Of a stretch of 64,000 bases of DNA, positions 1-64,000 are shown piece by piece. Numbering within the stretch: position 1 is the stretch's first letter; each line of letters opens with the position of its first letter. Source of the DNA: Euprymna scolopes (Eukaryota); NCBI GenBank assembly GCA_053919585.1, contig CM132803.1. One strand, 5' to 3'. The notes beneath the pieces were generated by a model. The model did not search any database. It worked only from the letters and a program-made list of their open reading frames with translations, and was not told the origin of the DNA. Both the position numbers and the translations under genes were made by a program.

Positions 1-363
1 AACATCAAAAAAGATAACAAGATCCACCTGACTTCAGCAATTATCATTGTGTCTGTAGCAGTGACAATAGCTGTGATCATTACAGCTTCAATCTCAGTGT
101 GTATCCTTCGCTGTTGCAATCCTCGAAGTGTTCCAGTAGCAGAAAGCGGATATGTGAGTAGTGGTCAGAGACATTTGATAAGTCCTCCTTACCCAGCAAA
201 TCCTTGGTCTAATGTTGCTCTTCCTACAAGTGATGCAGTTGATATGAGAAGAAGCAGTCAACCACCAACACCCAGAATGCAAACCCATCCTTACTCAAGT
301 GCTCAACAAATGCTGTCATCACAAACATCAAAGCCACAACCTATTCACGATTCTGCATCTCAA
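1..363 (+). CDS. Pcdh: Protocadherin gene 1, 3' end of large exon 2 (TM + proximal cytoplasmic region), 5'-truncated by the window
   Basis: Translates as NIKKDNKIHLTSAIIIVSVAVTIAVIITASISVCILRCC...DSASQ, near-identical to the paralogs; phase-0 donor CAA|GTAAGT at 363/364. Confidence 0.93.
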
Positions 364-513
364 GTAAGTATGTTTATATCTTTGACTTTCTTGCTTTGAT
401 ATTTTTAATACATATAATAAAAATCTTTTCTACAATTTGAAACATTGTGATTTAATATCTTCACCAACTTACATTGTCAGTTTGGTCTAATTTCTTTATT
501 TTAATTTTCGCAG

Positions 514-676
514 ATGTATATTCAAGATATTGCACTGCCATCGAACAGCAAGAGATGTAATAAAAGAACTATCAACACACAAGGATTTTCCAGTAGAAGT
601 TCCATAAAATCTACACACAATGAAAATCATCAAGGACTGAATGAAAGAAACTCAAGTCAAACTGAAGAAATATCAG
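514..676 (+). CDS. Pcdh: Protocadherin gene 1, cytoplasmic exon 3
   Basis: Acceptor ttttcgCAG|ATG; MYIQDIALPSNSKR...EEIS; donor TCAG|GTTTGT, phase 1; a homologous exon is present in genes 2-6. Confidence 0.9.
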
Positions 677-834
677 GTTTGTCTCTGAATATCCATATTG
701 ATATATTTCCTATAATCTCACATTATATCTTGCTTTAAGATAACTCATTAATTTGAGATGCAAGTGATTTTTTTTATTTGAATAGGTTTCTTTACTTTTT
801 TGTTAATATACTTTATTTAGAATTTCAATTCGTA

Positions 835-837
<3 letters not shown>

Positions 838-887
<50 letters not shown>
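838..887. repeat. (TA)n microsatellite; others at ~3466-3510, 4268-4322, 34478-34522, 40920-40954, 45331-45366, 55557-55601; (ATT)n at ~50143-50199
   Basis: Direct reading. Confidence 0.95.
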
Positions 888-890
<3 letters not shown>

Positions 891-1399
891 TTAAATAGTT
901 TAGCTGTGTATCAGTATGACAAAATATCTAAATGCTGCTAAAAATTCACTATTACAAAATGCCTTGAAAAACTGATTAAGGAATAATTATAAGTATTGAT
1001 ACAATTGGTCTATTTTTTATCTTAAATTCATATTGAATTAGAACAAGTATTCTACTAATAGAATTCACCCTGAACAGAACGATTTAAACCATTTTCTCTT
1101 ATTAAAATTAAAATCAATATATATATGCTCCTAAACCTTATGTTCAGAATCTTTATTCTAATTGTGATCAAATTCCATTAAATTTAAAAGAATATTTATT
1201 AATTGAATTATCGTTAAAATTTAATAAAAATGGGAGATATCTGAAAATTGACAAAGGACTCCTCCACCCTTTGTATGAAACTAAATATAATGCAGTATAT
1301 ATATATATATTCAAGCAGACATTATTAAATGCAACAGAGATACTTTGCTTCATGATTCTTTTTTTTTTTTTTTTTTGATAAATACTAATGAAGGTTCCA

Positions 1400-3460
1400 T
1401 AATTGTTGCTGTCACGAGTGGTTTTGATTCACACATGAATCATCATTAGGTGTTGAGGAAGTAAAAGTGAGAAGGAGTGAAAATAGAAATTAAAAAGTGA
1501 AAAGTAAAATATACATTAAATCGCATTAGGTGATGGTAAGGTAAAATATATAAAGTCGATTAAAATATAGATCGATTAAAAATTATTGTATTAAAATCAG
1601 CAAGTTCATGGGAACTATTGGTGAAGTCCGTCCATTACACGCTTCGCAAGATATTTTAACACATTGCTGCTTTTCTCGAATTATTTATAGTAGGGTGATG
1701 AGTTCCAATATAAGATGCTTCAAGAATATTTGAATTTTTTAAGATTAATTTAAATATAATTTTTGTGTTGTCAATGACGATTTTTCTAAGATTGGAGTGG
1801 GAACAGTTGGGTTCTGTTATTAAATCTTGATATATAGTGTTAGTATTGTTTAAATGCATGGTGATTCGCCGGGACAACGTTGTCGTTGTATGCCCGATGT
1901 ATTATTCTTATATTTATTTTACAAAGTTACATTCTCCTAGAGAGCATTTGAATTTATACACTACATTGGTTTGTTCCAATGTTTTTATAGCCACCGAGGA
2001 GTTGTTTCTAACAACAAGGTTTTGTGTTCTAAACTTCTTGTAGTAAATAAATTTAATTTTAGAGTTGCTATCAATAGGCATAAAATATCTACGAACAATA
2101 GTTTTAATTGCATTTTCTTCGATTCTGAAGTTAGGCACCATTTGATTTGGGTGAAATATATTAATGGAGTTTACATTACGATGCTAGCTAATATTATTAT
2201 TAGGGTTTTCAAGTGATTGTAGCATTCATTTTATTTATTCTTCGACAATGTAATTCGGAAAGTAATTGTTAATGAGTACTTGTTTAACGTTTTTTATTTC
2301 AGTGAGTAGTGCCTTTTTTGTGGATGATATCATTTTAGCGTGATTTAATAAATTTTTAATTATGGCTATTTTGTACCTTTGTGGGCACTAGCTCTTAAAG
2401 TTTAGGAGGCTGGAGTTTATGCTCGTTTGTTTTTTTTTATATACAAAGGTGTGTTAAAAGTATTATTGGACATATCAATAAGAACGTCAAGAAATAAAAT
2501 TTTATTATTATTATTCAACTCTACTGTGAACTTAAGGATTGAGCTTTTTTGAAAAAGGTCCTGTAATTGGTATATCCGTTCATTATTTTCAGCTAAAATA
2601 AGAATGTCGTCCACGTAGCATACATATATAGGGGCTTTATATTATTTTTAAATATTTTATTCTCTAGATCTGCCATGTACAATTCACCAAGAACTGATCT
2701 CATTGCCATTCCATCTATTTGGGTATATATGTTACCGTTGGCGTTATACAAGGGTACCTGTGTAGTGCAAATTAATAGTAATTTTTTAAAATATTTTTTT
2801 ATTCATTCTAAGTGGAGAGAGTGACGAATTATTATAAATGTTGTTGATAATTATTGTTTCTGCAACAGGTACATTAGTGAATAAACTTCCTACATCGAGA
2901 GAAGCAAGGATTTTGTTTTCCGGTTGCATCGATTTAAGTATTTTCATTGGTTTGTGTGTGGACTTGATGCTATTATTTGCTTGGAATATACGGGCTAATA
3001 AGTTTGTTTAAGGTTTTTGTAAGAAAATAGATGGGAGTAGGAATTTGGGATATGATAGGTTGGAGAGGAGAATTAGGTTTATGTATCTTGACTGTCCCAT
3101 ATAGTAACCAGATTTATAGTCTCCAATTATTTTAGGGAGTTGATAATTACCAATTTTTGTGTTATTTGTTGTAAATAGTTTGTTAACCTGTGTTTTTAGT
3201 GCATTTGTAGAGTTTTTACTAATTTTTAAAAATTGCGTATGATCATTGAGAATGTTTTTAAGGTTTTCATTATAATCAGGTTTGTTAAGGATGACAAAGA
3301 TGTTTGACTTATCAGCTTTTTTTAATAACTATATTAGGATGGTTACGTAGTTCTTTGGCAGCATTTTTTAGATTGGTAGTTAGTAATGAGTTGTATTGTT
3401 TTTTTTTATAAAATCGAGTTTTTATGGTCTCTGCTTTTAGAATATTTTGTAACTGTGTGC
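1400..3460 (-). mobile_element. Decayed Penelope-like retroelement (RT + GIY-YIG endonuclease) in gene 1 intron 3
   Basis: Minus-strand motifs in the expected order: KKADKSNIFVIL (~3320), LYGTVKIHKPNSPLQPIISQ (~3100), LASLDVGSLFTNVP (~2900), YTQIDGMAM (~2720), YVDDIL (~2615), VVYKFKC...YIGHTTTTLSRRITMH (~1960-1860). Contains stops and frameshifts; ends are approximate. Confidence 0.88.
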
Positions 3461-3462
3461 GT

Positions 3463-3513
<51 letters not shown>

Positions 3514-3576
3514 AAGATGATTGATAATTTATAATTAAAATTAAAAATCGGTTTCATAAGGAAGAACAAACAAAAT

Positions 3577-3695
3577 CAATAAATTGTACGATCGTTTCGG
3601 AAACAATGTTTTTATTGTGAAAGACATTGAGTCTTGGACAATAATTTAATCAGATAGTTTTTTGAAACAAAGTCTCCTCATCAGCAAAAATATTG
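3577..3695 (-). ncRNA. Type I hammerhead ribozyme (mirror copy in the left arm)
   Basis: Reverse complement of the 3918-4036 motif with identical core and stems (TCATCAG, TACGATCGTTTCGGAAAC on the plus strand). Confidence 0.8.
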
Positions 3696-3917
3696 GGTGT
3701 TTTTTTTTTCTAAAGACACCAAAAATAAACCTAGCGTTTTTTAAGTAAGACAGATGTATCTTTTAATGGTTCGCCTTCTAAAAGTCGTACATATCATTGT
3801 CAATGCATTCATTTGGATAGTAAATGTAGTCTTTTAGAAGGCGAACCATTAAAAGATACATCTGTCTTACTTAAAAAATGCTAGGTTTATTTTTGGTGTC
3901 TTTAGAAACAAAACACC

Positions 3918-4036
3918 CAATATTTTTGCTGATGAGGAGACTTTGTTTCAAAAAATTATATGATTAAATTATTGTCCAACACTTAATGTCTATCACAATA
4001 AAAACATTGTTTCCGAAACGATCGTACAATTTATTG
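3918..4036 (+). ncRNA. Type I hammerhead ribozyme, predicted cleavage after GUA at 4026
   Basis: Stem I CAATA-TTT-TTG / CAA-TT-TATTG; core CTGATGA 3929-3935; stem II GGAGAC...GTTTCC with a long insert; GAAA 4015-4018; minimal palindromic stem III C-GATC-G; GUA triplet. Confidence 0.8.
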
Positions 4037-4268
4037 ACTTTGTTTGTTCTTCCTTATGAAACCGATTTTTAATTTTAATTATAAATTATCAATCATCTTA
4101 CTTTATATCAAAATAGCTCTAGGATATATATACCTATCGAGCTTATTATATATCTACATTACAATGAGCACTGTTTTCTTTTATTTTATTTTAATTGTAT
4201 TTTAGTTTATTTATCAATACATTAAAATATACTCTGCTCTTTAGACTCTTGTTCTAACCCCCTAAGTA

Positions 4269-4328
<60 letters not shown>

Positions 4329-4734
4329 GACAAACAAACACTAGCAGTGTCTATCAATATTGCCTGAATGTGTTTTGACTTTTGCATTTGTTTGGTTTAT
4401 ATGGAAGTAATAGTAATTTTGCTTATGAAAGTAAAATGATGATGCTAAGTACTGACTTTATTGTTACAAATATAGAATGCCCTCTTTGGGGTGGATCAGA
4501 GAGGTTGATTAGTATCCCCACAATAAATTGACTTTGTGTCTAACTTTGATGCTGAGAATGAAGCCAATAAATAAATTTGTTAAGTGTTTGTCAGTGAAGA
4601 AATCCTTCTAGACTGTGGCAATTATTATTTTTGTTTTCAGTAAATCAAAAGAGTTTTTTTTCTGAAGAAACCCTCATCCTCTCTTTAAAAAACTGACCTC
4701 TTATTTAACTTTGGATTTGCTTTATATTTTTCAG

Positions 4735-5003
4735 ATGTGTATCCATCTCAGTATTGTAATTCACCCCCTTTACAAAATCAACAACAAACTTCTGAAATGA
4801 GGCCCTTGGGACAAACTGCCAACTACCCCAGTGATACTACTATAGTAGCTAGAGGCTTTTACACATCCTATATGAATGAAAACAGTCCTTATAATGATAC
4901 TAATACTACTAGTTCTTCTAATAGACGTTTAGCATCAAGTAATGTATCTGTTAGTGGTAGTCAGACTTCAATCAGCAGACCTCTACCACCTGTGCCACAT
5001 TAA
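4735..5003 (+). CDS. Pcdh: Protocadherin gene 1, terminal cytoplasmic exon 4
   Basis: Acceptor tttttCAG|AT; (D)VYPSQYCNSPP...YPSDTTIVARGFY...RPLPPVPH*; 163+269 nt keeps frame. Confidence 0.9.
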
Positions 5004-5905
5004 AACAACATTGTTAATGCATTTTCATATATTTTTTAACCTCTTAAGTAATAGATATATATGTCTCACTTGACAGGCATGTGAGCTAATTTCTGATTTT
5101 TTTTTTTTAATTGCCACTGAAAAAAAAATTAAAAAATGTTTATATTTTTTTAGTTTATTTAAATCAAATAACTTGGAGATATGTACTTAGTTTTCTTTGA
5201 TCTGCTAAATAGCCATATTAGTGAGGCATCCAGCAAGATTTCATATTGTATTTTGTATAATAGATTTGAACTTATTGTCATTAAAGTATTATTTACCTTA
5301 CATGATATCTAATTTTAGAGCCTCATATATTATATTTGCCCATTAAACCAATATAAATTTTCCTTAATATTAACTTTAATGACACTTATATATTATTGTA
5401 AGCATGGTCTGCTGACTATAGTAGTTTTTCTATTAGAAATTTAGATATTAAAAATATTTTCAGATGAAAATTAAAATATAAAANNNNNNNNNNNNNNNNN
5501 NNNNNNNNNNNNNNNNNNNNNNNNNNNNNNNNNNNNNNNNNNNNNNNNNNNNNNNNNNNNNNNNNNNNNNNNNNNNNNNNNNNNNNNNNNNNNNNNNNNN
5601 NNNNNNNNNNNNNNNNNNNTTTTTATGCAATCTCTGATATAAGAATATAAACAAACTGAGATACTAATTTATAGACATTGACAGATTGAAGGAAGTAATT
5701 CATAATGAAAGAATCGCTGAATTTGAATGTTTCGGTTGCTATGTAGACTTTTTAATTTCATTAGTTAAATTCCTAATTATAAGTTTTTCCTAAGTTTTTT
5801 ATTCATATATTAGCAAATATATTTTAAAAAATTAAAAATAAAATTAATTTGAAATTAAAAATGTATTCACTGCGTATATTTATTCTAAATAACTCAGTAT
5901 GCTTG

Positions 5906-6056
5906 GCAGCCATTACACAGACTACACAATACTCAGGATACTTGGCTCGTGTGAAAAATACAAAATAAATATGTTTCAACATGTAAATATAAAAAGCATC
6001 AGTAGTAATCCAGTTGATGTAGCTGACATTTGGCATGAGCAGATGTAACAACAAAG
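5906..6056 (+). promoter_or_regulatory. Putative TSS-proximal motif and non-coding exon 1 of gene 2
   Basis: GCAGCCATTACACAGAC...CTCAGGA...CCAGTTGATGTAGCTGA...ACAAAG|GTGAGT, homologous to blocks upstream of genes 3-7. The true TSS is unknown. Confidence 0.7.
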
Positions 6057-7659
6057 GTGAGTTTGCCATTAATTTATTTTCCTTCATTTTCTTTGTTAAT
6101 TAAAATGGATGAAGACGGTAGTAGAAGGATGGAAGTGCATCGGTTTTGTTATGAATGTGTGTGACTGAAATTTACTAGTGTATAGAACAAAACAGCATAA
6201 GACGATTCTCATTGTTTCATTTGGATTGTTTAATTCTCTTATTAAACTTGAAAATTATGTGGTTAAAATAAATACTATACTTAAATTTTTTCAAGTTTTT
6301 TTTATTTAACACTTAATAAAATGTTGTTCTACCAATGTTTTTTTTTTATTCTACTGCTATAGATATTCGCTAAGTCAGAAGAATCTTTTTATTAACAAAA
6401 TAATAATAAATCGTTGCTGTCTTAAGGATTAATTAATATTAATTTTTTGTTGATAAAGAGAGACTACTGACTTACAAAATAATATTATTACTAAATTTCA
6501 TGTGTGTGTATATTTTTTTTTTAAATAGTATTTTTTATCCTTTAAATCTAATTGTACACATGAAATATTTTATTTTAGAATTATTTTTTACATTTCATTT
6601 TTATTTGGATCTATTTAATTATTATTAATATTTTTTGAATATTTTTTTTTCAATTGTAAAATTTATACAATATAAAAATCAGTTGTAAAATAAAAGGATT
6701 TATAGAGTATTTTGAAATACATGTATAATTGTGAATTTATTTTAAAATCCTAGTATTTTGATCTTTTATTAATTCAAAATGTATCTAGGATTTTATCATT
6801 ATTATTTGGAGATTATTTATTTATTTATTGTGCTGCTTTTTAAAAAAAGTTATAGTATTTAAGTTTAAAATTATATTGTAATCTCCTGTATCTAAATATT
6901 AGGGTTTTTTTTCTTAAATATTTACCATCTACATGTTCTTTCATACACATCATTATCTGAAACAAGAATTTTAAGAATAATCTATTAGATTAGGATAATA
7001 ATACACATTGAGTCAATGTTGAGATAATGTTCATATATTATTTACAGTATATTGATAGCTATATAACACAAACATTTGCATTTAATAAATGATATATATT
7101 AATTAATTAAGAAAAAATATATTGAGTGGCACAAGATTATTCTTTAAATTTCACTTTTTAATGGATATTTTTTTAAGTAAAAGTTATTCATTAGATACTA
7201 CAAACAGATAATATATTTAAAAAGGAAATCGAAGTATTTTTCATTTCATGCACCTTTAAATTTCATTTATTATCTAAATGACTATTAATTTGTCCCTATT
7301 TCACAGGGTCATTTTTTACTGTTATTATCATTGATTTACATTTAAAATTCTCTTTCTCTATATAAAAAATTATGAACCATCTAATTAATTTTGACTATAT
7401 GTGTTTATTCTGCATTTACACTTTTATATAAAGATTAATTTTTAATTCAAGTAAAACTATATTCACAAACTTAAATAGAAACATATGTGATATACTTGTA
7501 TTATCATTTACTTATGAAAATTATTGAAATCATTAAAAGTGTTAGATACTTACTATTTTTTTAATACTTTTTTTTGCTTAAAATTTCAGATGTTGTAAAG
7601 AATGGAAGTGATTTTTTAGGATATTAAACAGTAAATAAAAAGATATTATTTTGGTAACA

Positions 7660-10062
7660 ATGTGGGCATCAGCATTTATTTTAATTTCAATTTCAATTGG
7701 ACATTTATGTTTTTGTGTGGACCTTACATATCATATAGAAGAAGGGAAAAGCCCTGGTACTTATATTGGAGACATTTCTTCAGATTCTCAAGTGATAAAA
7801 GATATTTCAACTGAAGATAAAAAATCTATTCAATTCAATCTTCTATTACAAGCTGAAACTGGTACGTCTCCATTATTTGATATCTCAAAGAAATCGGGAA
7901 AACTGTACACATCCCAAACTTTGGATGCTGAATCAATGTGTATTTTCAAAAAAGAATGTTTTCAAATGATTGATGTTGCTATTCAAAAAGGAACAACTGT
8001 TATTACATTATTAGAAGTCAAAGTCATCATTCAAGATATCAATGACCATCAACCTGAGTTTCCTGATAAAATTGTCAATATAGAATTTTCTGAAGATGAT
8101 AGTAAAGGAGTTAAACGATCTATACCTCATGCTGTAGATCATGATGTATCATCAATAAATTCACAAATAACTTATCAGCTGAATAAGGAACAAAATGAAC
8201 CATTTTCATTATCTGTCTCCAAAAATCTTGACGGCACATCTAAATTAGTTATTAATCTTGAAAAAAGACTTGATAGAGAAACTAAAAACTCGTACGAAAT
8301 TCAAGTAATTGCTAAAGATAGTGGTTCACCACCAAAACAAAGCATTTTAGATGTTCACGTTTCTGTTATTGATGTCAATGATAATCCACCAATCTTCTCC
8401 CAGAATATTTATAATGTTTCTATTCAAAATATACATGACAAAACAAAACCAGTTGCCATTATTTCAGCTACAGATTTAGATTCAGGTAAAAACAGTAAAA
8501 TCCAGTATCATTACAGCACAAAAACTTTGGATTTTGCAAAACAGTTATTCCAACTAAATGAAGAGAATGGTGAAATTCTTTTGAATAAGAATCCAACTTT
8601 AGGACAACAATCAACTTACGAGTTGTATGTTCAAGCAAAAGATGGAGGAAATCCTTCTTTAAGTTCTATTGCTATAGTCCACATCAATGTGATCAACCAA
8701 GAAAATAATCCACCAAAAATAAAAGTGACTTTTGTCTCCACATCATGGGACAATACAGTGGAGATTTCTGAAAACATCAAAGTAGGAAGTTTCATTGCTT
8801 ATGTGAAAGTGAGCGACCAAGATGAAGGACAGAATGGGGAAGTAAAATGTGAACTAAACCATGATAAATTTCAGCTTCGTATTATGGACAAGCAAAAATA
8901 TCAAGTAATTGTAAAAAGTACATTAGACAGAGAAAAAGAGGAACAACATGACATCATCATCATTTGTAAAGATAAAGGATCTCCTCCTTTGAAAAGTAAA
9001 AGCAGGTTCTCAATTAAAGTGACAGATTTCAATGATGTACAACCACAATTTTCTAAACAGTCATTTGAATTCTTCATTGATGAAAACCAGAGATCGAAAA
9101 TTCCTATTGGCACAATCAATGCCACAGATCCAGACTTGGGACTTGGAGGTAAACTGTCTTTTTCTTTAGTGAGCACCAATAAACAATTTGTACCATTTCG
9201 AATCACTGAAAATGGATTAATCTCTTCAATTATGTCTTTAGACCATGAGTTTCAAGATACTTATAATTTTGAAGTGTTTGTAAAAGACAAAGGAAGTCCA
9301 TCATTGAATAACACAGTGAATGTGATTGTTAAGGTGAGAGATGAAAATGATAATGCTCCATATTTCACATTTCCCAGTGTTAATCCTTATAATATGGATG
9401 TAACATATTACCCGCATCATACAAAGAACATCAGCCAGATAAAGGCATCAGACAGTGACAGTCAAGAGAATGCATTTCTAAAATATGAAATAATCAGAGG
9501 CAATAGCAAACAGATATTCAGCATCAACCAGTACACTGGTTTGTTATGTTCAACTCATGTCCTAAGCCAACAAGATGCTGGCTCATATGAGCTGGAGTTT
9601 CTAGTGAAGGACAGTGGTAGCCCAGTTCTATCAGCCAGAACTACTGTATATTTGACACTGACCGTAAGCAACAAGACATCAGAAATGTTAAATGCTGTTA
9701 ACATCAAAAAGGATAACAAGATCCACCTGACTTCAGCAATTATCATTGTGTCTGTAGCAGTGACAATAGCTGTGATCATTACAGCTTCAATCTCAGTGTG
9801 TATCCTTCGCTGTTGCAATCCTCGAAGTGTTCCAGTAGTAGAAGGTGGATACGTGAGTAGTGGTCAGAGACATTTGATAAGTCCTCCTTACCCAGCAAAT
9901 CCTTGGTCTAATGTTGCTCTTCCTACAAGTGATGCAGTTGATATGAGAAGAAGCAGTCAACCACCAACACCAAGAATGCAAACCCATCCTTACTCAAGTG
10001 CTCAACAAATGCTGTCTTCTCAAACATCAAAATCACAACCTACCCCAGATTCTGTATCTCAG
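7660..10062 (+). CDS. Pcdh: Protocadherin gene 2, exon 2 CDS (signal peptide, EC1-EC6, TM); spliced protein 947 aa
   Basis: First in-frame ATG at 7660 (the ORF track starts at TTG 7651); acceptor tttCAG| at 7589; DxNDxxP linkers, LDRE/DxD/DxG motifs, EC1 C-x5-C; donor CAG|GTAAAT. Confidence 0.95.
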
Positions 10063-10242
10063 GTAAATAATCTTTTTTTTTTTTATATTATTTTTACAAT
10101 GGATGTATTTACAATCAAAACTGTTTACTTTTATGTCTTTAAATATAAGATTTTAAATATTTAGAAAAAATATCAATGTTCCAATCAATACATTTTCTAT
10201 TTTTTTTAATTATAAATATAAGAACATAGTGTAGTTATTGTC

Positions 10243-10588
10243 ACATGTGATGGCACCGGGTATAAGGTAGAAGAGGGGACAACTAGTTATATTCTAACTA
10301 TATTCTTTTCTTATAATATTTCTCAGTATTATAACTTATATTTAAGTGTCTACGGAATACAATCAAGGAGTAGTCTGAGGGCATTTCATATATATATATT
10401 ATTAGAAATAGGGTTATTTTTTTTAATATCATTTAGAGGTTTGGTGATGTCCTAGGACAACTCGTTGATTGTATGTCTTAAACACTTAAATATAAGTCCT
10501 AGTACTGAGAAATATTATGAGAAAAGAAAATAGTTTGAATATGACTAGTTGTTTCCCTTTCCACCTCATGACTAGTGCCATCACATGT
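10243..10588. repeat. Diverged inverted repeat / foldback (MITE-like) in gene 2 intron 2
   Basis: Arms ~10243-10388 and ~10445-10588 (ACATGTGATGGCAC...GTGCCATCACATGT; TAATATTTCTCAGTA / TACTGAGAAATATTA) with many mismatches. Confidence 0.85.
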
Positions 10589-10942
10589 CTGATATATATA
10601 TATGTTAGAATTTTGTAAAAAGGATCTATCTATCTATATATATTATTTAAATCTCATTAAAATACAATAGTTGCTACCTTTCTGTATATCTCTAATGCAT
10701 TGTTAATGAGAATAATTTTATTAAGATGGTTGATAGAATTCAATTTAAAAATAATTTATTCTGAATTGGATAAAGTTGAATATATTATACAGATGCTTGC
10801 TTATTCATTTTAAATTTCTTTCACTGAATTCTATATTTCAAGTTCAGTGCAATGATGAATAACTATATAGTAAAAATCTAAATTTTGATCAAGGAATTAT
10901 CTGGAGTTCTATTAAGTCATTAAACACTGTTTCATTTTCTAG

Positions 10943-11090
10943 ATGTATATTCAAGATATTGCATTGCCAAGTGGCAGTGACAGAAGCAAGAAAAGGACAG
11001 ATAAAGCAATACAAGAATTTTCCAGACAAAGTTCTATAAAATCTTCTCAGACGAGACAAGGTTGGGAAGATTCAGGACATGATATGTCAG
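10943..11090 (+). CDS. Pcdh: Protocadherin gene 2, exon 3
   Basis: ttttcTAG|ATGTATATTCAAGAT; MYIQDIALPSGSDR...DMS; donor TCAG|GTAATA. Confidence 0.9.
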
Positions 11091-11169
11091 GTAATATATG
11101 TGCATATTACATTTTTCTAATTCTGTTAAGTATATTAAGATAGTATATATGTGTATCTGAAAAAACTAT

Positions 11170-11460
11170 CTAGTTTTGCTTTCAAAATCTTTGTAACTTT
11201 ACCACCATTCTTTGTCACACTGCTGTAAGAATTTTTTAGAATGTCCCTCAGCTCTGTCATTACAGATCATTAATGATCTGCATGCCTTTAAAACAGATTT
11301 CCTTGATGATCTCTTTGAGGTTTGAGGAAAAAATGTCATATGGAGCAAGATCATGTGAATCGAGTGATTGTTCTGATGCAGCAATATTTTTGTTGGTCAG
11401 GAACTGCCAGATGTTCAGGATGTTGTGTGGGCAAAAATGAGGTGTGAACAAAACCATGTG
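11170..11460 (-). mobile_element. Mariner-type transposase remnant
   Basis: Minus-strand SLDSHDLAPYDIF..NLKE resembles the mariner PYSPDLAPxDFxLFxxLK motif, followed by LQQCDK (RWDKC-like). Boundaries are uncertain. Confidence 0.55.
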
Positions 11461-12944
11461 GAAACAAATGTAAAAGATGCAGAAAACTAAAATTACAGTT
11501 CTATACTCCGACGACATCAAGCTAAATGCTCATGCTCATGCCTTTTTCACATATAGCTCATATGGCACGACCAGTCCCTTTACTTTTCAGACATGCCTTA
11601 TATATTACATTTTCATATAAACATATACAACACCTGATCTGTTGGGTCAGTGCTGGTGATTGTACTTTAGTGCATACATTTGTGTTCTTAATTAATTGTG
11701 AAGGTAAATAGATATTTTAAAAGTACATCCAGGAGAGAATAAAATTACTGCTTTTAATTTAAGGGGAAATTAGCAAGATTTCATGAATAAATGTTAGATA
11801 TGTCAGTTAAGACCAAAAGGTAAACACATTTTTACCATTTTTAATACTGCTGCTGAATAAAAAATATATTTATGTCATCCAATCAAAACTCTTGTTGCTA
11901 TGGTAACTGATCAGACGTGATTCTTTTCAGGTTGACATTATTTACATCATTTATTAATGTCATCCCCTTATATTGTTGTTGCTACTACTATTCCCTCTTT
12001 TCATTTCTTGTCTCATTCAATGTGCAGACAAGCATACAAGATTATCAATGTTTTAGTATTATGTAAATATATTTAAATATTTGTATTTGCATGAAGTTTA
12101 TTTAAACCAGTATTAACTATAAACCTATATTTATGAGACATAACAATTTGAAATGTGTGTGTGTTTATATATATTTATAAATTGTTTTATTTTTTATTAT
12201 CAGTGTTTTTTTTGCTCTCATTTTAAAAAAGAGTAAATGTTTTAAAATGTAAGGAAAAATTTTTTAAATTTAAAACAAAAAATGTCATTTTTTTTTTAAT
12301 TTTACCTAAAATAGAAATATATAATCAATTACCACATGAAAACTATTAGACAAATATGTATGAAGTTTTCTGTTGACGCCATTTTAAACCTTGATGATGT
12401 TTTATGTATACTACTTTTTGAAAGCCAACACACCAAATTGAAAATCCACTTTTCTACGAAAAGTAGGAAGAATATGGTACTTGTTTATTTTGGAGAATGA
12501 GGTATAATTTAGCATGTTTGTTAGGGCAGGTATTTTTTTTTTATAATATTTCTAATTAAAGATAGTCCTTATACAGCATTAATAATTCTATCAAGTTTAT
12601 CATGGCAATATATGAAAAGCTATATGACAGATATCACAAACAATTTCAATTCTAAGCAATGTAATACATGATTTCTGATTCAAAGTACTCTACCCTTAAG
12701 TCTAATGCATTTTCCAATCATCCTCATATCATACATGTTAAAGGAATTCTTATTAGAAAATCAATGTCATCATCTAAGAAGTCAATGATTATCACCTGAA
12801 ATTTTCTCATTAAATGTATACAGAATGTTTACTTTTATTTTTAGACTTTGTTTTAGTTTAATTTAAATTAGTGATACATTCCCAAATAGTAATGAACTCC
12901 ATTTAAAAGTATATGGATATTCTTTCCATTCTTTAAAAGTAGTG

Positions 12945-13145
12945 CGTGTAGCATGGTGTTGTGGTTATAAGTTCAGACTATGACTCAGTGTGCTGGATTT
13001 AAGTTCTGTTGAAGCTATTGAATTACTTCACTAATACCTTTAGAAAAGATATGAATTGATATATTATTCTTTTTCTATCTATAACAGAATTAACCAGACT
13101 CTCAAGTCTTTGTTGTGCAACAAGTAGAAGGAAAACTGTGAAATA
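12945..13145 (+). mobile_element. Degenerate tRNA-derived SINE-like element
   Basis: A-box-like TGGTGTTGTGGTTA and a degenerate B-box-like region, then a body TAATACCTTTAGAAAAGATATGAAT...GAAGGAAAACT. Recognised by pattern only. Confidence 0.4.
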
Positions 13146-13436
13146 ATACCAGTATTTCTCTACTGATCCCAGCATTGTTTTCAGTTTACCTGGACTTTTC
13201 CTTTTCCTGACTTATACAAGGCTGATTCAGGAGAGCTGTGCTTAGAAATTATACAATGCTTGTTTTACTGTAGGTACCCTTCTAGGGGGTATCTATTATC
13301 TTTTGAGACAAAAAGGAGACTTAAACTTTAAAAGTAAATGACAGTTTATTTTGGATAATTAAACAACGCATGCTTTAATGTTTTTTTATAATTTGATGCT
13401 TAAACCTTTTTTTTTTTACTGTATTTATTTTTTCAG

Positions 13437-13729
13437 ACATGTATCCTTCACAATACTGCAATTCCCCTCCTTCACAAAGTTATCCTCAGCAGAACACAGA
13501 GATGAAGTCCTTAGAACACACTGTCAGTTATCCTAGTGATACTACTATAGTAGCTAGAGGTTTTTATACACCCTACATAAATGAAAATATTTCTCAAGCA
13601 GATTCAAAGTCTTACTCAGGTGTTGAAAGCAACAGTGGTACTTCTAGTAGACTTGTAAACTCAAGGAATTTACCTGCAAGTGGTAGTCAAATTTCTATCA
13701 ACAGGCCACTGCCTCCTGTGCCTCACTAA
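13437..13729 (+). CDS. Pcdh: Protocadherin gene 2, terminal exon 4
   Basis: tttttCAG|AC ATG TAT; YPSQYCNSPP...RPLPPVPH*; total CDS 2844 nt in frame. Confidence 0.9.
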
Positions 13730-14366
13730 ATTATATTTTTTTAGTTACATGTTTATTAGATGTTTTTCTCAATAAGATTTATATTAATTATTAAATGCAA
13801 ACATTTTTTTTTTTCAAATATTTTAACTTAAATAGTCTTAGCATTAAAAAAAGTGTGACATTATGCACATTAAAATTATTCTTATTTTTTTACACAACCA
13901 AATTATAAAATATTTAAAATCTTCAGTTAATAATTTAGAAAAATACTTTTCAAAAATAATATTACTATGTTTCAATTCTATATTTCTTCATATATTTAAT
14001 TTTAAATTTTAGAAATAATATTAAAAAAAAGAAGCCTAATGTAAATTTAATTCAAAAACATTTTTTGAATTCATAGAAAATCCTGAATTGGTTTAATAAT
14101 CTTTCCGTAATATTTTCCTCTACACAATATATATACAACTATTTAATTTACTTCTAAATATATTATAAATTGCTTAAACTATCAAAATTTAGTTATGGAG
14201 TACATATTAATTCTGTAATTTCATTAGAGAAAGTTAAATTGACTTAATAATGTAAATAAGAAATTACTTAGAATTTCTTCATATGACATCAAATCGTTTT
14301 ACTTCATTGTTAGAGTGATAGAGAGAAGAAAGTAGATTGTAAGGGAAGAATATCCTGTTTGCATAT

Positions 14367-14665
14367 TGCATCCTGGGAACCCATCATATTTTTTTTTTAA
14401 TTTACCTTATTTTTTACATATAAATATGCAAATATTTCTATTTGAAAAAATATGTTGAAAGTATAAGATCAAATAAATATTATTTATTTCATAAGAAATG
14501 CACCCCTCCCATACTCTAAGAAATAATATAGTAGCCATTACTCAGCTAACACAGTAGGTAGGACTTTATACAACTCCAAAAAAAATATATACTACCGGAA
14601 TATACCAACATCGAAAGTGTACCAGCTGAATTGCTGTCAGATGACATGAACAAATTAAGATTAAA
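14367..14665 (+). promoter_or_regulatory. Putative promoter and non-coding exon 1 of gene 3
   Basis: TGCATCCTGGGA 14367-14378; GTAGCCATT 14531-14539; donor TTAAA|GTAAGT at 14665/14666. Confidence 0.65.
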
Positions 14666-15612
14666 GTAAGTTGGTATATATTGAGTTTTTTTTTTTTAAT
14701 TTCCTTTGTCTCTTTTGTCATGTAAATGATGAAAAACATTCTAAAATTGAAACTGATGAATATAATAATGGTTGCTTTGTGTATGCTAGTTATTTTGCTG
14801 ATGAAAAATTTGAATATAATGATTTATTAAGTATTTTTAGAGTCAGACTTTATTTTATACACACTTCCTTTTTCCCTTTGTATTATTTATTGTCTTTACA
14901 GTGAAATAATATAAAATATTACAAACTCAACAAATAATTGATTATCAGAATTACAATACATTTCTTTTGGCATGATTGATTTCTTGTTTTTCTGTTTCTT
15001 CTTATAGATAGGGAATTTTAACTTGATTTATAAATCAAGTTAAATACATATTTTTAGAATTACCTAATATCAAATAAAATTTACAATGATATTATATCAT
15101 CTTATATCTCAGTTTATGCTATCTTAATAGTGTTCATTTTATAAACCTAATTGTAATCATTTTTTAAAAAAATATTTACTATGACTTTTATTAGTATAAC
15201 AAATGTCTCATTCATTAGATATATTTTAAAACAAATATTTAAGGATTTATATTGATTATTATTGGTATACTTTGTTGAGTCATTAAATAATTTATTTAAC
15301 ATTGAAATAATTAAGTTTTTAACAGTGTAAAACAATCTGATAATTTTTATTTATTCATTGCAGATTTTTAAAATGTGAATCGAATGATTATGTGATCAAT
15401 TTGATTGTTCCTAACATATAATTAGAAACATTTTTAAAAGATTATAAAAATATGGTGCAATATTTTAAATTTCGTTTGAGTTATTTGAAAACACTATTAA
15501 CTAAATTAAATATTATTTCAAAAGCTATTTGTAGATGCTTAATACAATGTTTTGAATATTTGGATTTCAGAGATGGTCAGCTTATGAATGTGTGAGGGAA
15601 TTTACTTTTAAA

Positions 15613-18009
15613 ATGATGCTGAAGATTATAGGTTTAATATGTATAATGATACATATTGGACTCTGCATAGATAAAACTTACCATGTGGAAGAGGGACGAC
15701 AACCAGGTACTTATGTGGGTGATGTTGCAAGCGATTCACAAGTGATGAAGGATATTCCTGATTCTGACCACAGCCTCATTGAATTCAGTCTTCTTCATAA
15801 AGGAGCTACTGGCAATTCTCCATTATTTAAAATATCAAAAAGAACTGGAAAACTTTACACTGCACAAACATTAGATGCAGAATCACTTTGTCATTTTGAA
15901 AAGGAATGTTTTCAAATGGTGAATATAGCAGTAAGGAAATCAACAACTGTTTTCAAGCTATTAGAAATCAAAGTAATAATACAAGACATCAATGATCATC
16001 AGCCAGAGTTTCCGGATAAACAAGTAAATGTAAAATTTGATGAAGATGTATTAATTGGCACAAAAGTTTCAATTCCAAATGCTATAGACAAAGACATAGG
16101 TATTATTAATTCACAAATTACTTATGAACTAAAGAAGACAAAAGATGATCCATTCATATTGTCTACAATGAAGAAAGTTGATGGAACATCTGATCTGAGT
16201 ATAGAATCAGAAGGACTACTCAACAGGGAGATCAAAGACACTTATTCAGTTCAAGTAATTGCAAAAGATGGAGGATCCCCACAAAAACAAAGTGCATTAA
16301 CTGTTCACATTTCAATCACAGATGTAAATGATAATACACCAATATTTTCTAAAAAGGTTTATAATGTTTCTATTGACAGCAAACACAATGAAGCCAAACC
16401 AGTTGTCATATTATCTGCTAAAGATTTAGATTCTGGAGAAAATGGCAAAGTAAAATATCATATTACGGCAAAAACAACTGAAAGCACAAGAAAGATATTC
16501 GACTTAAATGAAATTAATGGAGAATTATTTCTACATAAGAAAGATACAATAAATAAGGAAATGATATACAATTTGTATGTAGAAGCAAAAGATGGAGGTA
16601 ATCCACCTCTACGATCATTAGCAAAGGTTATTGTAATGATGATGAACCAGCAGAATAAAGCTCCATTAATAGATGTAAACTTTTTCTCTACATCCAGAGA
16701 AAACACAGTTGATATTTCTGAGGACATAAAAGTTGGTAGTTTCATTGCTTATGTAAAAGTAAGTGATGAGGATGCTGGTCAGAATGGAGAGGTGAACTGT
16801 GAAATAAAACATGATAAATTTCAGCTTCAGAAGATGGGAATCCTTAAATATCAAGTAATTGTAAAAAGTCCCTTAGACCGTGAAAGAGAAGAGCATCATG
16901 ATATTATAATAATGTGTCAAGATAAAGGATCTCCTCCTTTGAAAAGTAAAAGCAAGTTCTCTGTTAAAGTGATGGATGTTAACGATGTAGAACCAGTGTT
17001 TTCTAAACAATTATTTAAATTCTTCATTGATGAAAACCAAAGATCAAAAATTCCTATTGGCACAATCAATGCCACAGATCCAGACTTGGGACTTGGAGGT
17101 AAACTGTCTTTTTCTTTAGTGAGCACCAATAAACAATTTGTACCATTTCGAATCACTGAAAATGGATTAATCTCTTCAATTATGTCTTTAGACCATGAGT
17201 TTCAAGATACTTATAATTTTGAAGTGTTTGTAAAAGACAAAGGAAGTCCATCATTGAATAACACAGTGAATGTGATTGTTAAGGTGAGAGATGAAAATGA
17301 TAATGCTCCATATTTCACATTTCCCAGTGTTAATCCTTATAATATGGATGTAACATATTACCCGCATCATACAAAGAATATCAGCCAGATAAAGGCATCA
17401 GACAGTGACAGTCAAGAGAATGCATTTCTAAAATATGAAATAATCAGAGGCAATAGCAAACAGATATTCAGCATCAACCAGTACACTGGTTTGTTATGTT
17501 CAACTCATGTCCTAAGCCAACAAGATGCTGGCTCATATGAGCTAGAGTTTCTAGTGAAGGACAGTGGTAGCCCAGTTCTATCAGCCAGAACTACTGTATA
17601 TTTGAGACTGACCGTGAGCAACAAGACATCAGAAATGTTAAATGCTGTTAACATCAAAAAAGATAACAAGATCCACCTGACTTCAGCAATTATCATTGTG
17701 TCTGTAGCAGTGACAATAGCTGTGATCATTACAGCTTCAATCTCAGTGTGTATCCTTCGCTGTTGCAATCCTCGAAGTGTTCCAGTAGCAGAAGGCGGAT
17801 ATGTGAGTAGTGGTCAGAGACATTTGATAAGTCCTCCTTACCCAGCAAATCCTTGGTCTAATGTTGCTCTTCCTACAAGTGATGCAGTTGATATGAGAAG
17901 AAGCAGTCAACCACCAACACCCAGAATGCAAACCCATCCTTATTCAAGTGCTCAACATATGCTGTCTTCTCAAGCATCAAAGCCACAGCCAGTTTCAGTG
18001 TCATCTGAG
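15613..18009 (+). CDS. Pcdh: Protocadherin gene 3, exon 2 CDS; spliced protein 945 aa
   Basis: ATG at 15613 (MMLKIIGLICIMIHIGLC signal peptide); acceptor at 15570; six cadherin repeats and TM; donor GAG|GTAGGT. Confidence 0.95.
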
Positions 18010-18350
18010 GTAGGTTTATTTGCATTTAATCTTTATTATTGCAAATTTGTATATTTCATATAATATTAGTATGTTTATTTTAGCATCTTTATTTAAATAA
18101 GTATACATCTGCTACTTTTTACTTCTGTACTTTTGTTTATTCTAGTTTTTTAATGTTAATATTAACAAAATTTTTTCAATCTTTTTAAAATTGATTATGT
18201 TTATTGAAAGTACCGTATGTCATTTTAAGTACGCACTGTTTTTATTTTTGCTCTGTCAAATATTGCATTTTGACTTGTATATTTTTTGTTGTACTTTATA
18301 TGTTTAACTGCTTTTATCATTTCATAAATTATGATTTTCATTTGATTTAG

Positions 18351-18510
18351 ATGTATAATCAAGATATAGCACTGCCATCTAATAGTAATAGAAAAGACAA
18401 AAGGACAGGCAGAATACAAGAATATTCCAGTAGAAGTTCAATAAAATCTCACCTTGATGACAGGCAAGGATGGAACAATGAAAACTCAAGACAGGCTGAG
18501 GTTGCGTCAG
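18351..18510 (+). CDS. Pcdh: Protocadherin gene 3, exon 3
   Basis: tttAG|ATGTATAATCAAGAT; MYNQDIALPSNSNRKDKRTGRIQEYSS...VAS; donor TCAG|GTAAAC. Confidence 0.9.
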
Positions 18511-19435
18511 GTAAACTACATATTTTTCTATATTTTGCTTAATCTTTTATAATAATAATGCTGAATATTATTAATATTATAACTTAATTAATTAATGGTT
18601 GAATGCAAAATATTTTACTTTGATTCTTGCAGTACATTAAGTATTAATTAAACATATTACTGACACAATTAGAAACATATATATTCAGATAAACAGTAGG
18701 GTATAGATTGGTACATCCCAAACTTGATTTCCTGTCAATATAATTACTTAAATCATACATGGGTAATGATATTATATTAAGAGCTATTAAGTAAATCGAT
18801 CAAAAATACAATTAAATAACTTCAAATAGCAAATGTTGGAAGTGTTGAGTTGGAGAAACATTTCAAATAGACTAAGTGCCTCATTTAGCACCATAGCATA
18901 TTTTTGTTTTGAAATGAAAATGTAACCCGTAGATCATGACATGTTTTGGCCAGCCTATTCATGGATGAATAAGTCTGGTCACACTCGGTTGATGTAGGTA
19001 TTCTATGGATACGATGGGATTGGCTTAGTGAGCACGATTGTCTGATGATAGGACAAATATCTGTTTTATAATTTGTGAATAATCATAGTTTTTCAGAGTT
19101 ATAGCAATATTTATCTCCCCTTCTCAGATGTATAATGTTGTCTAGTAAGATAGTTTGTAATTAATATTGGTTTAGAGAATCCAGTGAGATTGCTAGAATA
19201 CAGATGCCCATCTCTATTTGCATAAAGCCGTTATATCCTAGTCATGAAATGTTAGTATTTAACACATGAAAAACAATTAGGACTGACTGAATGGAAAATT
19301 TGTTTTTCTCCAGTTTGTCCAGAAATAGAGAATATGTCATTAATGACTTTCCCATTTAACTGCTAACTTTCTGACTGAAATCAATGTCACATTTGACATA
19401 CCAAAATATCTCCCCTATCCCTTTTGCATCCCTCC

Positions 19436-19523
19436 ATACATTTGCTCGCTCACTGATGAAGATGATACATTTGCTCTCTCACTGATGAAGATGATACATT
19501 TGCTCTCTCACTGATGAAGATGA
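19436..19523. repeat. 29-bp tandem repeat x3
   Basis: ATACATTTGCTCTCTCACTGATGAAGATG starting at 19436, 19465 and 19494. Confidence 0.9.
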
Positions 19524-20049
19524 AACTTTTGTTTGAATCTAAGGAAAAAAATTTTTAAATCCTATAAAATTATTTTAAATTAAATTTAACTGCTTGTTTT
19601 TATCTCTTTATTTTGCTTAAACAAAATATTAATTTATACTTAGAAAACAGATTTTACAAGACATTCTTGTCTCCTTTTATTTTGATTTTTAATAATCATA
19701 TTGCCTTTATGATCATTCTGATGAAGATATCAACTTCACCATGGGAGGTTTATCAATCAGTGTTCCTTACTAGGACTGAGGACCCTAGCATGGAAAGGGG
19801 AGTAACTTTGAGAATTCTTTCTTTTCATTAATACTAATAAATGCATTACTAGTTAATTTTTTTCTTAACTTTTTAAATTTTCTATTTTATTTCTTAACTC
19901 TGTTTCCCATTACACTTATCTGAGTTCACCATTTGATCTAATCATTGCAATAAAATGTTGATTCAGTCCAATTTCTTTATTACACAAAAAGACAAGAACT
20001 ACTCACAAAATTCTTTGAAATGGTTTTCCTAAAAAGATATTTTACAGAG

Positions 20050-20900
20050 TTACAAGGCAAATGGAAAGAAAAAAAAACTTTGGAGACTCAAGATGTATTG
20101 ATGGCTGCAAAAACTTCTATCAGCAATAAACTACACAAGCATGGCCTTATATGGCATTGTCTAAAGAAAAAGATGCTCTGCTAAACAAATAGAGAGGCTT
20201 GATTGGAATTAAGTCATGAATATTTAGGTGAGCAAAAAAGGTTTTGTGAGATAAAAAATGAATTATTTGGAAAAAATTGAACTTATTAGATACCATCCAA
20301 AGAATACCATCCATAGTGTAAGGTTTGCTGGTGGAAGCATTATGGTATGGAAGTGTTTTTCTGATCATGATACTGCAACAGTAGTACAATAGTAGTAGGT
20401 ACTATGAATAGAGTGAATAGAGTGATGTATTACAGTATTTTAGCCATTCCTGGATATGACATTAAACTATATCCAGTGGTGAGGCCCCAGCTTGTGGGCT
20501 TTGGGGAGTGTGGAGCCACCCTTTAATTGACATTGCTCCGAGGTCCACTCAGACCCGGAGTGGTAGTACCTGTTAGGATACCAACTATGGGTTAAATAGA
20601 AACCGACTTGAAAACAACAAATATATTCTATTAAAAATTTTTTCTTTAAAATCACTGGATTCGGCATTAAATAACCTGAAAAGGGTTGATATGCTGTAAA
20701 ACAACCAACCAACCAACCAACTACAGTATTTTAGAAAAAAATCCGTTCACCTCCACCCAACAGTTGAGCTCATTTTGAACAACATAATGATTTAAAATAC
20801 ACTGCTCTTAATTTGAGCTCAAAATGGTTTACAAAGAACAAGATCAAAGTACTATAAAAGGCAGATCTGAATCTAATTCAAAATTTGTGACAACAAATTG
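20050..20900 (+). mobile_element. Tc1-family transposase remnant interrupted by a SINE
   Basis: VRFAGGSIMVWKCFS (~20320; Tc1 TVKHGGGSIMVWGCF), FEQHNDLKYT (~20775; FQQDNDPKHT), DLNLIQNL (~20865; SPDLNPIENLW). Confidence 0.75.
20444..20721 (+). mobile_element. SINE-like retroposon insertion with a 13-bp target-site duplication
   Basis: Exact TSD TACAGTATTTTAG at 20431-20443 and 20722-20734; 3' (CAAC)n tail. Confidence 0.85.
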
Positions 20901-22199
20901 AAAATTCTAATTTTATTTAAAAGCATAAGAAGCATAGTTGAATTAAAGAGTATTCCCTTATTTTGGCCTTTAGTCATCTCATTTCATGAGTGATGTTTCT
21001 GACAAAAGGGGAAAAATTGCTGTTTTCTGTATCAAAATCTATTGATATAACATTTATCATTGGCTAGTTTTTGACCTTGAAGTGTTTTTTAACTCCAGAC
21101 ATCAAGTAGCTTCATGTCTTGTCTAGAATAATTTCTATAGATAAAAATAAAAGTTAAGTTGCAAAGAGTTTGTAGACAATAATAACAAGCATGTTTTAAC
21201 CAAGAATGTATTAAGTTATGAAAACTGGTATATATAAATATTTTTTTTACTAGCAAAGTAAAAAATTGGATTTTTAAAGTTTTGTTGTAAATTGATCATG
21301 ATACATATTAACTAATTAATTGGAAAGAACTCATCTTTTTGCCATTGTTGGTTAGTTTGTTCATCTTCTGATTGTTTCAAAATTAGTTCATTTATTTTTC
21401 CTGAAACTTTTCATGAAAATTATATGATCATGAGCGCAGAAACTGAGACTTTTTTCAGTAAAATTTGTATTTGTCCTTTAAAAAATTAAAATGTCCCAAA
21501 ATCTGCATTTTTGCATCTTTCTAAAATTTCCTTAATTTGCCTTTGCTCAAAAATAATTTAATGGTCATTTATATGAATCAAACATTGGCGATCCTATAAA
21601 AACTTTGATTTATCCCAATATCTAAAATGCCATTTATTAGATTTTATCTCTCCAAAATCTACCAACAGTTGTGATTAACAATTATTTTTATATATATATA
21701 TATTTTATTCAAGTATTTCTAATCTTAAGAAAATATTCATTTTCCTCTCATGATGTTGACATTGCTTTTCCAAATTAACAAAAAATACAATTTTTCTTTT
21801 CTCACATTTATTAGAAATTTCCTTCATTATTTTTATTTTACAAAATTTACCAAAATTTTATGGTCACTGGTTCTTTACATAAATCAAACACTGATCACCT
21901 GAGGAAAAATATGGTTTTCTATTCTAGTGATGCAAAAATGCTTTAGCATTGGTAAAATTTGTAATTTTTTAAAATATCTAAACTCCCAGTTTTTAACTTT
22001 TGTTCCTTCCAAACAAGGCATATTGCCACTGAAATATAAGGAGATACTGTGATAAGGGCCAAATTTATAGAGGAGCAACATACATGTGAACTTGGGTAGC
22101 AAGATCTTTGTTCATATTATATTTAAATTTCTGCATATTGATACAGTTAACAAAAATAGGGAGGAAATTCCAAAGACAAGTAGTCCAATGAAAGAAGCT

Positions 22200-25100
22200 T
22201 ATTAGAAGTGACAATCTTTCAGCATCTAGGGACCTCTACAGAGAAGAAGTGTGTTTTTGCTGCTAGTCATGTAGGTTAAGGATATTTGCTAAAAGAATAC
22301 AAATGCAGTAAGTTCATCTGAGTACATTCCATGGAAGTACTTGTAAAACAAGCACAAGAATGCAACACTGGTGATGCAGTGAGTGCTGAAGTTTGCCAGC
22401 TAGTGTGCGACATTAGATTAGAAATTCTTTTTTGCACCCTATCCAAGAGGGAGAGGATAGTGGTTGGTGCACTGGCCTATATGTGGCAACAATACTCCAT
22501 GCACTGGCAAATAGTGGTTTTATAGAAATATCGGATACAGGTGTGAGAAGTGTTCTAGCCTACATTGTCCACTGATGTTCGTTTAGAATGTCAAGCTGGG
22601 GAGTTTGAATGTTGAACTCAGGAAGAGTGCTATTGGCCATGAGAATCAGTGGTTGAAAAAGTTTCTTATATTTGTTAAAGGAAATGAGCTTTGTCTTAAT
22701 ATGACCATCCATTTTTAACCACATTCGACCACAGACAGATCATTTTCCAAGGATTCAATCATTGACTTACTCGTGTGGACATTCAATTTGCCCTCAAGTT
22801 AGGAATAGAGCATGGTGTCATCAGCAAATACACTGATCTTAGATGAGATTGCATCAGAGAAGTTGTTTATAAATTTCAAGAATAATATAGGTTCTAATAT
22901 AACTTCTTGGGACACACCTGCATTAATATAATGTTGTTCAGATGTACGGCCACACAGAACCCCCTGAATCTTTGTCTTGACTAAGAAAGATTTGATTATC
23001 CCCATACATAATAAAATTCGGGAAAATTTTCCCCTCCAGAAAAAAAAAATTGTAGGTTTGCAACCACAGATGTTACATATAAATTCATTATGATCAGACT
23101 ACTAGCTTTTCATATTCTTTACCGTCTTTTCCAACTATTTCATTCTTTTGTTTTCTTTGCTGTTCAGCCATTCCTCAATGTTCATACATAACCACAGATG
23201 CCATTTTTTTTTTTTTGTTCTAACCAGCACACCAGTGATTTCCTATCATTTGTTTTTTCCTTCTTCTTCTTCTTCTTCTTCTTCTACATAAAACTTATAG
23301 ACACTTTCTAACAAGATCTTTACAGAATATGTTGGTTATTGAAAGGGTTTTTCTTGAGTATAATTTTTAATTCACCAGTTTAAATGCTTCAAAATCCCTT
23401 TTGATTTTTCTGAACTGGACACGTTATTGATTTAATAACGTTTTTTTCTCATGTATACATTTTGATTCGCCAATTTAAATGCTTCAAAATTTCTTTCGAT
23501 TTTTTCTAAAACATACATGCATAACATACTATCAGTAAGGATTCGAGATTGCCACTATAGCTTGTGGTGGTTTTCACCTTCATTAACAGAACATAATTGG
23601 GCATATCAAGAAATATCTCAAAATAACTTTTATATTTAATAGTTTTTTTTAGAGACCATATACTTTTACAAATTGTGCATAAATAAACATGCCGGATCAC
23701 ATTCAGGCCCTTACCATTTTACACATGGGTACTCATACAGAATACAGACTATGCTGAAATACTAACATTATGGCTGCCATTTACCAACACGTGATGCCCG
23801 TGACAAAAAGTTGTTAAGGCAGCCAGTGCTCACAAGTAACCACCTCAATACAGCAATAATTAACAATGCCCACCAGGGCCTGCCTGTACTATTAACTAAC
23901 AGTAACCACCTAAAAAGATCACTATCCCCCAGTTACCCCAGATAATAAGTCATAACCGCCACTAGATGACAGTGCACGATACTGATTGCCATGCACCATA
24001 GTGACAGATGTAAAGGCAAGTAACTACCCTAAAACAATACTAATCACCAACTATGACAGCCAGCAGATTCCATTAACTGCCACTGCCAGACAATGCAAGA
24101 CAGTGGAATCCAGGTGCTTTCATTCTGCCACCAGTGGCCAGAATTTTCTGGAGTTGAAAATAACTACCACTAGCAACTACCTCCATCTACCTGTGTTCTG
24201 TGTTAATATTTTTTATCTGTTGATCAATAACCAGTAATTTATGTGATTTACATATGATAATGCACTAGATAATCAAAGGTTCTTTCATTTTCAGTGAGGA
24301 GAGTAACTGTAGCTATTTTGGTTTTGTGTCATATTTCCACCAGGCAACGCCGGTACACAGGTCCTGCTAGTACTTAATATTTGTCTAATAGTGCTGTACA
24401 AATTGATTTTCCTAAGAAGACTTTCATGCCAAATATTGTCAAAGGATTTGGAGATATCTAACAATACCACTCTAATTTCACATAATTATCTAGTGTGTGG
24501 TATATATGTTCAGTAATGATTATTGGGATATCTGCAGTAAAATGGGATTGTTGATCAGAAAAAAAGTTTTGCATTTTACATGCACTAAATCCATACTATT
24601 GGACAGAAAAAATGCAGCATTTTTGAGGTGATGAACTACCACTAGATTGATTAATGATACAAACATTTTAGCAAAGAATGAGAGCAGACTTATGGAGTGA
24701 TATTTTGCAGGTCAGTTCTATCACCAGAATTCTTGAATGGTAACACATTTTTAGTTATCAAAGAAGCAAGATTCTACAAAGCATTTATTATAGAGTTTGA
24801 AGAGGATAGTAGTCAAGAGCATTTTTTTCTATTACAAATAGCAAGGATATGATCTGGTCCACATGCTTTTGTAGATGTTGAGGTTTTTATGTAGCCAGAA
24901 TATGAGAATGGATGATAATCAGATCATCTAGTACAGTTTCTGTCAATAGTGAAAATTAAGGAGGGGGTTGTCTGCAGAATCCAAGGTGAAGTTGATGGCA
25001 AACCTCGTCTATTGCCATGGAAATAATTTAATGGTGATTAGATAGTGAAGAAACTGTGGACTGCCTATTGTTCACCACACTATCATAGATTTTCCAGAAA
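22200..25100 (-). mobile_element. Decayed non-LTR (LINE) reverse transcriptase, split by an insertion at 22999-24370
   Basis: Ordered minus-strand motifs: KACGPDHI (~24860), SISLLSFFAKMF (~24690), DISKSFDNIWH (~24450), [insert], GVSQEVILEPILF (~22920), FADDT (~22820), YKTTICQCMEYCCHI (~22510). Confidence 0.85.
22999..24370 (+). mobile_element. Non-autonomous Helitron-like element
   Basis: 5' TC, 3' GGCAACGCCGG...GCTAG, inserted between A and T with no TSD. Removing it restores the host LINE frame (QILSIIKSFLV on the minus strand). Confidence 0.8.
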
Positions 25101-25409
25101 ATGAGTTGTTAATATTTTGTGACAGAATGTTATTAAATTTACCCAATTTTCTGATTAATAATTATTTACATGATTCAATTACTGATGATAACAGGAAATC
25201 TCAGGAAGATAAAATATATATACCACCTCTAAACAAATGGTTTAAAAAAGCAATATTTCACAATACTTGAGTTATTCTCCCCCAATTCAACCAGAACTTA
25301 CAAAAAATGTTTATTCAAGTAGTGGTTAAGGGCATAAATGTTTTACTTGTTAAATACGATCGCTTTTCTCATTTTTATAGTTAATTAATTTTTATTTTAT
25401 ATCTTGCAG

Positions 25410-25690
25410 ATGTATATCCTTCTCAATACTGTAATCCTCCTCCTCCTACTTCACAAACAGATCAACAACAAACATCAGAAATCAGACTGTTGGGACAGAC
25501 TGTTAACTATCCTAGTGATACTACAATAGTAGCCAGGGGCTTTTATACACCCTATATGAATGAAAACAGTCCTAATTCAGATAGTAATAGCAGTTACCCT
25601 TCTAATAGACATTTACAATCAAGAAATATCTCTACAAGTGGAAGTCAAACTTCAATCAATAGACCATTACCTCCTGTACCAAACATCTAA
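25410..25690 (+). CDS. Pcdh: Protocadherin gene 3, terminal exon 4
   Basis: cttgCAG|AT GTA TAT CCT; VYPSQYCNPPPP...RPLPPVPNI*; total CDS 2838 nt. Confidence 0.9.
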
Positions 25691-26334
25691 ATGAAATCCA
25701 TAGAAATATTTTATCATTCTTATTGTTAGTTTAGGAACTTGAAAACATGAAAACGAAAAATAACTGCAACATTTTTAATAGTTAATGAATTAACAAGATT
25801 TAATAAACACCATTAAAATATTATGTAACTCACTCAGAAATTAGTTTTATTTGTTAATCTCAACTTCATACATTTGAGTATTTAGAAAAACACTTGAAAT
25901 GGTGATTTTAATATAAGAAATGTTGAAATTCTATATTTTAAACTTGGGAAAGAATATACGACTTCACTTGATTTATATATTTTAATTAATTTTTTTGATA
26001 GATTTAAAAGCATTATTAACTGAATTTATTTTATTTAAATACACATTAATTAATATTTTTCATAAATGTATAGTTAATTAAAAGTATTTCTTTATATAAA
26101 ATTAAACAGAACTTAAACTGTGTAAAAGTATTATTTTATACTTATTTTAAATTATCAAAATACTTATTAAGTACTAAATAAATAATTATATAAAATTATA
26201 CTGCTCTAAACCTACTCAGTTATTAAGCATATATCAGTATTAAAATATTAAAAGTTACAATGTTATTCTCCAATGCTACTTGAGATAGAAAGAAAAACAC
26301 AAAGCAGAAAGGAAGAATAGACTGTTTTGACTAT

Positions 26335-26698
26335 TGCATTTTGGGAATCTATTTTAATTTTTTTAAATAATTTCAAATAATTGATATTAGTGTCAATTAT
26401 TGTCTATAATTATACTAATGCGTATTCAGAAATAAATGTAAATAGAAAAATATTTCCAAAAATATAAATCAGTTATGTTCATCCAAAAAGAGGCTATTTA
26501 CTGGTAACGTTTAATGAGGGAGGTGGAGTAGGAAATGAGAGAAATGAACTGCAGCAGCCATTATACAGACGGCATACTATTCAGGACTGCTGTAACTTTA
26601 AACACAAAATGTACAACTATAATGTTGAATTATAGAAACATCACATATACTCCAGTTAATGTAACTGAAATTTGAAGGAAACAGATTTAAGAACAAAG
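26335..26698 (+). promoter_or_regulatory. Putative promoter and non-coding exon 1 of gene 4
   Basis: TGCATTTTGGGA 26335-26346; GCAGCCATT 26554-26562; donor ACAAAG|GTAATT at 26698/26699. Confidence 0.7.
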
Positions 26699-27708
26699 GT
26701 AATTTTCTTATTGTTATTTCTTGTATTCACTGGCTTTTACTATTTGTGCTATACTGAATAAAAAGAAAGCCAACTTTGTATTTCATCTTTTTTGTTGTTT
26801 TAATCATTGTTTGAAATATCTAAAAGTAATAAGATTTCATAATTCTTTATCATTCTCTATAAAAATATCACAACTTTATAAATGTTTCTAAAGATTATGT
26901 AATTTTGATGATTATTGATATTTGAAGAATTTGAATGCAAAACGAGTTAAATGCCATATCTTTACAAAAGATGATGCATTTAAATACTTTAAGCCATTGC
27001 AAAATATTGTTTTACATAATATGATATTGGCAAAATATTTTTTTTTTGTAATCAATCAAAATAAGCTTTTATTAATGTCTGGATTTGATATATTTACTCT
27101 TTTATTGTTTAATTTAAAGAAAATAGGATAATCACATTTTGTAAGCAGATTCTTAATATCCAGAATTATTTTTGGATACTCATTTAAATTAAAGTGTTTA
27201 CAAATCGGAAAAATTCTTTATCTATGTTGTTTTGTTTTTCATTTTCTTCTAATGAACTTTCATTTTGTTTTTTATATCATCAATGATCATCCATATAAAT
27301 TTTAACATTTTAATTTAATCTAAATAAACATTTATGGATAATGCTTTTCAAAAGTATTTTTAAAATACTTAAACCAAATCATGTGTAAAATAATATTTAA
27401 AAAATTATTAATACATTTTTTTAAAAGGAATTGAGTGTAGTGTTTTAATTGCATAAAACCAAAAATAACAAAAAAAAAACAAAAAAGAACATATATATCA
27501 TTTACATTAATCATTATCATGAGTAAATATAATCTCAAAAGCATGCCGGAAGTATTTACAATTATTTTTTATATAGGAATTTATATCATTTTTGCTCATC
27601 TTTAAATAAATATATAAGAAAATTTTACTTTCTTAAAACAAGGTTTTAATTTAACATTTCAGAAAATATTCCCAGTACATCAACTAAACAGCTTTATTAT
27701 CGAAAAGG

Positions 27709-30102
27709 ATGCTAAACAAAATATTTCTGCTGGTTTGGATCATAAAAGCTTGTATGTGTACAGATCTTACATACAATGTGGAAGAAGGGAAAAGTCCAGA
27801 TATTTATGTTGGTGATGTTGCTGCTGATTCACATGTGATGAAGGATATTGCTGAGTCTGACCATAAACTAATCGGATTCAGCCTTCTTCATAAAGGGGCT
27901 ACTGCGAATTCTCCATTATTTAGAATATCGAAAGGGACTGGAAAACTATACACTGCACAAACATTAGATGCAGAATCTCTTTGTATTTATAAAAAAGAAT
28001 GTTTTCAGATGGTTGATGTTGCAGTTAGAAAATCAACAACTGTTTTCAAGTTATTAGAAATAAAAGTAATAATACAGGACATCAATGATCATCAGCCAGA
28101 GTTTCCTGATAAACAAATTACTATTGAATTTGAAGAAGGAGATGGTAAAGGTATGAAAAGATCAATTCCAAATGCCATAGACAAAGATGTAGGAATCACT
28201 AATTCACAAATTACTTATGAACTAAAAAAGACCAAAGATGAACCTTTCATATTGTCTACAATGAAAAAAATTGATGGAACATCTGATCTGAGTATAGAAT
28301 TAGAAAGAATGTTAAACAGAGAAGTCAAAGACTCATATAAAATTCAAGTAATTGCAAAAGATGGAGGATCACCACCAAAACAAAGTGTATTGACTGTTCA
28401 CATTTCAATCACAGATGTAAATGATAATAAACCAATATTTTCTAAAAAGGTTTATAATGTTTCTATTGACAGCAAACATAATGAAGCCAAACCAGTTGTC
28501 ATATTATTTGCTAAAGATTTAGATTCTGGAGAAAATGGCAAAGTAAAATATCATATTACGGCAAAAACAACTGAAAGTACAAGAAAGATTTTTGATTTAA
28601 ATGAAATTACTGGAGAATTATTTCTACATAAAAAAGACATATTAAATAAGGAAGTAATATATGAATTATATGTAGAAGCGAGAGATGGAGGTAATCCACC
28701 TTTACGATCATTAGCAATGGTTTTTGTAAATGTTATGAACCAGCAAAATAAAGCTCCATTAATAGATGTGAACTTTTTTTCCACATCCAGAGAAAATACA
28801 GTTGATGTTTCTGAAAACATAAAAGTTGGTAGTTTCATTGCTTATGTAAAAGTAAGTGATGAGGATGCTGGTCAGAATGGAGAGGTGAACTGTGAAATAA
28901 AACATGATAAATTTCAATTGCAAAACATGGGAACCAAGAAATACCAAGTGATAGTGAAAACTCTTTTAGACAGGGAAATTGAAGATCATCACAGTATAAT
29001 TATCAAATGTCAAGACAAAGGATCTCCTCCTCTTCAAAGCAAAAGGACATTTTCTGTACATGTGATTGATGTTAATGATGTACAACCAGTGTTTTCTAAA
29101 CAATTATTTAAATTCTTCATTGATGAAAACCAGAGATCGAAAATTCCTATTGGCACAATCAATGCCACAGATCCAGACTTGGGACTTGGAGGTAAACTGT
29201 CTTTTTCTTTAGTGAGCACCAATAAACAATTTGTACCATTTCGAATCACTGAAAATGGATTAATCTCTTCAATTATGTCTTTAGACCATGAGTTTCAAGA
29301 TATTTATAATTTTGAAGTGTTTGTAAAAGACAAAGGAAGTCCATCATTGAATAACACAGTGAATGTGATTGTTAAGGTGAGAGATGAAAATGATAATGCT
29401 CCATATTTCACATTTCCCAGTGTTAATCCTTATAATATGGATGTAACATATTACCCGCATCATACAAAGAACATCAGCCAGATAAAGGCATCAGACAGTG
29501 ACAGTCAAGAGAATGCATTTCTAAAATATGAAATAATCAGAGGCAATAGCAAACAGATATTCAGCATCAACCAGTACACTGGTTTGTTATGTTCAACTCA
29601 TGTCCTAAGCCAACAAGATGCTGGCTCATATGAGCTGGAGTTTCTAGTGAAGGACAGTGGTAGCCCAGTTCTATCAGCCAGAACTACTGTATATTTGACA
29701 CTGACTGTAAGCAACAAGACATCAGAAATGCTAAATGCTGTTAACATCAAAAAAGATAACAAGATTCACCTGACTTCAGCAATTATCATTGTGTCTGTAG
29801 CAGTGACAATAGCTGTGATCATTACAGCTTCAATCTCAGTGTGTATCCTTCGCTGTTGCAATCCTCGAAGTGTTCCAGTAGCAGAAAGCGGATATGTGAG
29901 TAGTGGTCAGAGACATTTGATAAGTCCTCCTTACCCAGCAAATCCTTGGTCCAATGTTGCTCTTCCTACAAGTGATGCAGTTGATATGAGAAGAAGCAGT
30001 CAACCACCAACACCCAGAATGCAAACCCATCCTTACTCAAGTGCTCAACAAATGCTGTCTTCTCAAACAACAAAACCCCAATTGCTTAACGATTCATCTG
30101 AG
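27709..30102 (+). CDS. Pcdh: Protocadherin gene 4, exon 2 CDS; spliced protein 945 aa
   Basis: ATG 27709; acceptor atttCAG| at 27662; six EC repeats and TM; donor GAG|GTAGGT. Confidence 0.95.
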
Positions 30103-30543
30103 GTAGGTTCATTAACTTGTAGTTTTAGATTTTTATATTTGCAAATTTGATAAACTGTTATAGTTTTAGAATCGTTTTAGAATTCTTATAGAAATTTTTA
30201 TCTTTTATTTATAAATTCCTATTTATTCTATAGATATAGAAAATCCATGCAATTTCTTTGTTTTTGATAGAATTAATGTAATATCTGTTTCTGCAGCCAT
30301 ATTTATCTTTTTCTCTCTCTGTAACTGAATGTTCATATAGGCAAATCTTATCTTTTTCTCAAGAACAAAATGTCCTTAATAATACCGTATTTAGAATCAA
30401 TAAAAAGACTGAATACTTTTTTGTCTACAACATACACAGAAAATACTGCAAAACAAAAGAAAACATTTTTTCATGATTGGATTTTGACAGGTTGTAAATA
30501 ACAAAGAAACACAGATAATTGCAATAAGTTCATGCCACAAGTA

Positions 30544-31380
30544 CAGTAAAAGTGTCGCCCTAAAGAAAACAACACCACAGGTTTATTTTAAAATTTTTAT
30601 TAAAAAAATCAATTCAGATAACTTGATTATGTAGTAGAGCTGCCAACTATTCAATGTAGTCGCCTTCAGCCTCAATCACTGCCTTGATATGGGTCTGGAA
30701 GTGGGAACATGCTTTTCTACAAGCGCCAGTAGGAGCTTGGCGAATACTCGGCGGATGACAGTGATCAGGCTGGCTTTGGTGTTGTGGGGGGTCATGTTGC
30801 TGATGTTTTCAACGTATGACCAAATGTAGTCTAGTGGGTTCAGATTCGAGAAGGAGGTGAGAGGTAGTGAAAGAAGGGTACAAAGACTACTTTGGACTTG
30901 TGGGATGGCACTGAGTCCTGCTGCCTTACCCAGGGGATCACCACATTCTTCAGAACATCTAGGTACACTTTGGTGTTGACTTTCAAGCTGATCGAAGGAA
31001 GCTGTGAGGTGACATGATTTGGCCTTACTTGAAACCACATCAAAGATAACTGTGGCCAGAAACTTTGTTTTCATCACCCTGAGAATGTGCCTGTTATTCG
31101 TGGCAATCCAGCGATGCATTTTGAAGGTGCTGGCAATAGTCCTGTTGTCATAACCTGGATCAGTAAAGAGCATGAGTTGTACAGTGGCATATCTCTGATC
31201 TCGCTCGTTGAATATTGTGTCACGTTCAGACATGATAGAAGACTCCTATTACTCTTGAGATTTGTATACAACTGGCCAACTAGTAAGTGGTTTGCAACAA
31301 CAAAAGAAAATTGGTTTTCATCAAACAGCAATGGAATTATGTCATCTTTTCTAGGGCGACGATTTTATCGGTTCACCCTG
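30544..31380 (-). mobile_element. Internally deleted Tc1/mariner (DDD-type) DNA transposon in gene 4 intron 2
   Basis: TA-flanked; right TIR TAGGGCGACGATTTTATCGGTTCACCCTG, left TIR partly deleted (CAG..TGTCGCCCTA); transposase motifs QQDSVPSH and NLNPLDYIW. Confidence 0.85.
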
Positions 31381-33802
31381 TATTATAAATATGTCCAGTA
31401 AAATTGATTATTGAATTGTTCAATACAATATTATTACACTTTGATCTTAATCAAAAGGCAAGAAATCATAAAAATGTTTTTGTGACTAGGCATTTTAAAT
31501 GAATGAAAAAATTTAAAAAAAAAAAAAACAAATCTTGATTTAAGTGGAATATTATAAGATCAGTATTCATGGAATTATCTACTCTTTTTTTAAGAAAGTG
31601 GTGAGAATTTCCCAGGTGTTACATCCTCCTCGGCAGAGGTGGTAATCTAATATCTGCATTGTTCTAACAAGACCATCTTCCCAGGCACTATAAGTGCTAA
31701 TTTTATCAGTGGTTATTAAGACCAACTCCTATGTTTAATTAATGAAAACTGCCACATGAAAAGAATAGCAAAACATTTTATAACAACAATGAAAGAGTTT
31801 ATTCAATTACCTACTCTATTTGGTATAAGTGGACAATGTCTAAATGGGTTGTTAAAAGTCTGTGAGAGCAGTTATTTTCACACAAAGTTAGTGTTTGAGT
31901 GTCCAATGAATAGGGACAGAAAAGAGAAAGAGGGTATCTTTTCTCATTGCTTTCAATGATCTCTTTGAGAACTAACCATGGTTCCCATAGGGGCTTTAGT
32001 AATAATTCTTGAAACTGATGAAATAAATGTGTTTTACAAACTGATTGGTCAGTATGTAACCAACTCGCTTCACAGGGACATTTCTCTGAGTAAGAAAAGT
32101 CATTATTTATGCTACAAAACTAGCTTCTTTTTCTGAAGAGTGGGTAATGTAGTATCTGTTCTGAAATCATGCCAGCATTTGCATTTACACTATACATCAA
32201 TAAAGTTATTATTCATTTAAACATATTTGACACCAACCAAATGTCAAGTAGTTTTTGCTACTATATGTATATTTTCTCTGTAATATCAAATAAATTGTAT
32301 ATACAATTTATTTGATGATTTTTTTTTTGTGTGAAATTATGTTTATTCTAGACAATTAATTTATTACAATTAAATTAAATATGTATAAGTATGTATTTAT
32401 GTTTCCTTTATAAAACCTAATTAATTGAAATATTGAAAACATTTCTGCAGATATGAAATCCTAAGGATCAATTCAAACTTAAAACATTAATAACGAGAGA
32501 TGAGAAATCTGACTCAAACGCTGAGAATATGTTATGATTATAGTAAGTTTAATATTAAATTTATAATTTCAAAACGGAAATTTATTTACAATTAAAGATA
32601 TGTTTCAACCATATTAAAACAATTAGTAATACTTATTTTATTTATAAAAACTTATCAAAAAATAAACCAATACAAAATAAACATGTGCATAAATTGGGAT
32701 AAAAATTGATTTTGATCTACAAAACCTTTTGTTATCAATTAAAAAGAAAGATTGAAGAACATTTTAGCAAAAATTTTATTTCAGTAAAATGGATTAAAAC
32801 ATGAAACGTGACTTTTAACTATTGTACTATTATATTTTCAAGATAATTTCAGATAAACAGTTTTGAAAAATAATCTAATATAATGTTCGCTAAAGTAAGA
32901 AAAATGTATATATTCTTGAGATGTTTCTATTTAATGTACACATTTAGAAACGAAAATGCTAATTCAAACTTAAGCAAAACACTAAATTGATTGACTGATA
33001 GACAAAACCTCTCAATGATGTAAGGATAAAATGAAAAATATATAATTGATATTTTTTTAAATATTTTTATTGCATTCTGCTATATTTTCATGTATTAAGC
33101 CTGTAATAATGTTATATTTGTTTGAACTTCGACTTAGTTTCTTTGTAATTCTTTCCTAAAACTTTATCAATGACAAGGTCTATATTATCTGTTTCATTCA
33201 GAAATCTATGATATTTTATACCTGGTCGGTTATGATAATATTTTTTCAACAAATAATTTTTTTATTTAAGATTAATTTTTATAACTAGTTCAATTAAATA
33301 GTACATGCTTTTGAATGTTCTAAATAAATAAAATTAGAAAAATAAATGTCATATGGTTTTATGAAACAAACAAACATGGTAGAAAGTAAAATAATTTTTT
33401 ACACATTTTAAAGATAACTTCTAAAAAAGATTTTACATAAAGTTCCATAAAGAAAAAGCTAAAACATTTTTAAAATAATTCAAAACTATGGAATTGGTTT
33501 TGTTATTAGTTTACAAGATTAAAAAAAAATTATTTACATGGTTGTTACCTTTTTAAATGGGTTTAGCATTAAACTTTTGAAAGAGTTTTAAAAATTTGAA
33601 AAATAAAAGAACAAAACATAATTGTTAGCATCAATACACAAGTTATATAAAAGTAAATATCCGGTATTTTAGCATGTAATTTTATTTTAGTACATAATAT
33701 ATTGCATTTTTACTTTGAAAAATCTATGATTATGAATATTTTGTGTTATATTTTATATATTTTATACTGTTTTTATTATATTATGAATATTGTTTTATTT
33801 AG

Positions 33803-33965
33803 ATGTATGTTCAAGATGTAGCACTGCCATCTAATGGTAACAGAAAAGACAAGAGGACAGGAAGAATACAAGAATATTCCAGTAGAAGTTCAATAAAATC
33901 TTCTAACCATGATGACAGACAAGGGTGGAATCATGCAAACACAAGACCGGCAGAAGTTGTATCAG
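33803..33965 (+). CDS. Pcdh: Protocadherin gene 4, exon 3
   Basis: tttAG|ATGTATGTTCAAGAT; MYVQDVALPSNGNRKDKRTG...VVS; donor TCAG|GTAATT. Confidence 0.9.
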
Positions 33966-34474
33966 GTAATTTGCATATTTTGCAAATGTGTATATCGGTA
34001 ATACTGAATTTCGTGTAATATCTTAAATATTAATGAACGATTTCACTTAAACAGTCAGAAAAATAAAAATGCAAACGAAATTTTTATTCAAGAATATGGT
34101 TTTGTCATTGTTATTGCCAACCATCTTGCTCATTCTGAACAACAGAGTTTATAAGCATTATTAAATATTTCAAACTTAGAAATCATGCATGAATTAATCT
34201 AAAAACATTTATACACTTAATGATTATTATTCACTTTTGTTTGGAAGACAGAATATGATTATTTTCCTTTACAACGTTTACCTACATTTATTGATATTTA
34301 TTTGCTTTCCGACAAAAGCAAAATGTGACACAAGGTCGTTTTAATGTGGGAGAAAACTAGCTCCCCAAAAAGGAGCACTCTGGAAGTACGCAAAAATTAA
34401 TGGGCTTAGTATAGAAGGGGTTTCCCGTACATTGACTAAGTGTAGAATCAGATTCGATTTTGATTTTCATGTTA

Positions 34475-34524
<50 letters not shown>

Positions 34525-35246
34525 CAGTAAACCCAGGCTTGTCAAGGGTTAAAATAGGCACTGTATGCCTTTTGAACCCAGCACATAGCACCATATTAAC
34601 TTTTTTTATTTTTATGTTTTACATTTTATAATATTTAACTTTTGGGGATGATATAAGGATATACACAACATTGATTGAATGAGAGAATGTGTAAGAAAAA
34701 TATTAATTGAAATGCATTTCAGCAAATTAATAGTCTTTAATCTCCTTGGGGCACAATCACCATTTCTCATAATCGATCAACAACCATGTGTACTATCACT
34801 AACTTTTTACCTTTCAACACTGCTATTGTTATTTTGTTAACTTGGATAATTTCTATGTTATAAATATACTAAAATAAAGTAACATTTTTTTTTTGTTGTT
34901 TTTTTTTCTCCTTTGAAAATCAAGTACGGATGAAGACCCCATGACAATGTTGTACCCCTTTTATCAAAATGAAATACACTTATCCAAGTACTCATGGTAA
35001 AATACTTTCAGAGTATATATATAATTCTGGAGTAAATTTCCAAAATTCTAAGAGGAATTTGTGAATAAACAAATAGAAATATAAGTATGAGAGCAAGGAG
35101 GGAGGATACATTTTGAAGTAAATATCCTGCCCTTTTAATTTACTCGTAAAAATCAGCACATCAATTGTTAATATTAGATATGAGTTTTTTTGTTATAAGT
35201 TATCTCATTTGTTTGTTTTTTTTTGCAAATATTTTATATCTTGCAG

Positions 35247-35527
35247 ATGTATATCCTTCCCAATACTGTAATCCTCCTCCTCCTACTTCACAAACAGATC
35301 AACAACAAACATCAGAAATCAGGCCGTTGGGGCAGACTGTTAACTATCCTAGTGATACTACAATAGTAGCCAGGGGCTTTTATACACCCTATATGAATGA
35401 AAACAGTCCTAATACAGATAGTAATAGCAGTTACCCTCCTAATAGACATTTACAATCAAGAAATATCTCTACAAGTGGAAGTCAAACTTCAATCAATAGG
35501 CCATTGCCTCCTGTGCCAAATATTTAA
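35247..35527 (+). CDS. Pcdh: Protocadherin gene 4, terminal exon 4
   Basis: cttgCAG|AT; VYPSQYCNPPPP...RPLPPVPNI*; total CDS 2838 nt. Confidence 0.9.
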
Positions 35528-36233
35528 ATCAATGTTTACAATATTTATCATTTTTATTATTAGTTTAAAAATGAAAAATATAAAACTGAAAAATTACTGT
35601 AACATCTTTTATATTTAATGAACCTAGAGAAACCAGTAAACACTATTAAAATATTACATTACTCACTTATAGAAATGTGTTTTTTTGTTTCAACTTGATT
35701 GATGCAATGATTTAACTATTTTTAAACTAATTTTAAATTGTAATTATAAGTATAAAAATATTGGATAATAATAATTTAATGATAAGGTATAGTAAGTTTT
35801 ATATTTGATATTTTAAATAAAATCTATGCATTCAGATTTTAATGGGTTTTCTAATGTGCTTTAAAGTGTGATGAAATGAGGATCTGTAATTTAAATGTAA
35901 ATAAATAAATTACATAAATATACTTTAATTACCACCAATTCTTTTTAGTGTATAAAATTTTTCCTATTATATAAATATAAAAAAGGTTATTAAATAATGT
36001 CTCTGTATATAAAATTAAACAGAACCAAAATTGTTCAAATATATTCATTTAAACTAAATTATAAAAAAATGTATAAAATAATAAAATTATATTAAATTGC
36101 ACTTCTATAAACTTACTTAGATATTAAGAATATTGGAATTCAACTGTTTAAAGTTACAATGCTATTCGTCAATGCTACTTGAGATAGAAAGAAAAACACA
36201 AAGTAGAAAGGAAGAAGAGAATAATTTGACTAT

Positions 36234-36589
36234 TGCATTTTGGGAGGGTTTTTTTTTTTTTTAAATTAAATTGATATAAATGTCAATTTCCACTTTTATT
36301 TTTACTTAAGTTTGTTAAGAAATAAATTTTAGAAGAAAAATATTTATAAAAATATAAACTAGTTATCTTCATCCAAAAGGAGGCTATTTACTGACAACGT
36401 TTTATGAGAAAGGAAGAGGGGTAAAGGGAGAGAAATGAACTGCAGCAGCCATTACACAGACGGCACACTATTCAGGACTGCTATAACTTTAAACACAAAA
36501 TGTACAACTATAATGTTGAATTATAGAAACATCATATATACTCCAGTTAATGTAACGGAAATTTGAAGGAAACAGATTTAAGAACAAAG
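36234..36589 (+). promoter_or_regulatory. Putative promoter and non-coding exon 1 of gene 5
   Basis: TGCATTTTGGGA 36234-36245; GCAGCCATT 36445-36453; donor ACAAAG|GTAATT at 36589/36590. Confidence 0.7.
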
Positions 36590-37315
36590 GTAATTTTCTT
36601 ATTGTTATTTCTTGTATTCACTGGCTTTTATTGTTTGTGCTATACTGAATAAAAAGAAAGCCAACTTTGTATTTCATCTTTTTTGTTGTTCTAGAAGTAT
36701 CTAAAATAGAAAACTATTTCATCTATCATTCTCTATGCCACAAAATTATACTAATTATGCTTGTAAAGATACACAAAAATTATATAAGTTTAATAATTAT
36801 TAACATTTGCAGAAATAGTCATGGATATTTATTTTTCAATATCTAGATTTATCCTCATTGTATTATTTATTTTGGCATTTTCATTTCAGTTTCATATTTG
36901 TATGATTATATCTCTGATATACAATTGAAAATTTTCAAAAGTATTCATAAAATACTGACACCACATATCATTTATATTTAAAACGAATATTTAAACAATA
37001 TATTGATGTCATTTTTGTTCAAAATTATTGTGGTAAATACATATAAGCAATGGACACAAATGTATGTATCAGTTGCAGTAAATATTTCTAAACTAAATAT
37101 GATAAATGTGTTCTAATATTTGAAAATATTTACAATAATTATGTTTTAAATAAATTATCTGTATCACATTTGTTCCTAGTAAAACCAAAATATTTGTTTT
37201 AAATAAAGAATTTAAGTGAATACTTTTATTAAATAATGTTTTAATTTAACATTTCAGAACTTATTCACAGTACATCATTTGATAAACAAAGAAAAAACTT
37301 ATTGCAAAAAAAAAA

Positions 37316-50708: not shown

Positions 50709-53102
50709 ATGGTACTAAAGGAATTATTTGTACTGGTTTGGATGATAAATGCTTGTATGTGTACAGATTTTACATATAATGTGGAAGAAGGAAAAAGTCC
50801 AGATATTTATGTTGGTGATGTTGCTGCTGATTCACATGTGATTAAGGATATTGCTGAGTCTGACCATAAACTCATTGGATTCAGCCTTCTTCATAAAGGG
50901 GCTACTGCGAATTCTCCATTATTTAGAATATCGAAAAGAACTGGAAAACTATACACTGCACAACCATTAGATGCAGAATCTCTTTGTATTTATAAAAAAG
51001 AATGTTTTCAGATGGTGGATGTTGCAGTTAGAAAATCAACAACTGTTTTCAAGTTATTAGAAATCAAAGTAATAATACAGGATATCAATGATCATCAGCC
51101 AGAGTTTCCGGATAAACAAGTTAATGTGAAATTTAATGAAGATGTTGCCATAGGAACTAAAGTATCAATACCAAATGCTATAGACAAAGATGTAGGAATC
51201 ATTAATTCCCAAATTACTTATGAACTAAAAAATACCAAAGATGAACCTTTCATATTATCTACAATGAAGAAAATTGATGGAACAACTGATCTGAGTATAG
51301 AATTAAAACGACTTCTCAACAGAGAAAACAAGGATTCTTATACAATTCAAGTAATTGCAAAAGATGGAGGATCCCCACCAAAACAAAGTGCATTAACTGT
51401 TCACATTTCAATCACAGATGTAAATGATAATGCACCAATATTTTCTAAAAAGGTTTATAATGTTTCTATTGACAGCAAACACAATGAAGCCAAACCAGTT
51501 GTCATATTATCTGCTAAAGATTTAGATTCTGGAGAAAATGGTAAAGTAAAATATCATATTACGGCAAAAACAACTGAAAGCACAAGAAAGACATTTCATT
51601 TAAATGAAATTACTGGAGAATTATTTTTAAATAAAAAAGACATATTAAATAAGGAAGTAATATATGAATTATATGTAGAAGCGAGAGATGGAGGTAATCC
51701 ACCTTTACGATCATTAGCCATGGTTTTTGTAAATGTTATGAACCAGCAAAATAAAGCTCCATTAATAGATGTGAACTTTTTTTCCACATCCAGGGAAAAT
51801 ACAGTTGATGTTTCTGAAAATATAAAAGTTGGTAGTTTCATTGCTTATGTGAAAGTAAGTGATGAGGATGCTGGTCAGAATGGAGAAGTGAACTGTGAAA
51901 TAAAACATGATAAATTTCAATTGCAAAACATGGGAACCAAGAAATACCAAGTTATAGTGAAAACTCTTTTAGACAGGGAAACTGAAGATCATCACAGTAT
52001 AATTATCAAATGTCAAGACAAAGGATCTCCTCCTCTTCAAAGCAAAAGGACATTTTCTGTACATGTGATTGATGTTAATGATGTAGAACCAGTGTTTTCT
52101 AAACAATTATTTAAATTCTTCATTGATGAAAACCAGAGATCGAAAATTCCTATTGGCACAATCAATGCCACAGATCCAGACTTGGGACTTGGAGGTAAAC
52201 TGTCTTTTTCTTTAGTGAGCACCAATAAACAATTTGTACCATTTCGAATCACTGAAAATGGATTAATCTCTTCAATTATGTCTTTAGACCATGAGTTTCA
52301 AGATACTTATAATTTTGAAGTGTTTGTAAAAGACAAAGGAAGTCCATCATTGAATAACACAGTGAATGTGATTGTTAAGGTGAGAGATGAAAATGATAAT
52401 GCTCCATATTTCACATTTCCCAGTGTTAATCCTTATAATATGGATGTAACATATTACCCGCATCATACAAAGAACATCAGCCAGATAAAGGCATCAGACA
52501 GTGACAGTCAAGAGAATGCATTTCTGAAATATGAAATAATCAGAGGCAATAGCAAACAGATATTCAGCATCAACCAGTACACTGGTTTGTTATGTTCAAC
52601 TCATGTCCTAAGCCAACAAGATGCTGGCTCATATGAGCTGGAGTTTCTAGTGAAGGACAGTGGTAGCCCAGTTCTATCAGCCAGAACTACTGTATATTTG
52701 ACACTGACCGTAAGCAACAAGACATCAGAAATGTTAAATGCTGTTAACATCAAAAAAGATAACAAGATCCACCTGACTTCAGCAATTATCATTGTGTCTG
52801 TAGCAGTGACAATAGCTGTGATCATTACAGCTTCAATCTCAGTGTGTATCCTTCGCTGTTGCAATCCTCGAAGTGTTCCAGTAGCAGAAGGCGGATATGT
52901 GAGTAGTGGTCAGAGACATTTGATAAGTCCTCCTTACCCAGCCAATCCTTGGTCTAATGTTGCTCTTCCTACAAGTGATGCAGTTGATATGAGAAGAAGC
53001 AGTCAACCACCAACACCCAGAATGCAAACACATCCTTACTCAAATGCTCAACAAATGCTGTCATCTCAAGCACCAAAACCAGCTTCAGACTCTATTTCTC
53101 AG
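50709..53102 (+). CDS. Pcdh: Protocadherin gene 6, exon 2 CDS; spliced protein 940 aa
   Basis: ATG 50709; acceptor at 50655; six EC repeats and TM; donor CAG|GTAATA. Confidence 0.95.
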
Positions 53103-53162
53103 GTAATAAATTTATAAATTGTATTGATATTTTTTAAACTGTGTTTTTCTTTTTGAAACAGT

Positions 53163-53193
<31 letters not shown>

Positions 53194-54237
53194 GGGCATG
53201 TGTGTGTGTGCATACATAAATATATATGTATATAAAAATGCATNNNNNNNNNNNNNNNNNNNNNNNNNNNNNNNNNNNNNNNNNNNNNNNNNNNNNNNNN
53301 NNNNNNNNNNNNNNNNNNNNNNNNNNNNNNNNNNNNNNNNNNNNNNNNNNNNNNNNNNNNNNNNNNNNNNNNNNNNNNNNNNNNNNNNNNNNNNNNNNNN
53401 NNNNNNNNNNNNNNNNNNNNNNNNNNNNNNNNNNNNNNNNNNNNNNNNNNNNNNNNNNNNNNNNNNNNNNNNNNNNNNNNNNNNNNNNNNNNNNNNNNNN
53501 NNNNNNNNNNNNNNNNNNNNNNNNNNNNNNNNNNNNNNNNNNNNNNNNNNNNNNNNNNNNNNNNNNNNNNNNNNNNNNNNNNNNNNNNNNNNNNNNNNNN
53601 NNNNAGCTGAGTGTCCAGTCAAACCTAGAACAATTTTACTGGTTACCCTTACACATCCTTAGGACAGATTACATGCAAGTCAAATCTGTTAGGAATCCAA
53701 ATAATAGTATCTACATAGAAGACAAACATTTCACTTTATTATGTAGATAAATGTTTTATTATTTCCCATAAAATGGCTTCATGACAGATTTCTTCTGACA
53801 TCCTCTTCTCATTCGTATTTTTATTTGTGATGTTTTGTTCAATTTCAGAACAATTTATTTTTAAATGAATTAGATCGAAATTTTTTATAACAAGCAACAC
53901 CAGATAATTATCAATCACTGTTGATAGTAATGATGTACAAGAGTATTATTTCACAAATTTTTATAATTTTGTCAGGCAAAATATTTACTTTTTTTATCTC
54001 CATTTTACTTATGAGATTGTATGGCTTTTGTAAAAATGTAGGTTTACTTTGATTTTTGATTGTTGAATAATTTCAACAAATTATAATCTTCACCATTTTT
54101 CAAATAATTTGCTAAACTTCTGTTATACAAATCTATTAAGCAAAAATGCATTACAAAATTCCTTATTAGCTCTGTTTTTTTTTCAAAGAACACATTCATT
54201 CATTATATCATTAATCATTATTTTCCATTACCATTAG

Positions 54238-54400
54238 ATGTATATTCAAGATGTTGCTTTGCCCTCTGGTGGAAACAGAAATAAGAAAAGGATTGACTCA
54301 ACACAAGATTATTCCAGTCAAAGTTCCATAAAATCTTCTCACTATAATGACGGACAGGGTTGGAATGATGCTGACTTAAAACAAACAGACGCCATGGGAG
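54238..54400 (+). CDS. Pcdh: Protocadherin gene 6, exon 3 (absent from the ORF track)
   Basis: ccatTAG|ATG; manual translation MYIQDVALPSGGNRNKKRIDSTQDYSSQSSIKSSHYNDGQGWNDADLKQTDAMG; donor GGAG|GTTAGT. Confidence 0.88.
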
Positions 54401-55556
54401 GTTAGTTACAATAATAAGATATTATCAGATAGTGATCTTGGTTCATCTTTGAATTATTTTATAGTTCATTTATATAAGACTCATTTTAAATTTTATTTGT
54501 GATTTTTATGTAGAAAAAACTATTTCATTTATTTATACAGAATACAGAATCAAACTTTTATTATTGATAAAACCTTTGAATATTAAATACACATTTTTTA
54601 CTCATATTTCATTTACTCATTGTTCTTTTGCTCTGTAAGAAAAGAGCATTGATAAGTAATTGTTATTTAATATGTTAGGTCAAAAATAAAACCAACCTAA
54701 TTGTTTCTGAATTATGAATATATTCATGACATATAAAACAATTTGCAAATCTCAGCTTGCATTATAATTATTGATGCTTTTGATTGAAAATTATTTTTTA
54801 ATGTAATAATTGGAATGCAAAAATACATAGGCTTACAAATATTAAATGACAATTTTATAAATATGTTTTACTTTGATAGCTCTAATTTTTAAGTTTGATT
54901 TGCCCATGTGACTAATTTAAGCTATATAAAAATATATTTATTATCTGATCAATTTTGAATAGAAATTGTTTTGATACAAACAGAAAAGGAAGCTTCAACC
55001 AACCTGATTCAATTAATTAATGAAACCTCTATTGAATTTATTTTTTTATATTATTAATTTTTCTAATCAAGTCTGTGATACATTGTAATGTTATTGAAGT
55101 AGATTTATTTTTTATATTTCAAATTCACACTAGCTCTTTTGAATGAAAGAAACATATCTATTTACTGAAGTGATTTTTAAAGTTAAATGTTATAAAAAAA
55201 GATATGAAAATGCTTAGTTACATCGTTAATTTAATCAGGAAATAGTTGTACAATAGTTGACATGAGATAGAGAACTTAATATAACTTATTAGGTACAATA
55301 GAAAAGTGGCGCGTTTTGTTTTGTATCTATAATTTCTATTGCATGTTTATAGTAAATGTTTCATTATTATAAAATCTCTCATGTTTTAAACAATCATATT
55401 TTTCAAAGCAGTTAGTTTATTATTTTAACTCCATTATGAATATGTTTATTTCAGTCTACTTATATTTGTTTAAAATATAGAATTTTCATAGAATTTTCTT
55501 TGCAAATATTTTTTCAGATTTAATGATTACTAGATTAACAATGAATCATTGTGTCA

Positions 55557-55606
<50 letters not shown>

Positions 55607-56017
55607 AAAGTATATAATTTCTTAACTTTGATATTGATTTTTACTATGATCAAAGTCCAATGATTTCCCTCTCTACTCTTTTCCCTCTTTTAATTATTTA
55701 TCGCACTTCATTCCTTTCACCACTTCTCTTACAATTCCCCTTTATTCATGTTATTTGCCCATCTTCATACTACCTAAAACATTTATTTACAAATACAATG
55801 TGCACAATGACAAGAAAGCAAGCAAGATAATAAACATTAGAGCTTTAGTAGTAGATAAATTTTGAATTTAATTTACAATTATATCATTTCGACATAACAT
55901 AGTTTTCATGATCATAATTGTAGTATCAAATATTGTATAAAAAGTATGAAGTTTTTATATCGTTTCTGTTTGATCATAAATTGGAAGCTAGTTTATTTTC
56001 TTTCATTTTATTTTCAG

Positions 56018-56283
56018 GTGTATATACTTCACAATATTGCAACCCTCCTCCTTTGCATAATGAACAACAAACAGAGATGCGACCTTTGGGACAGACTTCC
56101 AATTACCCAAGCGATACTACAATTGTGGCCAGGAGGTTTTATACACCGTATCTGAATGAGAAAAATCCTAGTCAAGATAGCAATAGTGGTAGCTCTTCTC
56201 ATAGAAATATACAATCAAGAACTGTATCTACAAGTGGTAGTCAGACTTCCATCAATAGACCACTGCCACCTGTGCCTCACTAG
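56018..56283 (+). CDS. Pcdh: Protocadherin gene 6, terminal exon 4
   Basis: ttttCAG|GT GTA TAT; VYTSQYCNPPP...RPLPPVPH*; total CDS 2823 nt. Confidence 0.9.
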
Positions 56284-57271
56284 GTCCTTTCCTGCTGAAA
56301 TAATGGACATTTAAAAAAAATTGTAATCGTTTTTAAAAACAAAACAAATCGTTTAAATTTAATTTACGTTAAAATATATTTTAGTTAAAATTAATTGTAC
56401 ACTTGAGACTGTAAATAATGATCGCATTTTTCTATTCTTTTGAATTACGCTTATGGTCACACACATGTGCATATACAGACATATATCTTCTTTTAAAAAA
56501 GTTCACACTAAAAGTAGAAAAAAATGTTTTAAAAACCAATGAAATGGTATTTATTTTAACGCTATTTTACAGTGCTCAATATTACAGATTAAAAACATAA
56601 CACAATTTTTTAAGTTAGGATCTTAGCTAAAATTTTTAAAAACTTAAAAAAATTTTAAAGCATGAACAAATTTCAAAATCTGAGAAATATATGTGAATAA
56701 TTTAATATTCACATGATTATTTATTAATTATAAGTTATCATTCCATACATTATTTAGACAACATTAGAACTTTTATGTTTTCAATTTAATAATCATTATT
56801 CATCATATAAAAATATTTTTTTTGTGATTCTATACTTCTTTAAAACTATTAAACATTTCTAATTTAGTTGCGTTTAATTATATGATGATTTACGTTTTTT
56901 TTATAAATAAATTAAAGCAACTAATCATTTTTATAAAGGAATAGTTACAAATTTAGAAAATAATATAATTTAACATTATTTGTAAACAGCAGTTTTACTT
57001 TATTTATTTATTTTCAAGTTATATTTGTTGTATTGATTGAAGATCAGAACAATAAAATAAATGAGAAAATAATGAGAAAATATTCAAATAAAATTATATC
57101 ATAATCATTTCGGCTCTTAAGGTATTTTAATATTCTGACTTTTACTTCTTTAAATCAATAACAACAAAATCATTTTGACGTACAGCCTGATAGTTGTGTT
57201 AGCCTAGAATGAAAAAGAAAGAAAGAAAGAAAGAAGAAAATAAACTATGATGAATGCAACTTACTTTACAC

Positions 57272-57546
57272 TGCATTCTGGGAGATCGTTTTGCTTTTTT
57301 AGCCAAGTTTAATTATTTTTTAATAAATATATTTTAGAATAATTATGAACAAAATTAAATAGATTCTAGCATTTGTAGGAATTAAATCATCAGTTTTAAT
57401 ACTAAATGCTGTATATAGAGCAATGGAAAGCTTGTAGCAGCCATTTTGCAAGTAATATATTAAATAGGACTACTTGGACATGAATTAAGAATCCATGCTT
57501 TTGTTGATATAGTTGCCATCCGATATGAACAAGTTTAATAAAAAGG
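57272..57546 (+). promoter_or_regulatory. Putative promoter and non-coding exon 1 of gene 7
   Basis: TGCATTCTGGGA 57272-57283; GCAGCCATTTT 57437-57447; donor AAGG|GTAAGT at 57546/57547; acceptor ttaCAG| at 58453. Confidence 0.65.
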
Positions 57547-58513
57547 GTAAGTTGATTTTTTCAGATAATATTTATTCTCTATTTTCTTTGTCTTTTGTTA
57601 TACTTGGCACAAAAAAGATTAGAAATAGAAGCAGGCCAAATATTAACTACAAAGAAAAATAATGTACAGTCTATATTGTCATTTTCATTAAGGCTTTTCT
57701 TTGATTTTATAGTATATTCTGTTTATATATTTCTGGTTGATTTTTAATTCGATTAGTATATTTATTACTAATAATTATGCATTTCTAATATATATATTTT
57801 TTTTTTTAATTCTGAATTTATTTTAATCATTTTTGCCTTATTCTGAGCTAACTGTTGTTTTTTATATATTGCCTGTTTGATAATGATATAATTTGATCAA
57901 TTTAAATGTAAAATAATTGAAATTTTTGAGATGAGGATTAATAATTTATTTCGATTATTTGGACTACTGTTCTCGGTTTGAGTGTTATTCTCACAACGTT
58001 TTGAGCAATGTAATCTCTGACCATTTTCAGGTGTATCTTGTCGAATTAGAATGTGTACGGAATTTTTAACAGAACCTTTCTGAATAATTAAAAAATACTA
58101 ACTAGTGCATGTTCATATAAATATGTGTTTAAAACATTTTAAATCAAACCCAGATACATCAATTTAAAGTTGCCATTTTTATAAACATATACAATTTTAA
58201 GTTTCTTTCTATATTAATCAGAAAATATGAAAATACACTTTTATAATTGTATAATTACACTTTGGTGGGTGTTCATTTTTTAAAAAATTTTTTTAGATAT
58301 TCATGATTTTTAATTAACAATATAACGTTAGATGTATGTTTATTTTGATAAAAATGTAAAACATAAATAGATATTTTCATAATAGAATTATTATAAGAAT
58401 ATATTTTTTAGTTTCTTCATTATTAATAGATTTATTTATCTTTTAAATTACAGAGATTTCTAATGTGGAAAATTCAATCCAGAACAAAACAGAAAGTACA
58501 TTAAAAGATTAGG

Positions 58514-60893
58514 ATGATGACAAGACTAGCATTTTTCCTACTTTCTGTTTTGCACATTTCATTCTGTGTGGACCTTACATATCATATAGAAGAAGGGAAA
58601 AGCCCTGGTGCTTATATTGGAGACATTTCTTCAGATCCTCAAGTGATAAAAGACATTTCAACTGAAGATAAAAAATCTATTCAGTTCAATCTTCTATTAC
58701 AAGCTGAAACTGGTACGTCTCCATTATTTGATATCTCAAAGAAATCGGGAAAACTGTACACATCCCAAACTTTGGATGCTGAATCAATGTGTATTTTCAA
58801 AAAAGAATGTTTTCAAATGATTGATGTTGCTATTCAAAAGGGAACAACTGTTATTACATTATTAGAAGTCAAAGTCATCATTCAAGATATCAATGACCAT
58901 CAACCTGAGTTTCCTGATAAGCAGATTAAAATTAATTTGAATGAGGATGTAAAAAAAGGAACAAAAGTTTTAATTCCCAATGCTATAGATCAAGATGTCA
59001 GTGTGAGAAATTCCAAAATTAAGTATGAACTACAAACACATAAACAGGAACCATTTACATTATTGGTTTCAAAGAATCTTGATGAATCTTCAAAACTTCA
59101 ACTAACTCTAAATGAAGAACTTGACAGGGAAACTAAAAATTTATATAACATTCAAGTAATTGCTAAAGATAGTGGTTTACCACCAAAACAAAGCATTTTA
59201 GATGTTCACGTTTCTGTTATTATTCTTCTCCCAGAATATTTATAATGTTTCTATTCAAAATATACATGACAAAACAAAACCAGTTGCCATTATTTCAGCT
59301 ACAGATTTAGATTCAGGTAAAAACAGTAAAATCCAGTATCATTACAGCACAAAAACTCTGGATTTTGCAAAACAGTTATTCCAACTAAATGAAGAGAATG
59401 GTGAAATTCTTTTGAATAAGAATCCAACTTTAGGACAACAATCAACTTACGAGTTGTATGTTCAAGCGAAAGATGGAGGAAATCCTTCTTTAAGTTCTAT
59501 TGCTATAGTCCACATCAATGTGATCAACCAAGAAAATAATCCACCAAAAATAAAAGTGACTTTTGTCTCCACATCATGGGACAATACAGTGGAGATTTCT
59601 GAAAACATCAAAGTAGGAAGTTTCATTGCTTATGTGAAAGTGAGCGACCAAGATGAAGGACAGAATGGGGAAGTAAAATGTGAACTAAACCATGATAAAT
59701 TTCAGCTTCGTATTATGGACAAGCAAAAATATCAAGTAATTGTAAAAAGTACATTAGACAGAGAAAAAGAGGAACAACATGACATCATCATCATTTGTAA
59801 AGATAAAGGATCTCCTCCTTTGAAAAGTAAAAGCAGGTTCTCAATTAAAGTGACAGATTTCAATGATGTACAACCACAATTTTCTAAACAGTCATTTGAA
59901 TTCTTCATTGATGAAAACCAAAGATCGAAAATTCCTATTGGCACAATCAATGCCACAGATCCAGACTTAGGACTTGGAGGTAAACTGTCTTTTTCTTTAG
60001 TGAGCACCAATAAACAATTTGTACCATTTCGCATCACTGAAAATGGATTAATCTCTTCAATTATGTCTTTAGACCATGAGTTTCAAGATACTTATAATTT
60101 TGAAGTGTTTGTAAAAGACAAAGGAAGTCCATCATTGAATAACACAGTGAATGTGATTGTTAAGGTGAGAGATGAAAATGATAATGCTCCATATTTCACA
60201 TTTCCCAGTGTTAATCCTTATAATATGGATGTAACATATTACCCGCATCATACAAAGAACATCAGCCAGATAAAGGCATCAGACAGTGACAGTCAAGAGA
60301 ATGCATTTCTAAAATATGAAATAATCAGAGGCAATAGCAAACAGATATTCAGCATCAACCAGTACACTGGTTTGTTATGTTCAACTCATGTCCTAAGCCA
60401 ACAAGATGCTGGCTCATATACGCTGGAGTTTCTAGTGAAGGACAGTGGTAGCCCAGTTCTATCAGCCAGAACTACTGTATATTTGACACTGACCGTAAGC
60501 AACAAGACATCAGAAATGTTAAATGCTGTTAACATCAAAAAAGATAACAAGATCCACCTGACTTCAGCAATTATCATTGTGTCTGTAGCAGTGACAATAG
60601 CTGTGATCATTACAGCTTCAATCTCAGTGTGTATCCTTCGCTGTTGCAATCCTCGAAGTGTTCCAGTAGCAGAAGGCGGATATGTGAGTAGTGGTCAGAG
60701 ACATTTGATAAGTCCTCCTTACCCAGCCAATCCTTGGTCTAATGTTGCTCTTCCTACAAGTGATGCAGTTGATATGAGAAGAAGCAGTCAACCACCAACA
60801 CCCAGAATGCAAACTCATCCTTACTCAAGTGCTCAACAAATACTATCTTCTCAAGGATCAAAACCACAACCAGCCTCAAATGATGCATCGCAG
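58514..60893 (+). pseudogene. Pcdh: Protocadherin gene 7, exon 2, frameshifted by a 20-bp deletion at ~59221 (recent pseudogene, null allele or assembly error)
   Basis: Relative to gene 2 it lacks GATGTCAATGATAATCCACC (the DVNDNPP linker), which splits the CDS into ORFs 58514-59245 and 59202-60938. The rest is intact, with donor CAG|GTAGGA at 60893. Tail exons were not found before the window end. Confidence 0.8.
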
Positions 60894-61408
60894 GTAGGAT
60901 TACTTTTTATTGTAATTCATTTGTTTAAATTACTATAATATATCTGCCGAAAGGCTTTTGTATTTAAAATTAACTATTAAACAGTAACTTTACAACATAT
61001 TTCCTTTATTCTTCAATTACATATCTAATATCTTTCATTGCAATTTGTATCATGCCTTTGTATCATGTTTAACTTCTCAAGATCATTTTAGCAGTTTTCC
61101 AAGTTATTTAAAACTTTATTTTAATATAAAATTCAGGATAAATGCTCATATTAAACTACAAGTGAATAAATTAAATTAAATTTTTTATTCAAGCTTCAAG
61201 AAAATTTGTCTCTTCACAACAGAAATATGCAGTTTTGATTTTCTGGAATTTCATGTATTCTATTTACTAACTTCAGTTGTTTTATGCTTTAAATTGACTT
61301 ATGTCTTAATAGAAGTACTCCTTTAATTCTATCTTATTATTTTCCAAATTTAATTCTTAGTTTATATTTTTTATCGAACCAATATTATTTTTTTTAACAT
61401 TTTGCACC

Positions 61409-61814
61409 ATTGTTTTAAAACACAGATTTTTATTGAAATTGTTTTAAAACACAGATTTTTATTGAAATTGTTTTAAAACATAGATTTTTATTGAAATTGT
61501 TTTAAAACATAGATTTTTATTGAAATTGTTTTAAAACATAGATTTTTATTGAAATTGTATTAAAACATAGATTTTTATTGAAATTGTTTTAAAACACAGA
61601 TTTTTATTGAAATTGTTTTAAAACACAGATTTTTATTGAAATTGTTTTAAAACACAGATTTTTATTGAAATTGTTTTAAAACACAGATTTTTATTGAAAT
61701 TGTTTTAAAACACAGATTTTTATTGAAATTGTTTTAAAACATAGATTTTTATTGAAATTGTTTTAAAACACAGATTTTTATTGAAATTGTTTTAAAACAC
61801 AGATTTTTATTGAA
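61409..61814. repeat. 29-bp minisatellite x14 in gene 7 intron 2
   Basis: ATTGTTTTAAAACAYAGATTTTTATTGAA head to tail with no spacers; each unit contains the palindrome TGTTTTAAAACA. Confidence 0.95.
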
Positions 61815-64000
61815 AATCTGTTTCAACTAAAATATTTCAATATGATCATCTTTTTTATGTTGGCACTTTTAATGCAATATTCCTTGCTTGTATTTGATCT
61901 AAGAAAATTACTTAAAATCTGGTGCAAGTGGTTTTTAATGATTGATATTTTTGTATGTTAACTAATTTTTGTATCATAGAATTTTTATTATTTTTTATAC
62001 TTTTATTAAATTACTTTCATAAAAAAGCTTTTGAAATACTTAAGCATTTTAATATCCTCTGTAAACTTCACATATCTTTTCTTGTATGCTTGATTTTATT
62101 ATAACTTTATTTGAACAGAAAGCATTTTTGTTTTGTGAGAATGCTTATTTCCTTCCATATTTAGTGTTAAAATAAACATAAAATGTTAAAATTGATATAA
62201 AATGAATGCGTGAATCAATGTCTTATATACTGAATTTTCTTTATGAATTAAATTTCAACTTATGATTGAAAAGCCCCCAATAAAAAATAAATTTAAAAAC
62301 CAAATAAAAGTGTTTACATTATGTTTAAGACAATCAAACTATTTAGTTGTTTTTTTACTTGTATAATGTTTATTTTCAAAAATATTTTTTTACTTTTCTT
62401 ATAAAGATACAGAACACATAAAAATACAGTTTCTGATTTGTCTCATATCAAAAAAAAAAAAGTTATTTTGTGTATTTATAATGTTTTTTTATTTTGTCTG
62501 TAACATTATTATTTCCTGAAAAATTATATTGATATTTTAATTTCATGTTTGATTTATTATTCAATAAAATAAAATCAATTATTTTTTATCATTTAACAAT
62601 TGTGTCTATTTTTATAGATTATATCTATAACATAGAAAATATTCCAGTATGATTTTGGAAATCCTAAAAGAGAAACATCATGTCTCAGTTTTGATTTCGA
62701 TTTTAATAGTAAAATTGGCATGTAAAACATTTTTTCTTTTGTTTTTTTTCTTAATTTATAATTGAGCTGCTTTTTATTTTTGACATTTGTTTGATAACAT
62801 CAAATATTTGTGCATTTGGAAAGTCATAAATCTAATTCACAATGTATTTTCGTTTAGTGATTACATTAAGTTTATGTGTGTTGTATCTGGATATTTTTAA
62901 GAAAAATATTCATATAATGAAAATAATAGTAAGGAAATTACGAGATTGTCTGAGAACAACCATAACATAATAATCAGCTCATGGACAGATTTAATTGTTA
63001 ATGCATTTCTTCATAGTACAACACTTGATATACATCTTTTAATTATTTACACATGTATTACAATCTTACTTGAATGTTTTAAAACGAAAACAGATATTTG
63101 TTATGCACACAGTAACAATTATTGAAATTGTAACTATCAAATTTTAACAAAGAGGTTTCTTTTAGACTGGGATAAGAGTGTGATGTTTTGTCCTTTGTTA
63201 GAGAAGGAGAAATTCTTTCTAACTAGAGCAATTTTTATTTTAATCTGAATCCATTTTGATAAGCTAAATATTCTTCACATTAAAAACTGACCCTCTATCT
63301 AACTTTGCCCTATTGGAAGTGAATCGACACAGACAGGGTCTGTGATGGATACTTAACTAATTAAAAAAAGTAAGAATGCAAAACAAATCGCATGGAATGT
63401 ATACAATTTTTAATGATAACTAAATCGTCAAATATAAATGATTATAAAAGAAAATAAAAATCAATCAAATTTAAAATTATGTAAACTTATTTTAATACTT
63501 TATAAAATCACATTCTTAATACCTGTCTCTTGAATTCGGAGATTAAGCTTTTTTTTCATAATCAAAATAAAACATCACATTTATTATTCACTTTGGAGTT
63601 TTTAAACTATAAAGAAAAAAACAAAAAAATATTCAATAAAAGACATTTTATTGAAAATCATTAAATGTTTTTATATAGGATGAAGATTATTTTTTACTTT
63701 CATGATTTTCAATAATTCATGAACACAAATTGGGTGACAAGATTCAGACAATATGCTTATTTGATTATGAAAAGAAAATTTAAAAGGAAATATATAATTA
63801 ACAAATCGATTGAAATAAAATGAGAAAATCTAATAGTAACAAGAAATTCTGCTTAAATATCAGACCTTTTTCAACAGCTCATTCCTAATTACATATTAAA
63901 TTTGTAGAAAAAATATGTTGTGTTATTATTTATGAAAGCAAATAAATAGATGAACTTATTCTTATTTTTCACATGCTTTGCAAATCTTAGATTTATTGTT

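What the first reader, a model, noticed from the sequence alone, without database searches (positions are those of the whole stretch)
9068..10023. A 956-bp EC5-EC6-TM-juxtamembrane block is nearly identical in every paralog: a constant region kept by homogenisation rather than by shared exons
Seen: the block from AATTCTTCATTGATGAAAACC to ...TCWCAA has the same length (956 nt) at 9068, 17018, 29111, 38718, 52114 and 59899, and its 3' part is at 1-324. Copies differ by only scattered substitutions, even at synonymous sites. Immediately outside the block, EC1-EC4, the last ~10 codons of exon 2, introns and tail exons diverge sharply. Known: vertebrate clustered Pcdhs obtain a constant part from shared exons, use EC5-EC6 for promiscuous cis-dimerisation and EC1-EC4 for specific trans recognition, and show domain-restricted gene conversion. 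Inference: this independently expanded cluster reaches the same variable/constant logic through ongoing gene conversion, which could let any isoforms cis-assemble. By eye the block also looks more GC-rich than EC1-EC4.
Basis: partly seen in the sequence, partly recalled or inferred. Interest (0 to 1): 0.9.

Follow-up and report, generated by a model that had tools for sequence, protein, structure and literature searches.

The report
Homogenised constant block in squid-type protocadherins
In a tandem array of cephalopod protocadherin genes, the 956 bases encoding the two membrane-proximal cadherin domains, the membrane span and the start of the tail are kept about 99% identical in every copy by ongoing gene conversion, the same trick already known from fish protocadherin clusters but here in an independently expanded invertebrate family.

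Summary
The 956-nt block sits at all six stated positions, and its last 324 nt are at 1-324. All 15 pairs differ at only 10-17 sites (98.2-99.0% identity). EC1-EC4 differ by 5-32%, and the last ~12 codons and the introns cannot be aligned.

Synonymous divergence is 0.034-0.065 in the block and up to 1.3-1.65 in EC1-EC4. Protein constraint therefore cannot explain the identity.

Trees conflict. EC1-EC4 place g1 and g2-g5 with different genes of another decapodiform assembly. The block unites all window genes (100/100), and AU tests reject each region's grouping on the other region.

An independent DNA run shows block 31-mers at about 20 times single-copy depth, so this is not an assembly artefact. 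Runs labelled as three other organisms carry their own differences in the high-depth block contig, which means variants spread through the array.

Each gene has its own tail exons, one junction being confirmed by RNA, so there are no shared constant exons.

The recent duplication unit runs from block to block, so the block also hosts unequal crossing-over.

This closely parallels the regional conversion known in fugu and zebrafish. I class it as a new member of a known kind. The proposed cis-assembly role is untested.

The parts
1..324 (+). 3' 324 nt of the block of gene g0; the gene begins before the window
   Evidence: Aligns to block positions 633-956 with 3 differences from the consensus.
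9068..10023 (+). Homogenised block of g1 (EC5, EC6, transmembrane helix and about 85 juxtamembrane residues)
   Evidence: Pfam Cadherin starts at residue 468 of the g3 protein, which is the block start. Residues 4-197 align to EC5-EC6 of PDB 5V5X and 6E6B.
17018..17973 (+). Homogenised block of g2
29111..30066 (+). Homogenised block of g3
38718..39673 (+). Homogenised block of g4
52114..53069 (+). Homogenised block of g5
59899..60854 (+). Homogenised block of g6. The reading frame of g6 is broken upstream by a 20-nt deletion near 59200.
7660..10062 (+). Large exon of g1 (signal peptide, EC1-EC6, TM, juxtamembrane). The 3' end is confirmed by RNA.
   Evidence: ORF; first ATG. RNA contigs end at 10062 and continue with the sequence found at 10943.
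15613..18009 (+). Large exon of g2; the donor GT after 18009 is inferred
27709..30102 (+). Large exon of g3. An RNA contig reads on past the g3 donor (30102) into letters that are not the g3 intron.
   Evidence: The loose end CCCCAATTGCTTAACGATTCATCTGAG+ATG has its start located at 30076.
37316..39709 (+). Large exon of g4; donor inferred
50709..53102 (+). Large exon of g5; donor inferred
58514..60893 (+). Large exon of g6, frameshifted by a 20-nt deletion at the EC2/EC3 linker
10943..11090 (+). First tail exon of g1 (MYIQDIALPS...). Counterparts start at 514, 18351, 33803, 47007 and 54238. These are gene-specific and 72-81% alike. The 3' end is approximate.
13437..13729 (+). Terminal coding exon of g1 (...SDTTIVARGFYTPY...RPLPPVPH, then stop). 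Counterparts lie at about 4735-5003 (g0), 25396-25690 (g2), 35233-35527 (g3), 48596-48884 (g4) and 56018-56283 (g5). Coordinates are approximate.
   Evidence: Mean pairwise identity is 80%. The exons of g2, g3 and g4 are 95.6-97% alike.

Best explanation
The window holds seven head-to-tail protocadherin genes of a decapodiform cephalopod (squid or cuttlefish lineage). The part of the large exon that encodes EC5, EC6, the transmembrane helix and about 85 juxtamembrane residues evolves in concert. Homology-dependent recombination between misaligned tandem paralogs repeatedly copies this roughly 1-kb tract from one gene to another (interlocus gene conversion). As a result all copies of the sub-array, about 20 in the genome, stay about 99% identical even at synonymous sites. 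Their EC1-EC4 regions, introns and tail exons keep much older and separate histories. The same intermediates sometimes resolve as unequal crossovers inside the block, which is how the array gained its most recent members. The tract edges are probably held in place because the flanks are too diverged to support heteroduplex extension. On the EC1-EC4 side, homogenisation would also erase recognition diversity. The shown steps are the block's near-identity and low dS, the conflict between trees, the multi-copy depth in independent reads, the organism-specific differences in the high-depth block contig, the gene-specific tail exons, and the block-to-block duplication unit. The inferred steps are the molecular recombination pathway, what fixes the boundaries, and the functional pay-off. 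That pay-off would be a common membrane-proximal module allowing promiscuous cis-association or shared signalling among isoforms of one array, as in vertebrate clustered protocadherins.
For: Block dS is 0.034-0.065 (mean 0.047, star-like). EC1-4 dS is 0.14-1.65, and 1.3-1.65 for g1/g6 against g2-g5. Block dN is about 0.005.

The post-block codons and introns are unalignable. Tail exons are only 66-87% alike, apart from those of g2-g4.

The EC1-4 tree gives (g1,(P0007,P0014)) at 100/100 and (g2,P0001,(g5,(g3,g4))) at 100/99. Forcing the window genes together costs 273 lnL (p-AU 0.0003). In the block tree the window genes form one clade at 100/100, and the EC1-4 groupings are rejected (p-AU 0.0003 and 6e-5).

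In an independent 2019 DNA run of the same organism label, contigs in EC1-4 have word depth 26-34 and block contigs 547-720.

In runs of organism labels E, F and G, the g1 EC3-EC4 region is at single-copy depth and 2.6-3.8% diverged. The block is at 11-20 times that depth. It carries differences of its own in the high-depth contig: 9096 G>A in E, 9096 G>T in G, and 9103, 9165, 9166 and 9176 in F. The window's g2 carries the E variant at 9096.

Shared sites 23, 596 and 830 show all four gametes within the block.

GC3 is 0.31 in the block and 0.20 in EC1-4.

The frameshifted copy g6 still carries a homogenised block.

The heads of g3, g4 and g5 are 94-95% alike, while the terminal exons of g2, g3 and g4 are 95.6-97% alike. 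This offset by one gene means the duplication breakpoints lie in the block.
Against: No long read spanning a whole gene could be examined. The reads available were short-read contigs, which break inside the repeat.

The private single-copy variants of g1 (9711, 9839, 9846, 9852, 9972) were not seen in any laid contig. The exact 1-2% differences between copies are therefore unverified.

No DNA could be fetched for the other assembly, so the deeper cross-species comparison is at protein level only.

The block consensus is almost unchanged between the related organisms, while single-copy EC3-EC4 differ by about 3%. This fits slow turnover in a 10-50-copy family, but it could also reflect some extra constraint on synonymous sites.

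GC3 enrichment is modest and strongest in EC6 only.

Nothing here tests cis-dimerisation.
Confidence: 0.9

Rival explanations
1. Assembly or polishing artefact: the copies really differ, but the assembler or polisher collapsed the repeat onto one consensus.
For: The block is a repeat of about 1 kb in an AT-rich genome. The g1-specific variants were not recovered in independent contigs. No long reads were available.
Against: Short-read contigs from an independent run of the same organism label, and from four other organism labels, carry the block sequence at 11-50 times the depth of the neighbouring EC3-EC4. Many genomic copies therefore share exact 31-mers in the raw data. The assembled copies keep distinct private substitutions, and each joins in frame to a different EC4 and a different 3' end. 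Several arrays of an unrelated assembly show the same profile.
Confidence: 0.02
2. Pure constraint: the block is an ancient sequence frozen by selection. The selection could act on the protein or on the nucleotides, for example on RNA structures needed for A-to-I editing, which is heavy in cephalopod neural transcripts (my own knowledge, not tested here).
For: Block dN is very low, with dN/dS about 0.1. The block consensus is nearly unchanged among closely related organisms.
Against: A frozen sequence would give a block tree congruent with EC1-4 but with short branches. Instead the trees conflict with full support. The block does evolve: it differs by 7-10% at the amino-acid level from the nearest array of another assembly and by 32-43% from other arrays. 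Runs of related organisms carry differences of their own in the high-depth contig. Protein-level selection cannot hold 210 synonymous sites at dS 0.05 while neighbouring sites reach 1.3 or more.
Confidence: 0.03
3. Very recent whole-gene duplications followed by accelerated, positively selected divergence of EC1-EC4 only.
For: g3, g4 and g5 are indeed recent duplicates (EC1-4 dS 0.14-0.15), with alignable intergenic DNA.
Against: Positive selection does not raise synonymous divergence to saturation, yet dS is 1.3-1.65 for g1/g6 against g2-g5. Introns and flanks of those genes are unalignable. Domain-level dN/dS in EC1-4 is about 0.2, not above 1. The EC1-4 lineages predate the split from another organism. 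Even among the recent duplicates the block (dS 0.034-0.044) is younger than EC1-4 (0.14-0.15).
Confidence: 0.02
4. Unequal crossing-over alone, without non-crossover conversion, homogenises the array.
For: The block-to-block duplication unit shows that crossovers do occur in the block.
Against: Crossovers homogenise whole repeat units. Here both flanks of the block remain old and different in g1, g2, g5 and g6, which needs two exchanges per event, i.e. conversion tracts. g1 and g6 share EC1 and EC3-EC4 at 0-1% divergence, but have unrelated flanks and a different EC2.
Confidence: 0.03

Closest known systems
Regional gene conversion in teleost clustered protocadherins (fugu: Yu et al. 2007, PMC1852091; zebrafish and human: Noonan et al. 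2004, cited there and in PMC4978886, not held in the library)
   Same: The 3' part of each large ectodomain exon is more than 99% identical among neighbouring paralogs, while the 5' part is 60-80% identical. A discrete boundary lies in EC4 or EC5. Identity extends to synonymous sites. GC3 is raised in the converted part. Each subcluster has its own homogenised sequence, which differs strongly from that of other subclusters. EC2-EC3 escape conversion (PMC1852091 section 7; PMC4978886). All of these were found here.
   Different: This is an independent, invertebrate expansion with no shared constant exons at all, so the converted block is the only constant part of the protein. GC3 rises only to about 0.31 (about 0.41 in EC6), against over 0.50 in fugu. 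The tract here ends 33-39 nt before the end of the exon rather than running to it.
Vertebrate clustered protocadherin constant region (alpha and gamma clusters: variable exons spliced to three shared constant exons)
   Same: The outcome is a family of isoforms with a variable recognition part and a common C-terminal part. The large exon encodes six EC repeats, the TM and a short cytoplasmic stretch.
   Different: The constant part here is not produced by splicing. Every gene has its own tail exons. This agrees with Albertin et al. 2022 (PMC9068888), who state that cephalopods do not splice diverse first exons to shared final exons. In addition, the constant part here is mostly extracellular (EC5-EC6) plus the TM, not the distal cytoplasmic domain.
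Cephalopod protocadherin sub-arrays (Albertin et al. 2022, PMC9068888; Styfhals et al. 2019, PMC6339937)
   Same: [quoted passage not shown] Both papers mention recent duplication or gene conversion as possible reasons for the similarity.
   Different: In the passages I read, conversion is offered only as a general possibility for whole genes. I found no description there of a domain-restricted tract, its boundaries, dS contrasts or tree conflict. My literature search was limited to the held library.
Classical concerted evolution of tandem arrays (for example rDNA, histone and U2 snRNA arrays; my own knowledge)
   Same: Paralogs within a genome are more alike than orthologues between genomes. 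Variants spread through the array. Conversion and unequal crossing-over act together.
   Different: Only an internal segment of a coding exon is homogenised, while the rest of each unit is kept diverse.

Membership tests
Protocadherin (six-EC, single-pass, large-exon type) | Six extracellular cadherin repeats with an N-terminal Cadherin_2-type EC1 | tested here: met
   Pfam: Cadherin (5 stretches, E 7.5e-75) plus Cadherin_2 at residues 21-106. The closest named homologues are cuttlefish PCDH models.
Protocadherin (six-EC, single-pass, large-exon type) | Ectodomain, transmembrane helix and start of the tail encoded by one large exon | tested here: met
   Uninterrupted ORFs of 802-837 codons. 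A hydrophobic stretch LTSAIIIVSVAVTIAVIITASISVCIL follows EC6. The RNA-supported donor is at 10062.
Vertebrate-style clustered Pcdh locus with shared constant exons | All variable exons splice to one shared set of constant exons | tested here: not met
   Each gene is followed by its own first tail exon and its own terminal exon. These are 66-87% alike, except for the recently duplicated trio. RNA contigs join 10062 to 10943 within the g1 unit.
Regional gene conversion / concerted evolution of Pcdh exons (teleost type) | Near-identity of the 3' region that includes synonymous sites, against a divergent 5' region | tested here: met
   dS 0.047 against up to 1.65. Differences are 1.0-1.8% against 5-32%, with Fisher p from 6e-7 to 1e-93.
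Regional gene conversion / concerted evolution of Pcdh exons (teleost type) | Discrete boundary in EC4/EC5 | tested here: met
   Identity jumps at 9025-9067, directly after the EC4-EC5 linker DVNDVxPxF. EC5 starts at the block start.
Regional gene conversion / concerted evolution of Pcdh exons (teleost type) | Conflict between the trees of converted and unconverted parts; paralogs closer than orthologues in the converted part | tested here: met
   AU tests p 6e-5 to 3e-4 in both directions. The block clade of window genes has 100/100 support.
Regional gene conversion / concerted evolution of Pcdh exons (teleost type) | Raised GC3 in the converted part (GC-biased conversion) | tested here: met
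   GC3 is 0.30-0.32 against 0.19-0.23, p 1e-4. The rise is modest and concentrated in EC6 at 0.40-0.43.
Regional gene conversion / concerted evolution of Pcdh exons (teleost type) | Spread of new variants through the array within a lineage | tested here: met
   Organism-specific differences in the high-depth block contigs at 9096, 9103, 9165, 9166 and 9176. Caveats: contigs drop rare variants, and the organism labels are coded.
Promiscuous cis-dimerisation module (vertebrate cPcdh EC5-EC6) | EC5-EC6 mediates cis-association between different isoforms | not testable with these tools
   Only homology is shown. Block residues 4-197 align to EC5-EC6 of gammaB7 EC3-6 (5V5X, E 2.5e-49) and gammaB4 (6E6B).

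The most novel reading that the evidence does not exclude
Every decapodiform protocadherin sub-array maintains its own private 'constant region' (EC5-EC6-TM) by conversion, and blocks of different arrays are only about 57-68% alike. The arrays would then be separate cis-compatibility or signalling groups, functional analogues of the vertebrate alpha, beta and gamma clusters that arose convergently without constant exons. The block would also be the recombination hub that both expands the arrays and reshuffles ectodomains onto different tails. A corollary is that published 'species-specific' or 'array-specific' clades of cephalopod protocadherins are partly artefacts of this homogenisation, and that EC1-EC4 trees would reveal much older orthology.
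Probability: 0.3. Interest if true: 0.8.

Novelty: new member of a known kind. Interest (0 to 1): 0.6.

Why it matters
Cephalopods and vertebrates expanded protocadherins independently, and how the cephalopod proteins work is unknown.

This result shows that the cephalopod arrays impose the same architecture as vertebrate clusters: a variable EC1-EC4 and a constant EC5-EC6-TM. They do so by the same evolutionary device seen in teleosts. That makes a concrete prediction about which part recognises and which part assembles.

There is also a practical consequence. Full-length trees of cephalopod protocadherins will group genes by array and species because of the converted half. Orthology and the timing of expansions should therefore be inferred from EC1-EC4 only, as was done for fugu.

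Finally, the block-to-block duplication unit identifies the substrate of array growth.

Tried and rejected
DNA of the related arrays was not available. Four look-ups for contigs of ERZ21867824 and for the cuttlefish assembly returned gene lists but no DNA. Synonymous-site tests could therefore not be repeated in another genome.

No long-read runs were offered. Only short-read contigs and two short-read raw runs of 2026 were listed, so no spanning-read test was possible.

Tails of cuttlefish gene models did not locate the tail exons. Self-comparison of the intergenic DNA did locate them.

I first took the conserved element about 2 kb upstream of each gene for a promoter or first exon. Its alignment shows an acceptor, an open frame and a stop, so it is the terminal exon of the preceding gene.

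Noonan 2004 and Albertin 2015 are not held in the library. I cite them only through papers that describe them.

The scan's earlier notes hold nothing on this topic.

The rival explanations I rejected (artefact, pure constraint, recent duplication with fast divergence, crossover only) are set out in their own section.
Full report
**What is in the window.** Seven protocadherin genes lie head to tail on the + strand. I call them g0 to g6.
- g0 contributes only the 3' end of its large exon (1-363) and its tail exons.
- g1-g5 have large ORFs at 7651-10164, 15592-18063, 27709-30150, 37316-39763 and 50709-53117.
- g6 is split into two ORFs (58514-59245 and 59202-60938) by a 20-nt deletion at the EC2/EC3 linker.

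Pfam finds an N-terminal Cadherin_2 domain plus five Cadherin repeats. The best named relatives are PCDH models of the cuttlefish Acanthosepion pharaonis at about 60% identity. The organism is therefore a decapodiform cephalopod.

- The start motif occurs exactly at the six stated coordinates, and each copy is 956 nt long without indels.
- There are 36 variable sites, mostly singletons, and 26 are at third codon positions. The 15 pairs differ at 10-17 sites.
- Window 1-324 is the last 324 nt of a seventh copy.
- In 60-nt windows, mean pairwise identity is 0.64-0.89 through EC1-EC4 and 0.97-1.00 from 9080 to 9980. It is about 0.5, i.e. no alignment, from 10040 onward.
- For every pair the block is significantly less diverged than EC1-4, with Fisher p from 6e-7 to 1e-93.
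- The GC impression is also right: GC 0.38 against 0.31-0.325, and GC3 0.30-0.32 against 0.19-0.23. EC6 is highest at 0.40-0.43.

**Domain content.** The best Pfam Cadherin match starts at residue 468 of g3, which is the first residue of the block. It lies directly after the EC4-EC5 linker DVNDVxPxF. Block residues 4-197 align to EC5-EC6 of solved vertebrate protocadherins: 5V5X residues 223-425 (E 2.5e-49) and 6E6B residues 430-632. A 27-residue hydrophobic helix follows, and then about 85 cytoplasmic residues. The block ends 33-39 nt before the splice donor.

**The identity is not protein constraint.** Nei-Gojobori dS in the block is 0.034-0.065 for all pairs (mean 0.047). The pattern is star-like. 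In EC1-EC4, dS is:
- 0.14-0.15 among g3-g5;
- about 0.41 for g2 against g3-g5;
- 1.3-1.65 for g1/g6 against g2-g5.

Block dN is about 0.005, so purifying selection acts on top, but it cannot hold 210 synonymous sites.

**The block and the variable part have different histories.** I aligned g1-g5 with 20 proteins from another decapodiform assembly (ENA ERZ21867824). The window's own ORFs are absent from that collection, so it is another organism.
- On EC1-4, g1 groups with P0007 and P0014 (100/100), and g2-g5 group with P0001 (100/99). Forcing the window genes together costs 273 log-likelihood units (p-AU 0.0003).
- On the block, the five window genes form one clade (100/100). The two EC1-4 groupings are rejected (p-AU 0.0003 and 6e-5).
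- In identities, g1 is 85% like P0007 and 63% like g2 in EC1-4, but 92% and 99% respectively in the block.

This is the standard signature of concerted evolution. It rules out both a frozen ancient block and recent duplication with fast divergence of EC1-4.

**The block is not an assembly artefact, and homogenisation is ongoing.**
- In an independent DNA run with the same organism label (X4, 2019), contigs over g1's EC1-4 have word depth 26-34 and block contigs 547-720. About 20 genomic copies therefore share exact 31-mers.
- In DNA runs with four other organism labels, g1's EC3-EC4 is at single-copy depth. In three of them (E, F and G) it differs from the window by 2.6-3.8% (13/467, 26/689 and 8/312). 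In all four the block is at 11-50 times that depth and matches the consensus of the window copies almost exactly.
- Those runs also carry differences of their own in the high-depth block contig: 9096 G>A in E, 9096 G>T in G, and 9103, 9165, 9166 and 9176 in F.
- The E variant at 9096 is the letter that only g2 carries in the window. The same variant is thus rare in one array and dominant in another.
- Shared sites 23, 596 and 830 show all four gametes within the block.
- Read contigs that leave the block at 9493, or enter it at 9267, 9297, 9338, 9465 or 9572, indicate paralogs outside the window that share only part of it.

Three caveats apply. These are short-read contigs that drop rare variants. 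The organism labels are coded. g1's private variants were not recovered.

**There are no shared constant exons.** RNA contigs end at 10062 and continue with the sequence at 10943. This gives an 880-nt intron inside the g1 unit. Every gene has its own first tail exon (MY[INV]QD[IV]ALPS..., starting at 514, 10943, 18351, 33803, 47007 and 54238) and its own terminal exon (...SDTTIVARGFYTPY...RPLPPVPH, then stop) about 1.8-2.7 kb upstream of the next gene. These exons are 66-87% alike apart from one recently duplicated trio. Conversion therefore does not reach them. This agrees with the statement of Albertin et al. 2022 (PMC9068888) that cephalopods do not splice to shared final exons.

**The variable part is itself a mosaic.**
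- g1 and g6 differ by 0-1% through EC1 (7740-8010) and EC3-EC4 (8280-9068), but by 18-41% in EC2 (8011-8280). Their flanks are unrelated. This points to recent long conversions between genes 50 kb apart that left EC2 different.
- g2 is nearly identical to g3-g5 at 8326-8500 and around 8776-8865, between stretches 13-28% diverged.
- Conversion therefore occurs along the whole exon between sufficiently similar genes. Only in the block does it embrace all copies.

**The block is also the crossover site.** The EC1-4 'heads' of g3, g4 and g5 are 93-95% alike. The terminal exons of g2, g3 and g4 are 95.6-97% alike, while g5's is only 76-78% like them. The intergenic DNA of these three intervals is alignable over up to 2.2 kb. 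The recent duplication unit therefore runs from one block, through tail exons and spacer, to the next gene's EC4. This is what unequal crossing-over inside the block would produce. Even among these recent duplicates the block (dS 0.034-0.044) is younger than the heads (0.14-0.15).

**Generality.** In the other assembly, seven groups of paralogs, each group sharing a contig, show the same profile. Amino-acid identity is 94-100% from about residue 430-476 to 726-750, against 45-80% in much of EC1-4. Blocks of different arrays are only 57-68% alike to the window's block. EC1-4 relatives on one contig (P0008-13 and P0015-19) carry different blocks. This is protein-level evidence only.

**Comparison with what is known.** The fugu clusters show the same thing. 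The 3' regions of variable exons are more than 99% identical among neighbouring paralogs, the boundary lies in EC4 or EC5, GC3 is raised, and the homogenised sequences are subcluster-specific (Yu et al. 2007, PMC1852091). Zebrafish, human and other vertebrates show lower dS in EC5-EC6 than in EC2-EC3 (PMC4978886, citing Noonan et al. 2004).

For cephalopods, the papers I could read offer gene conversion only as a general possibility (PMC9068888, PMC6339937). I found no domain-restricted analysis in the held library. I therefore class this as a new member of a known kind: the same mechanism and the same domain logic, reached in an independent expansion that lacks constant exons.

**What remains inference.**
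- That the tract edges are set by flank divergence and by selection for EC1-4 diversity.
- That GC enrichment reflects biased conversion. The private substitutions are 21 GC-to-AT against 10 AT-to-GC by my count, which implies a mutational equilibrium GC near 0.23. This is close to EC1-4 GC3 and below the block's.
- That the constant EC5-EC6-TM module serves promiscuous cis-assembly, as in vertebrates.

None of these could be tested with the tools at hand.

Noticed in passing
window 59150-59260 (g6): g6 has a 20-nt deletion at the EC2/EC3 linker relative to g1. The deletion removes the DVNDNPP codons and shifts the frame, so g6 looks like a pseudogene. RNA contigs nevertheless run from shared EC1 sequence into g6's own signal-peptide region (58535), and its block is still homogenised.
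   Followed up: partly
window 8011-8280 against 58880-59150: g1 and g6 are near-identical except for EC2, which is 18-41% diverged. This is a natural 'EC2 swap' between otherwise identical ectodomains. I did not look for the donor of g6's EC2.
   Followed up: partly
window 18009-27708, 30102-37315, 39709-50708: The recent tandem duplication unit is offset by one gene. The tails of g2, g3 and g4 match one another, and the heads of g3, g4 and g5 match one another. The breakpoints therefore lie in the homogenised block.
   Followed up: yes
window 4735-5003, 13437-13729, 25396-25690, 35233-35527, 48596-48884, 56018-56283: There is a conserved terminal coding exon with the motifs YPSQYCNPPP, SDTTIVARGFYTPYMNE and SGSQTSINRPLPPVPH followed by a stop. 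The last motif is proline-rich and might be a docking site; no match to vertebrate CM motifs was sought.
   Followed up: no
window 7759, 7833, 7989, 8101 (g1 EC1-EC2): RNA contigs read G where the window has A. At 8101 the DNA run shows A while two of the three RNA runs show G. This could be A-to-I editing or a polymorphism; no DNA and RNA pair from the same individual was checked.
   Followed up: no
window 9493 and 9267-9572 (read contigs): Contigs from several organisms leave or enter the block at internal points and continue with sequence absent from the window, for example GTGCAGGCAATGAGAAACAG after 9493. Paralogs elsewhere in the genome therefore share only part of the block.
   Followed up: no
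window 9839-9852 (g1 block): Three g1-private substitutions fall within 14 nt (9839, 9846, 9852). This could be a micro-conversion from a diverged donor or an assembly error. They were not seen in any laid contig.
   Followed up: partly

What the first reader, a model, noticed from the sequence alone, without database searches (positions are those of the whole stretch)
8400..8715. The EC3/EC4 junction has lost canonical Ca2+-binding residues in all paralogs
Seen: the other junctions are canonical (DINDHQP, DVNDNxP, DxNDVxP, DENDNAP, with LD[AR]E/LNRE/LDHE and xE motifs). EC3 lacks the xE (VSIQN / VSIDS) and the DRE (PTLGQQ, TINKE, ILNKE, TLQKD), and its linker is NQENNPP / NQQNKAP / DQKNKAP. 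Known: these acidic motifs coordinate the three junction Ca2+ ions, and Ca2+-poor linkers create bends in PCDH15, DN-cadherin and Dachsous/Fat. Inference: a conserved hinge or kink mid-ectodomain, implying a trans-binding geometry different from the vertebrate antiparallel EC1-EC4 dimer.
Basis: partly seen in the sequence, partly recalled or inferred. Interest (0 to 1): 0.7.

Follow-up and report, generated by a model that had tools for sequence, protein, structure and literature searches.

The report
Calcium-poor joint in cephalopod protocadherins
All six cell-recognition (protocadherin) genes in this window, and every squid, cuttlefish and octopus relative I sampled, lack most of the calcium-binding residues at one joint in the middle of the protein's outer part. 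That joint probably holds one calcium ion instead of three, but whether this makes the protein bend or changes how it binds is untested.

Summary
The window carries five intact and one frameshifted single-exon 6-EC protocadherin genes.

**What is lost and what is kept**
- At four junctions, the five acidic Ca2+ ligands supplied by the upstream repeat and the linker are present at 4.9-5.0 of 5 positions.
- At EC3-EC4 the mean is 0.49 of 5, across 125 relatives.
- The three EC4-side ligands (DXD, XDX) and the DXDXGXN Asn are kept in 124-125 of 125.

**How widely it is shared**
- The linker reads NQQNN in both decapods and octopods.
- Its fourth residue is Asn in 125 of 125 relatives, encoded by both AAT and AAC. 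This is conserved, not decay.
- 485 of 488 scanned vertebrate clustered-Pcdh EC-pair junctions read D.ND.; two of the three exceptions are alphaC1-like EC3-EC4 linkers.

**Best reading**
- It is a partial Ca2+-free linker of the PCDH15 EC5-EC6 type: sites 1-2 lost, site 3 probably kept.
- It predates the squid/octopus split.

**What remains open**
- A hinge is plausible from precedent, but AlphaFold gives only weak support: a non-canonical orientation, no sharp kink.
- A different trans-dimer geometry is untested.

I found no paper reporting it.

The parts
7651..10164 (+). W1, protocadherin paralog 1: single ORF holding signal peptide, EC1-EC6, TM and juxtamembrane region
   Evidence: ORF. Pfam Cadherin x5 plus Cadherin_2. 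Colinear with EC1-6 structures 6vg1 and 6e6b.
8392..8715 (+). W1 EC3 repeat (residues 248-355), the repeat that has lost its C-terminal Ca2+ ligands
   Evidence: Domain bounds. EC3 has the lowest AF2 confidence of the six repeats.
8422..8433 (+). W1 XEX-equivalent, I258-Q259-N260-I261; Asn sits at the canonical Glu position
   Evidence: By spacing, position 260 is 15 residues before DXD, as in EC2 and EC4. No Glu at position 260 in any of 125 relatives.
8602..8610 (+). W1 DRE-equivalent, G318-Q319-Q320
   Evidence: The family most often has GQK or GQE here.
8695..8709 (+). W1 EC3-EC4 linker, N349-Q350-E351-N352-N353, in place of DXNDN
   Evidence: N352 is Asn in 125 of 125 relatives, encoded by AAT x14 and AAC x11 in 25 genomic copies.
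8815..8835 (+). W1 EC4 DXDXGXN motif (D389-Q-D391-E-G-Q-N395): site-3 ligands retained
   Evidence: D389 and D391 in 125 of 125, N395 in 124 of 125.
8968..8976 (+). W1 EC4 XDX motif (K-D441-K): site-3 ligand retained
   Evidence: D441 in 125 of 125.
16372..16659 (+). W2 (gene 15592-18063), EC3 from XEX-equivalent to linker: IDSK 16372-16383, NKE 16552-16560, NQQNK 16645-16659
28465..28752 (+). W3 (gene 27709-30150): IDSK 28465-28476, NKE 28645-28653, NQQNK 28738-28752
38072..38359 (+). W4 (gene 37316-39763): IDSK 38072-38083, QKD 38252-38260, DQKNK 38345-38359. Lys sits at the Asn102-equivalent, a site-3 ligand position.
51468..51755 (+). W5 (gene 50709-53117): IDSK 51468-51479, NKE 51648-51656, NQQNK 51741-51755
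59253..59540 (+). Copy 6 (58514-60938, frameshifted): IQNI 59253-59264, GQQ 59433-59441, NQENN 59526-59540. Identical to W1 over EC3-EC4.
   Evidence: The 20-bp deletion in the EC2-EC3 linker is shown.

Best explanation
The EC3-EC4 junction of these protocadherins is a conserved partial Ca2+-free linker.

**Shown**
- The upstream-side ligands that build Ca2+ sites 1 and 2 are replaced by Asn, Gln, Gly, Lys or Ser. These are the XEX Glu, the DRE Asp and Glu, and both Asp of DXNDN.
- The downstream-side ligands that build site 3 are invariant: DXD, the Asn of DXDXGXN, and XDX at the top of EC4.
- The replacement is held by selection and is shared by decapod and octopod protocadherins. It therefore predates both lineage-specific expansions.

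**Inferred from the PCDH15 EC5-EC6 precedent**
- The junction binds at most one Ca2+, at site 3. Even that is doubtful in copies with Lys at the third linker position, such as W4.
- It is less rigidly fixed by Ca2+ than the four canonical junctions.

**Open**
- The junction may be a flexible hinge, or it may be set by the conserved polar network.
- The effect on the presumed EC1-EC4 antiparallel trans dimer is unknown.
For: **Ligand counts in 125 sequences**
- ECn-side and linker acidic ligands average 0.49 of 5 at EC3-EC4, against 4.94-5.00 of 5 at the other junctions.
- EC4-side ligands are 3 of 3 in all sequences.

**Breadth**
- Twenty paralogs spread over 3.7-114 Mb of the same chromosome show the same pattern.
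- Octopus and Argonauta proteins share the NQQNN linker and the loss of XEX and DRE.

**Selection**
- N352 is invariant, with AAT 14 and AAC 11 among 25 genomic copies.
- P355 and I357 are also fixed.

**Homologous register**
- The protein aligns colinearly with EC1-6 of 6vg1 and 6e6b.

**Precedent**
- PCDH15 EC5-6 has a modified XEX, no DRE and linker PPNNQ, with DXD and XDX kept. Its structures show one Ca2+ at site 3 and divergent orientations (PMC7547225).

**AF2**
- The EC3-4 linker has the lowest linker pLDDT: 65 against 77-88 in the EC1-6 model, and 78 in the two-domain model, which has pTM 0.55.
- References that fit the model's EC5-6 at 2.5-2.9 A fit EC3-4 at 6.1-6.7 A.
Against: - No Ca2+ stoichiometry, structure or dynamics can be obtained from sequence.
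- AF2 shows no sharp kink: EC3-6 fits canonical EC3-6 crystals at 6.0-8.0 A over about 410 residues. Its inter-domain confidence is low.
- Nearby non-canonical acidic residues could build an unconventional site. These are E261 in 77 of 125, D358 in 68 of 125, E320 in 41 of 125, and D259 in W2-W5.
- The strong conservation of NQQNN fits a fixed, structured junction at least as well as a floppy one.
- Outgroup sampling is thin: only two bivalve sequences.
Confidence: 0.7

Rival explanations
1. The junction is Ca2+-poor but rigid and near-canonical. The conserved Asn/Gln/Lys network, perhaps with the conserved N255 glycan, replaces Ca2+ as the brace. There is then no functional hinge, and the vertebrate-type antiparallel EC1-4 trans dimer is kept.
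For: - N352 is invariant, and NQQNN is conserved across decapods and octopods.
- The full-length AF2 model keeps EC3-6 within 6-8 A of canonical EC3-6 crystals.
- EC1-4 are the variable repeats and EC5-6 are homogenised, as in the vertebrate recognition unit.
Against: - Known linkers with this motif pattern (PCDH15 EC5-6, EC3-4) are flexible in crystals and simulations (PMC7547225).
- The isolated EC3-4 AF2 pair deviates from every canonical pair by 5.0-8.4 A.
- This junction has the lowest linker confidence in the EC1-6 model.
Confidence: 0.2
2. Two or three Ca2+ still bind through shifted, non-canonical acidic residues such as E261, D259, E320, E350/E351 or D358. On this reading the junction is functionally canonical despite the motif changes.
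For: Acidic residues occur next to the lost ligand positions: E261 in 77 of 125, D358 in 68 of 125, E320 in 41 of 125. W4 keeps D349 and D320.
Against: - These residues are not conserved. W1 has none of E261, E320 or D358.
- 70 of 125 sequences have 0 of 5 canonical acidic ligands.
- Lys or Arg is common at positions 259 and 320.
- I found no charge-compensation pattern.
Confidence: 0.06
3. A-to-I RNA editing restores ligands. Asn (AAY) to Asp and Lys (AAR) to Glu each need one A-to-G change, so Ca2+ binding at this junction could be tuned after transcription.
For: The codons at N349 and N352 are AAC/AAT, and K259 and K320 are common. Coleoid protocadherins are reported as enriched in editing (bioRxiv 10.1101/714394).
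Against: - 26 proteins from short Logan contigs, probably transcript assemblies, all read Asn at 352 and Asn or Ser at 349.
- Gly318 and the Gln residues cannot be turned into acids by editing.
- The alphaC1-like protein of Latimeria, a vertebrate, also has Asn at both linker Asp positions.
Confidence: 0.03
4. Relaxed constraint: the motifs have simply decayed in a fast-evolving gene family and carry no specific meaning.
For: EC3 is the most variable repeat (mean pairwise identity 0.57). The DRE-equivalent positions are variable (entropy 2.1-2.7 bits).
Against: - N352, P355, I357 and the EC4-side ligands are invariant.
- The same linker is kept in octopods and decapods.
- N352 shows synonymous codon turnover.
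- The other four junctions are intact in the same proteins.
Confidence: 0.01

Closest known systems
PCDH15 EC5-EC6 partial Ca2+-free linker (Choudhary et al. 2020, PMC7547225)
   Same: Modified XEX, no DRE and a degenerate DXNDN (PPNNQ), with DXD and XDX of the next repeat kept. Structures show one Ca2+ at site 3 and variable inter-repeat orientation. The motif pattern matches EC3-EC4 here.
   Different: PCDH15 is an 11-EC tip-link cadherin under tension, and this is a single ortholog. Here the feature is fixed across hundreds of paralogs of a 6-EC recognition protein. The linker is a conserved N-Q-Q-N-N with an invariant fourth Asn. Ca2+ content is not measured here.
Vertebrate clustered protocadherin alphaC1 EC3:EC4 linker (Thu 2014, as cited in Goodman 2022, PMC8901172)
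   Same: It is the same junction in a 6-EC protocadherin and lacks the full set of Ca2+ ligands. The Latimeria alphaC1-like protein reads MGN / FQQ / NVNNN, and a bird alphaC1-like protein reads LEN / VQR / DVNNH. alphaC1 is the only clustered Pcdh (cPcdh) that fails cell-aggregation assays.
   Different: In vertebrates it is one isoome among about 50-60; 485 of 488 scanned vertebrate EC-pair junctions read D.ND.. In coleoids every sampled member has the deficient linker. Identity to the window proteins is only about 31-34%, as for other cPcdhs, so this is most likely convergent. The extent of loss varies among alphaC1 sequences.
Complete Ca2+-free linkers (DN-cadherin EC2-EC3; PCDH15 EC9-EC10)
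   Same: XEX, DRE and DXNDN ligands are lost. These linkers are known to bend or kink (PMC8325961, PMC7547225). The AF2 EC3-4 pair fits the rigid-body-docked 'straight, tilted' PCDH15 EC9-10 of 6C13 best, at 3.0 A over 204 residues.
   Different: Those linkers have no Ca2+ at all. Here the EC4-side site-3 ligands are invariant. The L-shaped EC9-10 crystals fit poorly, at 12.3-12.4 A. 6C13 is an 11.3 A map, so that match carries little weight.
Vertebrate delta2 and clustered protocadherin ectodomains (6vg1, 6vg4, 6e6b)
   Same: Six ECs in one-to-one register at 29-31% identity. Genes sit in a tandem array with a single large exon. EC1-4 are variable and EC5-6 are homogenised.
   Different: Their EC3-EC4 linker is canonical: VIDVNDNAP in 6vg1, and DVNDN/DINDN in the Mobula and Latimeria rows.

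Membership tests
Protocadherin with six EC repeats, clustered type | Six cadherin repeats followed by a TM segment, encoded in one large exon | tested here: met
   Single ORFs of 802-837 aa. Pfam Cadherin x5 plus Cadherin_2. Colinear alignment to EC1-6 of 6vg1 and 6e6b.
Protocadherin with six EC repeats, clustered type | Tandem array of paralogs on one strand | tested here: met
   Six copies on the + strand of the window. At least 150 EC3-EC4 matches, nearly all on contig C21.
Protocadherin with six EC repeats, clustered type | Homophilic antiparallel EC1-EC4 trans dimer | not testable with these tools
   Indirect only: EC1-4 are variable and EC5-6 homogenised. The AF2 monomer seems to fold back at EC2-3, but no coordinates were available to check contacts.
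Canonical three-Ca2+ cadherin linker (XEX, DRE, DXNDN, DXD, XDX) | XEX Glu at the base of the upstream repeat | tested here: not met
   At EC3-EC4, position 260 is Asn in 103, Tyr in 9 and Ser in 7 of 125, with no Glu. The feature is met at the other four junctions.
Canonical three-Ca2+ cadherin linker (XEX, DRE, DXNDN, DXD, XDX) | DRE (Asp and Glu) in the upstream repeat | tested here: not met
   GQK, GQE, GQQ or NKE at EC3. DRE, DAE or DHE at the other junctions.
Canonical three-Ca2+ cadherin linker (XEX, DRE, DXNDN, DXD, XDX) | DXNDN linker | tested here: not met
   NQQNN-type linker. First position Asp in 4 of 125, fourth position Asn in 125 of 125.
Canonical three-Ca2+ cadherin linker (XEX, DRE, DXNDN, DXD, XDX) | DXD and XDX on the downstream repeat | tested here: met
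   D389, D391 and D441 in 125 of 125; N395 in 124 of 125.
Partial Ca2+-free linker, PCDH15 EC5-EC6 type | Upstream-side motifs lost while downstream-side site-3 motifs are kept | tested here: met
   The definition is taken from PMC7547225.
Partial Ca2+-free linker, PCDH15 EC5-EC6 type | A single Ca2+ bound at site 3 | not testable with these tools
   Needs a structure or Ca2+ titration. The third linker residue is Gln in 91, Lys in 13, Glu in 12 and Asn in 6 of 125. The site may be absent in the Lys forms.
Partial Ca2+-free linker, PCDH15 EC5-EC6 type | Variable or flexible inter-repeat orientation | tested here: inconclusive
   AF2 only. Lowest linker pLDDT and pTM 0.55. EC3-4 lies 5.0-8.4 A from canonical pairs, against 2.5-2.9 A for EC5-6 controls. 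No sharp kink.
Complete Ca2+-free linker (DN-cadherin EC2-3, PCDH15 EC9-10) | No Ca2+ ligands on either side of the junction | tested here: not met
   The EC4-side ligands are invariant.
Pcdh alphaC1 (vertebrate C-type isoform) | Orthology to alphaC1 | tested here: not met
   The Latimeria alphaC1-like query hits the own genome at only 31-34% identity, no better than generic cPcdh relatives. The resemblance is confined to the junction.

The most novel reading that the evidence does not exclude
Every coleoid protocadherin may be alphaC1-like at the centre of its recognition unit. The Ca2+-poor EC3-EC4 joint would then stop these proteins forming the rigid vertebrate-type antiparallel EC1-EC4 dimer. 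Recognition would instead use a hinged or otherwise different trans, or cis-only, architecture, possibly tunable by Ca2+ or by RNA editing of the Asn and Lys codons. The cephalopod neuronal surface code would then rest on a different structural logic from the vertebrate one, despite convergent gene expansion.
Probability: 0.15. Interest if true: 0.75.

Novelty: new member of a known kind. Interest (0 to 1): 0.5.

Why it matters
Cephalopod protocadherin expansions are widely cited as convergent with the vertebrate neuronal self-recognition code. Yet none of the papers I could search reports their adhesion or structure.

In vertebrates, trans recognition runs across EC1-EC4. The only clustered isoform with a deficient EC3:EC4 Ca2+ site, alphaC1, is also the only one that fails to mediate aggregation.

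The same junction is deficient in every sampled coleoid family member, is conserved by selection, and predates the squid/octopus split. This gives a concrete, testable structural difference at the heart of the presumed recognition unit. It tells experimenters which fragment to crystallise and which junction to probe.

It also adds a large, naturally varied set of sequences to the known class of partial Ca2+-free cadherin linkers.

Tried and rejected
**Searches that did not give the wanted relatives**
1. The full-library representative search was dominated by giant cadherins whose many repeats add up in score. It still yielded five octopod clusters, two of unknown taxon, one bivalve fusion model and vertebrate fusion models.
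2. A region search with the bivalve protein was again swamped by giant cadherins, so no further non-cephalopod mollusc Pcdhs were found. Whether the loss predates cephalopods is therefore open. The two Tegillarca units keep XEX but read DVHNN/DVVNS at the linker.
3. Searching the own genome with the Latimeria alphaC1-like protein found nothing closer than the generic family, at 31-34% identity.

**Ideas tested and dropped**
5. Charge covariation among positions 259, 261, 320, 351 and 358 showed no compensation pattern.
6. A sharp L-shaped kink is not supported by AF2: the fit to PCDH15 EC9-10 crystals is 12.3-12.4 A.
7. Decay under relaxed constraint is contradicted by the invariant N352 with synonymous codon turnover.

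**Literature**
8. Eight full-text searches and several targeted readings found no report of this feature in cephalopods. Albertin 2015 is not held in the library.
Full report
**What is in the window**

The + strand carries five intact ORFs of 802-837 aa and a sixth copy split by a frameshift.
- W1: 7651-10164
- W2: 15592-18063
- W3: 27709-30150
- W4: 37316-39763
- W5: 50709-53117
- Copy 6: 58514-60938, frameshifted

Each intact ORF has five Pfam Cadherin stretches plus an N-terminal Cadherin_2. Each aligns colinearly, repeat for repeat, with solved EC1-EC6 ectodomains of Xenopus PCDH8.1 (6vg1), human PCDH10 (6vg4) and mouse PcdhgammaB4 (6e6b) at 29-31% identity. The junction in question is therefore homologous to vertebrate EC3-EC4.

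The nearest named proteins are from the cuttlefish Acanthosepion pharaonis. The genome is 5.9 Gb, and at least 150 EC3-EC4 matches lie almost entirely on one contig, C21. This is a decapodiform cephalopod protocadherin array.

**The observation**

The W1 codons lie inside the reported interval:
- XEX region: 8422-8433
- DRE position: 8602-8610
- Linker: 8695-8709

By spacing to the DXD motif, which lies 15 residues downstream in EC2 and EC4, the canonical Glu position is N260 in W1 and S260 in W2-W5.

I mapped the eight canonical acidic ligand positions (equivalents of E11, D67, E69, D100, D103, D134, D136 and D195) at all five junctions. The set was 125 sequences: the five window copies plus 120 relatives of at least 53% identity.
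- The five ligands from the upstream repeat and linker are acidic at 4.94-5.00 of 5 positions at four junctions.
- At EC3-EC4 the mean is 0.49 of 5: none in 70 sequences, one in 49, two in 6.
- The three EC4-side ligands are acidic in all 125.
- The most common EC3-EC4 forms are IKN(E) for XEX, GQK or GQE for DRE, and NQQNN for DXNDN.

**Breadth and selection**

- Twenty further paralogs, taken from 3.7 to 114 Mb along the chromosome, all show the same pattern.
- Octopus vulgaris, O. sinensis, O. bimaculoides and Argonauta hians proteins are 50-54% identical to W1. They have the same NQQNN linker and also lack XEX and DRE at EC3.
- Published work describes the decapod and octopod expansions as largely independent (PMC13218726). 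The feature was therefore present in the protocadherin(s) of their common ancestor.
- The fourth linker residue, canonically Asp, is Asn in 125 of 125. P355 (125 of 125) and I357 (124 of 125) are also fixed.
- In 25 genomic copies this Asn is encoded by AAT 14 times and AAC 11 times. That is synonymous turnover under amino-acid constraint.
- Two units of a bivalve (Tegillarca) fusion model keep the XEX Glu but read DVHNN and DVVNS at the linker. Erosion may have begun earlier, but my two attempts to sample more non-cephalopod molluscs were swamped by giant cadherins.

**Vertebrate comparison**

- Mobula and Latimeria clustered Pcdh units have canonical LEN / D[YF]E / D[VIM]NDN at EC3-EC4.
- In a scan of 120 vertebrate clustered-Pcdh models, 485 of 488 two-repeat alignments have a D.ND. 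linker.
- Two of the three exceptions read DVNNH with LEN/VQR: the EC3-EC4 linker of a bird alphaC1-like protein and an unnamed protein with the same pattern. The third, DVIDN in P0520, is unrelated to alphaC1.
- The Latimeria alphaC1-like protein reads MGN / FQQ / NVNNN.
- This matches the literature. [quoted passage not shown] It is the one clustered Pcdh (cPcdh) that does not mediate cell aggregation (Goodman et al. 2022, PMC8901172, citing Thu 2014).
- The window proteins are no closer to alphaC1 than to other cPcdhs, at 31-34% identity. The resemblance is most likely convergent.

**Mechanism**

The motif pattern here is a modified XEX, no DRE and a degenerate DXNDN, with DXD and XDX of the next repeat kept. 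This is the pattern described for PCDH15 EC5-EC6. Three crystal conformers of that junction each show a single Ca2+ at site 3 and substantially different inter-repeat orientations (PMC7547225).

By that precedent I infer three things:
- Sites 1 and 2 are gone.
- Site 3 is probably occupied in most copies. The third linker residue is Gln or Glu in most, but Lys in 13 of 125, including W4, where the site may be lost.
- The junction is less constrained by Ca2+ than its neighbours.

Complete and partial Ca2+-free linkers are generally associated with bending (PMC8325961).

**Structure prediction**

The full ectodomain model (pLDDT 81.5, pTM 0.48):
- EC3 is the least confident repeat.
- Linker pLDDT by junction:

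| Junction | Linker pLDDT |
|---|---|
| EC1-2 | 88 |
| EC2-3 | 77/67 |
| EC3-4 | 65 |
| EC4-5 | 84 |
| EC5-6 | 86 |

- EC3-EC6 superposes on gammaB2, gammaB7, gammaA4 and Pcdh19 EC3-6 crystals at 6.0-8.0 A over about 410 residues. There is no sharp kink at EC3-4.
- EC1-3 fit at 25-27 A and EC1-4 at about 50 A, which implies a fold-back at EC2-3.
- This could be an artefact. It could also be AF2 satisfying antiparallel EC1:EC4 and EC2:EC3 contacts within one chain. I could not inspect coordinates.

The isolated EC3-EC4 model (pLDDT 88.9, pTM 0.55):
- It lies 5.0-8.4 A from every canonical two-repeat structure.
- The same reference pairs (6vfv, 5vt8, 5wjm) that fit the full model's EC5-6 at 2.5-2.9 A fit EC3-4 at 6.1-6.7 A.
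- L-shaped PCDH15 EC9-10 crystals fit at 12.3-12.4 A.
- The best two-domain fit, 3.0 A over 204 residues, is the 'straight' but tilted Ca2+-free EC9-10 of 6C13. That is a rigid-body model in an 11.3 A map, so it carries little weight.

Overall, AF2 gives weak support for a non-canonical, poorly defined orientation and none for a sharp kink.

**Trans-binding geometry**

Mean pairwise identity in the family is 0.57-0.66 for EC1-4 and 0.73-0.74 for EC5-6. Within the window the figures are 0.75-0.83 against 0.99-1.00. That is the profile expected if EC1-4 is the recognition unit, as in vertebrates. The alphaC1 precedent keeps an altered or weakened trans interaction as a live possibility.

**RNA editing idea**

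Asn (AAY) to Asp and Lys (AAR) to Glu each need one A-to-G change, and coleoid Pcdhs are reported as enriched in editing.

Indirect evidence argues against majority-level recoding:
- 26 proteins from short Logan contigs, probably transcripts, all read Asn at position 352.
- Gly318 and the Gln residues cannot be restored by editing.

**Tool notes**

**Verdict**

The junction is best classed as a conserved partial Ca2+-free linker of the PCDH15 EC5-6 type. Its closest protocadherin analogue is vertebrate alphaC1. The mechanical and adhesive consequences remain to be measured. I found no published report.

Noticed in passing
window 58514-60938 (deletion near 59222): Copy 6 is a W1-like paralog with a 20-bp deletion that removes the EC2-EC3 DVNDNPP linker codons and shifts the frame. 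It is either a pseudogene or an assembly slip. Its EC3-EC4 is identical to W1.
   Followed up: partly
W1 residues 255-257 (window 8413-8421) and equivalents in all paralogs: An N-V-S glycosylation sequon lies just before the degenerate XEX of EC3. It is kept in 123 of 125 (Asn) and 124 of 125 (Ser/Thr) relatives and in the octopod sequences, but is absent from the vertebrate cPcdh rows. A glycan next to the Ca2+-poor junction might affect its stiffness.
   Followed up: no
window 9046-10020 and equivalents in W2-W5: EC5, EC6, TM and the juxtamembrane region are 98-100% identical among the window copies, while EC1-4 are 75-83% identical. This homogenised 'constant' block is already covered by another finding (s1-259181).
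   Followed up: partly
AF2 model m0e33afbd4cc0 (W1 residues 23-680): The monomer model appears to fold back at the canonical EC2-EC3 junction: 25-27 A from EC1-3 crystals and about 50 A from EC1-4 crystals. It may mimic antiparallel EC1:EC4 and EC2:EC3 trans contacts within one chain, or it may be an artefact.
   Followed up: no
EC4-EC5 junction, W1 G499 (window 9145-9147) and equivalents: The Asn of DXDXGXN at the top of EC5 is Gly in 119 of 125 relatives (DPDLGxGG). This is a small conserved departure at an otherwise canonical junction.
   Followed up: no
EC2 DRE, W2-W5 (e.g. window 16222-16230 in W2): The EC2 DRE motif reads NRE rather than DRE in W2-W5 and in 8 of 125 relatives. This is a one-ligand weakening of the EC2-EC3 junction.
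   Followed up: no
EC4 N-terminus, W1 residues 356-371 (window 8716-8763): Mollusc sequences carry about three extra residues in the EC4 A-strand region just after the degenerate linker, relative to vertebrate clustered Pcdhs (gap in the alignment).
   Followed up: no

What the first reader, a model, noticed from the sequence alone, without database searches (positions are those of the whole stretch)
14367..57447. Repeated promoter grammar before each Pcdh gene: TGCATYYTGGGA (ZNF143/Staf-like), then GYAGCCATT (YY1-like) 165-220 bp downstream
Seen: TGCATYYTGGGA at 14367, 26335, 36234, 49577 and 57272, each preceded by a purine-rich GAAAG(G)AAGAA-like tract. GYAGCCATT lies at 5906, 14531, 26554, 36445, 49793 and 57437, each followed 110-151 nt later by a GT donor. 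The motifs persist in genes 3 and 7, whose surrounding sequence does not align with genes 4-6. Known: TCCCAnnATGCA is the core Staf/ZNF143 site and GCCATTTT is the YY1 core, often near TSSs. Vertebrate Pcdh promoters each carry a CTCF-bound conserved sequence element used in stochastic promoter choice. Inference: this is a convergent promoter element, possibly supporting promoter choice with different factors.
Basis: partly seen in the sequence, partly recalled or inferred. Interest (0 to 1): 0.85.

Follow-up and report, generated by a model that had tools for sequence, protein, structure and literature searches.

The report
Shared promoter-leader module of squid protocadherins
Each gene in this row of squid-type cell-recognition (protocadherin) genes keeps the same small set of control motifs around a short non-coding first exon, which gives a testable handle on how these genes are switched on, but the proteins that read the motifs and the exact transcription start are still unknown.

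Summary
TGCATYYTGGGA occurs 5 times (0.01 expected) and GYAGCCATT 6 times (0.5 expected), all on the gene strand. A profile of the proximal block hits exactly once per protocadherin gene.

Genes 4-6 are recent duplicates, so there are 3 independent lineages for the distal box and 4 for the proximal block. Gene 2 lacks the distal box. Outside genes 4-6 the flanks have diverged to chance-level identity, so the motifs look like selective footprints inherited from a common ancestor, not convergence between the genes.

RNA contigs confirm that a non-coding exon 1 of gene 4 (ends 26698) is spliced to 27663, 46 nt before the ATG. The distal box meets the published Staf/ZNF143 site criteria. TGTATAWAG lies exactly 27 nt before the proximal block in genes 6 and 7 and nowhere else in the window.

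RNA also covers sequence upstream of both motifs in genes 3 and 4, so the start site is unresolved. The proximal block recurs inside the 5' leaders of distant protocadherin transcripts.

The ZNF143 and YY1 assignments and any role in promoter choice are untested. Other first-reader notes report the same grammar elsewhere in this genome; I could not verify them. The assembly gaps touch no motif, exon or intron.

The parts
14367..14378 (-). Gene 3 distal Staf/ZNF143-like box. Read on the - strand it is TTCCCAGGATGCAATATG.
26335..26346 (-). Gene 4 distal Staf/ZNF143-like box (TTCCCAAAATGCAATAGT on the - strand).
36234..36245 (-). Gene 5 distal Staf/ZNF143-like box.
49577..49588 (-). Gene 6 distal Staf/ZNF143-like box.
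57272..57283 (-). Gene 7 distal Staf/ZNF143-like box (CTCCCAGAATGCAGTGTA on the - strand). This is the closest copy to the canonical site as I recall it.
26285..26327 (+). Gene 4 purine-rich GGAA-containing tract just upstream of the distal box. Equivalent tracts lie at 14317-14359, 36184-36226, 49527-49569 and 57222-57264. Gene 2 has a GAAGGAAGTAAT version about 220 nt before its proximal block.
5906..5940 (+). Gene 2 proximal block, GCAGCCATT...CAGGATA.
14531..14565 (+). Gene 3 proximal block, GTAGCCATT...TAGGACT.
26554..26588 (+). Gene 4 proximal block, GCAGCCATT...CAGGACT.
36445..36479 (+). Gene 5 proximal block.
49793..49827 (+). Gene 6 proximal block.
57437..57471 (+). Gene 7 proximal block. 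It contains GCCATTTTG, the fullest YY1-type core among the six.
49766..49774 (+). Gene 6 TATA-like TGTATAAAG, 27 nt before the proximal block. The T of TATA is at -31 from the A of CCATT.
57410..57418 (+). Gene 7 TATA-like TGTATATAG at the identical offset. This and the gene 6 copy are the only two matches to TGTATAWAG in the window.
26490..26503 (+). GAGGCTATTTACTG, invariant in genes 4-6 (also at 36380 and 49726). It may be an alternative TATA-like element about 30 nt before the X13 RNA boundary at 26531.
26560..26698 (+). Gene 4 core of non-coding exon 1. The 3' end at 26698 is set by the RNA splice joint; the 5' end is not fixed, because RNA contigs reach 26275 and, in X2, 25956. Equivalent exon 1 3' ends: 6056 (gene 2), 14665 (gene 3), 36589 (gene 5), 49936 (gene 6), 57546 (gene 7).
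26699..27662 (+). Gene 4 intron 1 (GT..AG, 964 nt), with zero RNA depth in three of four runs. Inferred acceptors (TTTCAG or TTACAG) put the exon 2 starts at 7590, 15571, 37258, 50656 and 58454.
27709..30150 (+). Gene 4 complete protocadherin coding sequence in exon 2 (813 aa). The others are 7660-10164, 15613-18063, 37316-39763, 50709-53117 and 58514-60938 (gene 7 is split into two frames).

Best explanation
Every protocadherin gene in this decapodiform-cephalopod array is a two-exon unit. A short non-coding leader exon is spliced to one exon that holds the whole coding sequence.

Around the leader exon lies a module that was inherited with each tandem duplication and has been kept by selection while the surrounding DNA diverged to chance level. 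From 5' to 3' the module has:
- a purine-rich GGAA tract;
- an inverted Staf/ZNF143-type box, 165-220 nt upstream of the proximal block;
- in some genes a TATA-like element at -31;
- a roughly 35-nt proximal block, GYAGCCATT-(N21)-AGGAY, at the 5' edge of the robustly expressed part of exon 1.

The most likely working model is a per-gene RNA polymerase II promoter. Zinc-finger-type activators bound at the distal box recruit the transcription machinery, and the proximal block acts as an initiator or downstream core-promoter element.

Shown here: the motifs, their conservation, the exon-intron structure, and transcription of the leader.

Inferred only: that the elements act as DNA-binding sites, which proteins bind them, where the main start site lies, and any role in choosing which gene a neuron expresses.
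For: - Enrichment and one-per-gene placement. nhmmer E-values are 1e-10 to 2e-15 at six places, with no orphan copies.
- Footprinting: outside genes 4-6, flank identity is 0.46-0.60 against a null of 0.52 +/- 0.03.
- An unbiased search for the best-kept 12-mer with at least 4 G or C across genes 3, 4 and 7 returns the distal box itself (P = 0.0065).
- Among genes 4-6, conservation peaks at exon 1 (0.85-0.97) and at -250 to -10 (0.73-0.79). The intron and distal upstream region are at 0.59-0.69.
- A GT..AG splice from 26698 to 27663 appears in two RNA runs, and the intron has zero depth in three of four runs.
- All five distal boxes have CCCR at positions 3-6 and C at position 12, the published SBS definition.
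- TGTATAWAG occurs only twice in 64 kb, both exactly 27 nt before the proximal block.
- The proximal block recurs with the same internal spacing in the 5' leader of a protocadherin transcript only 57% identical in protein (nhmmer E = 3e-4). Partial copies appear in two others.
- In all four runs, contig depth over the exon 1 core is at least that of the upstream region. In X13 it is about 25 times higher.
Against: - RNA contigs run continuously from 26275 (X1, X2), 26324 (X5) and 25956 (X2) through both motifs. In X13 the RNA starts at least 29 nt before the A of CCATT.
- For gene 3, RNA runs hold 0.29-0.91 of the words of 14231-14666, where exon 1 alone would give about 0.26.
- The distant transcript L127 extends 63 nt upstream of its block. 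The block is therefore not at the extreme 5' end of many transcripts, and the distal box is sometimes transcribed.
- Gene 2 has no distal box.
- The TATA-like element is present in only two genes at -31.
- No other genomic locus or species could be examined, and no binding data exist.
- Contig depth is a poor measure of abundance, and contigs carry no strand information.
Confidence: 0.6

Rival explanations
1. The motifs act as RNA elements within a longer 5' untranslated leader, for example in translation control, stability or mRNA localisation in neurites. They would not be DNA-binding sites.
For: RNA covers both motifs in gene 4 and, in deep libraries, most of the gene 3 upstream stretch. 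All copies are in the sense orientation. The proximal block lies inside the leaders of distant protocadherin transcripts.
Against: The six exon 1 copies have no conserved RNA structure (consensus -2.84 kcal/mol, no supporting covariation). The sequence between the two motifs is unconstrained. Gene 2 lacks the distal box. In X13 the distal region is almost untranscribed while exon 1 is covered. A TATA-like element at a fixed -31 argues for DNA-level function of the proximal region.
Confidence: 0.12
2. The elements are promoter DNA sites, but they are read by lineage-specific zinc-finger proteins or other factors, not by ZNF143 and YY1 orthologues. The resemblance to vertebrate motifs would then be coincidental.
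For: Only the cores match. The ACTACA submotif is absent, and positions 13-18 of the distal box differ from the canonical site as I recall it. Five of the six proximal blocks read GCCATTAY and not GCCATnTT. C2H2 zinc-finger genes are expanded in cephalopods (PMC9023564). No paper in the library links ZNF143 to molluscs.
Against: All five distal boxes meet both strongly conserved features of the published SBS definition. Gene 7 carries a 12 of 12 match to the canonical core as I recall it.
Confidence: 0.2
3. The recurrence carries no function. It reflects recent duplication or gene conversion of the upstream region.
For: The upstream regions of genes 4-6 align throughout. Another note on this window (s1-259181) reports gene conversion in the coding block.
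Against: In genes 3 and 7 the flanks are at chance-level identity while the 12-nt and 35-nt islands persist. Conversion tracts that short are not expected. The proximal block is also found in a transcript of a protocadherin only 57% identical in protein.
Confidence: 0.05
4. The conserved YAG in GYAG|CCATT, or the CAG in TTCAG|GACT, is a 3' splice acceptor. 'Exon 1' would then be an internal exon fed by a far-upstream leader exon.
For: YAG is invariant directly before CCATT. Distant protocadherin transcripts show alternative leader exons.
Against: No splice joint or loose end at 26557-26560 or at 26583-26584 is among those listed for the four runs (19 further loose ends were not shown), and contigs run straight through. 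The sequence upstream in genes 4-6 is purine-rich, not a pyrimidine tract.
Confidence: 0.03

Closest known systems
Conserved sequence element (CSE) and CTCF sites at vertebrate clustered protocadherin promoters
   Same: There is one stereotyped element set per gene or variable exon in a tandem protocadherin array, in a fixed orientation relative to the gene.
   Different: No CTCF-type motif lies at these promoters. Each gene here has its own non-coding leader exon and a complete coding exon with its own stop codon, so there are no shared constant exons. The motif sequences are unrelated. Stochastic choice has not been shown.
Staf/ZNF143 binding sites in vertebrate snRNA distal elements and mRNA promoters (PMC3082894; PMC11687419)
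   Same: The CCCR core, the C at position 12 and the AATGCA stretch match. The location is promoter-proximal. The 165-220 nt distance from the proximal block is about that of snRNA distal elements, by my recollection.
   Different: The region is AT-rich and is not a CpG island. The ACTACA submotif is absent. The target is a neuronal adhesion gene family, not housekeeping or mitochondrial genes. Neither the factor nor its binding has been examined in cephalopods.
SBS elements in the human PCDH-alpha HS5-1 enhancer (bioRxiv 10.1101/2023.09.27.559875)
   Same: A ZNF143-type site is tied to the regulation of a protocadherin cluster.
   Different: In human the sites are in one distal enhancer, not at each promoter. 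The looping role of ZNF143 is disputed: PMC11687419 attributes its apparent overlap with CTCF to antibody cross-reactivity.
YY1/Pho sites and initiator elements at or just downstream of start sites
   Same: A GCCAT core sits at the 5' edge of the transcribed leader. CCATT fits an initiator pattern. A TATA-like element lies at -31 in two genes.
   Different: The flanks fit the fuller YY1 consensus only in gene 7. RNA starts upstream of the element in gene 4. These comparisons rest on my recollection of the consensus sequences.

Membership tests
Staf/ZNF143 binding site (SBS) | CCCR at positions 3-6 of the 18-bp site | tested here: met
   All five boxes read TCCCA(A/G) on the - strand. The definition comes from PMC3082894.
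Staf/ZNF143 binding site (SBS) | Highly conserved C at position 12 | tested here: met
   In all five copies the C of ATGC falls at position 12.
Staf/ZNF143 binding site (SBS) | Bound by a ZNF143 orthologue that the genome encodes | not testable with these tools
   No tool supplied a ZNF143 query sequence. No library paper links ZNF143 to molluscs.
Staf/ZNF143 binding site (SBS) | Lies close to a transcription start site | tested here: inconclusive
   The box lies 165-220 nt before the leader block, but RNA contigs start both upstream and downstream of it.
YY1/Pho site | GCCAT core | tested here: met
   Present in all six proximal blocks.
YY1/Pho site | Extended consensus GCCATnTT (from memory) | tested here: inconclusive
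   Gene 7 has GCCATTTTG. Genes 2-6 have GCCATTAC or GCCATTAT.
TATA plus initiator core promoter | TATA box about 30 nt before an initiator A | tested here: inconclusive
   TGTATAWAG lies at -31 in genes 6 and 7 only. It is decayed in genes 4 and 5, shifted in gene 2 and absent in gene 3.
TATA plus initiator core promoter | Transcripts begin at the initiator A | tested here: not met
   In gene 4, RNA extends at least 29 nt (X13) to at least 285 nt (X1, X2) upstream of the A at 26560. No data exist for genes 6 and 7, the two that carry the TATA-like element.
Vertebrate clustered-protocadherin CSE/CTCF system | CTCF-type motif in each promoter | tested here: not met
   With up to 2 mismatches allowed, none of the 8 matches falls in a promoter module. 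The single perfect match is intergenic, at 54260.
Vertebrate clustered-protocadherin CSE/CTCF system | Variable exons spliced to shared constant exons | tested here: not met
   Each of genes 2-6 has a full-length open reading frame ending in its own stop codon (gene 7 is split into two frames). The RNA loose ends near the 3' end fall at several different positions.
Vertebrate clustered-protocadherin CSE/CTCF system | Stochastic choice of one promoter per cell | not testable with these tools
   This needs single-cell isoform data.

The most novel reading that the evidence does not exclude
Cephalopod protocadherin arrays evolved their own per-gene choice module. A ZNF143-type box and a YY1-type leader element would stand in for the vertebrate CSE/CTCF pair, so that two lineages with large brains independently solved neuronal self-recognition by stochastic promoter choice using different architectural zinc-finger proteins.
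Probability: 0.1. Interest if true: 0.85.

Novelty: new variant of a known kind. Interest (0 to 1): 0.45.

Why it matters
A 2023 review calls the large cephalopod protocadherin clusters 'still-enigmatic' and notes there are no functional data on their regulation (PMC10658181). I found no paper in the library that describes promoter elements for them.

A defined and conserved module with two nameable candidate factor classes turns the question into bench tests: CAGE, ATAC footprints, DAP-seq, reporter mutagenesis and single-cell isoform counts.

Shared promoter motifs among tandem duplicates are expected in themselves. The interest lies in three things: the footprints survive complete divergence of the flanks, the distal box matches the SBS definition, and the leader block reaches protocadherins that are only 57% identical in protein.

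Tried and rejected
- Genomic DNA of other protocadherin loci or species. Protocadherins encoded in ENA assembly ERZ21867824 (65-86% identical) and in Acanthosepion pharaonis (NCBI) were located, but no DNA was served because the files are too large. The exact gene 4 protein is not on record.
- Metagenome scan with the motif pair. It gave 120 or more hits. None encodes a cadherin or resembles the promoters beyond the pattern, so they are chance matches.
- Rfam scan of the whole window at gathering thresholds: 0 hits.
- Conserved RNA structure in exon 1: none. The per-sequence fold call failed on a length limit and I did not repeat it.
- CTCF-type motif at the promoters: none.
- The exonic SBS-like core ACCCAGAATGCA in every coding exon as a second site. 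I rejected it as evidence: it lies in a stretch that is near-identical between the genes, so it is one event, and one hit with one mismatch is within chance.
- The splice-acceptor reading of YAG|CCATT: no listed joint supports it.
- Literature on ZNF143 in molluscs or invertebrates: nothing usable.
- Leader of transcript L001 (P0024): no block, so the element is not universal.


Full report
**What the window holds.** The window is AT-rich (22-36% G+C). It carries six protocadherin open reading frames of about 800 aa, all on the + strand, plus the 3' end of a seventh at its start. The nearest named relatives are Acanthosepion pharaonis protocadherins at about 60% identity, so the source is a decapodiform cephalopod. 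The RNA runs that hold the sequence are labelled 'mollusc metagenome' or carry a coded organism name.

**The observation.** Both motifs lie at the stated coordinates, on the gene strand only, and far above chance: 5 hits against 0.01 expected and 6 against 0.5. A profile of the 57-nt proximal block finds exactly six places, one per gene, at E = 1e-10 to 2e-15, and nothing else.

There are three qualifications.
- The upstream regions of genes 4, 5 and 6 align from end to end, so they count as one observation.
- Gene 2 has the purine tract and the proximal block but only a decayed remnant where the distal box should be. That place is sequenced, so the N gap at 5484-5619 does not explain the loss.
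- With two mismatches allowed, the distal pattern is no commoner than chance.

**Assembly gaps.** The two gaps named by the scan's program lie in intergenic DNA. One is at 41632-41882, between genes 5 and 6. The other, at 53244-53604, starts 127 nt after the gene 6 stop codon. No motif, exon or intron is affected. Continuity across the gaps could not be tested.

**Are the motifs more than shared ancestry?** Outside genes 4-6, pairwise identity of the upstream, exon 1 and intron compartments is 0.46-0.66. Random non-homologous pieces of the window give 0.52 +/- 0.03. The flanks are therefore saturated with change.

I ran an unbiased search across genes 3, 4 and 7 for the best-kept 12-mer with at least four G or C. 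It returns TGCATTTTGGGA itself, with three mismatches in total (P = 0.0065 from 2000 Markov resamplings). In genes 3 and 7 the box sits at the same offset, 164 and 165 nt.

Among genes 4-6, conservation peaks over exon 1 (0.85-0.97) and the 250 nt before it (0.73-0.79). It falls to 0.59-0.69 in the intron and further upstream. The perfectly kept runs in genes 4-6 include the two purine tracts, the distal box, GAGGCTATTTACTG, the proximal block, TCAGGACTGCT and the splice-donor region.

These are selective footprints in paralogues that share an ancestor. They are not convergence between the genes.

**Gene structure.** RNA contigs from two runs join 26698 to 27663 across a GT..AG intron of 964 nt. 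The intron has zero depth in three of the four runs. The acceptor lies 46 nt before the ATG at 27709, so exon 1 is non-coding. The same TTTCAG or TTACAG acceptor and AG|GTRAG-type donor are present in all six genes.

**Where does transcription start?** The sequence points to the proximal block. CCATT fits an initiator pattern. TGTATAWAG occurs only twice in the 64 kb, each time exactly 27 nt before GCAGCCATT, in genes 6 and 7. Those two genes belong to lineages whose flanks are otherwise saturated.

The RNA does not agree cleanly with that reading.
- In gene 4, contigs run unbroken over 26275-26622 (X1, X2) and 26324-26629 (X5). X2 also covers 25956-26300.
- In X13 the contig begins at 26531, next to a Tn5 adapter. 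That is 29 nt before the A of CCATT, and almost nothing lies further upstream.
- In gene 3, RNA runs hold between 0.29 and 0.91 of the sampled words of 14231-14666. Exon 1 alone would give about 0.26.

Depth over the exon 1 core is at least that of the upstream part in all four runs. In X13 it is about 25 times higher. The simplest reading is a main start region near the proximal block plus variable upstream starts near the distal box. Contig depth is a poor measure and contigs have no strand, however, so antisense or read-through RNA is not excluded.

**Factor identity.** The published definition of the Staf/ZNF143 site is an 18-bp sequence with CCCR at positions 3-6, a conserved C at position 12, and degenerate positions elsewhere (PMC3082894). 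Read on the - strand, all five boxes meet both criteria. Gene 7 reads CTCCCAGAATGCA. The ACTACA submotif is absent, but it accompanies only about a fifth of vertebrate sites. That paper also reports that such sites can drive transcription in both directions, which could account for RNA on both sides of the box.

For the proximal block only the GCCAT core is common to all six copies. The fuller GCCATnTT form, which I recall from memory, is present only in gene 7. I could not check whether the animal has ZNF143 or YY1 orthologues, and found nothing on this in the library.

No CTCF-type motif lies in any promoter module.

**Reach beyond the window.** Genomic DNA of other loci was not obtainable. 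Assembled RNA contigs of more distant protocadherins were.
- The 5' leader of P0096 (57% protein identity to gene 4 in the search) carries GCTGTCAGTACACACACTACACACTTGCTAGGACTGC. It has the same internal spacing as the window block and is 15 of 16 identical to gene 2 over TACACAGACTACACAA (nhmmer E = 3e-4 against the set of leaders).
- P0103 carries CATACTACTCAGG, and P0107 carries CAGCAGCAG...CAGGACTC with a shorter spacing. These two matches are weak.
- P0024 has nothing comparable.
- In the P0096 contig the block lies 63 nt from the 5' end, so it is again inside the transcript.

The proximal block is therefore older than this cluster and belongs to the leader of many, but not all, protocadherins of this group.

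Other first-reader notes on this genome describe the same grammar 61 kb before the window and 246-296 kb beyond it. They are unverified leads.

**Rivals.** An RNA-level role for the motifs is kept at 0.12. The motifs are transcribed at least sometimes, but there is no conserved structure, and the fixed TATA-like element argues for a DNA-level function. Simple duplication or gene conversion without function is disfavoured by the saturated flanks. A hidden splice acceptor at YAG|CCATT has no support among the listed RNA joints. That the sites are read by factors other than ZNF143 and YY1 remains quite possible (0.2).

**Comparison and novelty.** The arrangement works like the vertebrate one in having a stereotyped element set per gene. 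It fails the membership tests for that system: there is no CTCF motif and there are no constant exons.

A preprint reports ZNF143 sites in the human PCDH-alpha HS5-1 enhancer. Its looping interpretation is contested.

A 2023 review calls the large cephalopod protocadherin clusters 'still-enigmatic' and notes that functional data are lacking. No paper in the library describes their promoters. I rate the finding a new variant of a known kind and of moderate interest. The motif architecture is solid. The mechanism, the factors and any link to promoter choice are open.

Noticed in passing
window 270-281, 9969-9980, 17919-17930, 30012-30023, 39619-39630, 53015-53026, 60800-60811: Every coding exon carries an SBS-like core, ACCCAGAATGCA, in the sense orientation about 130 nt before the stop codon. 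It encodes PTPRMQTHPY in the cytoplasmic tail. Its 42-nt context is nearly identical in all seven copies, so it is one event, and at one mismatch it is within chance. It is the mirror image of the promoter box.
   Followed up: partly
window 54260-54272 (-): There is a single perfect match to a CTCF-type core, CCACCAGAGGGCA (0.01 expected). It lies between genes 6 and 7, about 1.1 kb after the gene 6 stop codon and 3 kb before the gene 7 distal box.
   Followed up: partly
L127-L135 (Logan RNA contigs of P0096): A distant protocadherin shows alternative 5' leader exons joined to a common acceptor about 118 nt before the ATG. One form has an extra internal leader exon.
   Followed up: partly
window 58514-60938: The gene 7 coding sequence is split into two overlapping frames (58514-59245 and 59202-60938). 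This is either a frameshifted pseudogene or an assembly error. Its promoter module is nevertheless the best match to the canonical motifs.
   Followed up: no
window 1-64000: An Rfam scan at gathering thresholds finds no RNA family anywhere in the window. The hammerhead ribozymes that another reader noted at 3505-4108 therefore do not reach curated scores.
   Followed up: partly
window 30054-30102: High-depth RNA contigs over the 3' third of gene 4 branch into several different continuations at 30054, 30066, 30075 and 30102. This is consistent with many paralogues sharing the stretch that is near-identical between the genes and diverging in their tails.
   Followed up: no
window 26285-26327, 36184-36226: An ACAAAG (Sox/TCF-like) word lies about 30-35 nt before the distal box in genes 4 and 5 only. 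Another note on this genome says this pairing is usual elsewhere in the cluster.
   Followed up: partly
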